From a virus: a DNA stretch of 64,000 nucleotides. Of the stretch, positions 1-64,000 are shown piece after piece; within the stretch, counting starts at the first letter, position 1, and each line of letters starts with the position of its first letter. Under the pieces are notes generated by a model. The model saw only the letters and a program-made list of their open reading frames with translations, was not told where the DNA came from and searched no databases. A program made the translations under genes and the position numbers. Location of the stretch: the IMG/VR virus record IMGVR_UViG_3300045431_000601, positions 42,371 through 106,370 of that record; one strand, 5' to 3'.

Positions 1-1
1 T

Positions 2-568
2 TCAAAAGTCGGAAGAAGACATCAAGCATTAATCGCTTATGATTATGTTAAGCTTACAGGTGAAAAAGTATCTCAAAACTGGGCCGAACATCAAGCTATC
101 GGTCAAAAAATAGATAAATTAAAAAGAATTTCAGAAGAAATAAATTGCCCTATTGTTACCGCCATGCAATTAAACAGATCTGGAGAAAACTTTAATAGAA
201 ACGCCTCCACCGTTGTAGACGATAGTTCAGTTATCGCTTTGTCTGATAGGCTTCAATGGTTTGCTTCTTTTGTAGCAATCTTTAGAAGAAAAACCGTAGA
301 CGAATTAGCCCTTGATGGGCAGCAATTTGGTACGCATAAATTAATACCAACCAAAACAAGGTTCCAGGGAAAAGAAGCCGCCGGACATCAAGACTTAGTT
401 AGGAGGCTAGACGCATCTGGAAAAGAAGTTTGGGCTCAAAATTATCTTAATTATAATGTAAGAAATTTTAAGATAGAAGAACGAGGATCGTTACACACGG
501 TTGTTCAGAGGCAAAGAGAGCAATACGAATTAAACGATAGAAATGAAAATGACGGAGAAATTTTATGA
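2..568 (+). CDS. dnaB: Replicative DnaB-like helicase, C-terminal part (5' truncated by window)
   Basis: Frame is open from base 2: ALIAYDYVKL (Walker B-like), LKRISEEINCPIVTAMQLNR (QLNR motif), KTRF. The ORF-track start at 164 is internal. Confidence 0.9.
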   Translation, partial: SKVGRRHQALIAYDYVKLTGEKVSQNWAEHQAIGQKIDKLKRISEEINCPIVTAMQLNRSGENFNRNASTVVDDSSVIALSDRLQWFASFVAIFRRKTVDELALDGQQFGTHKLIPTKTRFQGKEAAGHQDLVRRLDASGKEVWAQNYLNYNVRNFKIEERGSLHTVVQRQREQYELNDRNENDGEIL

Positions 569-1224
569 ATGTGAAACTAATATCTTGTACACATCCAAAC
601 ATAGAAGGCGTTTCTAGAGCAGAAGATTTAGTCGCATATTGCGCAAGAGTGAGCAATCCTTCGAACCAAATGAATACCGAAACCGCTCCAAAGCTTTTAA
701 GCTTTTTAATTAAGCACAAGCATTGGTCTCCGTTAGAAATGGTCGATATGACTTTAGAAATAAAAACCAGCAGAGCTATTGCGGCGCAGATTTTGAGACA
801 TAAGTCATTTTCTTTTCAGGAGTTTAGCTTAAGATATAGCCTAGCTACAGAATACGAAGATATAGAATTAAGACTACAAGGAGACAAAAACAGGCAAGTT
901 GGAGAGAAATTGTTGCCTAAAAACAGTCCAGCTTATGATTCAATTACAAATTTAATAGCAGAGACAATGGCGCTAACAGATTACTGCTATCAAACAATGA
1001 TAGAAAATGGATTGGCGAAAGAAGTAGCAAGGATGGTCCTTCCGCTCAGTACGCAGACTACAATGTATATGAAAGGTAATTTAAGGTCTTGGATTCATTA
1101 TATAGAGCTTAGAACAGAACAAAATACTCAAAAAGAGCATAGGCTTATAGCTGAACAATGTAAAAAAATTTTTGTAAAAGAATTTCCAATTATTTCGAAG
1201 GCATTAGAATGGAACAAATCGTAA
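565..1224 (+). CDS. thyX: FAD-dependent thymidylate synthase
   Basis: HWSPLEM, QILRHKSFSFQEFSLRY (ThyX RHRxxSxxxxSxR-like motif), KEVARMVLP, TQKEHR. Confidence 0.95.
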   Translation: MNVKLISCTHPNIEGVSRAEDLVAYCARVSNPSNQMNTETAPKLLSFLIKHKHWSPLEMVDMTLEIKTSRAIAAQILRHKSFSFQEFSLRYSLATEYEDIELRLQGDKNRQVGEKLLPKNSPAYDSITNLIAETMALTDYCYQTMIENGLAKEVARMVLPLSTQTTMYMKGNLRSWIHYIELRTEQNTQKEHRLIAEQCKKIFVKEFPIISKALEWNKS

Positions 1225-2114
1225 ACAATATTCATCAAATATTAACTAACATTGGATATTCTTTAAAGGATTATGGTAGAGAATATAGAACAAGGCCTAT
1301 TTATAGGGATAGCGACAATGATACCGTCCTAAGGATTTACAAAGACACAGGGTTTTGGGTTGATTTTAAAGAGAATATTAGTGGAGATTTTGCGTCTTTA
1401 ATTAAAAAAAGCTTAAATCTTGAGAACATTCAACAGGCAGAAAATTTTTTAAAAAAATACGAATATTGTCCTCAGGCTAACGCTGTTAAGCAAATAAAAA
1501 TAAAAGAAAAAAGAGTTTTCGATAAAGAGCTGCTGTTAAAGCTAGAAAAAGATCAAGACTATTGGCTAAAAAGAAATGTATCAAAAGAAACCCTAGAAGA
1601 GTTTCAAGGCGGAATAGCTAAAGCAGGAAAAATGAAGAATAGATATGTATTCCCAATTTTTAATAGTAAAAAAGAAATTGTTGGGTTCTCTGGAAGAGAT
1701 ATTACAAATTTAAGCAAAATAAAATGGAAACACATTGGCGATAAATCGAATTGGTGTTACCCTTTATTTTTAAACATAAACGAACTTAAACAAAGCAGAG
1801 AAGTACATCTAATAGAAAGCATTGGGGACTGTTTGTCTTTGTGGGACGCGGGGATTAAAAACACAATAGTTATCTTTGGGCTGGAGGTGAGTACGGCTAT
1901 ATTAAATATATTGCTTAAAATAGATCCTAATATAATTTATATATCATTCAATAATGATCAAAGCAAGAATTTAGCAGGAAATATCGCGGCAGAAAAAGCT
2001 CGTAATAAATTGCTAAGGTATTTTGACTCCAGACAATTAAAAATTAAACTTCCTGATAAAAAAGATTTTGGCGAGATGTCTACAGAAGAAATATTAAAAT
2101 GGAAAAAAGTTTAA
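1209..2114 (+). CDS. DnaG-like DNA primase (Toprim) with degenerate zinc-binding domain
   Basis: RYVFPI...IVGFSGR, HLIESIGDCLSL, ISFNND, KKDFGE; next to helicase. Confidence 0.85.
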   Translation: MEQIVNNIHQILTNIGYSLKDYGREYRTRPIYRDSDNDTVLRIYKDTGFWVDFKENISGDFASLIKKSLNLENIQQAENFLKKYEYCPQANAVKQIKIKEKRVFDKELLLKLEKDQDYWLKRNVSKETLEEFQGGIAKAGKMKNRYVFPIFNSKKEIVGFSGRDITNLSKIKWKHIGDKSNWCYPLFLNINELKQSREVHLIESIGDCLSLWDAGIKNTIVIFGLEVSTAILNILLKIDPNIIYISFNNDQSKNLAGNIAAEKARNKLLRYFDSRQLKIKLPDKKDFGEMSTEEILKWKKV

Positions 2115-3040
2115 AAATTTTATCTGCATCAAGAATAAAAACCCTAGAGACTTGTTCTTGGGTCTATTGGAATAATTACCATACAAAAGTTCCGCAGGCC
2201 CAAAATGATGGAGCCCTAAGGGGCACAATTTGTCATACGGTTTTTGAATTGCTTTTAGATCCAAAACATAAAAAACATTATAATAAAATAATTAAAAAAA
2301 ATTCTATTGAAGGCAGTCCAGCGGTGACAAGACTAATTAAAAAACTTAAATTAAAGGTTGGACTTGATCCTTCGAATTTTGATATTTTAGACCAAATGAT
2401 TATGGTTGGATTAAAGCACGATTTCTTTGGGAAAGGAGGCAAGATCATTCAGCCAGAATATCCATTTGAAATTAAAAATGAAAACCCCAAGTATCATATT
2501 AAGGGCTTTATAGATAAGCCTATTAAAAAGAAAAAAGAAATGCATATAATCGACTATAAAAGCTCTAAGTATAAATTTAGGGGAGACGATCTCGAAGCAA
2601 ATATTCAGGCGATGATGTATAGCTTAGCTAGTTCAAAAATCTGGCCGAAATTAAAACCTATAGTTAAATTCCTATTTTTAAGATTTCCCAAACAACCAAT
2701 ACAAGAGCTTGTATTTACAGATGATCAATTAAAGGGGTTCGAACATTATTTAGAGCATATTAATGATTATATAAATAAATTCGATAAAGCTTCTGCCACC
2801 ACAAATTTTGCTGCAGATTCTGATAAAAATAAATGGATGTGTGGAATAGGCGGTTGGAAATGCCCATACAAAGACCCTTATTATTATTACGCCCAATTAA
2901 ACGCAGATGGCGAAATTGTTAGTACTAGCCTAATTGATGACTTCAAACCCTTAGAGGGGCATACGATAGAAAAAAGAAAGTACGCAGGATGTCCCAAGTG
3001 GAATAATACATCAAGCGATAAAGATGATTTTTTAGATTGA
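2099..3040 (+). CDS. PD-(D/E)XK RecB/Cas4-like exonuclease
   Basis: LSASRIKTLETC, GTICH, GFIDK, IIDYKS, QAMMY, C-terminal Cys cluster. Confidence 0.85.
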   Translation: MEKSLKILSASRIKTLETCSWVYWNNYHTKVPQAQNDGALRGTICHTVFELLLDPKHKKHYNKIIKKNSIEGSPAVTRLIKKLKLKVGLDPSNFDILDQMIMVGLKHDFFGKGGKIIQPEYPFEIKNENPKYHIKGFIDKPIKKKKEMHIIDYKSSKYKFRGDDLEANIQAMMYSLASSKIWPKLKPIVKFLFLRFPKQPIQELVFTDDQLKGFEHYLEHINDYINKFDKASATTNFAADSDKNKWMCGIGGWKCPYKDPYYYYAQLNADGEIVSTSLIDDFKPLEGHTIEKRKYAGCPKWNNTSSDKDDFLD

Positions 3041-3065
3041 CAAATATAAATATATTTAGTAAATA
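3037..3065 (+). promoter_or_regulatory. Putative sigma70-type promoter
   Basis: TTGACA-N17-TAAATA (imperfect -10); ATG at 3072. Confidence 0.55.
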
Positions 3066-3071
3066 TTATAT

Positions 3072-3827
3072 ATGGAAACTATACCGATATTTAAATCTCA
3101 CTATAGTATAGGTAGGTCTATTTTAACTTTAGATGACGAAAATAATGGTGAGAATTACCCAGATTCTATAATAGATATCATTAAGTCTAATAATTTAAAA
3201 GAACTTTATCTTGTCGAAGATAATATGTCGTCTTTTCTTGAAGCTTATACCAATACAAAAAAATACGACATAAAATTAAGGTATGGGTTAAGAATTACAG
3301 TTACAGATGATATTCTAAAAAAAGACGAAGAAACAAAAAATAAAGGTTCAAAATTTGTTATTTTTTTTAAAACCGAAGAGGGCTATAAAAAATTAGTAAA
3401 AATATTTAGTATAGCGTCTAAAGAAGGTTTTTATCATTATCCAAGAATAGACTTTAAACACTTAAAGAGTTTATGGAGCGAGAAAGATTTGCTTTTAGCC
3501 ATTCCATTTTATGATTCTTTTATATTTAATAATCTTTTAAAAGGGTTTTTATGCGCACCGCAAACAGACTTTACAAAGCCCACGCTTTTTATAGAAGATA
3601 ATAAACTTCCTTTTGATTCTTTAATCAAAAGAAAAGTCATAGAATACGCTAAAGAAAACGATTTAGAAACATTAAACGTAAAAAGCATTTATTATAAATC
3701 CAAAAAAGATTTTAAAGCTTATCTAACCTTTAGATGCATAAATATTAGGAGCACACTTAACAAGCCAGAGCTAGAACATATGTCTAGTTCTGAATTTTGT
3801 GTAGAAAGCTGGAAAGAAATTAAATAA
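3072..3827 (+). CDS. Stand-alone PHP domain of DNA polymerase III alpha (N-terminal part of split DnaE)
   Basis: KSHYSIGRS, GYKKLVKI, GFYHYPRID, SIYY and EFCVES match DnaE PHP landmarks; metal ligands appear substituted. Confidence 0.8.
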   Translation: METIPIFKSHYSIGRSILTLDDENNGENYPDSIIDIIKSNNLKELYLVEDNMSSFLEAYTNTKKYDIKLRYGLRITVTDDILKKDEETKNKGSKFVIFFKTEEGYKKLVKIFSIASKEGFYHYPRIDFKHLKSLWSEKDLLLAIPFYDSFIFNNLLKGFLCAPQTDFTKPTLFIEDNKLPFDSLIKRKVIEYAKENDLETLNVKSIYYKSKKDFKAYLTFRCINIRSTLNKPELEHMSSSEFCVESWKEIK

Positions 3828-3828
3828 T

Positions 3829-4467
3829 ATGGACGAACATCTCTTAAGATATGATAAGAATAAAAGGTATGTATTTATAGACTGTGAAACACTAAATCTA
3901 TGTTTGAGCTTCGCCCATAATCTACCATGGCAAATAGGGATGATTAAAACCAAAGGAGATAGAAAAGAAGACAGCAAAAATTTTTATATTAAATGGGACA
4001 CAGATCTTAAAATTAGTCAGGATGCCGCAAGAATAACTAGATATGACCCCAAAAGAATAGAGAAAATAGGATTAAAAATTGAAGAAGTATTTCCAACTGT
4101 AAAAGATTGGCTTGACCACGCAGACTATATTGTTGGACATAATATATTAGGATTTGACGTTTACTTAATTAAAGAGCTATACCAAGAAATGGGGTGTCAC
4201 TGGGATCATCTAATGAATAAAATTATTGACACAAATTGTATAGCAAGAGGGATAAAATACGGAATACATTTAAAAAAGAAAGATGATATTCTAGAATATC
4301 AATATAAAATATTGCACACAAGAAGGAAGGACGTAAAAAGCTCTTTGACTTATCTTGGCAAAGAATACGGGATAGAACATGATTATGAGAATTTACATGA
4401 CGCCCTAAATGATCTTGACTTAAATATAAAAGTATGGGATAAATTAAAGTGGCAAATAGAGATATAA
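3829..4467 (+). CDS. DnaQ/epsilon-like DEDDh 3'-5' exonuclease
   Basis: FIDCET, IVGHNILGFD, IIDT, HDALND. Confidence 0.9.
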   Translation: MDEHLLRYDKNKRYVFIDCETLNLCLSFAHNLPWQIGMIKTKGDRKEDSKNFYIKWDTDLKISQDAARITRYDPKRIEKIGLKIEEVFPTVKDWLDHADYIVGHNILGFDVYLIKELYQEMGCHWDHLMNKIIDTNCIARGIKYGIHLKKKDDILEYQYKILHTRRKDVKSSLTYLGKEYGIEHDYENLHDALNDLDLNIKVWDKLKWQIEI

Positions 4468-4471
4468 TTAC

Positions 4472-4690
4472 ATGGCATCGCTAGACGACATATACGATTT
4501 GGTTGATAAATTAGATAAGTCTAAGACAGAATATCTATTAGTTTCTATTCAGAAGGGGAAAAAGAATGGTAAGGCGGATGTTTTTTATAATTTAGAAGAT
4601 AATAATTCATTAAAAATTTTAGCTAAGGGCTTAGAGCTTTTAAACCAAAAAATAGAGCAAGACAAGAGAGATGGAAACTTCGATAAATAA
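4472..4690 (+). CDS. Hypothetical protein (72 aa)
   Basis: Tightly packed ORF between exonuclease and dnaE. Confidence 0.7.
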   Translation: MASLDDIYDLVDKLDKSKTEYLLVSIQKGKKNGKADVFYNLEDNNSLKILAKGLELLNQKIEQDKRDGNFDK

Positions 4691-7244
4691 TAAAACTTTT
4701 AGCGATAAATTTAAAGAGGTCTCTTTACCTTTTCACGGGGTAAGGCTTCCGGAATTTAAAATAGAAGATAGATATAAACACGAATTAGGAATTAGCGAAG
4801 ATTCAGACAATTATTCCTTCTTAAGGGCTTTGATACTCAAGGGCTTAAAACGATTAAAACTAGAAAGCGATTCATCTTTGCGCCAAGCCCATCTAAATAG
4901 AATAAAATATGAATTAGAAACTATTAAAGATTTAGGATTTATTGATTATATCTTATTGGTTTGGTATGTTATTAATTACTGCAAAGAAAATAATATTCCT
5001 GTCGGTCTTGGAAGAGGGTCAGCCGCAGGGTCTCTGATCCTATTCTTAATTGGAGTTACTCAAATAGATAGTTTAAAATATAACCTTTATTTTGAAAGAT
5101 TTATATCTAAAATTAGAGCTAAAAAGCAAGAAGTCGATGGCGTAATGTATCTTGATGGCTCTTTAATGTGCGACGTAGACCTAGATATTTGTTATTATAA
5201 TAGACATAAAGTATTGCAACATCTAGAAGAGAAATTTAAAGGAAAAACGAGTAAAATATTAACCTTAAATAGTCTTAGCGGAAGGCTTTTAATAAAAGAA
5301 TGCGGTAAAATAGTAGAAGAAAAAGAAGAAGAAGAAATGACTGCGGTATCTGGCATGATACCAAAAACATACGGACAGGTTAAAGATATTGAAGAGGCCT
5401 ATGATGAATCGCCAAAATTTAAAAAATGGGTAGACGAAAATAAGAGCATTTATAATGTAGCTCTTAAACTTAGAAATTTAATTAAAAATAAAGGAGTTCA
5501 TCCATCTGGAGTTTTACTATCTGCAGATCTATTAGAAGAATCTTGTCCTACAGAATTTTCTAGCGATAAAGAATCTGTTTCCTCATTTGACATGAATTGG
5601 GTAAGTTTATTTAATATTAAACTAGATATTCTTGGCTTAAGAAGCGTTTCTGTCGTTGACGATGTTTGCAAGCAGATTGGTATTAAAATAACCGATATAG
5701 ATCTTAATGACCCATCAATATACAGGTCTTTGCAAGACCTGAGAACTCCTCATGGATTATTCCAAATAGAAGCAGACACCAACTTCAGAGTTTGTAAACA
5801 AGTTAAGCCCAAGAATTTAGAAGAGCTTAGCGCGGTATTAGCTTTAGCCAGACCTGGAGCTCTAGATTTCGTATCTACTTACGCAAGATACACCAACACA
5901 GGACAATACGAAGCGATACATCCATTTTTTGACGACATTTTAAAACAAACGGGTGGCGTAGCTTTGTATCAAGAGCAGCTAATGCAAATGGCTAATAAGA
6001 TTGGATTTACTTTAGACGAAGCAGAAATTTTAAGAAGAATCGTGGGCAAAAAGAAGATTGAAGAAGTGAAAGAATGGAGATCTAAAATTAAAAATAAATG
6101 CAAAGAGAATAATGCGCCCAAAGAAGTAAGTGATATTTTATGGAAGATTCTCGAAGATTCCGCTAATTATTCATTTAATAAATCTCATTCAATCGCATAC
6201 GCTGCCTTAGCTGCGTGTACGATTTATTTAAAATTTAATTATCCAAAACAGTTTTTTCTTTCTTTATTAAAAATGACTAGACACGAACCCGATTCAATTG
6301 GAGAAATATCTAAGATTCAAAAGGAGATGATGGTTTTTAATATAAAATTGCTTCGCCCACATATTATAAAATCAGATATGGATTTTTCGATTGAAGGAGA
6401 AGATATTAGGTTTGGGCTTTTGTCTGTCAAAGGCATATCAGATAAATCTATAGAAAAATTGAATAGCTTTAGAAATAGATATTCAAATAAATTTGATATT
6501 TTTGAGGCCGCGGAACAGTCTGATTTAAATATAGGGGTTTTATCCTCTTTAATACAAGCAGGAGCTTTAACCGGATTTAAACAATCCAGATCGAAGATAG
6601 TACTAGAAGCTCAACTATGGAACATTTTAAATATAAAAGAAAAGAAATATTGCATTAATTTTGCAGAGAAATTTGATTATGATTTAATTAGAATTATTAA
6701 ACATTTAAATTCATTTACAGACGAGAAGAATACCGTTGTAATCAAAAGCTCTAGACTTGAAACAATAAAGAAAAAATATACTCCATATCTAAACATATAT
6801 AATCAAAACAGCAAAAGCGAGAGTTTCGCTAATTGGTATTACGAGAAGAGACTCTTGGGTTATACTTATGAAAAATCACTAAAACAAATCTTTGCAGAAA
6901 AAAGAGAGGATTTAATGTCTATTCAAGAGGTTGTAAATGCCCCAATTAATTCTAAAGTAGCTTTTGTGGGAGAAGTCATCGACGCTTTTTCTGGTACGGC
7001 TAATAACGAAAAAAAGACTAGATTTCTTCGCATAAAAATATCAGACGAAACTAATAGTATAAATACTTTACTTTTTAATGATAGAATTGATACAAATAAA
7101 AGCCTTAATAACAACAAGAAGTTCGAGGAGACAAATATTGTAATAGTTAAAGGGACAAAGAAAGAAGACGCAGTTTTTGCTGATCTGGTAGCTATTCAAG
7201 ATCAAAAGATATATATGAAGCTCAGCGAATTAAAAAAGTCTTGA
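4671..7244 (+). CDS. dnaE: DNA polymerase III alpha catalytic subunit lacking the PHP domain
   Basis: GRGSAAGS, FERF, CDVDLD, HPSGV, KLDILGL, YQEQLM, YSFNKSHS, IRFGL, C-terminal OB fold. Confidence 0.95.
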   Translation: METSINNKTFSDKFKEVSLPFHGVRLPEFKIEDRYKHELGISEDSDNYSFLRALILKGLKRLKLESDSSLRQAHLNRIKYELETIKDLGFIDYILLVWYVINYCKENNIPVGLGRGSAAGSLILFLIGVTQIDSLKYNLYFERFISKIRAKKQEVDGVMYLDGSLMCDVDLDICYYNRHKVLQHLEEKFKGKTSKILTLNSLSGRLLIKECGKIVEEKEEEEMTAVSGMIPKTYGQVKDIEEAYDESPKFKKWVDENKSIYNVALKLRNLIKNKGVHPSGVLLSADLLEESCPTEFSSDKESVSSFDMNWVSLFNIKLDILGLRSVSVVDDVCKQIGIKITDIDLNDPSIYRSLQDLRTPHGLFQIEADTNFRVCKQVKPKNLEELSAVLALARPGALDFVSTYARYTNTGQYEAIHPFFDDILKQTGGVALYQEQLMQMANKIGFTLDEAEILRRIVGKKKIEEVKEWRSKIKNKCKENNAPKEVSDILWKILEDSANYSFNKSHSIAYAALAACTIYLKFNYPKQFFLSLLKMTRHEPDSIGEISKIQKEMMVFNIKLLRPHIIKSDMDFSIEGEDIRFGLLSVKGISDKSIEKLNSFRNRYSNKFDIFEAAEQSDLNIGVLSSLIQAGALTGFKQSRSKIVLEAQLWNILNIKEKKYCINFAEKFDYDLIRIIKHLNSFTDEKNTVVIKSSRLETIKKKYTPYLNIYNQNSKSESFANWYYEKRLLGYTYEKSLKQIFAEKREDLMSIQEVVNAPINSKVAFVGEVIDAFSGTANNEKKTRFLRIKISDETNSINTLLFNDRIDTNKSLNNNKKFEETNIVIVKGTKKEDAVFADLVAIQDQKIYMKLSELKKS

Positions 7245-7269
7245 CTTTTTAGATTATATGTTATATTAT
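7241..7269 (+). promoter_or_regulatory. Putative sigma70-type promoter
   Basis: TTGACT-N17-TATTAT; ATG at 7276. Confidence 0.7.
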
Positions 7270-7275
7270 CATTAA

Positions 7276-7833
7276 ATGATATCTTTTTATAAGCCTAATA
7301 GCAAAAATACAGGCACAGCCTGTAGCTTCTCTGTAAATCCTAAAGATGGCTCTATATGGAGTTCTTTGATTAAGCAAAGCTCTTGGAATGAAGCCAAAAA
7401 AATAGGTTCTTTCTCAGAGAACCAGAATAATCCAAATAAAAGCGTTAAAATTAAATTTTCGCTTACTGAAGCCGCGGGTATACTAGACGCCTTAGAAAGG
7501 CAAGCAGAGTTTTCTGCTTATCATACTTCAGAGAAACAATCCACCCAGATTAAATTCTCTCCTTATGTTAAGGACGGCAAACACGTTGGATATTCTTATA
7601 TAGTAAATAAAACCGACAAACAAAATAGCGAAAACAAACAATCCTACTTGATAGGATTTTATTTTAATGAAGCCAGACTGATAAAAGAATTTATATCTTA
7701 TTCTTTAAATTCCGTATTTGAATCACAAAGAGTAGATACAATTAAAAAATTAAAAAATAAGCCGAAAGATCCGCGAGAAGAAGTTTCTGAACAAAAAAAT
7801 AGCGAGGACGATATAGACGGTGAATTGTGGTGA
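7276..7833 (+). CDS. Putative ssDNA-binding protein, Whirly/PC4-like
   Basis: SFYKP...A at N-terminus, KFSLTEAAGILDAL, acidic tail EDDIDGELW; directly after dnaE. Confidence 0.55.
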   Translation: MISFYKPNSKNTGTACSFSVNPKDGSIWSSLIKQSSWNEAKKIGSFSENQNNPNKSVKIKFSLTEAAGILDALERQAEFSAYHTSEKQSTQIKFSPYVKDGKHVGYSYIVNKTDKQNSENKQSYLIGFYFNEARLIKEFISYSLNSVFESQRVDTIKKLKNKPKDPREEVSEQKNSEDDIDGELW

Positions 7834-9737
7834 AGAAAAAGATTCTCTATCATTCAGATTTTTCTTTAAGCAAAACTGGCTTTGGAAAGACAGCAAGAAC
7901 AATATTAACTTATTTATATAACACTGGTAAATACGATATTGTTCACTATTCCTGCGGAGTTCCTAAAAATCACATCGAGCTCCAAAGAACCCCATGGAAA
8001 TCTGTCGGGACATTACCAGATGATTCACAAGTTTTAGAGAATTTACAGAAAGACCCCAACGCACTAAGAATGGCTAGTTATGGGTTTAATCATATAGATG
8101 AAATAATAAAAAATGAAAAACCAGATTTTTATATTGGGGTCCAAGATATATGGGGAGTAGATTATTCAATATCAAAGCCTTGGTTTAAAAAAATTAATTC
8201 TGTTATTTGGACCACTCTAGACTCCTTGCCTATTTTAGATTCTGCTATAAAATATGCTCCAAAAATTAAAAACTATTGGATCTGGAGCGATTTTGCTACA
8301 AAAGCCCTTAATGATATGGGACATAAACATGTTAAAACTATGCATGGCCCCGTAGACGTTTCAAATTTTTTTAGATTGTCAGATAAAAAAAGATCTGATT
8401 TAAGAGAAAGGTTTAATATCAATAAAAATAAATTTATAATTGGATTTGTATTTAGAAATCAATTAAGAAAAAGCGCTCCAAACCTAATTGAAGGATATGC
8501 TATATGGAAAAATAAAAATAATATAAAAAATAGCGCTCTACTTTTGCACACCCACTTTGGAGAGGGATGGAACATAATGAAACTGGCAAAAGAGTACAAT
8601 ATAGATAGTAAAGAAATATATACGACATATATTTGTAAAAAATGTAAAAATTATGAAGTAAAACCTTTCGAAGGAGAAGGTTTAGATTGTCCGTTTTGTA
8701 ATGAAAAGAAAAGTCAATTCACAACAAGCGTAAATCTTGGGGTATCTGAAAATCATTTAAACGAAATATACAATCTCATGGACGTGTACTGTCATCCTTT
8801 TACAAGCGGTGGGCAAGAAATTCCAATACAAGAAGCCAAGCTTACAGAATTAATTACTTTAGTTACAAACTATTCATGTGGAGAAGCCATGTGCGCACCA
8901 GAAGCATGCTCATTAACTTTAGATTGGTCAGAATACAGAGAACACGGAACAGAGTTTATTAAAGCTTCTACTAATCCGCAATCTATTGCACAACAATTAA
9001 AAGTTGTGTACGAAATGGATCTAAATAAGAAAAACGAAATGGGTGCAAAAGCGAGAGAGTGGACAATTAAAAATTATTCAGTTAAATCTATAGGAGAGAA
9101 AATAGAGTCATTTTTAGAATCAAATCCTAGAGTAGATTATAAGTTTGATTTTGAAGAAGAAAAGAAAGATCCATTTACTATCATTCCAGATATTGCAGAT
9201 GATAAAGAATGGTTAAAATATTTATACGCAAAGATCTTAAAAAGACCAGAAGTAGACGAAGACGATGATGGCCATAAATATTGGATAGAACAAATCTCAA
9301 AAGGAGTCAAGAGAGAAGCAATAGAAAAGTATTTTAGAGACGTTGCTTTTAAGGAAAACGAGTCTTTAGGCAAAAAATTTGAAGATTTACTTTTTGAACA
9401 TGACAAAGGAAAAAGAATATTATACGTAATGCCAGAAGACGCAAATAACGTTTTCCTGTCCAGTTCGATATTTGAATCAATTAAAAATACTTACACTGAT
9501 CATACTCTATATGTTGCAACCAAGAAAGAGTATACTTCTATACTAGACGGAAATCCATTCGTAGATAAAGTTTTACCATATATACCTCAAATGGATTCTT
9601 TACCTTGGCTAGAAGGAGCAGGTCATCATGAGGGCTATTTTGAGATAGCTTTTGTCCCGCATTTAAATTTAATTAATCAAAAAGATTTTATTCACAACGG
9701 CAAAACAAAAATAGAATATAATATATGCACATTATAG
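7827..9737 (+). CDS. GT-B (GT4-like) glycosyltransferase with Zn ribbon, DUF4214-like domain and GT9 N-terminal-like domain
   Basis: TGFGK, FRNQLRK, CKKC...CPFC, YNLMDVYCHPFTSGGQEIPIQEA, LYAKILKR...GHKYW, ILDGNPFVDKV. Confidence 0.85.
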   Translation: MVKKKILYHSDFSLSKTGFGKTARTILTYLYNTGKYDIVHYSCGVPKNHIELQRTPWKSVGTLPDDSQVLENLQKDPNALRMASYGFNHIDEIIKNEKPDFYIGVQDIWGVDYSISKPWFKKINSVIWTTLDSLPILDSAIKYAPKIKNYWIWSDFATKALNDMGHKHVKTMHGPVDVSNFFRLSDKKRSDLRERFNINKNKFIIGFVFRNQLRKSAPNLIEGYAIWKNKNNIKNSALLLHTHFGEGWNIMKLAKEYNIDSKEIYTTYICKKCKNYEVKPFEGEGLDCPFCNEKKSQFTTSVNLGVSENHLNEIYNLMDVYCHPFTSGGQEIPIQEAKLTELITLVTNYSCGEAMCAPEACSLTLDWSEYREHGTEFIKASTNPQSIAQQLKVVYEMDLNKKNEMGAKAREWTIKNYSVKSIGEKIESFLESNPRVDYKFDFEEEKKDPFTIIPDIADDKEWLKYLYAKILKRPEVDEDDDGHKYWIEQISKGVKREAIEKYFRDVAFKENESLGKKFEDLLFEHDKGKRILYVMPEDANNVFLSSSIFESIKNTYTDHTLYVATKKEYTSILDGNPFVDKVLPYIPQMDSLPWLEGAGHHEGYFEIAFVPHLNLINQKDFIHNGKTKIEYNICTL

Positions 9738-10864
9738 AAAAAATATCTACAAATACTGGTCTTAAAATAAAGAAGCCGTTTATATATGAGAAATTTTTTC
9801 CTTTAGACATTCAAAAATATATTATATTTAATCCTAAAAGCTCAGAGGACGTAAAAAATTATGATTATTGGGATAGAGTATTAGATATTTTAAATTTTTA
9901 TTTAAAAGAAAAGGATATAACTATCATACAGATTGGCGAGAAAAGAAGCGAAGACTATTCAGTAGGAGTAAACTTGACAGGAGCAACAGATCATAACACA
10001 AACGCCTACTTAATAAAAAATTCCTTGTTGTATCTAGGAACAGACGCGGTTGAGATGCAAGTTGCCTCTTCATTTAATATAAAAATATGCTCTTTAGTAA
10101 GTAATTATTACTTAGAAAATGTTAAGCCCTACTGGTCTAAATCAGAAGATACGAGAATGCTTCAACCAAAAACTAATATAAAACCAAACTTTAGTTCCCA
10201 AGAAGGAACCAAGAGGATTAATACAATTCTTCCTGAGGATATAGCTTATAACGCCCTTGATCTTTTAGGGATTACCCATGAGAAGACTATAAAGACTTTA
10301 TATATTGGTAAAAATTTCCATAATAAAACTTTTGAGATTATTCCTGATGGTAAAGTTAGCCTCAAAGATATACCGACAAATGTACCAATCGTGAGAATGG
10401 ATTATCATTTTAACGGGGTCGTGCTAGAGTATATCTTATCGCAAAAAAAAGCCATAATAATTACCAATAAAGAAATAGATATAGATTTATTAAAAAACTA
10501 TAAAACGAATATTCAAACCATCATATATGTAATTGAAGAAAAAAATGAGCCGCGCTTTGTGAGTCAAATGGAGAATTTAGGCATAGATTATTCTCTCGTA
10601 TCCTATTTAAAAGACATAAACCATTTAAAAATTAAATATATTGATTTTAAATTAATTAACCATATACAGCTTAACACAAAGTCTCCTTTTGAAAATGGAG
10701 ATAAAGATAATCTTTTCATATCTAATAGATTATTGTTATCGTCTAAAGGCATTTTTAATACAAAATATACATATTTAAAATTAAGTAATACCAATCAAGT
10801 TCCGGATGATCCTTTGTTTTGGGGAGAAGCAGATAATGTTTTTATTTACAAAAATAAAAAATAA
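9725..10864 (+). CDS. GT9 (heptosyltransferase-like) C-terminal domain protein
   Basis: KNYDYW, IIQIG, VNLTG, LIKNSLLYLGTD, ASSFNIKICSL. Confidence 0.7.
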   Translation: MHIIEKISTNTGLKIKKPFIYEKFFPLDIQKYIIFNPKSSEDVKNYDYWDRVLDILNFYLKEKDITIIQIGEKRSEDYSVGVNLTGATDHNTNAYLIKNSLLYLGTDAVEMQVASSFNIKICSLVSNYYLENVKPYWSKSEDTRMLQPKTNIKPNFSSQEGTKRINTILPEDIAYNALDLLGITHEKTIKTLYIGKNFHNKTFEIIPDGKVSLKDIPTNVPIVRMDYHFNGVVLEYILSQKKAIIITNKEIDIDLLKNYKTNIQTIIYVIEEKNEPRFVSQMENLGIDYSLVSYLKDINHLKIKYIDFKLINHIQLNTKSPFENGDKDNLFISNRLLLSSKGIFNTKYTYLKLSNTNQVPDDPLFWGEADNVFIYKNKK

Positions 10865-10873
10865 TGTTATTAT
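10845..10873 (+). promoter_or_regulatory. Putative sigma70-type promoter (extended -10)
   Basis: TTTACA-N17-TATTAT with TGn before the -10; ATG at 10883. Confidence 0.55.
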
Positions 10874-10882
10874 AAATAAACT

Positions 10883-11491
10883 ATGGAAAATTTTAATCAA
10901 ACATGGTGGGATAAAAATTTAGAATCTAGATTAAACGAATTTATCGGATGGGTAGGAGACGAAAATAGACATTCAAAAGTTTTTATTAGAAAATATGTAA
11001 TTTCAAAGGCTTATAAAAGTTTAGTTGACTTAGGCTGTGGTACTGCCTCAGAATTTTTTGGATACAAAAAAGATTATCCCGAATTAAAATATTTAGGCGT
11101 TGATAGCAGCTCTTTCTTAAACAAGAGAGGTATGGAATTAGGCGTGCCTATGCTGCGATCAAACATTGAAAACGTTAATCTTCTAGATAGTAGCTATGAA
11201 GTAGCTTTTTCTAGGCACGTTTTAGAGCATCAGCCTAGTTATAAAAACGGATTAAATGAATTAATTAGAATAGCCTCAAAAGAGGCTATTCATGTATTTT
11301 TTATTCCCCCACAAGAAGCACCAGAGCACATTGATTATAATGCAACAGAAAATCTTTATAATAATAGATATAATTTAAAAGATATAGAGAATTATATTAA
11401 AAATAATAAAAAAGTTAAATCTTTTGATTGGATTGATTGCTCTGCTAATGGATACAACCCAGAAGTAGCTTTATGCATAAAAGTTTTATGA
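10883..11491 (+). CDS. Class I SAM-dependent methyltransferase (small-molecule/sugar type)
   Basis: LVDLGCG, YLGVD, FSRHVLEH; no DPPY/NPPY or PC motif. Confidence 0.85.
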   Translation: MENFNQTWWDKNLESRLNEFIGWVGDENRHSKVFIRKYVISKAYKSLVDLGCGTASEFFGYKKDYPELKYLGVDSSSFLNKRGMELGVPMLRSNIENVNLLDSSYEVAFSRHVLEHQPSYKNGLNELIRIASKEAIHVFFIPPQEAPEHIDYNATENLYNNRYNLKDIENYIKNNKKVKSFDWIDCSANGYNPEVALCIKVL

Positions 11492-11520
11492 TTGACAGTC
11501 TTATAAGATTAATATAGAAT
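11492..11520 (+). promoter_or_regulatory. Sigma70-type promoter
   Basis: TTGACA-N17-TAGAAT; ATG at 11528. Confidence 0.8.
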
Positions 11521-11527
11521 ATAGAAT

Positions 11528-12310
11528 ATGGAAGAAAAAACAGAATCCACAGTAATTCAGCCTAATATAGAATTTTCTTACACAGGAGAAGTCCCTGTTG
11601 AAGAGCCTAGAGATAGGCCATTCAAAACAATAACAAGAAACAAATACGGCCTCGTGGAGGACGACTCTATCTCTTATATTTTTAACGAAGACAATTCAAT
11701 TAATTGGAGGGCTATGGTAAAAAGCCAATATCTTGTTCCGAATAGGCAAAAAACACAAGAGACAGATGTATCGAAGTTAGAAGATAAGGATTTGCTAATC
11801 CTTTTGGGAGGTATTAAAGAGCTAGCTCAGATTAGGGGATACACGGATGTATCTTATCATGTCGTAGCTGCCTCGGATAATTATTTTGCTACATCATGTA
11901 AAATAAAATGGATTCCAAATTACGAGACAGAAGGAAGATCAATAACTTTTGAAGCTTTGGCAGACGCTACCCCTAACAACACCAAAAATTTTGCTAGATT
12001 CTTTCTAGCTGCAATAGCAGAGAATAGAGCCTTTGTAAGATGCGTTAGAAATTTTCTAAAGATAAATATTGTTTCACAAGAAGAATTAGGGGACGCCAAA
12101 TTAATAGACGAAAGTCCTTCTCAACAGGAGAATATTATATCTCCTCATGTTCTCTTGGAAAAAGCAATGAGAGAAAAGGGCATATCCTTTGATCAATTAA
12201 AAAAGAAATTAATCAAAGAAAAATATGAGAACGCAGACTCTATAGAATCTATAAAAGATATTTCAAAAAATAAGATATTTGAACTAATAGAAAGAGTTAA
12301 GAAATCTTAA
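11528..12310 (+). CDS. Putative Rad52/Sak-like single-strand annealing protein
   Basis: TFEALADAT...AIAENRAFVRCVRNFLKI. Confidence 0.55.
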   Translation: MEEKTESTVIQPNIEFSYTGEVPVEEPRDRPFKTITRNKYGLVEDDSISYIFNEDNSINWRAMVKSQYLVPNRQKTQETDVSKLEDKDLLILLGGIKELAQIRGYTDVSYHVVAASDNYFATSCKIKWIPNYETEGRSITFEALADATPNNTKNFARFFLAAIAENRAFVRCVRNFLKINIVSQEELGDAKLIDESPSQQENIISPHVLLEKAMREKGISFDQLKKKLIKEKYENADSIESIKDISKNKIFELIERVKKS

Positions 12311-12312
12311 GG

Positions 12313-14112
12313 TTAGCCGCCGATAACCACACGACCTCCAATTCCTATTACGGTCCAAACACCAGGAACCTGTCCTGTAAAAGACATAATGTTCTCGTCT
12401 GATTTAATTCCTATTTGTCCTGGTCGCCCAGTTGAGCCTGTTGCGCCTTTTACGCCTTTTGAGGCCACTGATGAATTGGTTGTGCCTTTGCCTCCTTGTT
12501 GGCCGTTTTGACCTACGGCTCCAGGATCTCCTGATTGACCAGTCACGTTTGATGCATTAGCGCCTGCAGAACCTTTTGAACCAGGATCTCCGTTGGCTCC
12601 TTTGTCTCCTGGACCACCAGCTAAGCCAGTATCTCCTTGTATAATATCACCAGATGGTCCTTTAGAACCTCTATCTCCTGTTGCTCCTATCCCACCGCTA
12701 GGTCCTGAATCTCCGGCTAACTGTATAGTAGGTGTGTCTCCTGTAGGACCTTTGTCTCCAGGTACTGTTGGTCCGGTAGCGCCTTTTGCACCAATAATTG
12801 TTAAGCCCACATCGCCTGGTATTATTTGACCAGGATTTCCCTGACTTCCAGTAGCACCAATCGTTCCGACTTGACCTTTTGTAGATGCTGGTTTTAGACC
12901 AGGCGGACCTGAATCACCAGCGAGAGGAGAAGGCTTAACTCCTTGATCACCAGGGATAGGAGAAGGCTTAACTCCCTGATCACCAGGGATAGGAGAAGGC
13001 TTAACTCCTTGATCACCAGGGATAGGAGAAGGCTTAACTCCCGAGTCTCCTTTTATATTTTGACCATCATCGCCTGTGGCTCCAATAATCATAATAGATT
13101 CTACAGGTTTTACGCCTTTATCTCCTATTTCGCCAATTATAGGATCAGGTCTATCTCCTTCTGGGCCTTGGGAACCTTTTTCGCCTCCTATTATTAAACC
13201 TGGTTTGCCACCAAGTCCTTTTAAGCCTTTTAATCCTTCTTTTGGAGATCCTTGGTCACCTTTAGCGCCTGGAGAGCCAAATTCTCCAATAATTATGGCG
13301 CCAAATTCTCCTCTGTTTCCTCTATCCCCTTTGGCACCAAATACAAGTCCGTATCCCATTTCTCCTGTATCTCCTCCAGAACCAGAAGCACCAATTGATC
13401 CTACGCCTCCTCTTTCGCCGCTTCCTCCTCTAGAGCCTTTACCTCCTATTATAAATACCCCATCTGATCCTGCACTTCCTCCAGAACCAGAAGCACCAAT
13501 TGATCCTGCGCCTCCTCCTTCGCCGCTTCCTCCTCCTTTTCCTGATTTTCCGATACAACTAAGAGGGGGATTACATAAACCAGTAATTGGGAAGCTTTTG
13601 GTTGATAAAATCCAAGGAGGATCATTTGTACCGTCATCTATAGGTCTCATTTTAGCTTCTCCTGCTACAAAAGGAATATCAGAACTTAAAATGTTAATCT
13701 CTTGTGAATTGTTTTTTATATTTAATTGAGGATTATTTTTTTGTAGATAAACATAATTAGAAATTGTTCTATTTTCAGTATAAATTCCTTCTTTTGCAAA
13801 AATTGTTCTATATTTTTTTCCATAAGTACTAATAGAACCTGAGCTAATTGGAAAGCCATCTATTCTAAAAAGATAATCTTTGTTTTGAGATTCTATATAT
13901 AAATAGTTAACCTGTTGGTTTGTCCCAGGGATCATATCTTCCCCCGAACATCTTTTCTTTTTAATATTATTCCAATGTTTAGGTTTACATATGCCGTTTG
14001 TATCTCCAAAACCTAAATTTCCCCAAAAAATATTATCGCTCTTTCCTGAGGCGTATACCGACCATAAAGGTTCATCATAACTAATATCTTGGATAGGGTT
14101 ATAATTTTTCAT
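12313..14112 (-). CDS. Collagen-like fibre protein 1 (interrupted Gly-X-Y)
   Basis: ~390 aa of interrupted GXY after an N-terminal globular domain. Confidence 0.85.
12925..13041. repeat. 33-bp coding tandem repeat, ~3.5 copies ([11 protein letters not shown])
   Basis: aggagaaggcttaactccttgatcaccagggat repeated. Confidence 0.9.
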
Positions 14113-16037
14113 GCGGCGTAAGGAGGAGTAGCATAAACGATTCCATCTAAATCCCCAAGATATCTAGTACCAAGTAACATTCCGCTTTTTATTAAGTTTT
14201 TATCGCATGACTGTGAACCAAAAACTTCAAAAGAAATTCTTGGCCCAATAATAAAGGTTATATATTTTGCGTTATAAAAAGTTGTTGGAGAATCTCCGAA
14301 GTTAATGCTTACTATATCCCAAATACTTCCGTAGCCCATTCCGGTAGCACCTGTAGCTCCTGTAGCTCCTGTAGCCCCTGTAGCTCCTATACTGCCTGTA
14401 GCCCCAGTATCGCCCGTTGCGCCTCTTATTCCAGCGACGCCTTGCTGACCTTTATAAGAAGGTCCAACTATAGGACTGTTTCCAGACGGACCTGTTAATC
14501 CTCTATCTCCAGCAGGACCTTTTTGTCCTGTGGGACCTTTGATTCCAACGTTTCCAGTTGCGCCTTTTATTGAATTTCCTTTTGCTCCAGTATCTCCAAT
14601 TGGTCCTTTTTGTCCTGTGATTCCTCTTTCGCCAATAGGTCCTTTTATTGAGGCTCCAGAAGGACCTTTGTCTCCTGTCGCCCCTTTTACTCCTTTTATA
14701 CCTGTAGCTCCTTGAATCCCAGGCGAACCTGTCGCACCAGTAGAACCTTTTGGGCCAGTTGCTCCATTTATTCCTTGAACGCCTTTACCGCCAGTAGCGC
14801 CAGTACTCCCAATAGGTCCAAGAATTCCAGTGGCACCCGTAGATCCTATTGCGCCCTTTGCTCCAGGAACTCCAGTAGCTCCAGAAGCGCCCTTTGCTCC
14901 AGGAACTCCAGTAGCTCCAGAAGCGCCTTTTGCTCCAGGAACTCCAGTAGCTCCAGAAGCGCCTTTTGCTCCAGGAACTCCAGTAGCTCCAGAAGCGCCT
15001 TTTGGTCCCGTTGCTCCAGTTATGCCTTTGGCTCCGGTAGCGCCTGTAGCACCAGTAGAACCGGTAGAACCTTTGGGCCCTATACAAGTAGGAGGACAAG
15101 GACCTATAACTCCTTTTGGTCCAGTTTCCCCTTTTACTCCAGGAACGCCTGTAGAGCCAACTGGGCCAGTAGCCCCAGTTGAACCTGTTGCGCCTTCGCA
15201 ACCAGGAGGACAAGGGCCTGTTGCGCCTTTCGCTCCACCAGGACCAGATGCGCCTTTAGCACCAGGTGCGCCCGTCGCTCCAGTCGAACCAGTAAAGCCT
15301 TTTATTCCAGGAGCACCAGTTGCGCCCGTCGCTCCAGTCGAACCAGTAAAGCCTTTTATTCCAGGAGCACCAGGTGCGCCCGTCGCTCCAGTCGAACCAG
15401 TAGAGCCTATTGACCCAGGGATAGAAAGACCTGGAAGGCCATTAGCTCCATCTTCGCCTTTTATTCCAGGAGCACCAGTTGCACCCGTCGATCCAACGAC
15501 GCCCGTAACACCTGTGGCTCCTGGAACACAATCAGAGCATATTTTTTGCAATCGAAATGGTCGGGTAGTTAATACATAAGGAGGATTAACTGTCCCATCA
15601 TTTATCATATACATTCTTGCTTCAGGTGGGCTTGCCATTATCAGACTAGAGGTAGTAATAGATATAACATTACGACTTGTTATACTTTTTATATATGCCA
15701 TAGAAAGCATATCAGAAGAAAGAAAATACAATAAATTTTTTGTATATTCACTAAATTGAAGAAGGGCGTAAGAATTTGTATTCCCTAAAAAGATATTCCT
15801 ATATTGATTAGCATGAGCAGAAAATGAAATCCAATCGCTTGCATTATAAAAAGAAGCAGTTATTTTATCTGGGCTAGGATAATAGATATAATTTACATTA
15901 TAAAATCTGTCAGTCACATTTTCGTCATCTAAAGGATGAAGAGAATTTATACCAATCTGGAGAGCTTTATAAGCTTTATAATATTTAGCCCAAGATACAG
16001 AATATAGCTCTTGATTTATGGGAAATGTATTTTGCAT
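14109..16037 (-). CDS. Collagen-like fibre protein 2
   Basis: Long GXY tract rich in GAT/GST/GPK; PCPPxC interruptions. Confidence 0.9.
14851..15004. repeat. 36-bp coding tandem repeat, ~4.3 copies ([12 protein letters not shown])
   Basis: gcgcc(c/t)tttgctccaggaactccagtagctccagaa repeated. Confidence 0.9.
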
Positions 16038-16039
16038 TC

Positions 16040-17632
16040 TTAAACCTCAATGCTTTTTTGTTCATAAGACGATAATGTATTAGATAAGTTTGAACCAGAA
16101 ACAATTAATTTAACGTTAATTTTATTTAAATCAAAATATTTTTTATAATATACATCAATATAAACATTTTTTACATTTTTGTCTAGTTGAATAGAATGCG
16201 AGTATGTATTATTATTAAAATTTAAATAACTTTTATTTTTAAAATCAACAAAATTTGTGCTATTTGTGCCTGTAGCTAAATTAAAAGCATCAAAAAAGTT
16301 TTTATTGTATGTTATGGATTGATTAGAATATCCTGTTATTATCTTTTCTACAAAAACAGAAGCCATACCCGAACCTGTAACAGTTGTAATAAATCCAGTA
16401 ACATTAATTCCGTCAATAATACCAGTGACAACATTATTATAATCAATTAGTCCTTGCTGCGCATAACCATTAATTGTTGTATTTAGATTTTTAAATACAA
16501 TCGCTCCATTTTCCATACCAGAAGCTTGGACGTTTACATCCTGATTAGTTAAATACTGATTTAAGTAGACAAACTCTTCTAGGTTATCGTTAATAATTCC
16601 TGTGACTGTGTTGTTCGAAAGAAAATTATACCCTGTTCCGCTAACGGAAACATTTTTAGATATATATCCAGAGCCATAAATATTGCCAGATAATTCTTCT
16701 CTCAATCCCGTAGACAATATAATATTAGCAGAAAAATTACCCGTATCTCCAGAGATATATTTTAAATTGACAGATAAGATTTTGTCTAAAGGCTCTTCTT
16801 GGGTATTATTTCTAGAAACAAGATCAGCACTAATAACGTACCTTTCTAATCCACTAGCACCAATTTCAATTTCGCTTAAATTACTCTGATAAGTAGACAC
16901 GTCGAATGTTTTAAAAAATTCTGAATTAGTTTTTGTTCCTGTAATAAAAAAATCTTTATTTATTAAACCAAAATTAGTATTTAGATTTAATTTAATAGGA
17001 TAAACTTCAGAATTGTTATATGTGTTTTCAAGATTTACTAAAGGAGCGAATTGTATATTGTAATTATTTTGGTCTTTATTTATATCTAATATTTTAAAAA
17101 TATTACTATAGTTAAAACTAGAATTAGATATTGATCCAGAAAAAATTTCTATATTTTTATGATCTATGTCTATAAAATTTCCAGTTATTTGCTGTGAGCT
17201 TAAATCAAATGTATTTTGTATATCCAGACTATAGCTAGGTAATTCTCCGTATATTTTTAAAGAACTTAAATTAAAATTTACATCTGAATTTATATAATAA
17301 TTATTATAAGGTCTATAAAAATTAGCCGGAGCCGCGTAAATTAAATTCTTTGTTTCAATTGGAGTGCCATTAATATAACAAGAGAAAGCTTTGTCCTTAA
17401 AAACTCCAGATAAATATATATCTTCCCCAAGATTTAAGCTGTAAATATGCTTATTTTTAAAATATAATCTATTTTTTTTTACATTAAATTCTATCTTTTC
17501 ATATGTAATATTTTTTAAATTTGATAGTCCAAAAAAAGAATTAATTGGATAAGATTCAATATTAAATTTTTTTACAAAAAAGAAATTTGTTTGATCAGGA
17601 AAACTAAAACTTTTATTTCCACTTATAATCAT
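16040..17632 (-). CDS. Putative tail/baseplate protein
   Basis: 530 aa, beta-rich, N/S/T-rich, in tail module. Confidence 0.6.
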
Positions 17633-17638
17633 ATTTTT

Positions 17639-19996
17639 TTATCCCACGAAAGCTCCATAACCAATTTTTGTTGGACGGATTCTATTAGTTATAACCTCTC
17701 TATTAGGCATTTGTCTATTTCTGCTTTGATAGACTAATTCTCCGAAAACTCCATTTTCATCTAAATACGCTGATATGCTAGATAACCCATTCTTTCCGTC
17801 AAGTGGTAAATCTTTAAAATCTAATCCTATAGTTTTTATTTTTAAAGTCCTCATTGAATTAGAATATTCGCCTACGATCAATGGAGGATATTCTATACCT
17901 AAAATAGCATTTCCAGCAAAATTTTTTGTTTGTGTAATATCGTCAGTGTTCATATTTAATTTCATTACAGAATCTGTATTTGGCACTCTAACATCTACAA
18001 AATATTCTCTAGATTTAACATAATGAGTATTTTGCTTGATAGTTCTTACTCCCTCGTGTTTTGCCGTCACAGGATAACCTATGATAGCGCAACCATTTAA
18101 GCTACAAATTTTTATTGCTTTTGAAGTATAGTTATGAACTAATCCAGGTTTTTTAGGCCTTATAATAGATACGCATTCATTTTGTTTTCTGCATACTTCT
18201 GCTACTGGGTCTAATTCACATAATAATTTACAAAAATCTTCATTTTTGCATTGACCGGTGTCTTCATTTATCTCGCATGGGGTTACATATCCATCGCTAA
18301 TTTTTTGCTCGTCTGGATGAGGAAAATTTTGTGCAGAAGAAAAATTAATTAAACCTTGAGTTGGAATATAAGCTAAAACAGTCCTAATAGAGCTTACAGA
18401 ATTTTTACATCCTTGACTAGAGTTACCAGACATATTTGCTTGATTTAAAACTCCCCAATCAACACCAGTAGCCTCTTTTAATTTTAACCTTACCGTTCCG
18501 ACGATATCCATATATACGGGCGCAAAAGCGTCTAAACAATCAAATATTTCAGATATTTCGCTTGGATTAGGAGTGAAAGTTGGATTTCTTTCTAAATAAT
18601 ATCTGACTCTTGTACCATTGGAAACATTTTCTTTGTCATCTTTATTCGTATAGCTTGGCTCTGGATCGTCTTTTACGTCTTCTTCTAACCTAACTAATGG
18701 TGTCCAAAACCCTTCGGACGAACGCCCTTGCACACAATATACATCTGATTTTCTTACGGTAGTATTTGTATAATATGTTCTTCCATATTCTGCCATTAGT
18801 CTATTTTCGTGAGATTTCCAAGCATCAGCTAAAGTTGAATCTAAATTTGCAATTACAAATTTTCCAGGAAATTTGTTTTTTAAATCATAAAAAGTTTTAA
18901 CATCAAAACCTCTATCAAATATATAATTTGGATCACTAAATTCTTTTAAAATATTTAGACCCGCACGATGGTAGTATCCTTTTGTAAGCATCCAATGAGT
19001 TCTTGCAGTATCTGATGCAGCTCCTAGGATTGCTCCTTCTTGGTCTATAGATTCCCACCGAAAAGGAGCATAAAAATAATCAAGCTCTTCATAAAGTGTA
19101 TTTTCCCAATTTAATATTTTTCCTGGCACAGTAGCAAATTGAGTGGTTCCAACTGCGTAAGTTCCTTCTTTAGATGATTCCAATGAATAGCTAGATAAAT
19201 CTAAAGAAGGAGCTGGATTATTATTTCTTTCTATTTTAGAAACTACTCCTTCAATATTTATTCCTGTAGATAGATCGATACCGATAATAGATTGATTTAA
19301 CGAATCCCAATAAAAATCATAACCAAAATCAGCACACCAATTAGATAAGACTTCTCTTAAAGTACCAGTGTGATTAGATTGGTACTTTGGAAATTTATCT
19401 AAAAAACCTCTATGAGATATTCCCGCTTTATTCATACCAATTAAAAGTTGGCTAAAATTATACATTACATCTGGTATTTCGCAAGGATTAGACGTGAAAA
19501 GCTCTTCACCAAGGCATATAACTGGGTTTTTAAATCCAACGTGCGAAGCGGAGCTTCTGTTTATTGTTGTATCTACAACCGTAGTCTCTCCTAACCGCAA
19601 ACAAGAAGCGCATGTTATTTTTGCTTGAAAAGGTCTTATAGGCCCCGGACCGACTTTGCAGTGTCTATTGATTAATCCGACAAAGATTCTATCTAGTTTT
19701 ATTGACGCATCTACAAAAGTGTACGTTGCTGTTTTGTTTCCTGGAGACACATTTTTTTTAGAAGACAATAGATACATACTCGTCGAAAAATTGCCGAAAC
19801 TAATACTATATGGAGCCTGCAGATTTGGATCAATAATCTTTAATTCTTTTTCAAAACTTTCATTTACAACTTCTAAAGTCAATTGACTTGGAGATTGCGA
19901 GTAATTTTGTGTATAATTAGCGCTATATATAAATCCTTCCCCAAATCGTCCTTTGGCGCCATTTACGCTAATCTCTTCTATGCTTCTTTTAGGCAT
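17639..19996 (-). CDS. Putative tail-tip/hub protein, Cys-rich
   Basis: GTLREVLSNWCADFGYDFYW resembles hub-type proteins; position downstream of tape measure. Confidence 0.55.
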   Translation of the reverse strand: MPKRSIEEISVNGAKGRFGEGFIYSANYTQNYSQSPSQLTLEVVNESFEKELKIIDPNLQAPYSISFGNFSTSMYLLSSKKNVSPGNKTATYTFVDASIKLDRIFVGLINRHCKVGPGPIRPFQAKITCASCLRLGETTVVDTTINRSSASHVGFKNPVICLGEELFTSNPCEIPDVMYNFSQLLIGMNKAGISHRGFLDKFPKYQSNHTGTLREVLSNWCADFGYDFYWDSLNQSIIGIDLSTGINIEGVVSKIERNNNPAPSLDLSSYSLESSKEGTYAVGTTQFATVPGKILNWENTLYEELDYFYAPFRWESIDQEGAILGAASDTARTHWMLTKGYYHRAGLNILKEFSDPNYIFDRGFDVKTFYDLKNKFPGKFVIANLDSTLADAWKSHENRLMAEYGRTYYTNTTVRKSDVYCVQGRSSEGFWTPLVRLEEDVKDDPEPSYTNKDDKENVSNGTRVRYYLERNPTFTPNPSEISEIFDCLDAFAPVYMDIVGTVRLKLKEATGVDWGVLNQANMSGNSSQGCKNSVSSIRTVLAYIPTQGLINFSSAQNFPHPDEQKISDGYVTPCEINEDTGQCKNEDFCKLLCELDPVAEVCRKQNECVSIIRPKKPGLVHNYTSKAIKICSLNGCAIIGYPVTAKHEGVRTIKQNTHYVKSREYFVDVRVPNTDSVMKLNMNTDDITQTKNFAGNAILGIEYPPLIVGEYSNSMRTLKIKTIGLDFKDLPLDGKNGLSSISAYLDENGVFGELVYQSRNRQMPNREVITNRIRPTKIGYGAFVG

Positions 19997-20017
19997 AACC
20001 TTATTCCTTTGTGTATT

Positions 20018-20023
20018 TTACAC
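20018..20023 (-). promoter_or_regulatory. Putative late promoter core GTGTAA
   Basis: 21 nt upstream of ATG 19996; also forms the Val-stop of the upstream gene. Confidence 0.65.
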
Positions 20024-21748
20024 TATATCTACGGGTATGTTTCTTATCTGATTTTCTAAATAAGGTAATAATTTAAAATTATTAATGTTATTAAAATCAG
20101 AAGTATATTGATAGTCTACACCTTCTTTCTGAAGGACTCCATTAATCCATATTAATTCTAAGCCATTAACTTCTTCTTCTTGTAGAGAATCTGTATTAAT
20201 TTTATTATTAATTAGATCAAGGGGCATTGACAAAGCGCTTACAGTCTCATCAGACCTTATTAATAATTGACCAATTATACCATTTGGATAACTTGAAAAT
20301 ATTAAGCTAATAACCTGTGCGTTTAAATTTTGTGTTATCATATAATCTATATTTTTATCTATTTTTTTTCCATTTAAATATAAATTACATTCATTTAGAT
20401 CTACATCATTTGTAACAAGAGGTGGATTAAAATAATAGATTCCGTCTTCTTTTTTTTCTACTTGTCCTTCGTAGTAAAAATATGATCCAGAATTAGATAA
20501 CGTATAAACAACACTGTCTTGATCGTCTAAGGTATAATTTTTAATTGTAAAACCATGTCCGCCAAGATCATAGTTAGTTTTTGGAAGAAGTAATCCGTTT
20601 AAATAAACATGAATATTCATACTATCATTTAAATCTTGATGGGCTTCACAATAATTGCTATTAATAAATACAGGGACATATATTTTTTTAGAGAAATTAA
20701 AAGTATTAATGTTTATGTAGTTATTGCCTGGAAGAGGTTTTTCTAAATAGATATTTTTATTAGAATAAGTATTAAGCAAAGTTTGATTATATAAGTTTTT
20801 TATTGAAGTAATTTCTTCAAATGTAGATACATCTTCTTGATTTAGGTACTCTATCGCTTCTCCGTATAAATGTCCCGTAACTCCAGAGGTTACGAAAGCA
20901 TTAATTTTTGAATCATAAACATTAACGTATCCTGTTATACCTGTGCCAACAATAGCGTTTGGGTTGACGATTGCATTTGAAAACATTTTTTTTGACATCT
21001 GTACTTGGACTTTTCGTTCAATTTCTCCTGTTTTAAATAATAATAAATTTAATTCTTTTGCAAAAGATTCAGATGTAATGTAATCAATATTATATATATT
21101 TTTAATATTACCATAAAATCCCGTATAAGAATTTCTTAAACCAGTTAGATTTCCATAATAAATCTTTTTATCTTTGCCAAATAAAGACGTATTTGCTCTA
21201 ATTGATTTAGACTCGTATGTATAATCTTTATTTGGATCAAATAAATTTATTTTTAAAGTATTGGGAGAAAAAAATATATTTAAAATATTATTATTCTTTA
21301 AAACTGAAGAAAAAGTTTCTGTTCTGAACGATTCTTCTCCGGAATATTCGATATATAATTTATGATGGTCATTAACGCCAAGAACTACATCATATTTATT
21401 AGGTTCAAATATATGAGATAAAACTCTAGACTGATTTGAAATTAGTTGAGGAAAATATTCAAAGTCTAATATTATTAATCCTACATCGTTATTTGCGCTA
21501 GAGGTATACCCAAAGAGTGCGGATCCGCTAGTAAAATTATTAGCAATACTATAAAATTTTCCAGGATTATAATTTAAATCAACAGTTAAATTATTATTTA
21601 TATTCTGAAATTGGTTAGCTCCGGAAAAAGCTTGGTTATATATAAAATCACTTAAATTAAGATTTGAATTAAAATTATAAGCCGCCCTTAAAGCGTCTTC
21701 GGAAAGTTGCATATTTTTAAGAGCAGTTTTTATGTAGTTTGCACTCAT
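20018..21748 (-). CDS. Putative tail protein
   Basis: Repeated YLNG/WING beta motifs; tail module. Confidence 0.6.
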   Translation of the reverse strand: MSANYIKTALKNMQLSEDALRAAYNFNSNLNLSDFIYNQAFSGANQFQNINNNLTVDLNYNPGKFYSIANNFTSGSALFGYTSSANNDVGLIILDFEYFPQLISNQSRVLSHIFEPNKYDVVLGVNDHHKLYIEYSGEESFRTETFSSVLKNNNILNIFFSPNTLKINLFDPNKDYTYESKSIRANTSLFGKDKKIYYGNLTGLRNSYTGFYGNIKNIYNIDYITSESFAKELNLLLFKTGEIERKVQVQMSKKMFSNAIVNPNAIVGTGITGYVNVYDSKINAFVTSGVTGHLYGEAIEYLNQEDVSTFEEITSIKNLYNQTLLNTYSNKNIYLEKPLPGNNYININTFNFSKKIYVPVFINSNYCEAHQDLNDSMNIHVYLNGLLLPKTNYDLGGHGFTIKNYTLDDQDSVVYTLSNSGSYFYYEGQVEKKEDGIYYFNPPLVTNDVDLNECNLYLNGKKIDKNIDYMITQNLNAQVISLIFSSYPNGIIGQLLIRSDETVSALSMPLDLINNKINTDSLQEEEVNGLELIWINGVLQKEGVDYQYTSDFNNINNFKLLPYLENQIRNIPVDIV

Positions 21749-23355
21749 AGTTTAGGTAGAATTGCTGGATTAACTGCACTTGAAATCATTTTTAGTGAAA
21801 AATTATTTCTTTTTAGATCTCCTGCAGAAGATCGTAATTCATTTGCAAAAATTTGATTATCTATAAAATCCCAGGGATATTCATCCTGAGTTTCCATTAA
21901 ACCAGATAGATATCCTAAAATTCCAAGCGGATGAATATAAGTGCTATTTGCTATTCCATAGTCAATCGTTGCAGTAGCGTTTAATTTTGGTAAGGTAATA
22001 ATACCAAAGTCTCCTATAATATAACGGTTTTTTATATCGCAGGTTGGATTCGGTGACATATACCAAATTGGAGCTTCGATAGAGATAGAGTAATCTCCGT
22101 CTATAACTCCAGAGTACTTGGGTATATATTTGTCATCATAATTAATAGAAAAATTTATTTTACCATTAATTATATCATCTGAAAACCTGTAATCTGTTAA
22201 ACGTATTCCAGATGGGTTATTGTCTGTCGGTAATCCATTAAAAGATTTATAATCATTCAAGGCTTTATGAGCAATAGATCTAAATGTTCCAGTAGATATC
22301 GTAGGAATATCTTGATTATTTGTTATTGAGTTCAAGAAAGATTTAGCTTGGTTGTATTTATGCCTCAGACTCCCTCTAGACACGATTTCTCCTTCTAAAG
22401 AGATTTTACTTACTTGATCGTCTAAAGAAGTATTGACTCTTGAGGTATAAGATAAATAAGGATTGTTAATACTTAAATCGTCATAAGAAGCAGAAAAAGA
22501 AGCTATATTTTTCGTAGAATTATTATCGACTTTAAAAGAGAGAGGAGTTAGGTTAAAACCGCTTGGAATTATTGAATTTATATTCAATTGATCTAACAAA
22601 TCTTGATTTTGTCCACTCAAAGCTCCTTCATAAGTTCCGTCAATATTTAATCTCAAAGAATTTCCGTCGATATCTTCGGAAAGATCGGATTTATATCTTA
22701 ATATTCCTTGATTAAAATTTTGAGTAAGAGTTGAATTGTCTCCAACGTATTCTTCTTCTATAGAATAGCTTTCTTGAAGGCGATTGACTTTCTCTACTAC
22801 AGATTTTAAATAAAATTTTTGGACATTATTAAAAACGCAAGAAGGTATATTGTTTAATCCTGTATAATTTTTTACAAAATTTATAGCATTATTTATCCCA
22901 TTAGATTTTGAATTAGAAGAGCCAGTATTTAACCCTTGGGCAGAAATTATATGCTTTAATTGTATTATCTTATTTTCTCCTTCAGAAAAAGAGAATTCAT
23001 TCACAGGATCTTTAACTCCTGAAGTTAATTTTTGAGAGGACAGAGAGATTTTATAATTTAAAATTCCATTATATACAGATTTATCAAAAACTATATCATC
23101 TACAATTATGTTTGACTCTTCGAATATTTTTTGATTATCTTCATAAATTTCAAATTTACCAAAATTTTTTGAGAATATATTAATTAGATTATTTTGTTGA
23201 GATAATAGTTGGCTGTAATTTCCTGTTAATTGACCATTTAAAGATATATTTCTTGTGTCTCCCCATTTTATATTTAAAAAATTATGATCTTTGGAAATCT
23301 CTACTAAAGGCGTAGGCATAAGCAAACTTTGATCGTTATATTTTATAATGTTCAT
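21745..23355 (-). CDS. Putative tail protein (distal-tail region)
   Basis: 536 aa, second gene after tape measure. Confidence 0.55.
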   Translation of the reverse strand: MNIIKYNDQSLLMPTPLVEISKDHNFLNIKWGDTRNISLNGQLTGNYSQLLSQQNNLINIFSKNFGKFEIYEDNQKIFEESNIIVDDIVFDKSVYNGILNYKISLSSQKLTSGVKDPVNEFSFSEGENKIIQLKHIISAQGLNTGSSNSKSNGINNAINFVKNYTGLNNIPSCVFNNVQKFYLKSVVEKVNRLQESYSIEEEYVGDNSTLTQNFNQGILRYKSDLSEDIDGNSLRLNIDGTYEGALSGQNQDLLDQLNINSIIPSGFNLTPLSFKVDNNSTKNIASFSASYDDLSINNPYLSYTSRVNTSLDDQVSKISLEGEIVSRGSLRHKYNQAKSFLNSITNNQDIPTISTGTFRSIAHKALNDYKSFNGLPTDNNPSGIRLTDYRFSDDIINGKINFSINYDDKYIPKYSGVIDGDYSISIEAPIWYMSPNPTCDIKNRYIIGDFGIITLPKLNATATIDYGIANSTYIHPLGILGYLSGLMETQDEYPWDFIDNQIFANELRSSAGDLKRNNFSLKMISSAVNPAILPKL

Positions 23356-25031
23356 TTCAAGTATAAAGCTTTTAAAGTAAAAGTAAAATTATATTGAGTG
23401 TCGTAGCTATAATCTGCATTTGTTAATAATATATCAATTACTTTTTGTTGCGTTAAATGCCCCAAAGCAAGACCTTTTAACATGTCTTTTGGAAATATTA
23501 TTTTTTGTTCCCAATGATTTTGAATGGGGCGCTTAAGCTTTCCATTTATTGTTACGTTTTTTTGCCCCATATTATTCTGCATTCCTTTATAGAGTAAAAC
23601 AGTTTTAGGAAAACGATTGGCTATTACATATTCTTTATACATTTCCGCCGGATTTTGGTCTTCAACTAAAATGTTTAATATAACAGGACTATTTGGTGCC
23701 GCTCCTACATTAATAAAAGGATCATTCGTCCCGCCAATGTTATAATCTATCCTATTATTATAGAAAGAAATGTTTTGATTTTGTCCACTTACTTGAGAGA
23801 ATCCTATATTTGAATTGATAATCTGACACCCAGCTGCTAATGATCTAGCAGCAGCTTGTTGATAAAGTAGTTTGGGGTTAATTATAGATGTGATTGTGCC
23901 TAACTTTCCAGCTTGAAAAATTGTACCATTTTCATTTCTTTCAATTATTCCATCGCTTTTTTTAATCGTTTCTATTTGATACTCTTGCAAAAGATAGGGG
24001 GCATTTACTCCATAGTCAATATAATCTTTTTTATTTGTATATTGTATATTATAATAAGCTTTATTTTCGAACAAATCATACCCTCGGGTTAAAACTCTTG
24101 GTTCATTTATCGCTGAATCTGTAGTACCTAAGTTATATTTTAAAATATTAGAATTTAATTTATTTTGTATTCTAGAAAATGACGTTCCAATTTCTAGATT
24201 TAAAAATCCGCTATAATCTTCGATAGTAAGATTTTTGTTGTTGCCCAATATTTCACCTCTTTCTTCTAAAGAAACAATTCCCTCTTCATCGAGGGTAAAA
24301 GAATGTGACACAGAATTAGTATAATTTTTTAAATTTGAAGGCACTTCGTAAGAGCTTGAACTTTTTTGAAAACTACAAATCTTTTTTATTAAATCATAAC
24401 TTTCATTAAAATAATTTCTTCGATCATTACTATTAAAAAAAGAATACATAGAAGAGATTTGACTGATTTCTATATTAGGAGAAGTCAAAATTCCGCTAGC
24501 AATATTTTTAATTTCTGTTAAAACCTGAGAATCTAGCCTGTCGTTTTGATTTATTCCAATTTTAAGATTATGAGAATATTGATATCCTTGGTCAGAAGAA
24601 AAATTTAAATCAATATCTTCAGAAATTTCAGAAATATTTGCACTTATATTCGGTAAAAAGTTTCCATAAATACTAGATCCACTAGAAAAGTTAGAGAAAT
24701 TATTGTTCTCAATAATTTCTATATCATATATATATGATCCTACTCGAATTGGATTTCTTTCCGGAAAAGACATCCTCAATACTCTTCCCGTTCCAAAATT
24801 ATATCCATTAATTATAATTGGCGCATATTGACCAGAGAAATCGGTCATATCTTTTTGTATTCCGCTTATTACTTCTTTTACGCCGTTTGCGTCAATATTC
24901 TCTTTAACTTTATAAAAAACGCCTTCTAAACTTAAACTTTTTATTGTATTAATTGTGTTCGTGCCTTCTCCGAGATAATTCTTTCTCATATTAAAATCTA
25001 GAAGAGTTGCGTCTGTAAATAGATAACTCAT
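23352..25031 (-). CDS. Putative tail protein (distal-tail region)
   Basis: 559 aa, directly after tape measure. Confidence 0.55.
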   Translation of the reverse strand: MSYLFTDATLLDFNMRKNYLGEGTNTINTIKSLSLEGVFYKVKENIDANGVKEVISGIQKDMTDFSGQYAPIIINGYNFGTGRVLRMSFPERNPIRVGSYIYDIEIIENNNFSNFSSGSSIYGNFLPNISANISEISEDIDLNFSSDQGYQYSHNLKIGINQNDRLDSQVLTEIKNIASGILTSPNIEISQISSMYSFFNSNDRRNYFNESYDLIKKICSFQKSSSSYEVPSNLKNYTNSVSHSFTLDEEGIVSLEERGEILGNNKNLTIEDYSGFLNLEIGTSFSRIQNKLNSNILKYNLGTTDSAINEPRVLTRGYDLFENKAYYNIQYTNKKDYIDYGVNAPYLLQEYQIETIKKSDGIIERNENGTIFQAGKLGTITSIINPKLLYQQAAARSLAAGCQIINSNIGFSQVSGQNQNISFYNNRIDYNIGGTNDPFINVGAAPNSPVILNILVEDQNPAEMYKEYVIANRFPKTVLLYKGMQNNMGQKNVTINGKLKRPIQNHWEQKIIFPKDMLKGLALGHLTQQKVIDILLTNADYSYDTQYNFTFTLKALYLK

Positions 25032-25036
25032 ATTTT

Positions 25037-28000
25037 TTAGGCGAATTTACCCTTGGATGGAGGAGAAGCTATACCAAGAGATCTAAATTTTTCATTAGCG
25101 TCTCTTTTTAAATCTTCTAATTTTTGAGTTAAAGCTTCTTCTGTTTTTGTTACTCTTTGTTCAACTTTAGATAGTAGTTCTTCTGATATATTGTCTAACG
25201 TTCCACTATCTAATTCTACTTTCCAAGGCTCTGCTCTTACATTAACATCCATAGATCCCATTCTTACTTCCATAGGGTCTTGGTTAACGTTTAAATTTAA
25301 ATCTTGACTACTACTTTGTCCTCCGCTTTTCGATTCAAAAGGCTGAATATATTTTTTTCTATTCTTATCATCGTTTTCATAAAAAGGTTTAGATTCAAAT
25401 GGTTGAGATTGATTTTTCCAACTTTCATAATCAAGACTCGATCTATTAAACCCATTCATTGAATTAAAAAGCTCTTGCTTACGGCGCTCGTTTTCTGTTC
25501 TTCTCTTCTCTTCTTGTCTAGCTTCTTCTCCTAAATTAAGAGGCAAAGGGTACTCCTTACTAAGAGTATCTTTTGCTGTTGTCCAGTCTGGTCTTGTATC
25601 GTCTTTAAAAGCGGTATTCCATTGAGATCTAGGTATAGGTTTTCCATTAATCATTACTTGCTCACTCGATTCTTCTTGCGCAGAAGCTACCCCTTGATTC
25701 AAAGCGGTATTATTTGAAGTTGTTGTTTTTGGCGGCGCGCTTTGCTGCAAGGCTTGAGGTATTGATGCACTTTGAGCGTAAGAAGTTGGCGTAGGGATAC
25801 CATATTGTGTTTCAAGATCTGCTTTTCGTTCCTGAAGCTCTCTGATTTGATTTAATAATTCTTGAGACTTAGATTCTTTTATCGTTTTATCAATTGTTGG
25901 GTCTGTTTCATAAGCTCTTTTTTTCTCTTCAAGAGCTTTAATTTGATAATCAATTCCAGTAATTTTTTCTATTCCTTCTTGTTCTCTTTTCGCTTCTTTC
26001 TCTTTTATTTTTGAAGCTTCAATAGAAGCAGTAAGTTTTTTAATAGCATCGGTATTTTCATCTGTACTTATTGTATTATTACCCAAGCGACTATTTAAAC
26101 TACTTAGATCTAATTCATCTAGAGCGTTACGAATCTCATTAATATCGATATTTGAATCTCCATTTTCATCTGCTTCAAAATTTTTCATCATATTATCTAC
26201 TTGTTGCGTAGCAATATCTTTAGATCTGGCTTGTGCTTCAAAAAAGTATCTAGCTAATTCTGGAGGAGCTGATGCCGCAAGCGCTCTTGCGTCAGAATTA
26301 ATTTGCCTCGATCTTGCATTTATAGCTAATTGTCTTAACCCTCTATCATTTGTAAATATTCCTGCGCCGCCTAATAACTCTTGAGCACTTTTTATACTGC
26401 CCAAAGTCCCTTGATCTCTTATTGATTGAGGAGCATACGAATCTCCTGCGGCTCTTGAAAAATTCATAAATTCATCTATAAGTTGGCTATATGCCCCCAT
26501 GGGTTGAATTCCTCCATCGATCCCTCCAAAAGCTTTTATATCTCTATCTCTTTGCGCCATTTTCTTTTGGATTTCCAATTGAGCTTGAGCCAAAGCTTTT
26601 TCTTGGTTTGTCGTTTGATGAAGAGATTTTATTTCTGAAACCATTTGTTGTAAAGTCGCGTCGGAAGAAGACATTAAATCTGCAAGATTTCCTTGTTCAT
26701 CTTTACCAAAAGTCTTAGAAAATTGTTGCAATAGACTTTCTTGGAATTGCTTAGGATTTAAATTGCTTTTCTGAAGTTCAAGAATAGAATTTTTAAATTG
26801 AGAGATTCTTTCTAAATCTTGGGTTCCTTGAACTTCATCTCCGCTTTGCTTAATTTTATCTACATTTTTTAATACTTGAGAAACCATTGATTTAACCGCT
26901 TCTGTTTCTAATTTTTTACTGTTGAATAATAAATTAGCTTGCCTTTCTTTTTCTCCTAAAGAAAAATTTTGCTGGGCTATAGACTCTTCTGATAAAAATG
27001 GTTGATTATAATCTAAATTCATTTTAGATTTTTTAATTGCAAGATCGTACTTGTTGTACTCTGTCTGATTCTGATATTGTTGATCAAAAGATGAATTTAA
27101 TACCGCGTTTTCTGTAGTTCTATTTAATGCTTCCCTAAAAAGATTGGTTTGTTCAGTAGCTCTTTTTGTGGCTTCTTCGGCTTTTAAGAGCACGGATATT
27201 TGCTTTTCTCTTTCTTTTTCTAAATTTTTTGCTGTTTGTAAATCTTTTTGACCCTCTAAAATACTGTCTATAAAACTTCTGATTACTTTTCTTACTGATT
27301 CTTCGTCTCCTACGCCAAGAGCATTAGCTTTAAATGCAAGATTCTCAATTGGTTCTGTCAGCTCTTGATTAACTCCATAAGTTTTTAAAAATGTAGGATT
27401 TTGGGTTAATTGTTCTGTAAGAATATCTCTAGCTGAACGAGTGCTTCCTTGCGTGGAGGCTTTATTGGCAATATTCGATATAATAGATTCAAAATTTTTT
27501 CTTTGATCTAAGCTTAAATCTCCTGCCATTTTTTGTCCATATTGGGTCGCTTCTGAACTTTTAAAGGTTGGGCTTTTTGTTAAAGGCGTCAATGCGGCTA
27601 AAACATTTTTAAACGCTTCTGCGTTTGAATCGACTCTACCTTGCATTCTTGAAGCAAAATCGGCGTTATCTTTTTCTTTATTTAATTTTTCTTGAATCTC
27701 TACGCCTTTTTCTTGTAAGGCAGTAAAACTATTAATTGCTAAGAGCTGGCTTCTATATGCATCGGGTAGACCCTGTGCAGCGGAATACATCTTCTCTTGT
27801 AGATTCTGAAGAGTTTCCGAAGAAGTTTTTGGATCAGTGCTGGCGTCATTAAATTTTTGAAGAGCTTCTGAATATTTAGGAAAAGCTCCTCCAAAATCAG
27901 AAGCGCGTTGGGTTCTTTCTTGGACTAATTTGTCAAACTTATCTTTTTGATTACTAATATAATTTGAAATAGAAACTAAAGAACTAATAGCAGTCCCAAT

Positions 28001-31000
28001 TGCTGCTGTATATAGACCGGCTTTACCTCCTATTAAGTTTCCTACTTGAGCAGCTGTAGACATACCTATCGTAGCGGAATTTATTGCATCACCAAGCTTC
28101 TGATTGTCTTCAGCCAAAGAAGAAGCGGCGCCTCCCAGAAGAGAGAGGCCTATACTTGCATAGAATAGTTTATCTTTAAATTGTCGTTGACTTTGACTTA
28201 AAGCGTCATCATCAAAAAGATTTCTTCTTGCCCCTTCAATTTTTTGATAAATAGGATTTGCCTGTATTTTTTGTCTTAATGAAGAAGCTGGATTAATTTT
28301 ATTATCAGAGGCCTCGGTTTGTTTAGCTCTTATAATTTCTTTATTTAATTGATATAATTGTTCTGTAGATTTTTTATTTAATTTATTGTTATTAATAATA
28401 TCTTTCAGAATTTGATCATTAGGGGTCAAAGTCCTAGCCTCTTTTTCATAAATTTTAACTAATTCATCGCTAGCTTTTTTAAGTCTTTCGATTTGAGGTA
28501 GTAAAGATGCGCTTACCCCCTTATCTTCAAATCCTCCAATAGAAAAATCAAAATCTGTAGAGGAAGCAAAATTTGGCGTATATTTTTCTTTCCCACTTCC
28601 AGTTTTCATTAAGTTTGCTTTAGAGGCAACTTGTCCTTGATCAATGTGATCATTCTTTATTATTCGATCTGCATTTTTTCCATATTTTGCCGTCTGTTTA
28701 TTATTGGCAACTACTAATGATCCTAAAGTGTCTGACCATAAAACTTCTGGTTGCGCCGTTGGCTCTGCTATCTTTTCTCGATCCATAGCTTTTTTTATAC
28801 TTGAAAAATTAGGAATAAATCCATTAAAAGCTGTGCCAGCGAGACTTGGAGTTTTTGTAGAAGTATTTGAAATCTTTTTTTGGTATCTATTTGGGTGTCT
28901 ATTGGCAATTTTATTTGCCATACTATTTAAGTTTTCTTTAGATAAAGAATTCTTTAAGTCTCCCTCTTCATAATTTAATAATTCATTAGCATTTAAAAAT
29001 GTTCCTGCGATAGCTTTTAGCTCTAAAGCAGTCAAATCAAAGTTTTCTGTCCTATTTTCAGGATAAGCTCCTACAGAAGCCAAAAGCCCTGCTTCAAAAG
29101 CAGATCCAATAAATGAATTAATAGAACTAGAATCCATATTTGAAAGAACTGCAGATTCAAAATTTTTATCCTTTACAATCTTAGGATTTACTCGGTCATC
29201 AATTAAGCTTATAAATTCTTTACTCAAATCTACTATTTGTTTTCTGGCTGTAGAGACTAAATCTTCGCCTATATTAGGTTTGGATTGACCAGGAAATGGG
29301 AAAGTTTGAAAACCTATAGAAGGATTTCCTTCATATTTATCTGCTTGTCCATAAGTTGTTCCGCCCTTAGATTTACCGAAACCTGGATAAACCATTACGT
29401 ATTTAGAGATGTCTTTTGCCCCTTTGGAGCCTCTTTTCATATGAAGATAATAGCCATCTTTTTGTCCCTTTTTAAGAGCAGATGCTTCTTCTTTTCCTTG
29501 AATTGCGTTTTGTAATTTGTTTGTTAAGGCAAGATTATCCCCTCTTCTAGATCTATACCAAACCTTATTATCACTGTAATCAATATCTAAATCGTCTCTA
29601 ATATCGTCTTCAAACGATCTTCCCGAAGAACCAGGCTTAAGTTTATCTTTTATCTTTCCTGTGGACATTACCCATCCGTCTTGATATTGAGATCTATTGA
29701 AATTAGGTATAAAATTATTTTTAGAAAAAACAGAGTATGGATCAAATCCGTGGGTTTTTTCAAAATTCTTTTTATAATTTTCACCCGCTCGACTTTGTTG
29801 CGGTGGCATGATAGCTGGCTGGGAAGCTTTATCAAATCTAACTATAGATTCAGCAGTATTATATAATACATTTCCTTCGCCAGGAATGTTCATATTTTTT
29901 ACTTTTCCAGCTTTATATCCTCCCATCGCGGCGCCAAATATTTCTTCTTTTTCTCTTTCGGAGAAATTAGGAATATAGCCTAATGCACTAGTTTTCACAG
30001 CGGTTCCTCGCATAGGTCCCGAAGTCGGAACAGAAACGCCAGATCTTATCAAACTTTTAGACAATTGTGCAGCCACAGACAATTGTTTTTGCATGGCTAC
30101 GGTTTCTTGCTCAATTAAAGTAAGAATTTGCTTGTGAAGATTTGCGGTATTGCTTGTACCAGAATTAATTTGTTGAATAATTTGAGGATTTTTACCAATA
30201 AGATTTAAAATTTGTGTTTGCAAACTTTGTTGTTCTGCATTTTTTGCATTAATACCAGACAAACTTTTAAAGGCGTCCGCAGAATAAGTAATTAGTCTTT
30301 CAAAGATTTTTACTAACCCTAAAGTCCCTAAGACAAGGCCTGGTCCAGATAGAAAATTACCTAAACCAGTAGATATTGCTTTTCCTATTTTTGTACCTAC
30401 TCCTTCGCTTTCTCCTTCTTGGAAACCTTCTAATCCAGAGTTTATAAAAGTTAATAAATTTTTTATAACTGGTGCAAATGCTTTTTCTCCAAATTGAGCC
30501 CCAGATTTATTTAAATTTACTAAAGTTTTATTAAATAACGCACTAATAGTTGTATTTAACTCTTCATTTCTTAAGTTTGCTTGATTAGCTGCTTGAGAGG
30601 ATATGTTTAAAGCTCTACCAAATATAGAATACTCTTTACTTAGATCAGATATTGCTGCTTTTAAAATATTGATTTGATATACGCCTCCGACTAATTCAGC
30701 TACTTGAGACTGTTGACTATCGCTTAGAGTGTCATAAGTAGAAGCTAATTGAGAGAGTATTTGTATCAAAGGCCTTGTCCCACCTTCTGCAGTTTTTGTA
30801 GCTACTCCAATCGCTTCTAAACCCTCTAAAACTTGTGGTCTTTGAACACGAGTAAAAATTGTTTTAAAAGAGTTTCCTATAACAGATCCGCCTCTAGAAG
30901 TGATTTGTTGAGCACTTGTTACTAAGCTTATTAATTCATCTATACTTACTCCTGCGTCTTGGGCGGTACTACCTACTCTTTTTACGGCTTCGGCTAAATC

Positions 31001-31612
31001 TGCAGAGCTTACAGCGAAAGCTGCATCAACCGCCGCAAATTTATTTATTAACTGATTAGAATCTAATGTCGTTTTATTAAAAGAATTTAAAGCCGCTGTA
31101 ATTGCTTCTACGCTTTTAGCTGTATCTAATCCGCTTAGTCTAGATAAGATTAAAGCATCGCTAGTTCTTTTTAGCGTTTCTTCCACAGAAAGACCTTGTC
31201 GAGAAAGTTCTGTAGCAGCTTTAGCTACTTCTGAAAAAGATTGAGCAGTGCTCTGAGCTATAGAAAATAATCCATCTCCAAAACTAGACAATTGTTTATC
31301 TGAAACGTTTAATATTACATTGATATCTTTTAAGCTTTTTTCTAATTGTACAGTATTACCTATCATAGTTTCAAATGCTTTTTGTACCGCGTAAATTGCA
31401 CCAGCCGAAGCACCGAATGCGATAACACGAGCGTTAGACGCGGCTAGAGACTTTTCAAATTCGCCTAATTGACCATTAATTTTCCCTAAAGGTTGTGAAA
31501 AACCTTTAGTATTAAGAGTTAAAGCCTGATTAGCTACTCTCTGTATTTCTTTTTCTATAGGCTTTGTATTGCCTAATACATCCAGTATAATCCTGTCATT
31601 ACCTTCTGCCAT
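25037..31612 (-). CDS. Tail tape measure protein (TP901-like core)
   Basis: 2191 aa, largely helical; ELSRQG, DLAEAVKRVGSTA, GSVIGNSFKTIFTR; follows tube and chaperones. Confidence 0.92.
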   Translation of the reverse strand: MAEGNDRIILDVLGNTKPIEKEIQRVANQALTLNTKGFSQPLGKINGQLGEFEKSLAASNARVIAFGASAGAIYAVQKAFETMIGNTVQLEKSLKDINVILNVSDKQLSSFGDGLFSIAQSTAQSFSEVAKAATELSRQGLSVEETLKRTSDALILSRLSGLDTAKSVEAITAALNSFNKTTLDSNQLINKFAAVDAAFAVSSADLAEAVKRVGSTAQDAGVSIDELISLVTSAQQITSRGGSVIGNSFKTIFTRVQRPQVLEGLEAIGVATKTAEGGTRPLIQILSQLASTYDTLSDSQQSQVAELVGGVYQINILKAAISDLSKEYSIFGRALNISSQAANQANLRNEELNTTISALFNKTLVNLNKSGAQFGEKAFAPVIKNLLTFINSGLEGFQEGESEGVGTKIGKAISTGLGNFLSGPGLVLGTLGLVKIFERLITYSADAFKSLSGINAKNAEQQSLQTQILNLIGKNPQIIQQINSGTSNTANLHKQILTLIEQETVAMQKQLSVAAQLSKSLIRSGVSVPTSGPMRGTAVKTSALGYIPNFSEREKEEIFGAAMGGYKAGKVKNMNIPGEGNVLYNTAESIVRFDKASQPAIMPPQQSRAGENYKKNFEKTHGFDPYSVFSKNNFIPNFNRSQYQDGWVMSTGKIKDKLKPGSSGRSFEDDIRDDLDIDYSDNKVWYRSRRGDNLALTNKLQNAIQGKEEASALKKGQKDGYYLHMKRGSKGAKDISKYVMVYPGFGKSKGGTTYGQADKYEGNPSIGFQTFPFPGQSKPNIGEDLVSTARKQIVDLSKEFISLIDDRVNPKIVKDKNFESAVLSNMDSSSINSFIGSAFEAGLLASVGAYPENRTENFDLTALELKAIAGTFLNANELLNYEEGDLKNSLSKENLNSMANKIANRHPNRYQKKISNTSTKTPSLAGTAFNGFIPNFSSIKKAMDREKIAEPTAQPEVLWSDTLGSLVVANNKQTAKYGKNADRIIKNDHIDQGQVASKANLMKTGSGKEKYTPNFASSTDFDFSIGGFEDKGVSASLLPQIERLKKASDELVKIYEKEARTLTPNDQILKDIINNNKLNKKSTEQLYQLNKEIIRAKQTEASDNKINPASSLRQKIQANPIYQKIEGARRNLFDDDALSQSQRQFKDKLFYASIGLSLLGGAASSLAEDNQKLGDAINSATIGMSTAAQVGNLIGGKAGLYTAAIGTAISSLVSISNYISNQKDKFDKLVQERTQRASDFGGAFPKYSEALQKFNDASTDPKTSSETLQNLQEKMYSAAQGLPDAYRSQLLAINSFTALQEKGVEIQEKLNKEKDNADFASRMQGRVDSNAEAFKNVLAALTPLTKSPTFKSSEATQYGQKMAGDLSLDQRKNFESIISNIANKASTQGSTRSARDILTEQLTQNPTFLKTYGVNQELTEPIENLAFKANALGVGDEESVRKVIRSFIDSILEGQKDLQTAKNLEKEREKQISVLLKAEEATKRATEQTNLFREALNRTTENAVLNSSFDQQYQNQTEYNKYDLAIKKSKMNLDYNQPFLSEESIAQQNFSLGEKERQANLLFNSKKLETEAVKSMVSQVLKNVDKIKQSGDEVQGTQDLERISQFKNSILELQKSNLNPKQFQESLLQQFSKTFGKDEQGNLADLMSSSDATLQQMVSEIKSLHQTTNQEKALAQAQLEIQKKMAQRDRDIKAFGGIDGGIQPMGAYSQLIDEFMNFSRAAGDSYAPQSIRDQGTLGSIKSAQELLGGAGIFTNDRGLRQLAINARSRQINSDARALAASAPPELARYFFEAQARSKDIATQQVDNMMKNFEADENGDSNIDINEIRNALDELDLSSLNSRLGNNTISTDENTDAIKKLTASIEASKIKEKEAKREQEGIEKITGIDYQIKALEEKKRAYETDPTIDKTIKESKSQELLNQIRELQERKADLETQYGIPTPTSYAQSASIPQALQQSAPPKTTTSNNTALNQGVASAQEESSEQVMINGKPIPRSQWNTAFKDDTRPDWTTAKDTLSKEYPLPLNLGEEARQEEKRRTENERRKQELFNSMNGFNRSSLDYESWKNQSQPFESKPFYENDDKNRKKYIQPFESKSGGQSSSQDLNLNVNQDPMEVRMGSMDVNVRAEPWKVELDSGTLDNISEELLSKVEQRVTKTEEALTQKLEDLKRDANEKFRSLGIASPPSKGKFA

Positions 31613-31631
31613 AAAAATACCTCTTACAGTA

Positions 31632-31637
31632 TTACAC
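31632..31637 (-). promoter_or_regulatory. Putative late promoter core GTGTAA
   Basis: Intergenic, 19 nt upstream of tape measure ATG. Confidence 0.7.
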
Positions 31638-31641
31638 TATA

Positions 31642-32664
31642 TTATTTTTGTTCGTGCAATTTTATTAGTTCTGCAAAAGATAAATCTTTACCCGCTTTTT
31701 TGGCTTCTTCTTGAAGATCTATAATCTTTGCCGAAGGATCTTGTGAGCGGACCATCTTCTCTATCTCCTCTTTAGAGGCGCCTATATAAGTTGTGCCAGT
31801 TCGATCCTTTATTTTTGTTTTTTTATTGAAGATCTTATCGTAGTCTTCTTTGCTCTCATACCAAGCCAATAGTTCGTCCATGCTGTCATAGTCTGTGGGT
31901 AAAACTACTTTTGAAGAAGCAAGATAATTTTTAAAATATTTGCCATAAGCAAAAAGGTCTAATTGGTTCCTAGATAATTCTACTATTGGTTTACCATAGA
32001 AAATTATAGGATCATCTTCGCATAAATAAAAATTATTAGAAAAAAATACAGAAATTGATATTTTTTTTATATTTTTTTCGTTTATCTCTTGGTTGTATTT
32101 ATTATATATAAATAGATAATTAGACAAAATATTAGGTTCAACTTCCTCAAAAGCTTTCTTATTTTTAAAACACCTTTCATAAAAATTTTTATCTTTAAAA
32201 AAAGACAGATATATCACATACTCATTGGCTTTTTGCAAAGCAAAAGACTCACAGGTCAACCCAATTGCTTCTTCTCTTTCTTTTCTTAATTCTTTCGACT
32301 TTTTTTCTAAGTCTTCAATATCTTTCTTAAATTGCTCTATTTGTTTTTTTATGACAAGATTTTTTATCGTTAATTGATTATGCTTTATTTTTTCTTCTAT
32401 GCTTTTTATTTCTTCATCTTTTTCTAAAGACCATAGGTTTTTTTCTATTAATAGACTAAGTTTTTCTTTCTCTTCTAAGAGACCTTTGGCTTTAGATTTT
32501 GCAAAGTATTCTTCATAAATTTCATATATTTCATTAAACTCAGATTCCTTAAGATGCTTTAGATATATATTTTCTTTCTTGAAAAAGAATCTAGAATATC
32601 CATCTATTATATTTTTATATATTTTTTTAAGAAAAAATGTTTCTTTTTGAAACTCATTATTCAC
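31642..32664 (-). CDS. Putative tail assembly chaperone
   Basis: Charged coiled-coil protein immediately upstream of tape measure. Confidence 0.55.
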   Translation of the reverse strand: MNNEFQKETFFLKKIYKNIIDGYSRFFFKKENIYLKHLKESEFNEIYEIYEEYFAKSKAKGLLEEKEKLSLLIEKNLWSLEKDEEIKSIEEKIKHNQLTIKNLVIKKQIEQFKKDIEDLEKKSKELRKEREEAIGLTCESFALQKANEYVIYLSFFKDKNFYERCFKNKKAFEEVEPNILSNYLFIYNKYNQEINEKNIKKISISVFFSNNFYLCEDDPIIFYGKPIVELSRNQLDLFAYGKYFKNYLASSKVVLPTDYDSMDELLAWYESKEDYDKIFNKKTKIKDRTGTTYIGASKEEIEKMVRSQDPSAKIIDLQEEAKKAGKDLSFAELIKLHEQK

Positions 32665-33451
32665 TTGTCAATTCTGTCTCAGGCAAGCTTAATTCTGGGT
32701 TATCATAGACTTTTTCAAAAGATTTAAAATCATCTTCTGATGATATTCGCCCCATATACCATAAACTTATAAAATAAGCAGATTTTTTTATAACTCCCTT
32801 TAAAAAGAAATCATCATTTTCTTCTACTAAATCATATTCATTTAACTTTTGATCGAACGTGATTCCTTGGAATAAGGATTTAAAGTCTTTCTTCTCTTCG
32901 TTTTCAGTACTATAAATTAAATTTAAAACCCACCACATAATTGTTTTATTTCTTGCTCTATTTTCTGCGGTCTGATCAAAAAGACTAGATTGGTAAATTT
33001 CTATTTCTTGTAATTCTTTTTTAATCTCTAAAATTTCTCCTAAAACTTTATCGCTTTGGGCTTTTCTATCGCTTTCTGGTAGTTTTTCTAAATTAATTTC
33101 TAATTTCTCTAATTCGTTTTGTTTTCTGTATAGATTTACATATAATACGGCGTATCTCTTCTTTTCTGGTTCACTCATTGCTCCGCCGTCATCTTGATAT
33201 CTTTTCGCAAGAAGGGATCTCGTAAGCATTCCTGCCTTTATCCCTTCCGACATATTAACTGCGTAATAAAGCTCTGCTTCGTCAAACATTTTACGAGTAG
33301 GCTTTACTAATCTAAAGTGAACGGGTTTCTGAACTTTTTCTTTTTTTATAGTTTTTATTTCTTCGCCTTTTTCATTTTTAGATACAGAAGTTACGTCTAT
33401 TTCTATTTCTTTATTCATCGTAAATTCGTACATATATTTTTGTGGATTCAT
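32657..33451 (-). CDS. Putative tail assembly chaperone
   Basis: Coiled coil, TAENRA segment parallels TCESFA in neighbour; between tube and tape measure. Confidence 0.55.
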   Translation of the reverse strand: MNPQKYMYEFTMNKEIEIDVTSVSKNEKGEEIKTIKKEKVQKPVHFRLVKPTRKMFDEAELYYAVNMSEGIKAGMLTRSLLAKRYQDDGGAMSEPEKKRYAVLYVNLYRKQNELEKLEINLEKLPESDRKAQSDKVLGEILEIKKELQEIEIYQSSLFDQTAENRARNKTIMWWVLNLIYSTENEEKKDFKSLFQGITFDQKLNEYDLVEENDDFFLKGVIKKSAYFISLWYMGRISSEDDFKSFEKVYDNPELSLPETELTSE

Positions 33452-33460
33452 ATTTTTTTC

Positions 33461-33721
33461 TTATTTAATAAAATTATCTATCAAAGCCTTTGTTTTTTTA
33501 AAATTAGCTCTTCCACCAATAGTAGCTATAAAGTCTTTCTGCTTGTCTTCTGACCATGCTTTATATTTTTCTAGACCTTTAGAAATAAAACAATCAATGC
33601 TTTCTCCAGTAAAATTAAATTTTTCTTTTAAAGCTTTTTGTATAGATTGTAAACTTAAATTATAATTTATAACCTCTTCAATATTATAATTGAATATTCT
33701 TTTGCCTTTAAATCTATTCAT
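33461..33721 (-). CDS. Hypothetical protein
   Basis: 86-aa ORF, 4-bp overlap with upstream gene. Confidence 0.65.
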   Translation of the reverse strand: MNRFKGKRIFNYNIEEVINYNLSLQSIQKALKEKFNFTGESIDCFISKGLEKYKAWSEDKQKDFIATIGGRANFKKTKALIDNFIK

Positions 33722-34008
33722 GTCTTTATTTTTAATTCTAAATAACTTAGGTTTTTCTCTATCTCTCGGATAGTTTCATTACCTAAATCTAGAATCCTTT
33801 TTCTTATATAATTATATCTGTTTTCGTCAAAATAATCAATATTTTCTAAATCTTTTGTACTAACAAGTTTATTTAATTTATTGAGCATATTTATATGCTC
33901 TTCTTGCAAATCTTCTATTACATTAAGATATCTTTTGTATAAAGAGATAATATTTCTATTAATTTGAAATAAAATATACTCCTTGACCTTTGTTTGATCA
34001 GAATCCAT
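33718..34008 (-). CDS. Hypothetical protein
   Basis: 96-aa ORF with AAGGA RBS and late motif. Confidence 0.75.
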   Translation of the reverse strand: MDSDQTKVKEYILFQINRNIISLYKRYLNVIEDLQEEHINMLNKLNKLVSTKDLENIDYFDENRYNYIRKRILDLGNETIREIEKNLSYLELKIKT

Positions 34009-34032
34009 AATTTCCTTTTGCCTTAAAAAGAA

Positions 34033-34038
34033 TTACAC
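34033..34038 (-). promoter_or_regulatory. Putative late promoter core GTGTAA
   Basis: Right after the terminator, 24 nt upstream of ATG 34008. Confidence 0.7.
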
Positions 34039-34039
34039 T

Positions 34040-34062
34040 AAAAAACCCGCATATGCGGGTTT
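34040..34062 (-). terminator. Rho-independent terminator downstream of tail tube gene
   Basis: AAACCCGC-ATAT-GCGGGTTT hairpin followed by a T-run on the minus strand. Confidence 0.85.
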
Positions 34063-34163
34063 CTCAGTATATTTATATTATAACCCACCCCACCGGCGTC
34101 CCCGACCCCACCCTCGCCCGCGCCATCTTCACCGTCCCCGCCGATTTCCAGGTCAACACCATA

Positions 34164-34191
34164 ACTTTTAACTTTTAACTTTTAACTTTTA
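34164..34191 (-). repeat. 7-bp tandem repeat (TAAAAGT)x4 spanning the tail-tube stop codon
   Basis: actttta x4 on the plus strand. Confidence 0.95.
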
Positions 34192-35225
34192 GTAATAAAC
34201 AAACCATTTTCAGAATCTGATGGTCCGCCTACCTGCGCAGAGAAAGCAAGCGAGACAGTCTTATTCTCTCCAATAGAAGAAGAGAATGATTGACTATCAA
34301 GTTTAGCGCCTTTCAATTCGTATTTTAGATTTGAAGCGCCACTTTTTGTTTTGAATTCTACGCTTATTGTATATTTAGCGCTATCTTCCTTTACGATTTC
34401 AGCCAAAGAGCCAGCCTCTGTATCAGACACAACGGCTTCAAATTCCGCTGTAACTGTAACAGGATAATCGACTTCTTTAGTAAATGCAAATTTACTACCA
34501 AGCTTTTGAATATCTTCTCGATTTAATTCTAAGCTTATTGAAGCATTTTGAACTTTAAGGTCTTTAACACCTTTTGTCCCATTGATTGTAACACTTACGT
34601 CACCAGGCCTTAAAGCTTTAATATCGTTATCGGTATCTGATACAGCAAGAGGTAGGGTAATTTTATTTGTGGTATTTTCTAAACCAGTCTCTGGCTCCAC
34701 ATTAGGAGCAACTATTTCGGACGCACTGGTGTAGAATTTCATGTTCAAGCCTTCTACGCTGACTGTAGCCGTTGGCAGAGATCCTACTGCGGCTTCTACA
34801 GAGTATGAAGTCATGAATCCATTTCCAATGCCTATAACGCTTCTTCCAGAACCTGCTTCGGTTTGGTTTTGGTTTTGGTTTTGATCTTTACCAGCAGAAG
34901 ATATACCGATAAAATAATTTTTGGTGTCTTCAGTTCCGTCGAGAATATTTTTTAAAACCCCTTCTGAGGAAGACAGATGGAATCCTAATTCTGTTTCATT
35001 ATTACCACTAGTTAAATAATAAGAAAACTCTAAGTTGACAGTTGGCTGTTCGAGAATGATTCTATCAATAGCGGCCAATTCACCGTATTGATTTACGTCT
35101 TGGCGCGTAATATTAAAATCATAATTTGCACTTTGAATTCTGTGCAATTGTTTTGGATTTACTTCTGGTGTTAGAGGCCCTACAAAAAGGGCTTCGCTTT
35201 GATAAATTACTCTGTTTCTTGGCAT
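34182..35225 (-). CDS. Major tail (tube) protein
   Basis: 347 aa, acidic and beta-rich, strong RBS AAGGAGA, followed by terminator, between neck genes and chaperones. Confidence 0.8.
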   Translation of the reverse strand: MPRNRVIYQSEALFVGPLTPEVNPKQLHRIQSANYDFNITRQDVNQYGELAAIDRIILEQPTVNLEFSYYLTSGNNETELGFHLSSSEGVLKNILDGTEDTKNYFIGISSAGKDQNQNQNQTEAGSGRSVIGIGNGFMTSYSVEAAVGSLPTATVSVEGLNMKFYTSASEIVAPNVEPETGLENTTNKITLPLAVSDTDNDIKALRPGDVSVTINGTKGVKDLKVQNASISLELNREDIQKLGSKFAFTKEVDYPVTVTAEFEAVVSDTEAGSLAEIVKEDSAKYTISVEFKTKSGASNLKYELKGAKLDSQSFSSSIGENKTVSLAFSAQVGGPSDSENGLFITKS

Positions 35226-35252
35226 ATGTTTCTCCTTAAAATCTACATATTA

Positions 35253-35258
35253 TTACAT
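35253..35258 (-). promoter_or_regulatory. Putative late promoter variant (AG)ATGTAA
   Basis: Intergenic, 27 nt upstream of tail tube ATG. Confidence 0.5.
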
Positions 35259-35286
35259 CTTAAATAAGATATTGAGAAATTATATT

Positions 35287-36123
35287 TTATGCTTTTCTTA
35301 TTTTACTTACGATAATGTCGGCTACAGCAGGAAATACGCTTGGATTTAGCTTATTATCAAAATTAACTATTTTACTTATATTAATATCTTTTATAAAAAA
35401 AGCCTTATTATCTAATGATTTACCATCAATTAAGCCTTCATAATTAAAGTAGCCATTATTGACGCATCCATAGCTATTAAATGGAGACTCATGTTTTTCT
35501 ATTAAAGGTATATAATGACTATTTAAATCTCTTAAAATGGCGCATACGGCGTCTAAATTAAAGGAAGAATCTGCCAGAATCATTAATCTTAGATCTATTT
35601 CTGTATCAGAAAAACCGTCTAATGTAAAATCAATATTTCTTGTACCATTATTTTTTATAAAAATTGCTGGATAGGTTATAGCGTTTGGAGCTATACCAGT
35701 CATAGTTTGGATAGTTTTTGGACGAATATCGTACTTACCCTCAAATAATAGCTCTTCGTCAGGTTTATTTGTTAAATATATATTAAAATCTTTTATAGCA
35801 TATCTTCCGCTTATTTCTCCCTGAACAGGAGAAGTAAAATATGCTTGCCCTTGAGTGGGATTAATTCCGCTTAAGTTATTCTGGCCTATATTTGTAAATT
35901 GTCCATTAATATATAAGCCAGATAGTAAATCAGCCCCTTCTATAGAAGAGTCTGCTACAATTTGTTTAAATGGTAAAGCATAAGTTATAAGATTATTATA
36001 AAGATTATTCGTAGGATAAAATTTTGTTTGGACATTAGAAAATGCTTGCGCCTTATTCATAATTTTATTATCAAGCCACATCATTGCGCTGGATAGTAAT
36101 ATATTATCAAGTTGAGGAATCAT
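35287..36123 (-). CDS. Putative tail terminator/neck protein
   Basis: ITYPAIFI motif; immediately upstream of tube. Confidence 0.55.
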   Translation of the reverse strand: MIPQLDNILLSSAMMWLDNKIMNKAQAFSNVQTKFYPTNNLYNNLITYALPFKQIVADSSIEGADLLSGLYINGQFTNIGQNNLSGINPTQGQAYFTSPVQGEISGRYAIKDFNIYLTNKPDEELLFEGKYDIRPKTIQTMTGIAPNAITYPAIFIKNNGTRNIDFTLDGFSDTEIDLRLMILADSSFNLDAVCAILRDLNSHYIPLIEKHESPFNSYGCVNNGYFNYEGLIDGKSLDNKAFFIKDINISKIVNFDNKLNPSVFPAVADIIVSKIRKA

Positions 36124-36722
36124 CTTCTTAATCCAATTCTTAGTTTTGCTAATAATTCAGACAGATAAGGCATAGGCTTAAAACTTAATCCTCTTAGAGA
36201 ATTAGGAGTTTGTATTGCTGAGCCAGATCTACTTGATTCCCATTTTTTATATAAATAATTACTTAATCCCGAAATCCCCTTCTCTATTCCTATGACCCAA
36301 CTCTTACCATTTTCCCATGGCATTCTTGTTTCTTCTTTAATTTGAGTTATCGATGGTAAATCAATTATGTATTGGATTTTATTTTTTTTATTTATATTTT
36401 TTTTAAATTTAAATTGACTAGCGAGAAAACTTCGAAGATCTTTTATTGGCTTATCTGTTCTTTGAAATCCAATATAAGAAAATAAATTTCCCTTTCCGCC
36501 TAAAGTATTTGAATTGTTTGATGCGTCTGGTCCATCTTGTATCTCTTTTGTTACAGGATGATTATCAAAGTCATTCAAAAAAGAGTTTTTATTTTTTATA
36601 ATTTTATCTTCTATTTTCTCAGAAGCTGTCTGAATAAATTTTTTACTTTTTACCGCATTATTCTTAAGATTATTTAAAAATACTTTACTCATATTATTTT
36701 GTGGCTTCGAGATAGAATACAT
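36120..36722 (-). CDS. Putative tail-completion/neck protein (basic)
   Basis: Basic 200-aa ORF ending FKPMPYL; synteny. Confidence 0.5.
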   Translation of the reverse strand: MYSISKPQNNMSKVFLNNLKNNAVKSKKFIQTASEKIEDKIIKNKNSFLNDFDNHPVTKEIQDGPDASNNSNTLGGKGNLFSYIGFQRTDKPIKDLRSFLASQFKFKKNINKKNKIQYIIDLPSITQIKEETRMPWENGKSWVIGIEKGISGLSNYLYKKWESSRSGSAIQTPNSLRGLSFKPMPYLSELLAKLRIGLRR

Positions 36723-37134
36723 AATAAATTGTATTAAAAAATTTTTTTACAGCTTCATCCCCGACAATGTTAAAAAAATTTCCATCAATTTCTATTTTTT
36801 CTGTTTTTGTGCCATTTAAGATATAGTCTCTTCCTTCTTTCCTGACCTTAATTTTGACAAATCCTTTAGCTATATTATTTGGTATTCCTGGGTATCTTTC
36901 TAAATCTTGCAGATTTTCGTATTTTATTTTTGCCTTAATAGTTCTATTTTCTGGAATATATTGAACATTTTCTGTAGAAACATCTTCGTATCCTAACAAA
37001 GAATTAGATTCTTGATTTAAAATAATTTTTTTTGGTTCTTTATGAACAATAATATCTCTGGCAAAAGTATCAAAAAGATCTTCAATTAATGGGCTTAAGT
37101 TATTTTTTTCTGTATCGTTAAGAAGGCTAGGCAT
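36694..37134 (-). CDS. Putative head-closure protein
   Basis: 146 aa, beta-rich (KIEIDGNFFNI); synteny. Confidence 0.5.
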   Translation of the reverse strand: MPSLLNDTEKNNLSPLIEDLFDTFARDIIVHKEPKKIILNQESNSLLGYEDVSTENVQYIPENRTIKAKIKYENLQDLERYPGIPNNIAKGFVKIKVRKEGRDYILNGTKTEKIEIDGNFFNIVGDEAVKKFFNTIYYVFYLEATK

Positions 37135-37136
37135 TT

Positions 37137-37631
37137 TTAATCCCTCGTTCTTGGGCTTTTATTGTAAATTTTTAATTCCGCAGATACAACGTCGTCTCCT
37201 GCGACTTGCATAGGAGAAGCGCTATTAATTTTATAGAGATCAATCAATTTATTTAATGAATCTACTTCTTGATTTTTTAATTGAGCATAGTTTTTAGCTA
37301 ATTCATTCTTGTTTATTTTTACAACAGTGCTTCCGTCATCAGTTACGCTAACGACACTGTCTAGGCTTGCTGAACCCAAAGTTTTCTTGTAGAGCCTTGT
37401 GTAATAATGTATAGAGTATAATTTTTTTAAAATAGACCCCTCTAAACCTGAAAATGTATCAGGCTTAATTTCTAAAGATTCAGAGTCTATTTGGTATTCT
37501 TTATTTAAAAGAATGTTGAGTTGATATATATTAGATCTAATCCAGAAAGCGATACTTGCAACATTTATGTCTTCTGGTTCGTCTAATTCTCTATAAATTT
37601 GGTCAGATATATCTACAATTTTAAAGCCCAT
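37137..37631 (-). CDS. Putative head-tail adaptor
   Basis: 164 aa, helical with VSVTDDGSTV hairpin; synteny. Confidence 0.5.
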   Translation of the reverse strand: MGFKIVDISDQIYRELDEPEDINVASIAFWIRSNIYQLNILLNKEYQIDSESLEIKPDTFSGLEGSILKKLYSIHYYTRLYKKTLGSASLDSVVSVTDDGSTVVKINKNELAKNYAQLKNQEVDSLNKLIDLYKINSASPMQVAGDDVVSAELKIYNKSPRTRD

Positions 37632-37642
37632 ATATAGTGTTA

Positions 37643-37648
37643 TTACAC
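37643..37648 (-). promoter_or_regulatory. Putative late promoter core GTGTAA
   Basis: 11 nt upstream of ATG 37631; lies within a 9-bp inverted repeat (37632-37653). Confidence 0.7.
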
Positions 37649-37667
37649 TATATTAACCTAAGATTTA

Positions 37668-38801
37668 TTACCAATTTTGTTCGGCTAAAGGTATCCTTGC
37701 CCATTTATCTCCGCTAGTGCATAGATAAAAATAATTTGAATCAAATGTCCATTGACCAGAAACTCCAGGAGAATTAGAAGAAGCCGGAGGAGAAACACGA
37801 TTATACCCGTTAAAGCTATTTCCAGCGAAACCTAGCGCTGAATATATAGCGTCTTGCATAGAAGATAGAGTTGTTGATAATTCATCAGAAGAAACATATC
37901 TACTATCTACGTATCCATCAAAATCATAAACTGATCCGCTAATAGAATCTATCTTATTGCTTAGGCCTAATGTTTCGTTGATTCTTTCGTTAAGAGTATT
38001 AAGTTGATTAAAACTAATAAAGTTATTAGAATTACTTACGAATAGATCATTAATCATTGTTACTATGACGCCTGTATACGAATTATCTAATAAATGACCA
38101 GTGCTATTTTGAGTGACAAATACGCCGGTTTGGTTTTTTTGAACAAAGGAAGTCAAACTTGAATTTGTTAAAAATGTAGAAGCTTGACTTTTAGGTATAA
38201 AAAAATCTTGTCCAGACAATAAAATAGGCACATTTGCGGCTAAAGAAGCGTTGATTTTATCATAATATTCTTGATACATTCCAGAAACTTTTGCAACATC
38301 ACTTCTAAAATTAGGGATATCAAAATTTATTATTGAGTTTTGTTTTAAATTTAGAGCCGATAAATTAAGCTCTAATACAGTTTGATTATTTAAGATACCA
38401 CTTTGAGCATAGGTTAATGTATTAATTTTCGAGTTAAAAAGTAATTGAAAATCATTTAAATCTTCCTTTGTGGCTTGATTATTCCTAAAAGAATCGATTC
38501 TACTATCTACTTGATTAAATTTATTATTTAGGTTAATAACTCCTGTTTCATACGTATTGTATTTAGTAGCAAAATTATTTAAGCTTTGATTTAGATACCC
38601 GCTTAACGCAGAGAAAGAAGAAGATTCATTTGAACCAGTATAACTAATAACAATTTCGTTCTGAGCTTGATTTGTAGTAATATCTATGCCACTAACTCCT
38701 TGCAGCACAATATTTTGTCCGCTTAATCCATTAATGGATGTAGGGTCTCCCTTAGGTCCTTGCGGTCCAGCTGGGCCAACAGTTATAACATTGTCAGACA
38801 T
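37668..38801 (-). CDS. Putative fibre/whisker protein
   Basis: Short GXY start, coiled coil, C-terminal PASSNSPGVSGQWTFDSNYFYLC...W motif seen in phage fibres. Confidence 0.6.
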   Translation of the reverse strand: MSDNVITVGPAGPQGPKGDPTSINGLSGQNIVLQGVSGIDITTNQAQNEIVISYTGSNESSSFSALSGYLNQSLNNFATKYNTYETGVINLNNKFNQVDSRIDSFRNNQATKEDLNDFQLLFNSKINTLTYAQSGILNNQTVLELNLSALNLKQNSIINFDIPNFRSDVAKVSGMYQEYYDKINASLAANVPILLSGQDFFIPKSQASTFLTNSSLTSFVQKNQTGVFVTQNSTGHLLDNSYTGVIVTMINDLFVSNSNNFISFNQLNTLNERINETLGLSNKIDSISGSVYDFDGYVDSRYVSSDELSTTLSSMQDAIYSALGFAGNSFNGYNRVSPPASSNSPGVSGQWTFDSNYFYLCTSGDKWARIPLAEQNW

Positions 38802-38810
38802 ATAAATTCC

Positions 38811-39143
38811 TTATATAGTTACACTAGGTAAAATCTTAATTTTACCTGCGACCAAGATTTCTTTGTTTAAAGAGTCTGAAAATCTATGTATATCATACAA
38901 GAATTCTCCTATAGGCAAATTTTTTGTTTCCTGAGAATCTAAGGAAAATTGAATTATCCCTTGAGTAGCATTAAAAATATTAGGAGATAAATCTAATAAA
39001 AAATTATTGTCTGAAAAGTTTTTTTTTACTTTTCCGGTTAAAGAATAACCAGTCAAATTAGACGGGGAGCCGTCTATTTCCTTTATTAAAAACCTTTTTG
39101 TAAGAGCTTGATTTTGATAAATAAAAAAATCATACTTTATCAT
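38811..39143 (-). CDS. Small Ig-like virion protein (BppU N-terminal-like)
   Basis: NLTGY, GIIQFSL...ET..L, LYDI, GKIKILPSVT. Confidence 0.6.
   Translation of the reverse strand: MIKYDFFIYQNQALTKRFLIKEIDGSPSNLTGYSLTGKVKKNFSDNNFLLDLSPNIFNATQGIIQFSLDSQETKNLPIGEFLYDIHRFSDSLNKEILVAGKIKILPSVTI
38819..38824 (-). promoter_or_regulatory. Putative late promoter core GTGTAA
   Basis: In 3' end of upstream gene, 17 nt upstream of ATG 38801. Confidence 0.6.
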
Positions 39144-39151
39144 GCAAAATA

Positions 39152-39157
39152 TTACAC
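39152..39157 (-). promoter_or_regulatory. Putative late promoter core GTGTAA
   Basis: 8 nt upstream of ATG 39143. Confidence 0.7.
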
Positions 39158-39182
39158 TTTAATTTAAAAATTAAAATGTAAA

Positions 39183-39524
39183 TTATTTGCCTTCTGATAA
39201 AATCTTTTTAGCTTCTTTGCTTATTTCTACGCTAGAATTTATAGCTGCACGAGCTTTATATAAAGACGCATGTTTTTCAAATTCTCTTTTAAGTCTAGAA
39301 ACTAAGGTTTCTCTATCATCTATAGGAACAAGACCCACCTTAGAGGCGTGAGTTTGAAGATCGCTTTTGTTTAAATCATTTAAATATTTTTCATATTCAT
39401 TTATATCTAACGTACCATATTTTGACTCTCCAGTGTCGCCCCAAATCTGGTCAAGAGTAAGTGGCATTTTTTCTACTTTACCGTGAGTTTGATGTAGGTT
39501 GTCGATTTTTCTTTGTTTAGCCAT
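39183..39524 (-). CDS. Hypothetical protein
   Basis: 113-aa ORF with AAGGA RBS after the capsid terminator. Confidence 0.75.
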   Translation of the reverse strand: MAKQRKIDNLHQTHGKVEKMPLTLDQIWGDTGESKYGTLDINEYEKYLNDLNKSDLQTHASKVGLVPIDDRETLVSRLKREFEKHASLYKARAAINSSVEISKEAKKILSEGK

Positions 39525-39568
39525 ATTTATCCTTTTAATATATTATATTAAATTTTTAGTTTTTTTCT

Positions 39569-39603
39569 AAAAAAAACCCAGAGGTATTTAACCCCTGGGT
39601 TTT
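39569..39603 (-). terminator. Rho-independent terminator after major capsid gene
   Basis: Minus strand CCCAGGGG-TTAAATA-CCTCTGGG followed by T8. Confidence 0.85.
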
Positions 39604-39626
39604 AATTTTTCGTATATTATTGCTTA

Positions 39627-40736
39627 TTAGCTAAGAATAATACCCGATACTGCTCTGCCGTCTAGAGCAACTCGACCCTCTTCGAGAGAACCGTAGAAAC
39701 CGATCTTCTCAGAACGAGTTACGAATTGATCGTCGGGTAGAGCGCTGAAAGTGGAGCCACTATCAGCATTACGAGCTACAGGGCGAACAAATGCGTCCTT
39801 GGTTAAATCGAAACCAATAACGATTTCATTAGAATTACCAAACGCAGGACCATTAGTAGGAGTGCTACCGGTATTATAAATTGTACCAAATAGCGTATTG
39901 TACTTTCTGCCCTTGCCTAGTTCGACTAACTCATGAATAGTTACGCCAAACAACGATTGAACTCCTGCTGCGCGATAGATATCTTCTCTAACGCCATCAG
40001 GAAGAGCTTGTTTACCAGCTGGTGTGCTCTCAGTGCTCATTGGATTCCAAGAGAAGGAACGCAATTGAGCTTTTACTTCAGGGCTAACGAATATATCAGT
40101 TAGACCATAAGTATCAGCAGTTGATCCGCCCGCCCAGGAGGTATTTAGTCTTTTGATTAGGACCATTAAGCTGTTTAAAGCGTTTAGATCAAAACCAGAA
40201 GCAGAAGTTACTAAATGTTTCCCCGCAGAATTGCCAGTAGCAACTGCGGTTGGAGAGTTAGCTTCAGCAAGAGCTTTGAGAACGACTGCCCATGCATTAC
40301 GCTCTTGTTTTACAAGAACTTCATTTGCCATTCTCTCTACGGCTTTGCTAACTACATCAAGACGGCCACGACGAGCATATCTTTTTAGGAAAGAGACGGC
40401 GCTATCTAGACGATAGGTCGAAACTTTCATTTCTGAGAACCCTTCAACCGTGGAGGTAGGGAGACCACCAGCTACGTTTTGAGTCCAAACAGTGACATAA
40501 TCTTGACCAGCGTTATGCCATAAATCCAAAGGAATCGAAGGATTGTCGTCTTCGTCATATGGAAGATCAGAATAAATAGCGCTTGCAGTACCGGCTTGCA
40601 TTAGCACTTTGCTAACAACAGGACCGATAAAAGCAGCAAAAGCTTCTACGGCTTCTCTTGCAACAGTTGTATCTCTGCTGCCCATAGCTTTTACAAGCTC
40701 AATTTGTTCTGGTGTGTTTTTTAATTTTAATTTCAT
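39627..40736 (-). CDS. Major capsid protein
   Basis: 369 aa, AGGAG RBS, raised GC, downstream of protease/scaffold and decoration gene, followed by terminator. Confidence 0.85.
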   Translation of the reverse strand: MKLKLKNTPEQIELVKAMGSRDTTVAREAVEAFAAFIGPVVSKVLMQAGTASAIYSDLPYDEDDNPSIPLDLWHNAGQDYVTVWTQNVAGGLPTSTVEGFSEMKVSTYRLDSAVSFLKRYARRGRLDVVSKAVERMANEVLVKQERNAWAVVLKALAEANSPTAVATGNSAGKHLVTSASGFDLNALNSLMVLIKRLNTSWAGGSTADTYGLTDIFVSPEVKAQLRSFSWNPMSTESTPAGKQALPDGVREDIYRAAGVQSLFGVTIHELVELGKGRKYNTLFGTIYNTGSTPTNGPAFGNSNEIVIGFDLTKDAFVRPVARNADSGSTFSALPDDQFVTRSEKIGFYGSLEEGRVALDGRAVSGIILS

Positions 40737-40758
40737 ATTAAATTTCTCCTTTTTGAAA

Positions 40759-41349
40759 TTATAGCTCTACTTTTAGTAGGGCCACTCCATCGGGGTTAAT
40801 ATCGCTTAGCAATTTACCAATTCTTGTAGCAGAATCAGAACCACTTAGAGATAAGCCGCCATTAGCTGCTAGGAATACATCTTGACCAACCTGAGAAGAT
40901 GTTCCAGGAGCAGAAAATCCAGAGTAAGTAACGATTCCTCTTGTAAGAACTGGAACTGTATGACCGTTGATAACGGCACCAATTTCAGCAGCTTTGCGAG
41001 GATGATAAACTAATTTTTCTCCGTTCTCATCAGTTTCACGAACATCCATAAGAACGAGGCCGAGTACGGCGTCGCTTACGGTGCTAGGCACAGCTAGTTT
41101 TGCTCTTGTGCCATATCGTAGAGATACGGTATTGTTTACTCCTTGACCTACGTTGCCGATTTCATAGGTAGGAACAGTATCATTTTCCCAACCAAAACCA
41201 GCTACGCTAGAGCCAGATGTGTCTCCGGCTACTTTAACGACTGTTCCTTTCGCAAGGACGAGGCCGCTATTGTCAGGAGTACCATGATAACCAAATAAAT
41301 TGACGACATCATGTTCGTCATAACTTCTAAATGGTAATAGATTAGGCAT
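40759..41349 (-). CDS. Putative capsid decoration/cement protein
   Basis: Gly/Val-rich beta protein between scaffold and capsid genes, AAGGAG RBS. Confidence 0.65.
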   Translation of the reverse strand: MPNLLPFRSYDEHDVVNLFGYHGTPDNSGLVLAKGTVVKVAGDTSGSSVAGFGWENDTVPTYEIGNVGQGVNNTVSLRYGTRAKLAVPSTVSDAVLGLVLMDVRETDENGEKLVYHPRKAAEIGAVINGHTVPVLTRGIVTYSGFSAPGTSSQVGQDVFLAANGGLSLSGSDSATRIGKLLSDINPDGVALLKVEL

Positions 41350-41363
41350 ATTTTTCTCCTTTA

Positions 41364-42872
41364 TTATTTAGTAAATACTTCAAAACCTTCTAATTCAAAA
41401 GCTTTAGCGTATTTTTCTTTGACGCTTGGCGTTTGAGCAGAAGAAGAATTGGGTATTTGATTTGAAGCCTTTGTTCCATTGTCAACAGCTTGGTTAACAA
41501 CTTCTTCATTGGATTTCTCTACAACTTCAGACGCTTTTGTTTCTGCTACAACAGCTTCTGTTTTCACTTCTGCTTGCGTAGTTTCTTTTTGCGTCTTTTC
41601 GCTTAAAGCCTTTTTGAAGGCTTTGCTTTTCTCTTTCATGAGAACAGCTAGAGAATCTTTATACTCTTCAAAAGTTTTTTCATCAAGATTCTTAATTTGC
41701 TTTGTTATTACTTGACGATCTTCGTCAGATAAATCATACTCTTCATCAAGAGAAGCCATACGCATATTAAAGGCTTCTTCTTGAGCTTTTGCTGCTTTTT
41801 CAGCTTCAAGCATAGATAATTTTTGTTTTAAATCTTCAACTTCTTTTTTAACGGTTTCGTTATCAGCGCTAATCGCAGATAGCTTTTCGTTAGCAGATTT
41901 TAGATCATTCTCTTTAGAAGTTTTTTCTGCTAAGAATTGATCGTTTACTTTTTTAAGTTCTTCAGAAATAAAATCAGTAATGCTAGAAGCAGTTACTTCT
42001 TTTAGAAGAGCGTCTGTAATTTCTTCGATTTTTGTTATTTTCATATTTATTCTCTCTTTCTTTACATCTAAAACGTCTTTTTGGGAAATATTATTTTCAT
42101 TTGCTTCTGCAGCTAAAGAGTCTGTTTTTTCTTGTTTTACTGCTACACCCTTTACGTCTGCGGCTGGATTTAGGGTTAATCCTACTCCTAAAGGTAATAC
42201 TTTACCAATAACTTGACGATAAATATATTGATTATCGCTTATTTTACCGCTGCCGCCAAAACCTCTTAAATTATTTTCTAATTTAGCTACCTCATTTGCA
42301 TCTGTAATATATTTGCCATTTTCTATATTCTTCTCGTTTTCTTCGAGAACAATTATATTATATTTATCAAATCCTAATTCCCAACTTGCACTTATTTTCA
42401 TGTAATTGTCACTAGTAGGGTCGTTAGAATCTTCTAATTTTTCTGCTAAATCATGGTCTACAATTTTCCATATAATTCCGCCCAAAGTGATATTAAAAGG
42501 AGTTTTTGTGTCTTTGATTTCTTCTTCTTTTAATTCTTCGCTTGATCCAAATTTACTAAAGCTAGAGCTTAATATTGTACCAACAATAATGTTTCTGTTG
42601 TGTTCTATATTAATTGGTTTGTTAATAAAATTTTTAGCTATAGATAGCGCTGTAGGAGTATCAATTACGTCTCCATTTTTATTAACCCTATTGACTACGC
42701 AAGCATCAAAAGCTATAGCAAGTAAATCAATATTGGTTGTAATATCAATTTCAGGGATAAATTTTTTCAATTCATTTAAAGAAGCTACTGAAAGATACTT
42801 ATCTTTTTCTTCGCTTACAATTGGTTTGATTTGAATATTAGAAAATATAGAATTAAATTTTAATTTTTTCAT
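41364..42872 (-). CDS. Prohead protease fused to scaffold
   Basis: VNKNGD, INIEH, ISASWE, GLTLNPAA protease motifs; E/K/A-rich coiled-coil C-terminal half. Confidence 0.8.
   Translation of the reverse strand: MKKLKFNSIFSNIQIKPIVSEEKDKYLSVASLNELKKFIPEIDITTNIDLLAIAFDACVVNRVNKNGDVIDTPTALSIAKNFINKPINIEHNRNIIVGTILSSSFSKFGSSEELKEEEIKDTKTPFNITLGGIIWKIVDHDLAEKLEDSNDPTSDNYMKISASWELGFDKYNIIVLEENEKNIENGKYITDANEVAKLENNLRGFGGSGKISDNQYIYRQVIGKVLPLGVGLTLNPAADVKGVAVKQEKTDSLAAEANENNISQKDVLDVKKERINMKITKIEEITDALLKEVTASSITDFISEELKKVNDQFLAEKTSKENDLKSANEKLSAISADNETVKKEVEDLKQKLSMLEAEKAAKAQEEAFNMRMASLDEEYDLSDEDRQVITKQIKNLDEKTFEEYKDSLAVLMKEKSKAFKKALSEKTQKETTQAEVKTEAVVAETKASEVVEKSNEEVVNQAVDNGTKASNQIPNSSSAQTPSVKEKYAKAFELEGFEVFTK
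42062..42067 (-). promoter_or_regulatory. Putative internal late promoter (AG)ATGTAA for nested scaffold start at 42044
   Basis: Same AGATGTAA variant as upstream of the tail tube; 17 nt before in-frame Met277. Confidence 0.5.
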
Positions 42873-43318
42873 ATCGCATTAGTATTCCTTTCGGGTTCGT
42901 CTAAATAAAGATTGTCTGGATTGTTAAAAGTTATTTTTTCTTCTTCAAGAAGACTATAATCTTTGTCTGACGGCTCTATCGAACTATCTATAACAAAAAA
43001 CAATTTGTTTTTATTCACAACAGAAGAATTTTCAAATTTTCTATTACCTTGTAATATATCAAAATATACATTTATTTTTGCCATAGCATATTCATGGGCG
43101 GTTCTATTTAAATTCAAAGGAATATTATATATAGAATTTTTATATATTCTTTTTAAGTTTGAAAGAGATACTTTCTTTTTTGTCGCAGAGTTAAAAGCCT
43201 TGCATTTACGGTCTAATAAATTAATAATATTTTTTGATATTTCTATTCCATCTTCTTGGCTCGTGATCTGAGTGGTTTGATATAGAAAATTTTCAAATTC
43301 TAAATTAGAATATTTCAT
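42869..43318 (-). CDS. Hypothetical protein
   Basis: 149-aa ORF overlapping the protease start. Confidence 0.7.
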   Translation of the reverse strand: MKYSNLEFENFLYQTTQITSQEDGIEISKNIINLLDRKCKAFNSATKKKVSLSNLKRIYKNSIYNIPLNLNRTAHEYAMAKINVYFDILQGNRKFENSSVVNKNKLFFVIDSSIEPSDKDYSLLEEEKITFNNPDNLYLDEPERNTNAI

Positions 43319-43327
43319 TCTAGGTTA

Positions 43328-43333
43328 TTACAC
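43328..43333 (-). promoter_or_regulatory. Putative late promoter core GTGTAA
   Basis: 9 nt upstream of ATG 43318. Confidence 0.7.
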
Positions 43334-43357
43334 AAAAACCGCCTAGATTTTACCTTA

Positions 43358-46123
43358 TTATGCTCTACAATTTAAACATCCATCTGGCACAGTAAAAGAA
43401 ACAATGGTATATTCTTTGCCTACTTTAGTAGGTGGTCCTATTTCTTTAAACCCAGGGCATGGCTTTCCTCCCACCGCGCAACCTTCGCAATACTCCTCGC
43501 TTGAAACACTTTGACCACAGGCGTATGCTGTTAATGCTCCTTTTGGAGCGTTTACGCAACCCCCAAGGCTATCAAAAACTTTACCTTGTAAAGAAGTGCC
43601 TTTTTTTAGGCAATAAGTTCCCGCGCCAAGCCGACCCCACCCTAGTTCAATATCTTCTGAACCCATAGGATCTTTCATAAACCATCCACAATAATCATCA
43701 CATTTTCCCCCAGTCAAACTCACATAAGTACCGTTATTACAAGTATATTCTCCACTAAAACATCCATATTTTCCAGAAAGATGCTGTGGGTATAGTCCAG
43801 GATATTGTTTCATGTATCTAGAAACTTCTGCTATAGTGTTTGCGCAGGCTTGTTTTTTGCTCGGACAAATATTGCTATTAAAATGCATTTTAACTTGTTC
43901 ATAATTTTGAAAATATTGAATTCTAGAAGTTAATTTCCCTCCATCTAAACAACACCCTTGATTTTTTTCGATATCTATAACTGTATATGGGTGCTTAGGA
44001 AGCAATCTTGGTCTACACTCTTTAGAAGAACAGCATCCTGGGCATGTTTCTGCGTTAGACTTACATATACCTGGCGGACAATAACAATAAGTGCATTTTA
44101 TTGTTTGATCAAAATTCAAACATCTCTTATCTTTTATCAAAAGCTCAGCGTCTCTACAACAATTACAAGGATCATCATCTGTCCCTCTCCAAAATTTTTC
44201 ATCACCAGTTTTATAAACATAACCCATTGGGTCTAACCAACCCGCTTTGTATTCAAAATCATAACCTTTAGGATTACTATGATTATGTGTTAAATCTTCA
44301 TTTATTGTCGGTATTGTGTTTCTAGGAAAAAGATCCCAGCAATCACAATTTTTTTTCTTTAAAAGAGTAATAACGTATAATTTACTATTTTTTATTATTT
44401 TGTACAAACCTGTTCCTATTTGGAACACCTTGTACCCATTTATAAAATCATTGTTTGTTTTTTTGTATTCTTTTTCCACAATCCATTCGTTAGCATCTAT
44501 ACCAAAAACGCTTGTTAAATTTGATTTTAAAATTAAAGTTATTTTTGCTAAAATTGTTTCATCTGAGGATAAATAATGTATGTTAAAATCTGGAAAATGA
44601 GTTTTCATTGAAAAAACAATTTTATTAATATTAGAATTATAAATTTGTGACAATTCTACTAACTTTTCTTCAGAACTTCTATCAGGAACAGATACTTGTA
44701 GTTTTGCATAAAAATTATCTAGATGTTCGGTAATGCTAGGGGGCAGAACCAAAGCTAATGAAAAATTATCGTTTTCAATAAAACTATGTTCTGTACTGTT
44801 ATACACATCATCAAAAGCAAGACTTGTTGGAAAGAATTTTAGATACTCCACATTAGGCTCTTTTTCTAAAGGTATAAAATTAAAATCTAAATCGAAGGAA
44901 GGATCAAACCTATAATCGTATTCACCATCAGCTTGAATTATTTCCCATCCTTTTATTGGAAACGTTTTTGGGTTGCTGGCGCCTAAGCTCCTTAAGAAAG
45001 GAACAATTTTAAAAAAAGGAGCATCTGTATCTTCTGGGTCTGAAATAGCTATAATATTAGCTATTTCCCATCGATTTAGATTGTTTAAGCTATTGTAATA
45101 TATTATATACCCTAGTACATTTCCGTCTGGTTCAGATAGGGTATGAGAGAAAGCAACATACTTATATTTTTTGTTTGTAACGGGATCAATCTCTCCCTCT
45201 TCCTCAAGAAGAGCTTCTTGCTTGCAGCTTTTTAAAATATCTTTGAAGAGAAAATGATAATCATTAATAATAATTTTATTAGTTAAAGCGAATTCTTTGT
45301 TTAAGATTTTAGAAGATATATCTCTTTTTAGCTCAACAGTGGCTGATGTGCCAGGTAAATGCACTTCTTGGTTTCCTTTTTGTACAGATAATGTATAAAT
45401 TTTATTTATAGGATCTGTGCCAGAAGACGTAAGCGTAGAATCTTCTCCTTCTTTAAAAAATTCTATAGTTAGATCTCCTGCTTCAAGAATCTCTAAGTCC
45501 TCACCATTATAATCATACACGGTGCTTCCAACTGATTGTGGCTGATGGCTTGGCGCTGTAGAAGTCGGGGTGGGTAATGGTAAAGATTCAAAAGTTTTAA
45601 AATAACAAATAATTTCTATATATTGAGGAATACCGCAAGCTCCTACTAGCTCAATTTTTACTCTAATTAGATACAATTCGTTGGGGTTTAGATTAATCGG
45701 TTTTTTTATAATATAATTAAAATTAAAATCGTATTTAGATTCTCCACAAGAGCTAAGTCGCGTTAATTTTTTAATATTTATAGGCTGTAAAATATTTAGA
45801 TCTATTGGCAATAAATTTGGATTTAATATTTGATCAGAGTTAGTATTATTTTTTATTTCAATAGATTTAGCGTCTGTTGTAGGCCCTCCTTGTAAAAAAT
45901 ATTTAATAGAATTAGAATAATTAGCTTTTGCAATCTCTACAAAAGAATTAGAGCTAATTACATCATTTCCACCGTTAAGAATTCCTTGTAAAGAAAAAGC
46001 TGTGTTGCTGGTATTTTTTATAATTAACGGACTCCAAGAATTATTAATAATAAAGTTAGTTGTTCCAATTTTTCCGTGTTGAAAATTTACTCCACAGATT
46101 TCAAATGTAGCACAATTATTCAT
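43358..46123 (-). CDS. Large hypothetical protein with Pro/Thr linker and Cys-rich C-terminus
   Basis: 921 aa; about 30 Cys in the last ~330 aa. Confidence 0.8.
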   Translation of the reverse strand: MNNCATFEICGVNFQHGKIGTTNFIINNSWSPLIIKNTSNTAFSLQGILNGGNDVISSNSFVEIAKANYSNSIKYFLQGGPTTDAKSIEIKNNTNSDQILNPNLLPIDLNILQPINIKKLTRLSSCGESKYDFNFNYIIKKPINLNPNELYLIRVKIELVGACGIPQYIEIICYFKTFESLPLPTPTSTAPSHQPQSVGSTVYDYNGEDLEILEAGDLTIEFFKEGEDSTLTSSGTDPINKIYTLSVQKGNQEVHLPGTSATVELKRDISSKILNKEFALTNKIIINDYHFLFKDILKSCKQEALLEEEGEIDPVTNKKYKYVAFSHTLSEPDGNVLGYIIYYNSLNNLNRWEIANIIAISDPEDTDAPFFKIVPFLRSLGASNPKTFPIKGWEIIQADGEYDYRFDPSFDLDFNFIPLEKEPNVEYLKFFPTSLAFDDVYNSTEHSFIENDNFSLALVLPPSITEHLDNFYAKLQVSVPDRSSEEKLVELSQIYNSNINKIVFSMKTHFPDFNIHYLSSDETILAKITLILKSNLTSVFGIDANEWIVEKEYKKTNNDFINGYKVFQIGTGLYKIIKNSKLYVITLLKKKNCDCWDLFPRNTIPTINEDLTHNHSNPKGYDFEYKAGWLDPMGYVYKTGDEKFWRGTDDDPCNCCRDAELLIKDKRCLNFDQTIKCTYCYCPPGICKSNAETCPGCCSSKECRPRLLPKHPYTVIDIEKNQGCCLDGGKLTSRIQYFQNYEQVKMHFNSNICPSKKQACANTIAEVSRYMKQYPGLYPQHLSGKYGCFSGEYTCNNGTYVSLTGGKCDDYCGWFMKDPMGSEDIELGWGRLGAGTYCLKKGTSLQGKVFDSLGGCVNAPKGALTAYACGQSVSSEEYCEGCAVGGKPCPGFKEIGPPTKVGKEYTIVSFTVPDGCLNCRA

Positions 46124-46126
46124 TTT

Positions 46127-47707
46127 TTAAATTAGCCTCGCTCTATTGGCGGGAGTTATTTTAATTTTTACGGGCTTAGGGTTTCCAACGTTAATAAATT
46201 TTTCTTTTAATTTTAAGGTTTTACCATTTGAACCCTGAACTTTAAAATTTGTTGGCATATTTAAAACTTCTAATTTTTGTTGCTTTTTTGATAAAGCTGG
46301 TACAATAACAATATATTTTGTTTCTCGCGAAGAAGTAAAATAACTTTGAGTTTCTGCCGCATCAGCCCCTACTTTGACTACACCGACTTTTTTAAGTATA
46401 AGTCTATTATTAATTAATTCAACTGGAGAGTCAGCTTGATTTATATAAAATTTTATAGATCCTCTACCAGCACCGTAAGGAGTAATATACGGAGTTATAT
46501 CCAGGTCTTGTACGAAATTAAATTGATAATAATTTTTATAATTCAAGATTTCTTGTTCTGGTATTAAACCTGCGGCATAACTTATATCTTTTAAAAAAAT
46601 ATCGTTTTCTGGCCAAATTAAAGACTGAGCAGCTTTGGCTACAGTAATCGTCCCTATTTGGATTTCGCTAGACACGGAGTGATCTTCGTCGGCATCCACT
46701 TTAATTACGACAGATTCTGTCCCTGCATTTTTTACAGAAATATACCCATAATTATCTCCTGGGGATTGATTCAAAGAAAGAATACTTGCTCCAGATTGAA
46801 AATAAGCTTTTCTTTTTTCTCCTGTATAGACTACACCAATATTTTTTTCTCCGAGACTATAATTCTTATTATCAATAAATTTTATCATTTTAAGATCTCT
46901 TTTCATTTTAACGGGAATTATAAAATTATTTTTTACTAAGAATTTACCATTGCCTATATCCGTAGTCCCTCCTCCGTTATAACTTGGCATATACCAATAA
47001 AGTGGAGGAGTTTTTCTATTACTATTAAAAAGATTTTTGCCTTGAGCAAATTGAATAATTAGAGCAAAAGCGTTACGGAATACATTAGGAGAAATAACGG
47101 GGCCAAGAAGATGACACGTATATCCATTCTTTATATAAGAAGAGGCCCATTGATCATGCTGAGACTGTCCCCACACTCTAATCCCATCGTTTGGGTTAAT
47201 GACTACTCCGCCTTTGCTACAGATAGACCCTCCATATTTGCTAAAATTATCAAGATCTGCTTCAAAATCTGTCGTAGTTTCAAATACGTTTTTAATAGAA
47301 GAAAGCCCTACGTTTATTTGATTTGGATCAAACATAAATATAACTGAGCTTTGTCCATTAGTAACATTCGTACGATATAGCCATCTATAGAATGGAAAAA
47401 CGCCTGGTTTTTGTTTATAAATTTCCCAATAAAAACTATAAGCATCTGCAGATATCCCCACTAATCTTAATCCGCCTCCAGTATATGAATCCTCATTATT
47501 AATCTTGACTGGCCATACAGGAGGAATTCCATTAAAATTAGCGAAAGCTAAAGCTCCACCATCGGAATGTACAACAAAATCTTTTCTTTCTTGAATTATA
47601 AAATTCTGTGTTTGTCCAGTAAGCAGATTGGTTCTTGTCCATTGCGTCCATGATCCACCTAAACCTAAGGTTGGTTTGAGAGAAAATGTTTGGGCTTCGT
47701 TGTTCAT
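46127..47707 (-). CDS. Ig-like repeat protein
   Basis: AKAAQSLIW...NRLILKKVGVVKVGADAAETQSY repeat unit. Confidence 0.7.
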   Translation of the reverse strand: MNNEAQTFSLKPTLGLGGSWTQWTRTNLLTGQTQNFIIQERKDFVVHSDGGALAFANFNGIPPVWPVKINNEDSYTGGGLRLVGISADAYSFYWEIYKQKPGVFPFYRWLYRTNVTNGQSSVIFMFDPNQINVGLSSIKNVFETTTDFEADLDNFSKYGGSICSKGGVVINPNDGIRVWGQSQHDQWASSYIKNGYTCHLLGPVISPNVFRNAFALIIQFAQGKNLFNSNRKTPPLYWYMPSYNGGGTTDIGNGKFLVKNNFIIPVKMKRDLKMIKFIDNKNYSLGEKNIGVVYTGEKRKAYFQSGASILSLNQSPGDNYGYISVKNAGTESVVIKVDADEDHSVSSEIQIGTITVAKAAQSLIWPENDIFLKDISYAAGLIPEQEILNYKNYYQFNFVQDLDITPYITPYGAGRGSIKFYINQADSPVELINNRLILKKVGVVKVGADAAETQSYFTSSRETKYIVIVPALSKKQQKLEVLNMPTNFKVQGSNGKTLKLKEKFINVGNPKPVKIKITPANRARLI

Positions 47708-47716
47708 AATTATATT

Positions 47717-47722
47717 TTACAC
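47717..47722 (-). promoter_or_regulatory. Putative late promoter core GTGTAA
   Basis: 9 nt upstream of ATG 47707; forms the Val-stop of the upstream gene. Confidence 0.7.
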
Positions 47723-48820
47723 TTTATACGTAATATTTAAATTTATTGATTTTGAAATAGGATTAAGAAGATTATTCCCTGGATTACTAGCCGTTAAAAT
47801 TACTTGTCCATTCTTTAAAATCATCCCCTGATTGCCTCCAGAAATCATTAAAACTTCTGGATTGCTACTAGTATATGTTATTGGTAGATTTTGATCTGTT
47901 GTTTTAGGGAGATATATTATATTATTTATATTATAAATTTTATTTCTAAAGAAAAAGTTATTTTGTAATGATGGGGAATCAAAAAAGCCCCAAGAAAATC
48001 CAGCAATGTCTTTAGCTCTAATATAATAAGTTTGTCCTCTTATAGCGTCGAAACTAATTGTAGTAAAAGGCTTATCAAACTCATTCAGTCTCTGCGTAAG
48101 AGATTGTCCAATATAAGTTAAGTAATCTCCTAGAAGATTTTCAAAAACATCATGATCTATACCTTGATTTTGATCTTTTTCTATAATTTTTTCAACATTA
48201 GAATTATATGCGCTTATTCTTCCATATTTTTTTCCTGGAGAGAGAATTATAGAAAAATAATACTTTCCACTTTTCGAGGGTTTAAAACTATACCACGCAG
48301 GCGCATCTAAATCAAGGTTAACTAATGTTGTACCAAAGTCTTTTTCTGGTAAAGGTTCAGAAGATAAAGCGTCAATATTTTTTAGTGCTTTACTTTTATA
48401 TCTTATATATTCAACACCGGCTCCAATATGGGTATTGGTTGAATAGTCTGTGCATCCTTCGCATGTATATTCGACGTGCTCCTTTGGTAAGGTGTCTAAT
48501 ATATAATCATTTCTTAAATCAATTAACTCTAGATCGTTAGATAATTCAACAAAATTTTGTAGATTGTAATTTTGTTCAAAAAAAGGAGAAGAATTGTTAT
48601 TAGATAGAAATAATTGATACGGTCTAAAAGAATCAGAGTTTGTTATTATAAATAATGGAGGTCCTCCTAAATATTTTTTATTATTCCAAACATATTCTTT
48701 ATTACAAAATATTGTATGACAATATTCTATATTTTCACATAATGGATTTGTAATTTTGTCGCAGATATTATTTAAATATTTAAAATTATTAATCGGTATT
48801 AATTGCCAAATATAGTTCAT
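47717..48820 (-). CDS. Protein with PPC-like beta-sandwich and C-terminal Ig-like repeat
   Basis: AWYSFKPSKSGKYY...GQTYYIRA; LPITYTSSNPEV...GQVILTASNPGN. Confidence 0.7.
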   Translation of the reverse strand: MNYIWQLIPINNFKYLNNICDKITNPLCENIEYCHTIFCNKEYVWNNKKYLGGPPLFIITNSDSFRPYQLFLSNNNSSPFFEQNYNLQNFVELSNDLELIDLRNDYILDTLPKEHVEYTCEGCTDYSTNTHIGAGVEYIRYKSKALKNIDALSSEPLPEKDFGTTLVNLDLDAPAWYSFKPSKSGKYYFSIILSPGKKYGRISAYNSNVEKIIEKDQNQGIDHDVFENLLGDYLTYIGQSLTQRLNEFDKPFTTISFDAIRGQTYYIRAKDIAGFSWGFFDSPSLQNNFFFRNKIYNINNIIYLPKTTDQNLPITYTSSNPEVLMISGGNQGMILKNGQVILTASNPGNNLLNPISKSINLNITYKV

Positions 48821-51800
48821 AGATCTTCGTTCGTTTCAAATTTTGCACAAAAACTTTCTAAAGTTTTAGGAATAGAATTTATTTTAATAGATTTAATTTT
48901 ATCCACAGGATACACGCTGTGAGACAATAAGATAGAGTCATCTATTTTTAAAAGGTTATCATCTTTTTCTTGATTAGTTGCTTCTTCATCTAAAACGGCA
49001 AGATTTCTATTTATATTTAGACAATTAACGCATACCGTAGATGATTCGGTACCAATATATTCTCCTGTAGAAGAGCATTTTGTCTCAATTTGATAATTAA
49101 AGCATTCATTTTCTAATGCACTAAATTTATCTAATGAAATCTGTCTTATTTCTTGAGGCGCAAGACATGAATCTAGCATAACAACGTTTTTCTTTTCAGG
49201 AGTTAAACCATTCGAATACTTAATTCTTTGTCCTGCGCAGTTTTCAATCGATGTAGAAGAATTATTTTTAATAAAAATTTTACAATTACTTAACATCTTC
49301 TCTTTTTCTTCTTGAGAAGCTTTAATAAGCAAGCAGGGTTTACTGTCTTTAGGAACAAAAATTTTACAACAATAATGTAATTCTTCTGGCAAAGAAAGAC
49401 TCTCTGCAAATTGATATGCCATATATTTAATTTGAGGAACACAAGTATTTGTAATCGACCCTAAAGAGATATTAGAATAGATAATACATGAATCAATTAT
49501 ATTATTTTCGTTTATAAAACTTTCCGATACTGCATAAGAAAGCTCTTCAGAAACAAGACTCTCTTTTAAACTTCCGCGCCAACGAATTAACATATAATTA
49601 TTCAACTGATTGTTAATTTTAAAAATTTGATCGGAAGCTGAAGCGCAACAATTAGAAGAGTTTTCTTCTGTGTTATTTATAATATTTTCTATAAAATTAC
49701 GATTTATAAAATCACTATATAAATTATAAAGATTTTTATTAAGAATTTTTAAATTTTTATTAGATTTTAAGTATTCCGCATTAATTAATGCAAAACCTCC
49801 GTCATTATCGGAAAATGTAATGCTTTTTTGTACATAAAATGGTATTTGCAAACCCTGATAGTAATCAACTTTTAATTCATATAAGCCTGCGGGGTCAGTA
49901 TTTAAACCTAGGTCATTAAAAAAATAATCAGAAGAGGGTATTTGGCCAGAGACTTCCAACGTTTTAACTGATGAGTTATTAATAGAAGTAATAATAGAAA
50001 AATATATATTTTCTGTTTTTTGATCCCAGGAAGAGTCTCCATCAACGGTTGCTTGTAATTTAATTAAAGGTTTATGTTGTAAAATATTTATATTAAATTT
50101 AACTAAACCGCTTGCATCTGGTCCAGAAATTCTAGATATATTAACGCAATCTGAATCTAAGCTAGTCAAATTGATTTGTTTTTTAGAGCTAGATTTTATT
50201 TCAAATATAAAATTATCTCCCAAATTTTTTGGAGATATAGGATTATATAAAAGTTCTTGAATTTTATTTTCGATTATTTTAAGCCTAAAATGGGTAGAAG
50301 CAGAAGCCCACCTATCTGTTGCAAATTGTTCCAAAGAGATTACATATTCACCAATCTGATCGGAATTTACAACAATTTGTTTGCCATCAAATATATATAT
50401 ATTATTTGTATTAATTTCTTCTTCTTTTAAACCAGAGTTCGGATTATAAGTATAAACTTTTAATCGGAAATCCGCAGAAGAATCACTTGTCATTTCAAGT
50501 ACAGTTGAAATACCTTTTTTCGCTTGGACCTGAGGCGCTAAGGATATAATCTTATTAGCTTGCTCTGGTAATATAATTTTTTGGTTGTTAAAGTTTAGAT
50601 ATAGATTTGGTATAGCAGTTTTAATTTCTAATGTTCTAAAAATCTCCAATGGCGCATAAATATCATTGCCAGGTACTTTTATGCTTAGCGTAACAATTCC
50701 AGGCTCTTTTAGTTCCCACCCTTTTGATGCTGAATCTGGATAAGCAACAAGAGGATTAGAGCTATTTAGAATTATTCCTGATGTCGTATTCCCCAAAGAT
50801 ATATTAAAATCTGTATAAAAATATCTTCTTGCTAAAGTTAAGATTTCTGGAAAATCTGTCATTGAATATGTCTGCGTTTTTCCTTGAGCAATTATATTCA
50901 ATAAAATTGGTTCTGCAGTGCTATAAACAGTATCGCCTTGCTGGGTAATAAGAACTTGATATTGGCCAGTTGTTTTTATAAACAAACCATATTGATCCGT
51001 CAATGAATTATAGCCCCATTTTATAGGCGGAGAAAGTGGAGAGTTGAAACGTCTTGGGTCAGCCGCAGCCGTAAAACCTTCTTCTTCATAAAACGATCCT
51101 CCTTGACCGATTTTTATTGTTACGGGTAATCCCGACGAAGTAGATATCGGTAAAGACACAAAATGTCCTAATCCACTAAAATTAGAGATATTTACTTCGA
51201 TAGTATTATTAGTCCCGATTAGAGGATAATGAAATACGATAATATTTGGTAATTTAGATTGTATTTCAAAAGACACAGAATATGGCCGCAAATTAAGATC
51301 CCCTTCCAAAGCCGCAGTAATTACAGCTTTACCTTTACCAAAAAATATTAATTTATTGCCATCTTGTATTTTTGCTACATTAATATTAGAGCTAGTATAT
51401 TGTATTAATTTTCCTTGCCTTGTTGTTCCGTCGTCCGAAAAGATTTGTCCATATTTAGGCAAAACGTATTCTCTACCAAAAACATAATCCGATTGAGTTG
51501 TGCTTAGTCCAACAATCTTTTGCTCTTCTGAAGCTATTTTTATTTCAACTATTTTTACTAAATTAGCTTCTATAGGGACATTAGCAAAGACTTTTTCTGG
51601 TGAATCAATTAAATAATATCCCTGTGGTCCATTTTTTATTAGTTTTGGCGCAATAATTTTTGGTTTTAAAGTTCTCCCTTTTTCAATAAATTTAATTTTT
51701 ACTGTTCCTTTATTTATAAAAGTCAAAGAAGGATTTTTTTGCAAATCCCCTTCTCTTTCAGAGACGAGATTCACTCCATCAACAACTGTCCATTTAATGT

Positions 51801-52695
51801 TAGACATCTCTAAAAAAGCTTGAGGAACAGTTTGGGCTTCAGTTTCCGTAGCCTGTATATTTAAGTAAGAAGGTAAAATTTCTGTAGTGATTAGATTTAT
51901 CCTTCCTGGTCCACAACCCCCTCCGTAATTACAAGGTCCAGTATTAAAACATCCTCCAGTAGTAGCGCATGGCAAATTACTAGGTTTAATAAAATCTTTT
52001 AAATTTATAGTAGAATTAATGTTTACAACTCTTGGCAGAGACTCTATTAATGAATAGTTTTTTTGATAATTATCATAATCATATACAGTATCATTTTCGG
52101 GTTGTATTTGATCAATTTTTTTATAATAAATACTAATTTTTAAATTTCTTTGGTCACAAATTCTTTCAATATAGTTTTTATTACAGTAGTCTTGAGAGCC
52201 CGAACTAGCGCAGCCTTTATTCGGTATAGTCTGGCGAATTGATGGGTCATAAACCCATTCTCCGCAAGGGCAATCACAAAGTAATTCTAAACCTAAAGAG
52301 CTTTTAATATATTCGACGGGAGGTATGCCTGGACCCATGCGAGGAGTACCACCTACCCCTGAACCCCAATAATCATATTTTAAACTATTAAAACCAAAAA
52401 GCCCATAACTACCATTGCACTTGCAAGCGTCGCAACCAGCCCTTAATTTTGCTTTGTTGAGCAAATCTGTTATAGAATTAGCTTTATAAGGATATGGTCC
52501 AAGCGTCTTTAATAAAGAACCTGAGCACGTCCATTCTTCGCTGCAACTAGACGTCCAACTTCTCGGCATTTCTTCTACGACATAAACCACAAGATAATCT
52601 GGATTAGAAAGCTCTAAAGGGAATGTCTGGTCGTAATAATTAAGCGTTGAACCCTTAGGCTCTAATCCTTTTGCTTCTTGACAACCTGAATTCAT
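48817..52695 (-). CDS. Large Ig-like repeat protein with Cys-rich segments
   Basis: 1292 aa; several YTSSNxxVA...GxxxITA...GxxxY units; Cys-rich N-terminus. Confidence 0.8.
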   Translation of the reverse strand: MNSGCQEAKGLEPKGSTLNYYDQTFPLELSNPDYLVVYVVEEMPRSWTSSCSEEWTCSGSLLKTLGPYPYKANSITDLLNKAKLRAGCDACKCNGSYGLFGFNSLKYDYWGSGVGGTPRMGPGIPPVEYIKSSLGLELLCDCPCGEWVYDPSIRQTIPNKGCASSGSQDYCNKNYIERICDQRNLKISIYYKKIDQIQPENDTVYDYDNYQKNYSLIESLPRVVNINSTINLKDFIKPSNLPCATTGGCFNTGPCNYGGGCGPGRINLITTEILPSYLNIQATETEAQTVPQAFLEMSNIKWTVVDGVNLVSEREGDLQKNPSLTFINKGTVKIKFIEKGRTLKPKIIAPKLIKNGPQGYYLIDSPEKVFANVPIEANLVKIVEIKIASEEQKIVGLSTTQSDYVFGREYVLPKYGQIFSDDGTTRQGKLIQYTSSNINVAKIQDGNKLIFFGKGKAVITAALEGDLNLRPYSVSFEIQSKLPNIIVFHYPLIGTNNTIEVNISNFSGLGHFVSLPISTSSGLPVTIKIGQGGSFYEEEGFTAAADPRRFNSPLSPPIKWGYNSLTDQYGLFIKTTGQYQVLITQQGDTVYSTAEPILLNIIAQGKTQTYSMTDFPEILTLARRYFYTDFNISLGNTTSGIILNSSNPLVAYPDSASKGWELKEPGIVTLSIKVPGNDIYAPLEIFRTLEIKTAIPNLYLNFNNQKIILPEQANKIISLAPQVQAKKGISTVLEMTSDSSADFRLKVYTYNPNSGLKEEEINTNNIYIFDGKQIVVNSDQIGEYVISLEQFATDRWASASTHFRLKIIENKIQELLYNPISPKNLGDNFIFEIKSSSKKQINLTSLDSDCVNISRISGPDASGLVKFNINILQHKPLIKLQATVDGDSSWDQKTENIYFSIITSINNSSVKTLEVSGQIPSSDYFFNDLGLNTDPAGLYELKVDYYQGLQIPFYVQKSITFSDNDGGFALINAEYLKSNKNLKILNKNLYNLYSDFINRNFIENIINNTEENSSNCCASASDQIFKINNQLNNYMLIRWRGSLKESLVSEELSYAVSESFINENNIIDSCIIYSNISLGSITNTCVPQIKYMAYQFAESLSLPEELHYCCKIFVPKDSKPCLLIKASQEEKEKMLSNCKIFIKNNSSTSIENCAGQRIKYSNGLTPEKKNVVMLDSCLAPQEIRQISLDKFSALENECFNYQIETKCSSTGEYIGTESSTVCVNCLNINRNLAVLDEEATNQEKDDNLLKIDDSILLSHSVYPVDKIKSIKINSIPKTLESFCAKFETNEDL

Positions 52696-52704
52696 AATTA
52701 TATT

Positions 52705-52710
52705 TTACAC
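52705..52710 (-). promoter_or_regulatory. Putative late promoter core GTGTAA
   Basis: 9 nt upstream of ATG 52695. Confidence 0.7.
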
Positions 52711-52719
52711 TCCATATTT

Positions 52720-55700
52720 TTATTCAGTTGTTGTAATTCTATAAAAGTTAGAGACATATGGAGCATATTCTGAATAAAAATTAAAATCTTGATTTATATT
52801 GCAAGCTACTATTGTTGGTGTAGGTGTTGGTGTAGGTGTTGGTGTAGGTGTTGGTGGAGAGTGACTAACTGGAGCCGAAATATATGCAGACAACTTAGGC
52901 CATGGCGGCTCCTGGTCTCGTTTCCAAGTATACGTTTTAATAACTTCGTTAATTTTTCTAATTTCTGCATATCCAGGCGAGCTATTATACGGATCAGTAA
53001 AATTAACTTCAAACGTGCCACCAGGTATTACTTCGTAAGTATATATTTTTAATATTCCTCCTGAAAAAAATTCAGGACTTTTAGTTGGAAAAATAACTGG
53101 AAAATTTGATAAATTTAATAATGGATCTCCGTATCTTACATAAAAACCTTGTTGAAGATTAGACATTAAAAAAGTTATTTCGGTTTTTGAAGGAATAGTA
53201 GACGTTGGAGTAGACGTTGGAGTAGACGTTGGAGTAGACGTTGGAGTAGACGTTGGAGTAGACGTTGGAGTAGGCGTTGGAGTAGGCGTTGGCGGCAGAA
53301 TAAATTTATAATCAAATTTTGTATTTAAAATTTTATTTCCATTATCTAATTTCCATCTTGCATCTTCCCATGGATTAGTTACATATCCAATAGGCGAATA
53401 AGATTCTAGTATTGAATTGTCTGCTGTAGATATTTTTTTAAGCTGCCATCCAAAAGTTAAATTTTTAATAAAAAATACTTTTTCTTGAAGATTTGTTTGA
53501 TTAGTTTTTTTAATAAAAACCTTAGAGTTGTCTCCCTGAATGGGCGACCAATCATAAAAGTAATCACCTGTTAGGCTGACTTCGTCTGGACTATGGGTAG
53601 TCGCTATGCTGTTAATATATATCGTTTTATAAAAAGACTCTTCAGGTGCTACTGCGGGCGGAATAACAAGATTTGATTTAAATTTAATATCTATAAACTT
53701 ATTCGAGGGGAGTTTAGATTTATAGATTTTAAATAATTTTAGACTAATTTTATCTAAAATAGTGATTGCCGCTTCTTTTGTTTCGCTTAGATAATACTGA
53801 TTTTCTGGCATGTTAACTAGGATTTTACAGATACCTGTATTTTTTAATAGAATTCTTTGAGAATCAAGGATCTCTACTTTATCTGATGGGGTAAAGCTTA
53901 TGCTTGAGAGGGCGACCTCTTCTTTTGAGTTAAGGTTTATTAAATCTTTTAAATAAATAATTGAACCTTTTTTCCAAGCAGGATTTATTACAAAATTTAT
54001 ATTTCTTGCTTTTTTAACAAAAGACAGATTCTCTCTCACATTAACGGGCGAATAATCCGCATTACCTTCTTGTTCTGCAATTAAAGATACATTTCCTGGT
54101 TTAAGAATTGTATATTTATTTTCAATAATTCTTAGGATTTGTTCATTTGAGCTAGAGTACTTAATTAATAGTCCTGGTAAAAATTGCCCAGTCGTAGAAT
54201 CTCGATCTACTTGAGTGTTTTTAGATAAGACTCCTTCAAAAGGATATGAGTTAAACTCTAAAACTTTAGTTTTAAATTCTGGGATAGTTTGTTTCTTAAA
54301 GTTTTGTACAACAGGTATAACTAATTTTGCCTCTTGAAAATTTTCTGTCTCTGGAGAATTAATAATTATATAATAATTATTAGACTTTTTAGCTGACACA
54401 TTACCGAAATTATCTATAGATGCTACGTTTAGATTAGAGACAGCAAAAGTATAATTTGTCTTCTCTAGATTTAAAGAGAATTCGGTTGCTCCAAAATCCA
54501 CCCTTTTAAATGTCTCTTCTGTTAGATTTAAAAATATTTGAGGAGCAATATTCCTTATAAGAAATCCAGGGATCTTAAATGAATTTACGACTGTGTAATA
54601 GTTATTTTTAATAGGAGCATTTTTTGGATTAAGATTTTGGACGATTTGCGTGCCTAATCCTAATTGATTTAATATGACACTAAACCTTTGAGAAAAAATA
54701 TTTAATTTTTTATATCTTGCGCCAGAAGCATCTTCACAGAGCCATGGATAGCAAGAAAGAGAATTATTCTTGTTAGAATAAGACCAAATATCTTCTATAT
54801 TTTCATAATTATTCGTTACAAAATTATAACAAACATCGCTGCAATTAGAACCCGTATTGACATAGGGTACAACCCCATATCTAGGTGTTCCGTCTTCTTC
54901 TAAAAGGATTGAATTCACAAAAGGGATAACAGAAGACCCATTTTTTCTATCAAAAATATTAAATTTACTTAAATTATTTTTAATAATCGTGCTGTATATT
55001 TCAGATTTGTAATTAATTTTTCTTGGGTTGGGGAATACAGTTAATATAAATTTAATATTATTAAAGTTAATTTCTGCTATTCCTGAGCTCCTAAAATTTA
55101 ACCTCGTAACTTTTTTTGGAGCATAAATGTTCCAATTCGTCTTTAATTGTAAATTTGGGGTTTTCTCGGGAAACGAAATAAAAGCATCATAAGAATAAAT
55201 CGGAGTCTTCTGATCATTGTATTTCTCCAAAGGAGTGCGATTTGATAGGGCTTGCTCTAATTCTTTAGGGTAAGATAAAATATGTCTTGGTCCATTTTTA
55301 TTAAAAAGTCTTATATTTTTTATATAAGAAGTTTCTGAACCGTCAATTTCTGTAGATTTTAAATTATTTGTTTCTATTACAATTGGGCTCATCTCTGGTA
55401 AATCTGCAGAATACAAATAACCAACATAAATTTTATCATCGATAGATGTTATTGCTATAGGCTTATAAACTGGAGAAAATAAAGAAGATGGATATTTTGC
55501 TGAAGCTTTTAGCATTAAAACTCCTATAGAATTTATTTTTAAATAATATTTATTATCTATAACTAAAACCTCTCCAATCGAAGGATGACTAGAAGTTAAA
55601 TCTATTTCAGATTGGCTTATATTTTTTAAAGTAATATCTAATAAAATTTTTTGATCAAGAGAATTATTTTTTAAGATTGAGGTCGGGACCTTATCAAAAA

Positions 55701-58047
55701 GCACTTTTTGATCTAGGAAATCAAATTTTTCTAAATAAAGAGTTAAAGAGCTTTCTGCAGGATCATATTTAAAATTTCCAGGATGAGAAGCTTTAATTGT
55801 AATCGGTCCAGAAAAGAACGGATCAATGGCTTTGATAAAATTACCCGTTATTTGTACAGCAGGAGAATCTGAGGTATAAGCTATATCCATCCTTAAAGAA
55901 GGATCTATAGAAGCGTCTTGCGTAGCATCTGAAGTAGCTTTTAGTTCTAAAGGAATATTATATACAAGCGGATCTTTTGGCAACATAAAATTAATTGTTT
56001 GTGAATATTTTTTGACAAAAAATGTATATACGGTTTCTTTAGCGTAAAATCTGGCGGTTTCTTCTTGACGAACAATTAACACGTATTCTCCTGCAGCCTG
56101 AGATATTAATGAAAAACGGTTATTGTCAATTTTCATTAACATTAATTGTGGATGTGGGTCCGTTACCGATATGCCTCCATCAGAATCAGAATTAATAATT
56201 AAAACCTTTCTTTCTTTTATGAATATAGGATCGGGCAAAGACATTAAAAGATTCGGAGTCTTTTTCAAGATTAATAAATTTATTGTTAATTCTGAATATT
56301 CATATTTTTCGTCTTCTTTACAGAATATTTTTAAAGAATTCCAACCTGGCTTCAAGGGTTTTGCGAAAAATATGTCTTTATTATTAATTTTTTTTGTATA
56401 CACTTCAAAGCTTTCATTTGATATAGCCTGTATTTCTGCGTCAGAATAAATTTTTGGAATACCATAAAGCTTTGGGGGATAAGAGCAAGGGTGCCCAGGA
56501 ATACATTCGGGAGTATTTGCGTCTACTAGAAGTGGATCATTTAAAGAAAATTCTTCTTCTAGAATGACCGTCGGAATATTTGGCAAATGCTGAAAAATGT
56601 TTTTGGCCTTACTAATTCTAAAAGACTGAATCGCTTCTTCGTCAATTGCATAAAAACTATCTCCTAAAGAATACGCTTTAATTTTTGCTATCCCAGCTTT
56701 AAGAATCTTGACTTTATTCCCTATTATAGATATTATGTCTGGCGTTAAACTTACAAAATTAATAGGAAAATTATTCGGCGTAGACGCTTCAATTAAAAAT
56801 TCAGTATCTATAGCGTAAGTTTTGTCTTCTATAATTTTAAAATTTATTGGCTGATAAGTAGATAATCCATATACATCTACTTGTCCTGATTCTTGCCTTT
56901 TACAGGTTCTTCCGCAAACATTGCTATTCAAGCAAGTTTCATCCCATAAATTAATTTTTTTAATAAAATTTGATTTCCCAGGAAAATCATAACCATTTAG
57001 ATCTTGAGCAGAACAAATATGGTAGCTACTCCCGCACATAAAAATACAACGACTTTTAACTTCTATATTAGATATAAACCTTGTATATTTTGCATGTGGA
57101 AAAAATTTATCACAATTCCCGCATGTCGGAGGCCAGCATCCAAAATATTCTCGAACTCTAGCAACACTATTTAAATCTATTTGGTCAAGCCTTGCCGCCG
57201 CTACATAGACTGGTTTGCTCATAATCCCCTCTGCGTCATCCTCATAGTACCCAGGACCATTAATGGTGCAACAATTACAACCTTGTGGAGCGCCATACGC
57301 AGACATTCGCCTTGAAACTTTTGATCTAAATGCCCAAGTCTGAGTCGCTGGAGCAATTTCAAAACTTTGAATAACTTTTTGGTTGCTTAATTTTACTTCT
57401 CCGCTAGCTACTGGTAACCTAGGGACATAACAATCTGAACCCTTATAACAGGAATAGTTTCCATAAATTTGCCCATATTGGTCCGATTGTGGAAATGACG
57501 CAGGAATAGGGCAGCGACCATAAATACCAGGCGTCCATCCTCCAGGACATATTCCTCTACTTGGTATTCTTTGACTTATTCTTAAAATTTTTACTGATCC
57601 ATTTTCTAGAATTTCTTCTGTGTAGGCTATTAGATTAAATTTTCCTTCTTTTAAGATGTTTAATTTGTTGCCAACAATCGTCGCTAAATTTTCGTTAGAA
57701 ACTTTATATTTTATTGGAATAGTTGTTTCTCCAGATATTTCTTCTGAATTTTGACAATACATTCCTCCAGGGTGAAACGAACTAGGAATACAGTCGTATT
57801 TTCCAATAATTTTATAAGAACTAAATTGCGGAAGATTAATTGAGTCTCCAACTTTTAAAGAGCTTATCTGCGGCAATTGAATGAAATGATCGGTAGCCGA
57901 GCCATCAGCTATAATAGGAGTCGATGTAGGTGTTGAAACTAGACGAGGAAAGCTTGGATTTGGTATAGACGACAAGCTGGACTCAGAATTGATATTCTGA
58001 AGAATGTCTAATACACTATTAATTGTTGACCTAAGAACATCTTGCAT
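52720..58047 (-). CDS. Very large Ig-like repeat protein with Cys-rich insertions and PT linkers
   Basis: 1775 aa; Q(P/T)INF...GNKxxIxxxG...Y repeats; (PTST)n and (PT)n tracts. Confidence 0.85.
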   Translation of the reverse strand: MQDVLRSTINSVLDILQNINSESSLSSIPNPSFPRLVSTPTSTPIIADGSATDHFIQLPQISSLKVGDSINLPQFSSYKIIGKYDCIPSSFHPGGMYCQNSEEISGETTIPIKYKVSNENLATIVGNKLNILKEGKFNLIAYTEEILENGSVKILRISQRIPSRGICPGGWTPGIYGRCPIPASFPQSDQYGQIYGNYSCYKGSDCYVPRLPVASGEVKLSNQKVIQSFEIAPATQTWAFRSKVSRRMSAYGAPQGCNCCTINGPGYYEDDAEGIMSKPVYVAAARLDQIDLNSVARVREYFGCWPPTCGNCDKFFPHAKYTRFISNIEVKSRCIFMCGSSYHICSAQDLNGYDFPGKSNFIKKINLWDETCLNSNVCGRTCKRQESGQVDVYGLSTYQPINFKIIEDKTYAIDTEFLIEASTPNNFPINFVSLTPDIISIIGNKVKILKAGIAKIKAYSLGDSFYAIDEEAIQSFRISKAKNIFQHLPNIPTVILEEEFSLNDPLLVDANTPECIPGHPCSYPPKLYGIPKIYSDAEIQAISNESFEVYTKKINNKDIFFAKPLKPGWNSLKIFCKEDEKYEYSELTINLLILKKTPNLLMSLPDPIFIKERKVLIINSDSDGGISVTDPHPQLMLMKIDNNRFSLISQAAGEYVLIVRQEETARFYAKETVYTFFVKKYSQTINFMLPKDPLVYNIPLELKATSDATQDASIDPSLRMDIAYTSDSPAVQITGNFIKAIDPFFSGPITIKASHPGNFKYDPAESSLTLYLEKFDFLDQKVLFDKVPTSILKNNSLDQKILLDITLKNISQSEIDLTSSHPSIGEVLVIDNKYYLKINSIGVLMLKASAKYPSSLFSPVYKPIAITSIDDKIYVGYLYSADLPEMSPIVIETNNLKSTEIDGSETSYIKNIRLFNKNGPRHILSYPKELEQALSNRTPLEKYNDQKTPIYSYDAFISFPEKTPNLQLKTNWNIYAPKKVTRLNFRSSGIAEINFNNIKFILTVFPNPRKINYKSEIYSTIIKNNLSKFNIFDRKNGSSVIPFVNSILLEEDGTPRYGVVPYVNTGSNCSDVCYNFVTNNYENIEDIWSYSNKNNSLSCYPWLCEDASGARYKKLNIFSQRFSVILNQLGLGTQIVQNLNPKNAPIKNNYYTVVNSFKIPGFLIRNIAPQIFLNLTEETFKRVDFGATEFSLNLEKTNYTFAVSNLNVASIDNFGNVSAKKSNNYYIIINSPETENFQEAKLVIPVVQNFKKQTIPEFKTKVLEFNSYPFEGVLSKNTQVDRDSTTGQFLPGLLIKYSSSNEQILRIIENKYTILKPGNVSLIAEQEGNADYSPVNVRENLSFVKKARNINFVINPAWKKGSIIYLKDLINLNSKEEVALSSISFTPSDKVEILDSQRILLKNTGICKILVNMPENQYYLSETKEAAITILDKISLKLFKIYKSKLPSNKFIDIKFKSNLVIPPAVAPEESFYKTIYINSIATTHSPDEVSLTGDYFYDWSPIQGDNSKVFIKKTNQTNLQEKVFFIKNLTFGWQLKKISTADNSILESYSPIGYVTNPWEDARWKLDNGNKILNTKFDYKFILPPTPTPTPTPTSTPTSTPTSTPTSTPTSTPTSTIPSKTEITFLMSNLQQGFYVRYGDPLLNLSNFPVIFPTKSPEFFSGGILKIYTYEVIPGGTFEVNFTDPYNSSPGYAEIRKINEVIKTYTWKRDQEPPWPKLSAYISAPVSHSPPTPTPTPTPTPTPTIVACNINQDFNFYSEYAPYVSNFYRITTTE
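52813..52855. repeat. 12-bp coding repeat encoding (PT)n
   Basis: tgttggtgtagg x~3.5. Confidence 0.9.
53197..53292. repeat. 12-bp coding repeat x8 encoding PTPT/PTST linker
   Basis: agtagacgttgg x6 plus agtaggcgttgg x2. Confidence 0.9.
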
Positions 58048-58059
58048 TATACAATATGT

Positions 58060-58065
58060 TTACAC
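58060..58065 (-). promoter_or_regulatory. Putative late promoter core GTGTAA
   Basis: 12 nt upstream of ATG 58047. Confidence 0.7.
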
Positions 58066-58076
58066 ACATTATATAA

Positions 58077-58880
58077 TTAATAATATGGAACTTTCTTTGG
58101 TAATCCACCTACATTTATCTCTATATATCCTGCTGGGGCATTGGGTAAACTTGCTGAGGGATAGGTCAGTCCCACAAAATTAAACTTCTGAAATATTCCC
58201 GTTCCATTGATTACAGATATATTCCCTCCATCGATCTCTAATGCGTGAGTAGCTATTTTATTCTTATCTCCTAAAAATATTTTAGCATCTTGAAGACACA
58301 TATTCGTCCCTGATCCTCCCACAAATTCAAGATTTTTAATTGATAAGGAATCTACGTCAAAAGCTCCACTGACGGATATATTTCCAGAAACATATAGATT
58401 GTCTCTTATATTTACTTCTCCAAAAATATCCACAAATTTTGTGGGTTTTGCATAAGATCCAGTAAAAACAGAAAGCTTGGCTTGTTCGACTCCGACGCCA
58501 ACTCCTCGATCTAGAGCTCCTAATCTATGGCCAAAAAACATTTTTAACGATATAGGCTGATTAGTCTCTGTAGTATTTAAAAAATACAAATCATTTCCAC
58601 TTGGATTTGAATATATGCCAAACACCGTATTCTCGCCATGAATAGCGAAATTATTTAAATATTTTGCTCTAAATGTCTCTGAAATAGATTTTCCATCTAA
58701 ACTATATTGATATAATCTAAAATCATTCTTAACTTTTAGGTCTAATCTGTCTAAGGTTAGCGATTGTCTATCTTTGTGTTCTCCAGACGTAAAAGCCGTG
58801 ATCTTTAATTGCGGCTCGTTGCCTCTGTAGTTTGCAGAGATTAAACTAATATCTTTTTCTGGTATAAAAGCGCTCATCAT
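58077..58880 (-). CDS. Hypothetical fibre-like protein
   Basis: NLYVSGNISVSG shaft-like repeat; C-terminal PAGYIEINVGG...KVPYY. Confidence 0.6.
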   Translation of the reverse strand: MMSAFIPEKDISLISANYRGNEPQLKITAFTSGEHKDRQSLTLDRLDLKVKNDFRLYQYSLDGKSISETFRAKYLNNFAIHGENTVFGIYSNPSGNDLYFLNTTETNQPISLKMFFGHRLGALDRGVGVGVEQAKLSVFTGSYAKPTKFVDIFGEVNIRDNLYVSGNISVSGAFDVDSLSIKNLEFVGGSGTNMCLQDAKIFLGDKNKIATHALEIDGGNISVINGTGIFQKFNFVGLTYPSASLPNAPAGYIEINVGGLPKKVPYY

Positions 58881-59776
58881 GCATCCTTTACTATTTTACA
58901 GTTTTCATAAAATCCTTTGTTATTCTTTGAATTCGTGCCAAAACCTTCTCCTGTTTCGCTATTTGCTATGTTAATTTGGCAATTAGAAAAAGCTCCTTCT
59001 AGATTCTCAGCTGCATATCCAAAGCTATAATTTTTAGCAGAACAATTTTTAAAAACGCCTTTGACGTTTTCTGTATAGGAACCAAAAGAACCAAAATTCG
59101 CTACTGTACAATTTTCATAATACCCCAAGCAAGACTTTAAGACAGCTCCAAACGAAAATTGAGTATTTGATGTGCAATTTATATATGTGCTTGAATCTTT
59201 TATTGATTGTCCAATTTCTAACGCTAAAATCTGTTCGTTTCTGCTGATGAAATCTACGTCTATTAATCTATGACTAGCATCAGATTTAGAAAACTTATAA
59301 GCGCAAGGATTAACGCTAAAGCTTCTCCAAACGCTAGCAGCTATAGGCGCAAATACAGAAGAATTTGAAGCCAGAGCAGGATTAGTATAATATTTATCAT
59401 AGTTTTCAATCTCAAGATTTTGAATTGTGATTGAATTTCTAGATTGATTATTTACTGTCGCACTGTCAAAACTATTAACTCTACTTCTGATAATGGGTTT
59501 GAAATCACCATCTGCTCCAATAAGGTGTATATTGCCCATTAAGGCGAAGCTTCTTATGCTTAAATCATATATTCCTGGCTCTATTATCAAATATCCTTCT
59601 ACTTCAGAAGAAAGCCTTTCGTATAATTCATCGTAAGCTTTTAATAAATTTGTTCCATTCGCAAAATTATTAGAAGATGCTACTACTCTATTGCTTTTTT
59701 CTTTTTCTAATTTTGAAACGTTAATTGATCTTTGCATTGTTAGGTTACTCCAGCTACTATCGATGTTATAATCCAT
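58877..59776 (-). CDS. Putative right-handed beta-helix (pectin lyase-like) protein
   Basis: LIIEPGIYDL then repeated G-x-[FY]-x-NC...SFG units. Confidence 0.6.
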   Translation of the reverse strand: MDYNIDSSWSNLTMQRSINVSKLEKEKSNRVVASSNNFANGTNLLKAYDELYERLSSEVEGYLIIEPGIYDLSIRSFALMGNIHLIGADGDFKPIIRSRVNSFDSATVNNQSRNSITIQNLEIENYDKYYTNPALASNSSVFAPIAASVWRSFSVNPCAYKFSKSDASHRLIDVDFISRNEQILALEIGQSIKDSSTYINCTSNTQFSFGAVLKSCLGYYENCTVANFGSFGSYTENVKGVFKNCSAKNYSFGYAAENLEGAFSNCQINIANSETGEGFGTNSKNNKGFYENCKIVKDA

Positions 59777-60138
59777 CCAGAATATTTCTCAGAATCTACT
59801 CCATATAGTTCGATTGATTCTCCTGGATAAACAAAAATTTCATCATTTTTATTATCTATAAGGCTTTGCGGGTCTAATAACACAGGACTAGTACCAAGGT
59901 TTTTTATAAAAATTTCAGCTTTATCTAAATGATTTGGTATTACGGCAGATATTGCTCCGCCCCGAGGAATACATAAACTTATTTCATTTAATTTAACTAT
60001 AAAGTTATTGGTATATATTGAATAAGAGAGATCTCCTAAAGAATTTCCAAAAGTTAGATTTTCTAAACGAATAATGTTTTCTTCTAAATCTATATAAAAT
60101 TTTTTATTTCCAGAATTAAATATGCTATACTGACTCAT
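59740..60138 (-). CDS. Hypothetical protein (fibre-tip-like)
   Basis: IFIKNLG...VYPGESIEL...W pattern. Confidence 0.6.
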   Translation of the reverse strand: MSQYSIFNSGNKKFYIDLEENIIRLENLTFGNSLGDLSYSIYTNNFIVKLNEISLCIPRGGAISAVIPNHLDKAEIFIKNLGTSPVLLDPQSLIDNKNDEIFVYPGESIELYGVDSEKYSGWIITSIVAGVT

Positions 60139-60155
60139 AATATGTAATACTTAAA

Positions 60156-60161
60156 TTACAC
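60156..60161 (-). promoter_or_regulatory. Putative late promoter core GTGTAA
   Basis: 17 nt upstream of ATG 60138; forms the Val-stop of the upstream gene. Confidence 0.65.
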
Positions 60162-61037
60162 TAAAAAAAGATCCCGATTTATAGATAAATCATATGGATT
60201 TAAAGATAACCTTCTATTTATATTATCTACAATCTCCGGATTCCCTTTCAAGCCTAATAGATGCGTGTATTTGTAATTTTTAGCCCCTTCGTAGTCATCT
60301 GTCCCTTTTAGCAAGGTATGAATTGTTTTCTTATTAATGTGAGCATATACGCCTAAAGTAAATTGCTCATAAATAACGGCTAAAATAGTATTAAAATCAC
60401 ATTCTGCAAAATCATAATTATTAAGTTTATTCTTATTAACTTTCCAAAAACTGTAATAATTTTTATTGTTAATAATATCTATAGAATATCTTACATATTC
60501 TTTAAAAAATTCTAAATCATATCCGCCTATTATTCCAACATTATAAGCAAAGGTTTGGCTTCTTGGTAACTCTATAAAAGCTTTCCATTCCTTTGGAATT
60601 TGATCAGAATTTAAATCACTTAAATAGTCTACTCTATATGCAGGATAAAATTTCAAATTTTTATCTTGACTATTTGGATAGGAAAAATGCTCCTTATTTT
60701 GAACGAAAATGCCTTTACTAGTTAAATCTTCTGGAAGTTTTTCCCATAAAAAAACATCAGAATCTATGTGCAAAAAAGGTTCATTTTGATGAGCTATAAA
60801 ATCATATGCTAAAAGCTTCCCTATTGACCATATGTGATCTTGATCCTCTCTAATTCTTAAAATAGGAAAAATTTTTTTAAACGGTAATTTCCCTAATAAT
60901 TTTAAATAAAATTTATCACAAATTAAATAGACATTATAATAATTTTTATTTGCTAACGCTAAAGAGAGCTTCCAGAAAATTAATTCATCTTTATTAGGAT
61001 TTCTGTTAGACTTATAAGCGGTCATATACACTTGCAT
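60156..61037 (-). CDS. DxD-motif GT-A-like protein (DUF6734-like)
   Basis: WSIGKL, PFLHIDSDVFLW, YNVGIIGG, YEQ, YTHLLG. Confidence 0.6.
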   Translation of the reverse strand: MQVYMTAYKSNRNPNKDELIFWKLSLALANKNYYNVYLICDKFYLKLLGKLPFKKIFPILRIREDQDHIWSIGKLLAYDFIAHQNEPFLHIDSDVFLWEKLPEDLTSKGIFVQNKEHFSYPNSQDKNLKFYPAYRVDYLSDLNSDQIPKEWKAFIELPRSQTFAYNVGIIGGYDLEFFKEYVRYSIDIINNKNYYSFWKVNKNKLNNYDFAECDFNTILAVIYEQFTLGVYAHINKKTIHTLLKGTDDYEGAKNYKYTHLLGLKGNPEIVDNINRRLSLNPYDLSINRDLFLV

Positions 61038-61049
61038 AATAATATTATG

Positions 61050-61754
61050 TTATAATGTATTATTTTTATCAAAAAAATCTTTAATTATTCTATCTGTCTC
61101 TTTTATGGTTTCGATTGGGTTGACTACTACATTCGCTAAAGACTCTTCTATTATTTTAGCCTCCGCATCTCTCCTGCGCGACATGCCTTTTTCTATAGCT
61201 CCACCAATCCATATCCTTTTCATTCTTCTTATTTGATCAGCTATTTGAGCTAGAGTTTTTTCGTCAAAATATTGAGTTCTTGCCATAATATCTCTAATCA
61301 CTTTCATTTCTCTTCTTCTTTCTCCTTCTAAAGCTGCACCTCTATTAAACACAAGGCTCACTAATCCGCCTTTAGCGTCTTCTGGGAGTTTATTAAAATT
61401 TGGGAAAGTATTTTGAGTCAAATCATAAAATTTTTTTACTGTTTTATTCATAAATACTTTTATAGCTAATTCCCAAGGGATAGTTATATCTTTTAGCCTT
61501 CGAGCAAGCTCCTTCGCTTGATAGCCTTTGGCTCCAACAACTCGATATAATCTATCAAAAACTTCTTTCGGAAGATCTTTCCAATCGTTACTAAATTCTG
61601 TTTTATTTACGTACCCAATATCATAACCAACACCAATCGTGACTCCGCTTTGCTCTCCTGGCCAAACTGGATTTTTTAAAAATTTATTATAATAATTTTC
61701 GCCCCCGCCGACTTCAAAATCAAATATAAGTTTAAGAGATCTATCGTTTAACAT
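61050..61754 (-). CDS. Endolysin, lysozyme-like (GH24/pesticin-type muramidase)
   Basis: FEVG, SGVTIGVGYDIG, LVSLVFNRG, GMSRRRDAEA. Confidence 0.88.
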   Translation of the reverse strand: MLNDRSLKLIFDFEVGGGENYYNKFLKNPVWPGEQSGVTIGVGYDIGYVNKTEFSNDWKDLPKEVFDRLYRVVGAKGYQAKELARRLKDITIPWELAIKVFMNKTVKKFYDLTQNTFPNFNKLPEDAKGGLVSLVFNRGAALEGERRREMKVIRDIMARTQYFDEKTLAQIADQIRRMKRIWIGGAIEKGMSRRRDAEAKIIEESLANVVVNPIETIKETDRIIKDFFDKNNTL

Positions 61755-62170
61755 TAATTATTTATTTTATCTATTGTTTTATCGATTATGTTATCTGCTG
61801 GAACTTTTTCTTTTAGCCAAGAGTTCATTACTCCGAAATAAACAAGATGCTCATTATCAATAAGAAAAAGATCATTGCCGTATCGGTCTTTGTATGGTGT
61901 TATTCCAGCATTCTCAACTAGTTCAATAGCCTTTTCTTTTTTAAATTTAATTTTGTACATTTCGATCAATTTATTATAGCGATCTTTTGCCCGAGATGTT
62001 ATCACTGCTCCATCTTCAAGTATAGCAATTAATCCTCCGTTATCTTTGTTGTAATTACTTGGCGTAGAAGAATCAAAAGACGCAACATCATCTTGTATTT
62101 TATCTGGTGTTACGGTAGCGCAACCGACAAGAAGAAAATTAAGAACCAATACGTTTGCGAATTTTTTCAA
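61754..62170 (-). CDS. Lipoprotein, putative o-spanin
   Basis: Signal peptide with lipobox LVGC; overlaps upstream small gene by 32 bp. Confidence 0.6.
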   Translation of the reverse strand: MKKFANVLVLNFLLVGCATVTPDKIQDDVASFDSSTPSNYNKDNGGLIAILEDGAVITSRAKDRYNKLIEMYKIKFKKEKAIELVENAGITPYKDRYGNDLFLIDNEHLVYFGVMNSWLKEKVPADNIIDKTIDKINN

Positions 62171-62339
62171 GATCTTTATCCTTAATCTCTTTTTCTATTT
62201 CATTTTGATGTTCAACTTCTTTTCGAGCTTGTTCGCGCTCTTTCATTTCTTTGGTATTTTTTGCGCCAAAAAGATTATTAATTGCTGAAAATATTCCAGA
62301 AATCGCACTAAGAAAAGCTTGTATAATTCCTGTTGGCAT
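62139..62339 (-). CDS. Putative i-spanin
   Basis: N-terminal hydrophobic helix plus charged coiled coil. Confidence 0.5.
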   Translation of the reverse strand: MPTGIIQAFLSAISGIFSAINNLFGAKNTKEMKEREQARKEVEHQNEIEKEIKDKDLEKIRKRIGS

Positions 62340-62798
62340 TTAATTTACATACTCAGCTGTTGCATCTTTACATCCAGAAGCAATAGCGTTAAGAACTTTT
62401 ATAGCAAGAGCCGCATCTCCATTGATTTTATTAAATTGAGCAGCATAAATATCTTTAACTGTAATAATATATTTTGCCCAATGAGTTTTTTCAGTTGGAA
62501 GATAATCCATAAGAGCTTTTTGTAATTGATCTGGAGTTGGAGTTTGTCCGATTGTTAAACTTTCAACTACAGTGGCAACATTATTAATCATTTTAGCTTT
62601 CTCAATACGATCTTGTGGGGAAAGAGCCTGTTCAAGCACCACTGTACAAGCAAGAATAACTGCTGGTTTAATATAAGGCAAAGCATTTTCTACCGCAGTT
62701 GTTCCACCAATCTGATTTCCTCCTCCAGTATTTGTTGTAGAGCAACCAATAACAAAAGCACTCATAAGTGCAATAGCGATTATATTTAATTTATTCAT
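62340..62798 (-). CDS. Lipoprotein of unknown function
   Basis: Lipobox VIGC, Gly/Thr linker, helical body with two further Cys. Confidence 0.7.
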   Translation of the reverse strand: MNKLNIIAIALMSAFVIGCSTTNTGGGNQIGGTTAVENALPYIKPAVILACTVVLEQALSPQDRIEKAKMINNVATVVESLTIGQTPTPDQLQKALMDYLPTEKTHWAKYIITVKDIYAAQFNKINGDAALAIKVLNAIASGCKDATAEYVN

Positions 62799-63112
62799 AA
62801 GTTTTTCTTTCCAGCTTTTTGAGCTAAATTTCTTTGTATTCTCTGTACTCTTTTTTCTGCCTCAACTGTTTGAGGAATATTTCCTCCTGTTACATGACTG
62901 TCTTTAACAACAAGAGCGAAAATTATTCCAGCAACAATTGCTACTAATTTAGAAATTCCAAGTACATAAGCTTCTATATTGTCTGGTAAAAAGGCTACTA
63001 AAGAATTATCGCTATGAATAGCAAAAGCTGTTGCAACAGAAATTACTGTTATTATTCCAGATGTACTTGAACGCCAATTTGGACCAAATAATTTATATAA
63101 CATATTACTCAT
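62795..63112 (-). CDS. Putative holin
   Basis: NWRSS..G, two hydrophobic segments, basic C-terminus. Confidence 0.65.
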   Translation of the reverse strand: MSNMLYKLFGPNWRSSTSGIITVISVATAFAIHSDNSLVAFLPDNIEAYVLGISKLVAIVAGIIFALVVKDSHVTGGNIPQTVEAEKRVQRIQRNLAQKAGKKNL

Positions 63113-63118
63113 ATATAC

Positions 63119-63124
63119 TTACAC
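63119..63124 (-). promoter_or_regulatory. Putative late promoter core GTGTAA (lysis operon)
   Basis: 6 nt upstream of holin ATG. Confidence 0.7.
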
Positions 63125-63164
63125 TATATTATAAGTCTAATAGTAAAAAATCTAATAAATTAAA

Positions 63165-64000
63165 TTAGTATTCTAAAGCTAAGACTGGACCATTTAATGT
63201 AGTATTTGTATTTGTAGAATAACTAAATTCATTAATATTTACTTTTATATCGCCATTGCCAATAATTTCATAAGGTACGACATTAGATACAGTCGTGCTT
63301 GTAGCGTTGCCTATAAAAACATTATAACTTGTTTCAAGTCCGTAATCTCTCATTTTAGAGTTAGACATAGATCTAAATGTCAGAGACACATTATTTGATC
63401 CGGTCACAGCAGAAGATAAAATATAAAAACCTTGGGTTAGAGTTGGAATTGAAGAAGTCGGAGTTCTATGTATTCCTAGGCCGGTAGTTAAAACTGATCC
63501 ACTCCAAAATAAAGGCGCGTTCGCAATACCATTATTTCCAGAATATATACCTAATCTCACGGAGACAGCAGGAGTACTATTTGTTGTAACTTCATAACAT
63601 AATCTTGGATTGATGGCGTTTTTTCTTACATATATAGGAAAATAAAATTGATAGAAGCTAGCGGCATTAACACTTGTAAATGTAGTTAAAATATCTGGAA
63701 AATAAATTCTTCTGCTCGTGTCAGGTGGAAACGGAGGAACAACGCTATCTGATGATAAAAGAACATTGACATTATTGACCTGAGGTCGAATAGTAAAATT
63801 TTTAGTTCCACTAATCGTTTGGTCCCCAGTATTGTAAACTATATTTGGCGAAAAAATTCCGGTAGCAAAAGTCTTAGTTCCACTAATCGTTTGGTCCCCA
63901 GTATTGTAAACTATATTTGGCGAAAAAATTCCGGTAGCAAAAGTCTTAGTTCCACTAATCGTTTGGTCCCCAGTATTGTAAACTATATTTGGCGAAAAAA
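63165..64000 (-). CDS. Fibre-like protein, C-terminal part (5' end outside window)
   Basis: Frame stays open from 63165 to the window end; contains NIVYNTGDQTISGTKTF repeats; ORF-track start at 63560 is internal. Confidence 0.85.
   Translation of the reverse strand, partial: FSPNIVYNTGDQTISGTKTFATGIFSPNIVYNTGDQTISGTKTFATGIFSPNIVYNTGDQTISGTKNFTIRPQVNNVNVLLSSDSVVPPFPPDTSRRIYFPDILTTFTSVNAASFYQFYFPIYVRKNAINPRLCYEVTTNSTPAVSVRLGIYSGNNGIANAPLFWSGSVLTTGLGIHRTPTSSIPTLTQGFYILSSAVTGSNNVSLTFRSMSNSKMRDYGLETSYNVFIGNATSTTVSNVVPYEIIGNGDIKVNINEFSYSTNTNTTLNGPVLALEY
63802..64000. repeat. Perfect 72-bp coding tandem repeat, >=2.7 copies
   Basis: Units start at 63802, 63874 and 63946. Confidence 0.95.

Follow-up and report, generated by a model that had tools for sequence, protein, structure and literature searches.

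Glycosyltransferases (GTs) encoded by mycobacteriophages of the Che8 type are thought to decorate virion proteins: capsid and tail-tube proteins are modified, and the genome carries two GT genes. To our knowledge, no dipeptide sequon has been described for this virion glycosylation. The role usually given to the LPS/glycan clusters of large cyanophages is to remodel the host surface; giant viruses belong to eukaryotic hosts and follow other acceptor rules. In animal proteoglycans, xylosylation of Ser-Gly needs acidic flanks.

Among bacterial enzymes, the autotransporter heptosyltransferases (BAHTs) AAH and TibC place many sugars on Ser residues in short inter-strand loops, including a Ser-Gly-Gly site (PMC4358343). 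TibC, a cytoplasmic GT, heptosylates Ser-313 within an NSGG stretch of TibA (PMC4358343). SgtA, also cytoplasmic, attaches GlcNAc to Thr of the GPT collagen triplets in the C. difficile spore fibre BclA3 (PMC7157674).

Here we analyse a stretch of 64,000 nucleotides ('the window'), the late half of a ~106-kb fragment from an uncultured, AT-rich, DnaE-encoding tailed phage (the genome record is ~70% complete). A preliminary description had proposed that Ser or Thr followed by Gly ([S/T]-G), pervasive in the structural proteins, is an O-glycosylation sequon through which the virion is coated with a possibly methylated glycan. The features concerned are collected in Table 1, and proteins are referred to by the lengths or coordinates given there.

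Table 1. Features of the window considered in the analysis
Feature	Coordinates	Strand	Remarks
DnaE	4671-7244		Reference replication protein for the [S/T]-G count
GT-B-type (GT4-like) glycosyltransferase, 636 aa	7827..9737	+	PHROG 2170 glycosyltransferase, E 1e-11; DUF4214 segment; C-terminal extension
GT9-like (heptosyltransferase-like) GT-B protein, 379 aa	9725..10864	+	Conserved across the clade
Class I SAM methyltransferase, 202 aa	10883..11491	+	Pfam Methyltransf_11, E 3e-7; PHROG 22502
260-aa protein	11528..12310	+	Always after the GT9-like gene; present in 32/34 loci
Second collagen-like protein	12313..14112	-	PF01391, E 1e-7; 77 triplets; not of the Thr-rich type
Collagen-like fibre	14109..16037	-	Pfam Collagen (PF01391), E 5e-51; rich in G-A-T/G-S-T
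530-aa distal tail protein	16040..17632	-	Predicted N-terminal lectin-like jelly roll and all-beta body; strongest [S/T]-G carrier
785-aa tail protein	17639..19996	-	[S/T]-G-poor; between two enriched genes
576-aa tail protein	20018..21748	-	Moderate [S/T]-G excess; orthologues strongly enriched
536-aa tail protein	21745..23355	-	Nominal enrichment
Tape measure protein	25037..31612	-	Pfam PhageMin_Tail, E 8e-31; anchors the tail module
377-aa fibre-like protein	37668..38801	-	Between head and tail genes
267-aa protein	58077..58880	-	Not significantly enriched
DUF6734 protein, 293 aa	60156..61037	-	Pfam DUF6734, E 3e-33
Fibre gene, truncated by the contig end	63165..63998	-	Three 24-aa repeats with NTG, ISG, ATG

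Proteins enriched in the dipeptide

The hand counts on which the proposal was based were reproduced: S or T precedes 22 of the 33 Gly of the 530-aa tail protein (5.5 expected; O/E 3.97, shuffle z 8.2, binomial p 2.5e-10) and 7 of 38 in DnaE. TG and SG rank first and second among all dipeptides of the 530-aa protein. When the 95 ORFs of the 106-kb genome were tested with Bonferroni correction, five survived. These are two G-X-T collagens (14109-16037 and, outside the window, genome 28911-32534), the 530-aa protein, the 377-aa fibre-like protein and genome 21109-23211, also outside the window. Of the non-collagen proteins for which the bias had been claimed, some retain it after correction for composition and some do not. 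It is strong in the 530-aa protein, significant in the 377-aa protein (14/26 Gly, p 1.7e-4, with SG the top dipeptide) and nominal in the 576-aa protein (11/33, p 3e-3, with TG the top dipeptide), but weak in the 536-aa protein (10/33, nominal p 0.03, with neither SG nor TG in the top six) and without significance in the 267-aa protein (7/27, p 0.06). The S/T residues that precede Gly are encoded by TCN, AGY and ACN codons alike. The signal therefore lies in the protein, and this diversity rules out a DNA word as its cause.

'Pervasive' is nevertheless too broad a term. The tape measure protein (O/E 0.77) and the 1775-, 1292-, 921- and 785-aa proteins show no enrichment (O/E 0.6-1.2), and the family of the 785-aa protein is depleted (O/E 0.59 in the window, 0.42 and 0.12 in orthologues; 10 observed against 26.3 expected when pooled over three orthologues, p 2.6e-4). 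Among 118 control proteins of T4, T5, lambda and a Chryseobacterium phage, none has more than 39% of its Gly after S/T and none reaches p<1e-3. Bacterial FG-GAP_2 proteins are likewise unenriched (O/E 0.84-1.16). In FG-GAP blades that are fused to the phage homologues, the corresponding hairpin carries T-G. Within the clade, several protein families unlinked by BLAST carry the bias. Enriched proteins occur in 16 of 34 related loci (several of them near-duplicates), and in 14 of the 16 they are not collagens. The pattern is real and unusual and is confined to a few all-beta distal tail and fibre proteins.

The collagens do show the bias attributed to them, but as a by-product of Gly-X-Thr triplets. 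In 14109-16037 the excess arises because Thr and Ser fill the Y position (T in 52 and S in 11, about half, of 125 G-X-Y triplets); 59 of its 60 [S/T]-G lie inside G-X-Y runs. The second collagen-like protein has a weak excess and its orthologues are depleted (O/E 0.49-0.54). The genome holds three collagen fibres, including a 1207-aa collagen upstream. The 377-aa protein opens with a short collagen-like stretch (GPAGPQGPKGDP), and PHROG 17312 'tail protein' is matched at its C-terminus; a search of five related records yielded no homologue. The 72-bp fibre repeat noted earlier is confirmed as a 24-aa unit at 63791-64000.

Conservation and predicted structure

All 20 distant homologues of the 530-aa protein are enriched (p 1e-8 to 1e-29), with 50-80% of their Gly preceded by S/T, and the sites are conserved in position across the 20 at ~30% identity. 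Within sites, S and T are about equally used and interchange freely, and other residues are rare. Gly is at least as conserved as S/T at every site and far more so at five; at sites 294 and 403, Gly is found in 18-20 of the 20 sequences and S/T in only 4-8. This is the pattern expected if the geometry of Gly were the primary constraint. Over 1082 and 277 sites, the residues at -3 to -1 and +2 to +3 show a weak preference for hydrophobic side chains before and after the motif (0.45-0.55; background 0.36) and no other constraint. Spacing along the protein is irregular. Asn makes up 14.5% of its residues and precedes 3 Gly, against 4.8 expected.

An AF2 model of the monomer was built from an alignment of 21 sequences (pLDDT 75; 31 for a single-sequence run). 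In the model, the motif is predicted to lie within the long strands of a beta meander, and the Gly of the hairpin turns would be those of NG, QG and DG rather than those of the motif. Residues 1-130 of the model match galectin/ConA-like folds (Z ~10). A Foldseek search of the monomer model against PDB and BFVD returned only non-specific beta-sandwich matches (TM 0.1-0.2), and for residues 235-530 the fold searches with this model listed only generic ones.

Two orthologues of the 576-aa protein (L004:5647-7740 and L006:5302-7722) are strongly enriched (both O/E 3.3; p 2e-9 and 2e-10, respectively). Profile comparison of this family with that of the 530-aa protein gave no support for homology (probability 0.3%); only an N-terminal domain is common to the two, and only in some members. 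Homology is thus rejected as the sole cause of the enrichment, and the shared domain means that independent origins are not required.

Glycosyltransferases and glycan genes

The GT4-like and GT9-like genes are real. The pair lies after DnaE and is syntenic in ~30 of the 34 related loci, in many of which it adjoins tail-fibre genes. Besides its PHROG 2170 match, the GT4-like protein scores 19.8 bits with Pfam Glycos_transf_1, under the gathering cut-off of 26.4, and its DUF4214 match is also under cut-off. The GT9-like protein has no Pfam or NCBIfam match; its nearest Atlas clusters are viral (score 0.98, TM 0.95), with PF01075 on 14-68% of their members. Its homologues in the 34 viral loci are 31-44% identical. 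Across three aligned orthologues no Cys is invariant, which leaves no conserved set of four. Searches for related loci with a single query (the window tail protein, P0005 or the GT9-like protein alone) gave no matches, and a profile search of 90% clusters gave matches dominated by FG-GAP words. No prophage relatives were found in GTDB genomes, and no homologues of the 530-aa or GT9-like proteins among GenBank phages.

The replication operon ends with the GT4-like/GT9-like block, which is found in 34/34 related loci: all relatives recovered carry it and none is without it. It is also present in records in which no strongly enriched protein was found (G007, with none, and G005, with one weak case). 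In the window, 1.4-5 kb separate the GT9-like gene from the collagens and the tail genes rich in [S/T]-G; in 14 related loci its immediate neighbours are genes for enriched proteins other than collagens.

The methyltransferase is missing from 34/34 related loci and is accessory to the present genome only. A methylated glycan, as suggested earlier, is therefore not a feature of the clade. The 260-aa protein has no family match, and its Atlas neighbours are unnamed viral clusters. As for the supposed DxD GT-A-like protein, the DUF6734 match and a D-S-D (DxD-like) motif in its translation (HIDSDVF) make it a possible GT-A-type enzyme. DNA glycosylation as a role for the GT pair is without support: ThyX is present and the 106 kb of the record (~70% complete) contain no ThyA-type hydroxymethylase.

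Because the genome encodes at least nine GT-like genes, Gmd and an Fcl-like enzyme, its gene content indicates that the phage very probably builds a glycan containing 6-deoxyhexose. GT genes flank both collagens of the window and the upstream 1207-aa collagen, and the families beside collagen fibres are GT4-like, GT9-like, GT25, GT32-like and GT2. The best-supported protein targets for the glycan would be the Thr-rich collagen fibres beside each GT cluster.

Interpretation of the motif

The explanation that we favour, and to which we give an even chance, is that the [S/T]-G excess is mainly a clade-specific structural motif. Two hydrophobic beta segments would flank an S/T hydroxyl beside a conformationally free Gly, and each of these tail or fibre proteins would contain many copies of the resulting strand-kink-strand unit. 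In the collagen-like fibres the same dipeptide follows simply from Gly-X-Thr triplets. A structural role is favoured by the restricted distribution (five of 95 ORFs, with large structural proteins unenriched and one tail family depleted), by the conservation of Gly at or above that of S/T across the 20 homologues, and by the hydrophobic flanks together with the in-strand position predicted by the AF2 model. It is favoured, too, by the presence of the GT block in records such as G007 and G005, by the domain shared between the 530- and 576-aa families, and by the collagens, whose sites fall in G-X-Y runs and whose genes are flanked by GT clusters. Nevertheless, were the motif purely structural, the fibres of other phages ought to have it too, and the 118 controls do not. 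The FG-GAP contrast, the spread of the bias over BLAST-unlinked families, the rarity of exchange of S/T with other residues and the avoidance of the dipeptide by a neighbouring family also stand against it. Taken together, these observations hint that some factor particular to the clade acts on the motif.

Such a factor could be glycosylation itself. We regard it as possible, though distinctly less probable than a structural role, that the GT9-like/GT4-like pair acts in the cytoplasm, ahead of assembly, to hyperglycosylate the distal tail adhesins, whose strand-[S/T]-Gly-strand units would provide dozens of acceptor sites. What the pair recognises would be a strand-loop-strand context, in the manner of autotransporter heptosyltransferases acting on beta-helical adhesins. 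Further GTs would lengthen the glycan, and the Thr of G-X-T collagen would form a second class of acceptor. Such a role would account for an enrichment that is peculiar to the clade and very strong (50-80% of Gly, p down to 1e-29), that recurs in several unlinked tail families, that is absent from control proteins and depleted in the adjacent 785-aa family, and in which the hydroxyl is kept through S/T exchange. Conservation of the GT9-like gene, which borders the tail-fibre module in the 14 loci with non-collagen enriched proteins, points the same way, as does the prediction that the motif Gly are distinct from the hairpin-turn Gly. There are precedents in TibC, which is GT9-related, acts on an NSGG site and is of a type whose genes adjoin those of their substrates (PMC4358343), and in SgtA, which acts on Thr/Ser of GPT triplets and whose gene adjoins bclA3 (PMC7157674).

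Against this, every member of the clade has the GT block, as part of a replication-side operon, so that its place beside the fibres may be a matter of genome organisation and nothing more. The iron-finger cysteines of BAHTs are missing from the GT9-like protein, which has no Pfam match; BAHTs modify Ser only, and Thr is equally common at the phage motif. The hydrophobic flanks and in-strand positions suggest that the motif would be partly buried, and several sites conserve Gly more than S/T. Finally, a bare dipeptide cannot be specific and an extra recognition element must be assumed. The sequon of the preliminary description thus survives in part: enrichment in three or four non-collagen proteins, conservation in the clade and GTs beside the fibres agree with it, but it is not virion-wide.

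It is unlikely that some other clade-specific pressure favours S/T before Gly (for example, modification of another kind, a tail-assembly chaperone that recognises the dipeptide, or selection against Asn-Gly and Asp-Gly, which are prone to deamidation, in the long-lived virion proteins of an Asn-rich proteome). The clade and protein specificity of the bias and the Asn-Gly deficit of the 530-aa protein fit such a pressure, but the deficit is small, NG, QG and DG appear to be retained at the hairpin turns of the model, and no candidate enzyme or chaperone was found. A chance, compositional or DNA-level artefact is barely credible: the 267- and 536-aa proteins are within noise, but for the 530-aa protein and its family an artefact is refuted by the shuffle and binomial results, the p values of all 20 homologues, the codon diversity and the ranking of TG and SG above all other dipeptides.

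Significance

If the motif marks sugar attachment, the glycan coats of phage receptor-binding proteins could be read straight from sequence, with a bearing on host recognition, virion stability and evasion of immunity or defence, and a role would be found for a GT9-like family present in hundreds of viral genomes. Autotransporter heptosylation would then have a viral equivalent, and for the first time a phage tail glycosylation would come with an acceptor motif that can be recognised and that adjacent tail proteins avoid. Should the motif be structural, it offers a distinctive signature by which the all-beta tail proteins of a so far unstudied family can be searched for. In both cases, with its GT-like genes, Gmd, Fcl-like enzyme and three collagen fibres, this phage is unusually invested in sugars.

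Comparison with known systems

The proteoglycan motif and that of the phage have Ser-Gly in common, but the analogy drawn in the preliminary description fails since the phage flanks are hydrophobic and not acidic, and Thr is used as often as Ser. A shaft of the triple beta-spiral type (adenovirus, reovirus) would be trimeric, with a regular ~15-residue repeat and Gly/Pro at a turn. The phage sites are irregularly spaced, and for residues 235-530 the monomer model has only generic beta-sandwich matches. As in Che8-type mycobacteriophages, GT genes are present in the phage genome, although clade and host differ. With large cyanophages and giant viruses the phage shares a virus-encoded Gmd, a fucose-synthase-like enzyme and many GTs.

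In the case of AAH/TibC on AIDA-I/TibA, a GT9-related GT-B enzyme is encoded beside an all-beta adhesin (PMC4358343). The phage GT9-like gene resembles those of BAHTs in lying close to candidate all-beta substrate genes. Its product differs in having no four-Cys iron finger and is not recognisable as a BAHT at the sequence level, Thr is as frequent as Ser at the motif, and the substrates would be tail proteins rather than secreted beta-helices. The collagen fibres differ from BclA and BclA3 in belonging to a phage tail module, in having GTs of other families beside them and in that their glycosylation is one that we infer. They resemble BclA3/SgtA and Bacillus BclA in combining Thr in the collagen Y position with an adjacent glycosyltransferase gene (PMC7157674), and with Thr in that position every acceptor Thr precedes Gly.

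Genome and gene layout

The viral record is 106,370 bp long (31% GC) and approximately 70% complete according to CheckV; the window covers bases 42371-106370. Its left-end plus-strand block is a replication operon and its late genes lie on the minus strand. Downstream of the tape measure gene there are six tail genes, followed by two collagen-like genes that end head-to-head with the glycosyltransferase (GT) genes. The fibre gene with 24-aa repeats crosses the contig end, and gene and genome are therefore incomplete there. Most structural proteins have no family match in Pfam or PHROG, and the key proteins have no relatives among GenBank phages.

Features of the window and their coordinates
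Position	Strand	Feature	Observation
	plus	Replication operon, in order	RecA-like protein, DnaB, ThyX, primase, PD-(D/E)XK nuclease, PHP, exonuclease, DnaE
	plus	Operon after DnaE, in order	185-aa protein, GT4-like with DUF4214 (7827-9737), GT9-like (9725-10864), SAM methyltransferase (10883-11491), 260-aa protein without assigned function
16040-17632		530-aa distal tail protein	
17639-19996		Tail protein	
20018-21748		Tail protein	
21745-23355		Tail protein	
25037-31612	minus	Tape measure protein	PhageMin_Tail
34162-34191		7-bp unit TAACTTT, 4.3 copies	Directly upstream of the start of gene 34182-35225, covering its first 10 bases
37668-38801		Fibre-like protein	
52720-58047		1775-aa structural protein	Pro-Thr and Pro-Thr-Ser-Thr linkers, residues 1585-1617 and 1730-1745
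52813-52856, 53197-53292		12-bp tandem repeats	Encode these linkers
58077-58880		267-aa protein	
60156-61037		DUF6734 protein	D-S-D motif
61050-61754		234-aa protein, probably an endolysin or tail lysin from its domain match	Pesticin/phage-lysozyme C-terminal domain, E 4e-9
63165-64000		Fibre gene	Three 24-aa repeats; open at contig end

The [S/T]-G bias within the genome

Serine or threonine directly precedes glycine ([S/T]-G) at 22 of the 33 glycines of the distal tail protein and at 7 of 38 in DnaE, exactly as counted by hand in the preliminary description. The excess in the tail protein persists after correction for composition (observed/expected (O/E) 3.97, z 8.2, p 2.5e-10). TG and SG rank first and second among all dipeptides scanned, the S/T codons at the sites are diverse, and the bias is directional (S/T follow only 8/33 glycines).

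Five of the 95 genome ORFs pass a Bonferroni correction: two G-X-T collagens, the distal tail protein, the fibre-like protein and one protein outside the window. The same bias had been attributed to other proteins, where it is nominal (20018-21748), weak (21745-23355) or not significant (the 267-aa protein). In the collagens the signal is a by-product of Y positions filled with Thr and Ser. The motif is not 'pervasive' in structural proteins, as had been proposed, since there is no enrichment in the tape measure protein or in those of 785, 921, 1292 and 1775 aa. Linkers of the type found in the 1775-aa protein are classical O-glycosylation sites in other systems.

The bias in related viruses

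Protein sequence comparison indicates that the bias goes beyond a quirk of one gene. An exhaustive HMMER search identified 20 homologues of the distal tail protein (approximately 30% identity), in all of which S/T precede 48-81% of glycines (O/E 2.7-4.5; p 1e-8 to 1e-29). Fourteen of the 22 sites retain S/T as well as Gly in 80% or more of the aligned homologues; at most of these, both S and T occur. Orthologues of the 20018-21748 protein in two related contigs have an O/E of 3.3. Proteins with p<1e-4 are present in 16 of 34 related viral loci; in 14 of the 16 these include non-collagen proteins, which belong to several BLAST-unlinked families. The 17639-19996 family, whose gene has an enriched gene on either side, shows a deficit of [S/T]-G (10 found versus 26.3 expected; pooled p 2.6e-4), with O/E values of 0.59 for the window protein and 0.42 and 0.12 for members in two related loci (L004:7773-9998 and L006:7755-9998).

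The control set comprised 118 proteins, each 200 aa or longer, encoded by T4, T5, lambda and Chryseobacterium phage MA9V-3; the classical fibre proteins gp34-37, gp12, Wac, pb1 and J were among them. Their median O/E is 1.17, S/T precede at most 39% of glycines, and none reaches p<1e-3.

Long homologues of the distal tail protein (900-1800 aa; P0003-P0014 and L035:11979-17453) bear FG-GAP_2 beta-propeller repeats. The blades fused to phage homologues carry T-G at the blade hairpin, unlike bacterial FG-GAP_2 proteins at the same hairpin; three bacterial FG-GAP_2 proteins have O/E values of 0.84-1.16.

Whole-record scans of relatives gave mixed results. In one complete record (G008, 203 kb) five or six large proteins are moderately enriched (O/E 1.9-2.6), and the majority lie close to the GT block. 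Two records that are about half complete have one enriched protein (G005) and none (G007).

Glycosyltransferase genes

The GT4-like protein matches PHROG 2170, a phage GT family. The GT9-like protein has no Pfam match and is assigned through its Atlas neighbours (score 0.98, TM 0.95, PF01075 on 14-68% of members). The DUF6734 protein, a third candidate, has a D-S-D motif. Outside the window the genome encodes two GT25 proteins, a DXD protein that is GT32-like, GT2, two GT4, Gmd and an Fcl-like enzyme; their genes cluster next to those for a 1207-aa G-X-T collagen and for Cys-rich repeat proteins.

The order DnaE, 185-aa, GT4-like with DUF4214, GT9-like, 260-aa (4671-12310) is collinear in approximately 30 of the 34 related loci (L024-L057). 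Since this order is kept although the GT9-like proteins share only 31-44% identity, the two GT-B enzymes are core genes of the clade's replication-side operon. They might act on protein, on DNA or on the host envelope. The SAM methyltransferase gene was found in none of the 34 loci and is thus a recent insertion in this genome. Because the GT block is present in every relative recovered (G001 and G003 carry Gmd and collagens too), there is no contrast for the co-occurrence comparison suggested in the preliminary description, which cannot discriminate.

Predicted structure of the distal tail protein

AF2 with a 21-sequence alignment gave an all-beta model (pLDDT 75). Residues 1-130 resemble galectin/ConA-like jelly rolls (Z approximately 10), and this modelled fold suggests that the N-terminal domain may itself bind carbohydrate. 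Long strands make up a meander at residues 260-445. Glycines at the hairpin turns of the model belong to NG, QG, DG and YG, whereas those of [S/T]-G lie mostly 2-5 residues inside strands in this monomer model, which may misrepresent an oligomer; the protein is probably oligomeric. On either side the motif is flanked by mildly hydrophobic residues, with no other constraint.

Structural motif or sugar acceptor

There is an even chance that the [S/T]-G excess is a structural motif. The positions are conserved, with Gly never less conserved than S/T and much more so at five sites; their setting is hydrophobic and in-strand; and the GT block is universally on the replication side. That the dipeptide is a sugar acceptor site, as first proposed, is possible but less likely; the clade specificity of the bias, its span across unlinked families, the conserved hydroxyl and avoidance of the dipeptide by the neighbouring tail protein argue for it. 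Other clade-specific causes are improbable, and an artefact extremely so.

Virion glycosylation in some form, a claim separate from the sequon, is about evenly balanced and would most plausibly concern the Thr-rich collagens. For a sugar acceptor at [S/T]-G there are two documented precedents: TibC heptosylates Ser-313 of TibA, within an NSGG stretch (PMC4358343), and SgtA adds GlcNAc to Thr or Ser of the GPT triplets of BclA3 (PMC7157674), the gene for the enzyme adjoining that of its substrate in each case.

Follow-up and report, generated by a model that had tools for sequence, protein, structure and literature searches.

The five tandem genes described here encode modular chains of strongly diverged Big_2-type Ig-like units, Cys-rich segments and Pro/Thr linkers, and the chains end in non-Ig domains. 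The region that carries them is a lineage-specific accessory module in a variable slot between the lysis genes and a conserved pre-tail block, and the phage is tailed, novel and uncultured. We lean toward the view that this lineage-specific module is expressed late and supplies fibres or adhesins that are displayed on the virion. The window is a 64,000-nt stretch of a 106-kb IMG/VR record that is about 70% complete; features are collected in Table 1.

Composition of the five proteins

The sizes and coordinates of the five tandem genes are exactly those given in an earlier note on this DNA, and all are minus-strand ORFs. Their frames stay open for up to 1775 codons without interruption at ~31% GC, which argues that the five ORFs are real. 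The block covers ~15 kb (43358-58047), and its ~4,900 codons represent roughly 14% of the recovered genome. It is divided into three cassettes, P0001, P0002-P0003 and P0004-P0005, each with GTGTAA at its head. This hexamer is rarer than expected (36 sites versus ~73), and 24 of the 36 sites lie 5-30 nt ahead of start codons; the starts headed in this way include those of P0001, P0002, P0004, the tape measure gene and the hyper-Cys genes.

Table 1. Positions of the module, its neighbours and its sequence elements in the window
Feature	Coordinates	Strand	Details
P0001	52720..58047	-	1775 aa ORF
P0002	48817..52695	-	1292 aa
P0003	47717..48820	-	367 aa; start overlaps P0002 stop by 4 nt
P0004	46127..47707	-	526 aa; only 2 Cys
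P0005	43358..46123	-	921 aa
N-terminal tag INSVLDILQNIN, then Ser/Thr/Pro linker	57985..58026	-	P0001 residues 8-21
Ig unit 1 of P0001 (55-166)	57550..57885	-	HMM; ~30-aa B-C loop insertion
Cys-pair loop 1 DCIPSSFHPGGMYC (C86, C98)	57754..57795	-	P0001 85-98, unit 1
Free Cys-rich domain	56902..57549	-	P0001 167-382, 16 Cys; includes GICPGG..RCP..SCY..DCY, CNCC, CGNC
String of five consecutive Ig units	55441..56859	-	P0001 397-869; BLASTP and HMM
Cys-pair loop 2 ECIPGHPC (C515, C521)	56485..56508	-	P0001 unit 3 (483-597), B-C loop
Perfect 12-nt x 8 tandem repeat	53197..53292	-	P0001; encodes (TSTP)n linker
Second PT linker repeat	52813-52856		P0001
4-Cys element PCATTGGCFNTGPCNYGGGCG	51910..51972	-	P0002 242-262; spacing of 6
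GTGTAA	58060..58065	-	18 nt before P0001 start
Start junction GTGTAAAATATAATTATGAA of P0002	52691..52710	-	20 nt
Start junction GTGTAAAATATAATTATGAA of P0004	47703..47722	-	identical to P0002 junction
Four more slot genes	58077..61037	-	267, 299, 132 and 293 aa (last = DUF6734)
Upstream slot border, lysozyme-type gene	61050..61754	-	234 aa; Pfam Pesticin/lysozyme E 4.4e-9
Downstream slot border, conserved 149-aa gene (GTGTAA-headed) and conserved 502-aa gene	41364..43318	-	synteny

The ~85-aa repeat unit reported in the earlier note is present, although it is spread over all five proteins and not four. Units were detected with an HMM built from the six repeats of an outside protein, P0006, alone. 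This model finds 14 units at a score of at least 0 bits, versus 0.2 per shuffled set, and 10 units at 4 bits or above, versus 0.02. Its matches in P0001 fall at 101-154, 398-482, 613-682, 701-775, 1171-1252, 1285-1348 and 1363-1435, and P0001 399-775 is collinear by BLASTP with the tandem repeats of P0006. Unit 1 of P0001 is matched in two parts, a C part at HMM nodes 28-64 (32 bits) and an N part (GD-SINLPQ) at nodes 17-24.

The proteins differ in how these units are combined. P0001 begins with its tag, an Ig unit with a Cys-pair loop and a free Cys-rich domain, and continues with ~5 Ig units, a non-Ig middle, three further Ig units and a small C-terminal domain that is flanked by two Pro/Thr linkers. 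In P0002, a Cys-rich segment (1-180, 12 Cys) is followed by the 4-Cys element at 242-262, ~5 Ig units (264-903) and a second Cys-rich segment (1016-1283, 15 Cys). P0003 comprises a Cys cluster at 20-123 that includes CEGC, a middle domain and a single clear Ig unit (284-367, 87.9 bits). Weak Ig units follow the N-terminal half of P0004 at 273-360 and 361-471, the latter with a B-C insertion that has no Cys, and a weak unit is present in P0005 at 176-250. The C-terminal third of P0005 (593-919) contains 30 Cys and ends in CEGC-x33-CLNC. Free Cys-rich segments between and beside the units, another claim of the note, are thereby confirmed in P0001, P0002 and P0005.

The five clearest units were combined into profile A1, which aligns over the SSNP..VA..G..tA core with the four Big_2 repeats of 9ifo, a teneurin-like structure (E 2e-5), and matches other solved Big_2-type structures (Sap, LigB-like) more weakly (E 0.026-0.06). 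The similarity extends to the core motif of solved Big_2 domains, (Y/W)xSSnxxVAxv..G.vta...G.atItA. No Big_2 (PF02368) match was obtained at E up to 0.1 when whole proteins were scanned with Pfam, and single units gave only aBig_2 at E 0.13, short of the Big_2 gathering score; even the canonical repeats of P0006 score 22.2 bits against the Big_2 Pfam cut-off of 22.8. Scans of the whole proteins against Pfam, PHROGs and NCBIfam gave nothing meaningful, and sequence searches of the PDB with P0004 and P0005 returned nothing.

The AF2 model of P0001 unit 3 has eight strands at pLDDT 65; Foldseek relates it to cadherin, PKD and titin Ig domains at E 0.015 or weaker. Its VIA matches (Z 4.8-6.3) are without exception Ig-like sandwiches and include intimin, the phage SU10 tail and LigA4 Big (Z 4.9), but Z values below 8 are not decisive. 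The nearest ESM Atlas feature clusters of P0004 are Big_2 proteins (score 0.76-0.82), a lead only. A single-sequence AF2 model of P0001 1-900 (pLDDT 30) was unusable, and for P0005 no usable neighbours came from the ESM Atlas model (pLDDT 0.33). In outline, the earlier identification of these products as phage proteins built of Ig-like domains is supported.

The Cys clusters most likely form small modules that would be stabilised by Zn (at CxxC pairs, for example CEGC..CLNC) or, after release, through disulfides. The P0001 Cys-rich domain at 167-382 matches neither the unit HMM nor the HMM of the hyper-Cys module. A derivation of the Cys-rich segments in P0001-P0005 from the ~55-aa hyper-Cys module, as degenerate copies, was rejected because no score rose above noise.

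A variable slot beside the lysis genes

The slot runs from the endolysin to the conserved 502-aa gene; it measures 0.55-3.0 kb in the 20 related loci that hold both flanks and 18.2 kb here. The lysozyme-type protein at its upstream border is 72-81% identical in relatives. The five genes and any Ig unit are absent from ~50 sampled loci of related phages, a sample that includes some duplicate copies of one contig, and the whole block of slot genes is absent from the equivalent position in relatives. Of the products of the four further slot genes, two (299 and 132 aa) have homologues, which are weak, limited to a few relatives and located elsewhere. A non-gut setting may be indicated by the names of the relatives' contigs (JGI Ga... 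contigs, 'Hain' groundwater). Downstream on the same strand lie the tape measure and collagen-like tail fibre genes.

On positional grounds only, the 502-aa gene would be a prohead protease/scaffold gene. Neither the 502-aa nor the 369-aa protein ('prohead protease' and 'major capsid protein') has profile support in Pfam, PHROGs or the PDB, and cultured phages yielded no match to the 369-aa protein. Since the neighbouring 'head' genes are without a family or PDB match, the name of the module is positional as well.

The five proteins are close to orphans. A search of 1.84 billion representatives found no homologue of P0005, the sole database match of P0002 is itself and the sole match of P0001 is P0006, via the Ig repeats. 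P0001 395-870 had no match in a word-based search, and no relatives were found for P0004 in IMG/VR or for P0001 1-620 in metagenome contigs, the source record excluded. P0006 itself has no relative in the genome collection searched. It is a bacterial surface protein type of 1179 aa with a signal peptide, six repeats and MBG_2 domains. The phage units share with it the same ~83-aa QxIxF/Big_2-like repeat type, collinear over four to five units, and single P0006 units reach 40% identity to P0001 398-482. Unlike P0006, whose repeats are regular and well conserved and have no Cys insertions, the phage units are far more degenerate and their proteins have no signal peptide.

Proposed virion display and alternative roles

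In our preferred reading, which is somewhat favoured, the proteins would be made late, alongside structural proteins, would exit from the cell only at lysis and would be exposed on the virion as decorations or flexible fibres. A 20-aa N-terminal tag would dock P0001 at the same site as the tagged hyper-Cys proteins, and the fibres would adhere weakly and multivalently to glycans of the host surface or the environment, in a Hoc-like manner. An adhesin role, as proposed in the earlier note, is indeed the most natural reading. Fraser et al. reportedly found phage Ig-like domains almost only on structural proteins. Cys-rich proteins from a reducing cytoplasm are unusual for virions, which counts against placement on the virion, and the tag could instead be an internal packaging signal. 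The Cys content of the core structural proteins of this phage is 0-0.4%.

Ig-like proteins on phages are a known theme. Barr et al. are said to have put forward the BAM model in 2013, and Fraser et al. to have described phage Ig-like decoration and fibre proteins in 2006. The present locus resembles T4 Hoc in its phage-encoded Ig chains, its dispensable accessory genes and its putative weak glycan adhesion. It differs in having five genes, whose products reach 1775 aa and contain Cys-rich modules and PT linkers, where Hoc has four domains and ~40 kDa; Hoc has no sequence similarity to the present proteins, whose virion attachment is putative.

Modular Ig-like adhesins (BACON, PKD, Big_2 and unspecified Ig-like) are carried by crAss-like and Flandersviridae-related gut phages, where they match Pfam models and recur at ≥80% identity across many vOTUs (PMC13370021). 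Several large modular Ig proteins per genome and domain shuffling between proteins are common to both groups, but the present proteins have no Pfam match or close relatives and they contain Cys-rich segments. What is unusual here is the scale, the near-orphan status against billions of proteins and ~50 sampled loci, and the occurrence of dense Cys clusters next to degenerate Ig units in proteins without a secretion signal. If they are virion fibres, they show that a defined slot in a conserved phage chassis can receive a private module for adhesion, and a very large one.

The cargo of the slot could also be non-structural, because the slot adjoins the lysis genes. The proteins would then be late non-virion products freed at lysis, acting as soluble matrix-binding or decoy proteins (on host debris, exopolysaccharide or particles), or they would act inside the cell before lysis. 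The position of the slot immediately after the lysozyme gene fits such a role, as does the dispensability of the genes throughout the related lineage. P0001-P0005 have no signal peptide and no TM helix, and without signal peptides release would be possible solely through lysis. We nevertheless regard a released or intracellular role as unlikely, given the long Ig-chain and PT-linker architecture, the start-proximal motif that these genes have in common with the tape measure and other structural genes, and a tag common to four proteins, which suggests docking to a common partner.

That tag, INxILDILQNIN, is also N-terminal in three Cys-rich proteins of this genome (G000 865-3723, 3751-6552 and 18978-19853), namely two 950-aa proteins with ~15% Cys and one 291-aa protein. 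A degenerate DNA scan of IMG/VR for the tag returned only spurious short ORFs. The common tag offers a concrete handle on docking. A more specific version of virion display, which we consider quite unlikely, is that the tag forms a short helix through which P0001 and the tagged Cys-rich proteins, otherwise unrelated and similar in character to extracellular-matrix proteins, dock onto the virion, the Cys modules serving as oxidatively or metal-folded binding elements. Such elements would include the B-C-loop staples of the Ig units, and their folding may be helped by phage thioredoxin-linked genes and glycosyltransferases. If true, this would be an undescribed phage route to a swappable, stapled adhesin coat. 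In any case, the Cys modules pose the question of how such proteins fold in a bacterial cytoplasm.

Alternatively, the proteins could be packaged internally and ejected, the tag acting as a capsid-targeting segment that is possibly cut by the prohead protease, as for T4 internal and phiKZ inner-body proteins. This idea draws on the conservation of 12 tag residues, on the Ser/Thr-x-Glu-like residues that follow in three of the four proteins and on the location of the genes directly upstream of the presumed prohead protease gene. P0001 is, however, the only tagged member of the five, and the position that follows the tag varies (E in three proteins, K in one). Ig chains that contain Pro/Thr linkers typically belong to exposed, extended proteins and are not known among internal cargo. 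Internal packaging is very unlikely.

Cys-bracketed loops and the diversification model

The earlier note interpreted the locus as a constant Ig scaffold with variable, disulfide- or metal-stapled knob loops, forming a diversified adhesin repertoire. Its four Cys motifs are found where noted, at P0001 85-98, 166-208 (GICPGG...RCP...SCY...DCY, 57424-57552) and 514-523 (ECIPGHPCSY, 56479-56508) and at P0002 242-262. Only two of them, DCIPSSFHPGGMYC and ECIPGHPC of P0001, are inserted at comparable places in a loop, namely the B-C loop at HMM nodes ~24-28. The other two fall at domain boundaries, an outcome named beforehand as refuting. GICPGG... is the start of the free Cys-rich domain after P0001 unit 1, and PCATTGGCFNTGPCNYGGGCG appears, from a partial HMM match and a by-eye reading, to lie just ahead of the first strand of a P0002 Ig unit.

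The B-C loop is the indel hotspot of the family, and the model can draw on this, on the Cys-bracketed insertions in this same loop of two P0001 units and on the strong differences among the five paralogous genes. In alignment A2 the insertion of unit 3 shares its columns with B-C insertions elsewhere in the family, and the AF2 model of unit 3 has a low-confidence stretch (29-54) between a strand at unit residues 24-27 and the next strand that is modelled well. The Cys-bracketed stretches comprise 8-14 residues and are modelled at pLDDT <50. Other units have Cys-free insertions in the B-C loop too.

The scaffold, however, lacks constancy. Across the 16 aligned units, identity to the reference unit is only 13-28%, mean column identity is 23% and no column is invariant, so that the scaffold has diverged as much as the loops. 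Nor do the stapled loops look diversified: Cys pairs occur in only two of the ~16 units and the two are alike ([DE]CIP..HP..C).

A diversifying machinery was equally sought. The note saw no reverse transcriptase in the window, and there is none across the entire 106-kb record: a PF00078 search of this ~70% complete record at E up to 1 gave no match, and controls matched. No template/variable repeat pair differing at adenines and no direct repeat longer than 48 nt is present in 42800-61100, where the only repeat families are the PT-linker tandem repeats and the 20-nt start junction. The exact P0002-P0005 sequences occur on five contigs, possibly copies of one assembly, with no variant cluster members on record. 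DGR-diversified BPP-1 Mtd is comparable in the idea of a stable-scaffold phage adhesin with variable binding residues, but the present locus is without an RT, a TR/VR pair and a C-type lectin fold signature.

The likeness to antibody knobs is also limited. The knob of bovine ultralong CDR H3 regions is borne by the F-G loop on a beta-ribbon stalk, contains 2-5 disulfides and is somatically diversified. Both are small Cys-containing loop insertions at the N-terminal end of an Ig-type sandwich, but the phage insertions have one Cys pair each, sit in the B-C loop and have no stalk, and no diversifying mechanism was found for them; they are not multi-disulfide mini-domains. Taken as a whole, the stapled-loop repertoire is highly improbable, and this specific core of the adhesin proposal is not supported. 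The two Cys pairs in the B-C loops of P0001 are best read as one inherited insertion in two paralogous units and not as a diversified paratope set.

The repeated unit and its insertions

Five tandem genes of exactly the sizes reported in the earlier note (P0001–P0005) lie on the minus strand, and the four cysteine motifs quoted there are all present where described. None of the five proteins has a meaningful match to any Pfam, PHROG or NCBIfam model. The ~85-aa repeat is real, however, being supported both by a profile of its five clearest units (A1) and by an independent HMM. A1 hits the Big_2 repeats of a bacterial teneurin-like protein of known structure at E 2e-5 and, more weakly, S-layer Sap and LigB-like Ig domains, with alignment over the SSNP..VA..G..tA core. 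In a search of 5.8 billion sequences P0001 has a single relative, P0006, a 1179-aa protein that combines six regular QxIxF repeats with MBG_2 domains and a signal peptide; it is collinear with P0001 residues 399–775, and individual repeats reach 40% identity. An HMM built from the six P0006 repeats only, with residue-shuffled proteins as control, provides an unbiased test: it finds 14 units in P0001–P0005 at 0 bits or more (0.2 per shuffled set) and 10 at 4 bits or more (0.02 per shuffled set). P0001 contains seven of these units, P0002 three, P0004 two, and P0003 and P0005 one each; a window-inclusive HMM adds one in P0002.

The AF2 model of one unit, computed from an alignment of 16 paralogous units, has eight strands and a pLDDT of 65 overall and 76–83 in the C-terminal half. 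Its structural neighbours are all Ig-like sandwiches (cadherin, filamin, LigA4 Big, intimin D00-D0, Sap and phage SU10 tail), with Z scores of only 4.8–6.3. Judged from the profile matches, the P0006-HMM counts and these neighbours, the unit is best classified as an Ig-like domain of Big_2 type that is very diverged. Scoring below Pfam's own threshold, it is not a formal member of the Big_2 family.

The cysteine insertions had been placed at comparable loop positions. This holds for two of the four motifs, which share one position, the B–C loop, but the other two lie at domain boundaries. The 30-aa insertion containing DCIPSSFHPGGMYC is assigned to the B–C loop because its flanks align to the HMM, GD-SINLPQ before it to nodes 17–24 and TTIPIKYKVSN... 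after it to nodes 28–64 (32 bits). In the AF2 model, ECIPGHPC follows the strand at unit residues 24–27 and corresponds to the low-confidence stretch 29–54. The resemblance of the two insertions ([DE]CIP...HP...C) suggests one ancestral insertion copied along with its unit. Cysteine-free insertions occupy the same loop in P0001 (682–775 and 1262–1348) and P0004 (361–471), and this loop is the family's general indel hotspot.

Cysteines are strongly clustered. The four Cys-rich segments of P0001, P0002 and P0005 have no detectable mutual similarity, and, considered as copies of the module repeated in the genome's hyper-Cys proteins, they do not match it. Several CxxC pairs, such as CEGC-x33-CLNC ending P0005, look like candidate zinc-ribbon-like ligands.

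Features of the array and associated loci (window coordinates unless marked G000, the whole phage record, or L070, a locus of the same record)
Feature	Location	Strand	Remarks
P0001	52720–58047	minus	1775 aa
P0002	48817–52695	minus	1292 aa
P0003	47717–48820	minus	367 aa
P0004	46127–47707	minus	526 aa
P0005	43358–46123	minus	921 aa
DCIPSSFHPGGMYC	P0001 residues 85–98		B–C loop insertion; HMM alignment
ECIPGHPC	P0001 residues 514–521		B–C loop insertion; same alignment columns as DCIPSSFHPGGMYC insertion; AF2
GICPGG...DCY	P0001 residues 167–206		start of 216-aa free Cys-rich domain following unit 1
PCATTGGC...CG	P0002 residues 242–262		apparently ahead of a unit's first strand; placement partly by eye
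Cys cluster	P0001 167–382		16 Cys
Cys cluster	P0002 1–180		12 Cys
Cys cluster	P0002 1016–1283		15 Cys
Cys cluster	P0005 593–919		30 Cys
Tag sites	57985–58026; G000 3660–3702, 6490–6525, 18999–19040		approximate
Tagged hyper-Cys proteins	G000 865–3723 and 3751–6552 (= L070:65–2923, 2951–5752)	minus	tandem; 15.1% and 13.6% Cys
Tagged Cys-rich protein	G000 18978–19853		291 aa
GTGTAA sites	58065, 52710, 47722, 43333, 39157, 38824, 37648, 34038, 31637, 20023, 60161, 63124	minus	
Conserved 502-, 196- and 369-aa genes	39627–42872		named protease-scaffold, decoration and capsid by position
Further slot genes	58077–61037		four genes
DUF6734 gene	60156–61037		293 aa
BppL_N ORF	63165–63998	minus	runs off contig end

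An orphan array in a variable slot

The source IMG/VR virus record, of which the window covers bases 42371–106370, is linear, 106,370 bp long and an estimated ~70% complete, with a GC content of ~31% across the window, array included. Its minus strand carries clear tailed-phage genes, among them a tape measure of 2191 aa (PHROG E 1e-44) and collagen-like tail fibres (E 2e-111), and its plus strand a DNA polymerase III alpha-type gene. The lineage is novel: among 50,697 cultured-phage records, neither the conserved 369-aa protein (tblastn) nor the array DNA finds a match. Sequence comparison of the 502-, 196- and 369-aa genes with Pfam, PHROG and PDB, family profiles included, gives no match, and for the 502- and 369-aa genes single-sequence and profile searches yield nothing above coiled-coil noise; 'prohead protease/scaffold' and 'major capsid protein' are names by position only. 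The head proteins of this lineage are very diverged. Upstream, one relative (L007) has a TerL gene (Terminase_6N, E 2.5e-9). Downstream are a weak tail-tube match and the tape measure.

The array proteins are themselves orphans. P0005 has no homologue in 1.84 billion representative proteins by exhaustive HMMER search, the only database match to P0002 is itself, and P0001 residues 395–870 have no match in their length class. P0004 has no relative in IMG/VR, nor P0001 residues 1–620 in metagenome contigs. The exact P0001 sequence is absent from a 15-billion-protein collection in which the other four are present.

Related loci were gathered through the conserved 502-aa gene (11 from IMG/VR and 40 from metagenomes, some being the same contig in both collections), whose identity is 33–71%, mostly ~60%. 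None encodes any of P0001–P0005, and their fetched flanks contain no Ig unit. The array occupies a slot bordered upstream by a lysozyme-type gene (Pesticin/lysozyme Pfam E 4e-9; 72–81% identical in relatives) and downstream by a block of the conserved 149-aa and 502-aa genes. This slot spans 0.55–3.0 kb with one to three ORFs in 20 loci and 18.2 kb with ten ORFs here. The array and four further genes are therefore cargo private to this phage, occupying a small slot that is known to be variable. The GC content of the cargo equals that of the genome remainder.

Only one of nine cargo genes has a family match, a 293-aa protein assigned to DUF6734 (E 3e-33). In some related phages the slot holds a single unrelated ORF of 424–450 or 595 aa (L003:7909–9261, L010:7058–8332, L013:7959–9263, L039:1148–2935); L005, L008, L009, L011 and L012 instead have large fibre-like genes (924–1483 aa), which are encoded on the other strand and lie immediately upstream of the 502-aa gene. 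At the contig end, upstream of the lysis genes, a fibre-like gene contains three repeats of the lower baseplate protein N-terminal type (BppL_N; Pfam E 2.7e-14).

A shared start motif and N-terminal tag

The hexamer GTGTAA occurs 36 times in the whole record, half the ~73 sites expected from composition, and 24 of these copies sit on the coding strand 5–30 nt ahead of a start codon, in most cases that of a structural-looking gene. It precedes P0001 (by 18 nt), P0002 and P0004 (15 nt each) and the 149-aa gene after P0005, as well as the tape measure, a 785-aa tail gene, a collagen-like gene and both hyper-Cys genes, and probably serves the phage as a late promoter or start element. There is a 4-nt overlap between P0003 and the stop of P0002, and P0004 is separated from P0005 by 3 nt; from these junctions and the GTGTAA heads, we infer three cassettes co-regulated with the structural genes. 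P0001–P0005 have neither signal peptide nor TM helix (19-residue hydropathy maximum 1.44), so lysis is their only way out of the cell.

The P0001 N-terminus (STINSVLDILQNINSESS...) contains a 12-residue motif, [IL]Nx[IV]L[DN][IV]LQN[IL][NY], common to the N-termini of four phage proteins that show no other relationship. A Ser/Thr/Pro linker follows the tag in every case, and GTGTAA heads all four genes; a degenerate DNA scan of IMG/VR gave only spurious matches. The tandem hyper-Cys proteins (~940 aa each) consist partly of a ~55-aa module, CxCxxC...C...C...CC....CW.PC, and have no Pfam match and no signal peptide; core structural proteins of this phage contain 0–0.4% Cys. This shared tag, mostly outside the coordinates under study, is the most interesting thread to emerge. 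At G000:C1:9199–10230 (locus L071) the gene of a canonical thioredoxin (WCGPC, PF00085, E 3e-22) overlaps that of a 102-aa three-helix protein (CHEC) and is preceded by that of a 139-aa protein (CSC). The thioredoxin may be relevant to the folding of the many Cys-rich proteins.

Possible roles of the array proteins

We lean modestly towards P0001–P0005 being lineage-specific, late-expressed fibres or adhesins displayed on the virion, with which their association is presumed. Such fibres would be built of degenerate Ig units, Cys-stabilised modules, PT linkers and unassigned terminal domains, and P0001 might dock through the tag common to other Cys-rich proteins. The fibre reading agrees with the established picture of phage Ig-like proteins given by Hoc and the BAM model. 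It is also consistent with the modular gut-phage adhesins with Ig-like domains (PMC13370021). The locus belongs to a known theme, phage Ig-like adhesin genes, and stands out for its size, orphan status and Cys-rich content.

Soluble proteins released at lysis are an unlikely reading of genes that share GTGTAA with tail genes. It is more doubtful still that the proteins are packaged internally, with the tag of P0001 serving as a capsid-targeting signal. The least probable account is that of the earlier note, whose observations were largely right but which saw a constant Ig scaffold bearing variable Cys-stapled loops, a diversified repertoire resembling antibody knobs: the 16 aligned units are 13–28% identical to the reference unit, with a mean column identity of 23% and no invariant column, and the record shows no diversification machinery. 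As that note had remarked of the window, no reverse transcriptase is found, here in the whole ~70% complete record, and there are no template/variable-type repeats between 42800 and 61100. The exact sequences of P0002–P0005 occur on five contigs, possibly duplicates from a single assembly, and the 90% clusters of these sequences contain no variant member.

The DNA repeats comprise only an identical 20-nt start junction and two Pro/Thr-linker tandem arrays. The latter are perfect 12-nt repeats in P0001, eight copies at 53197–53292 encoding (TSTP)n and 3.7 copies at 52813–52856 encoding (PT)n, and are likely to be polymorphic in length.
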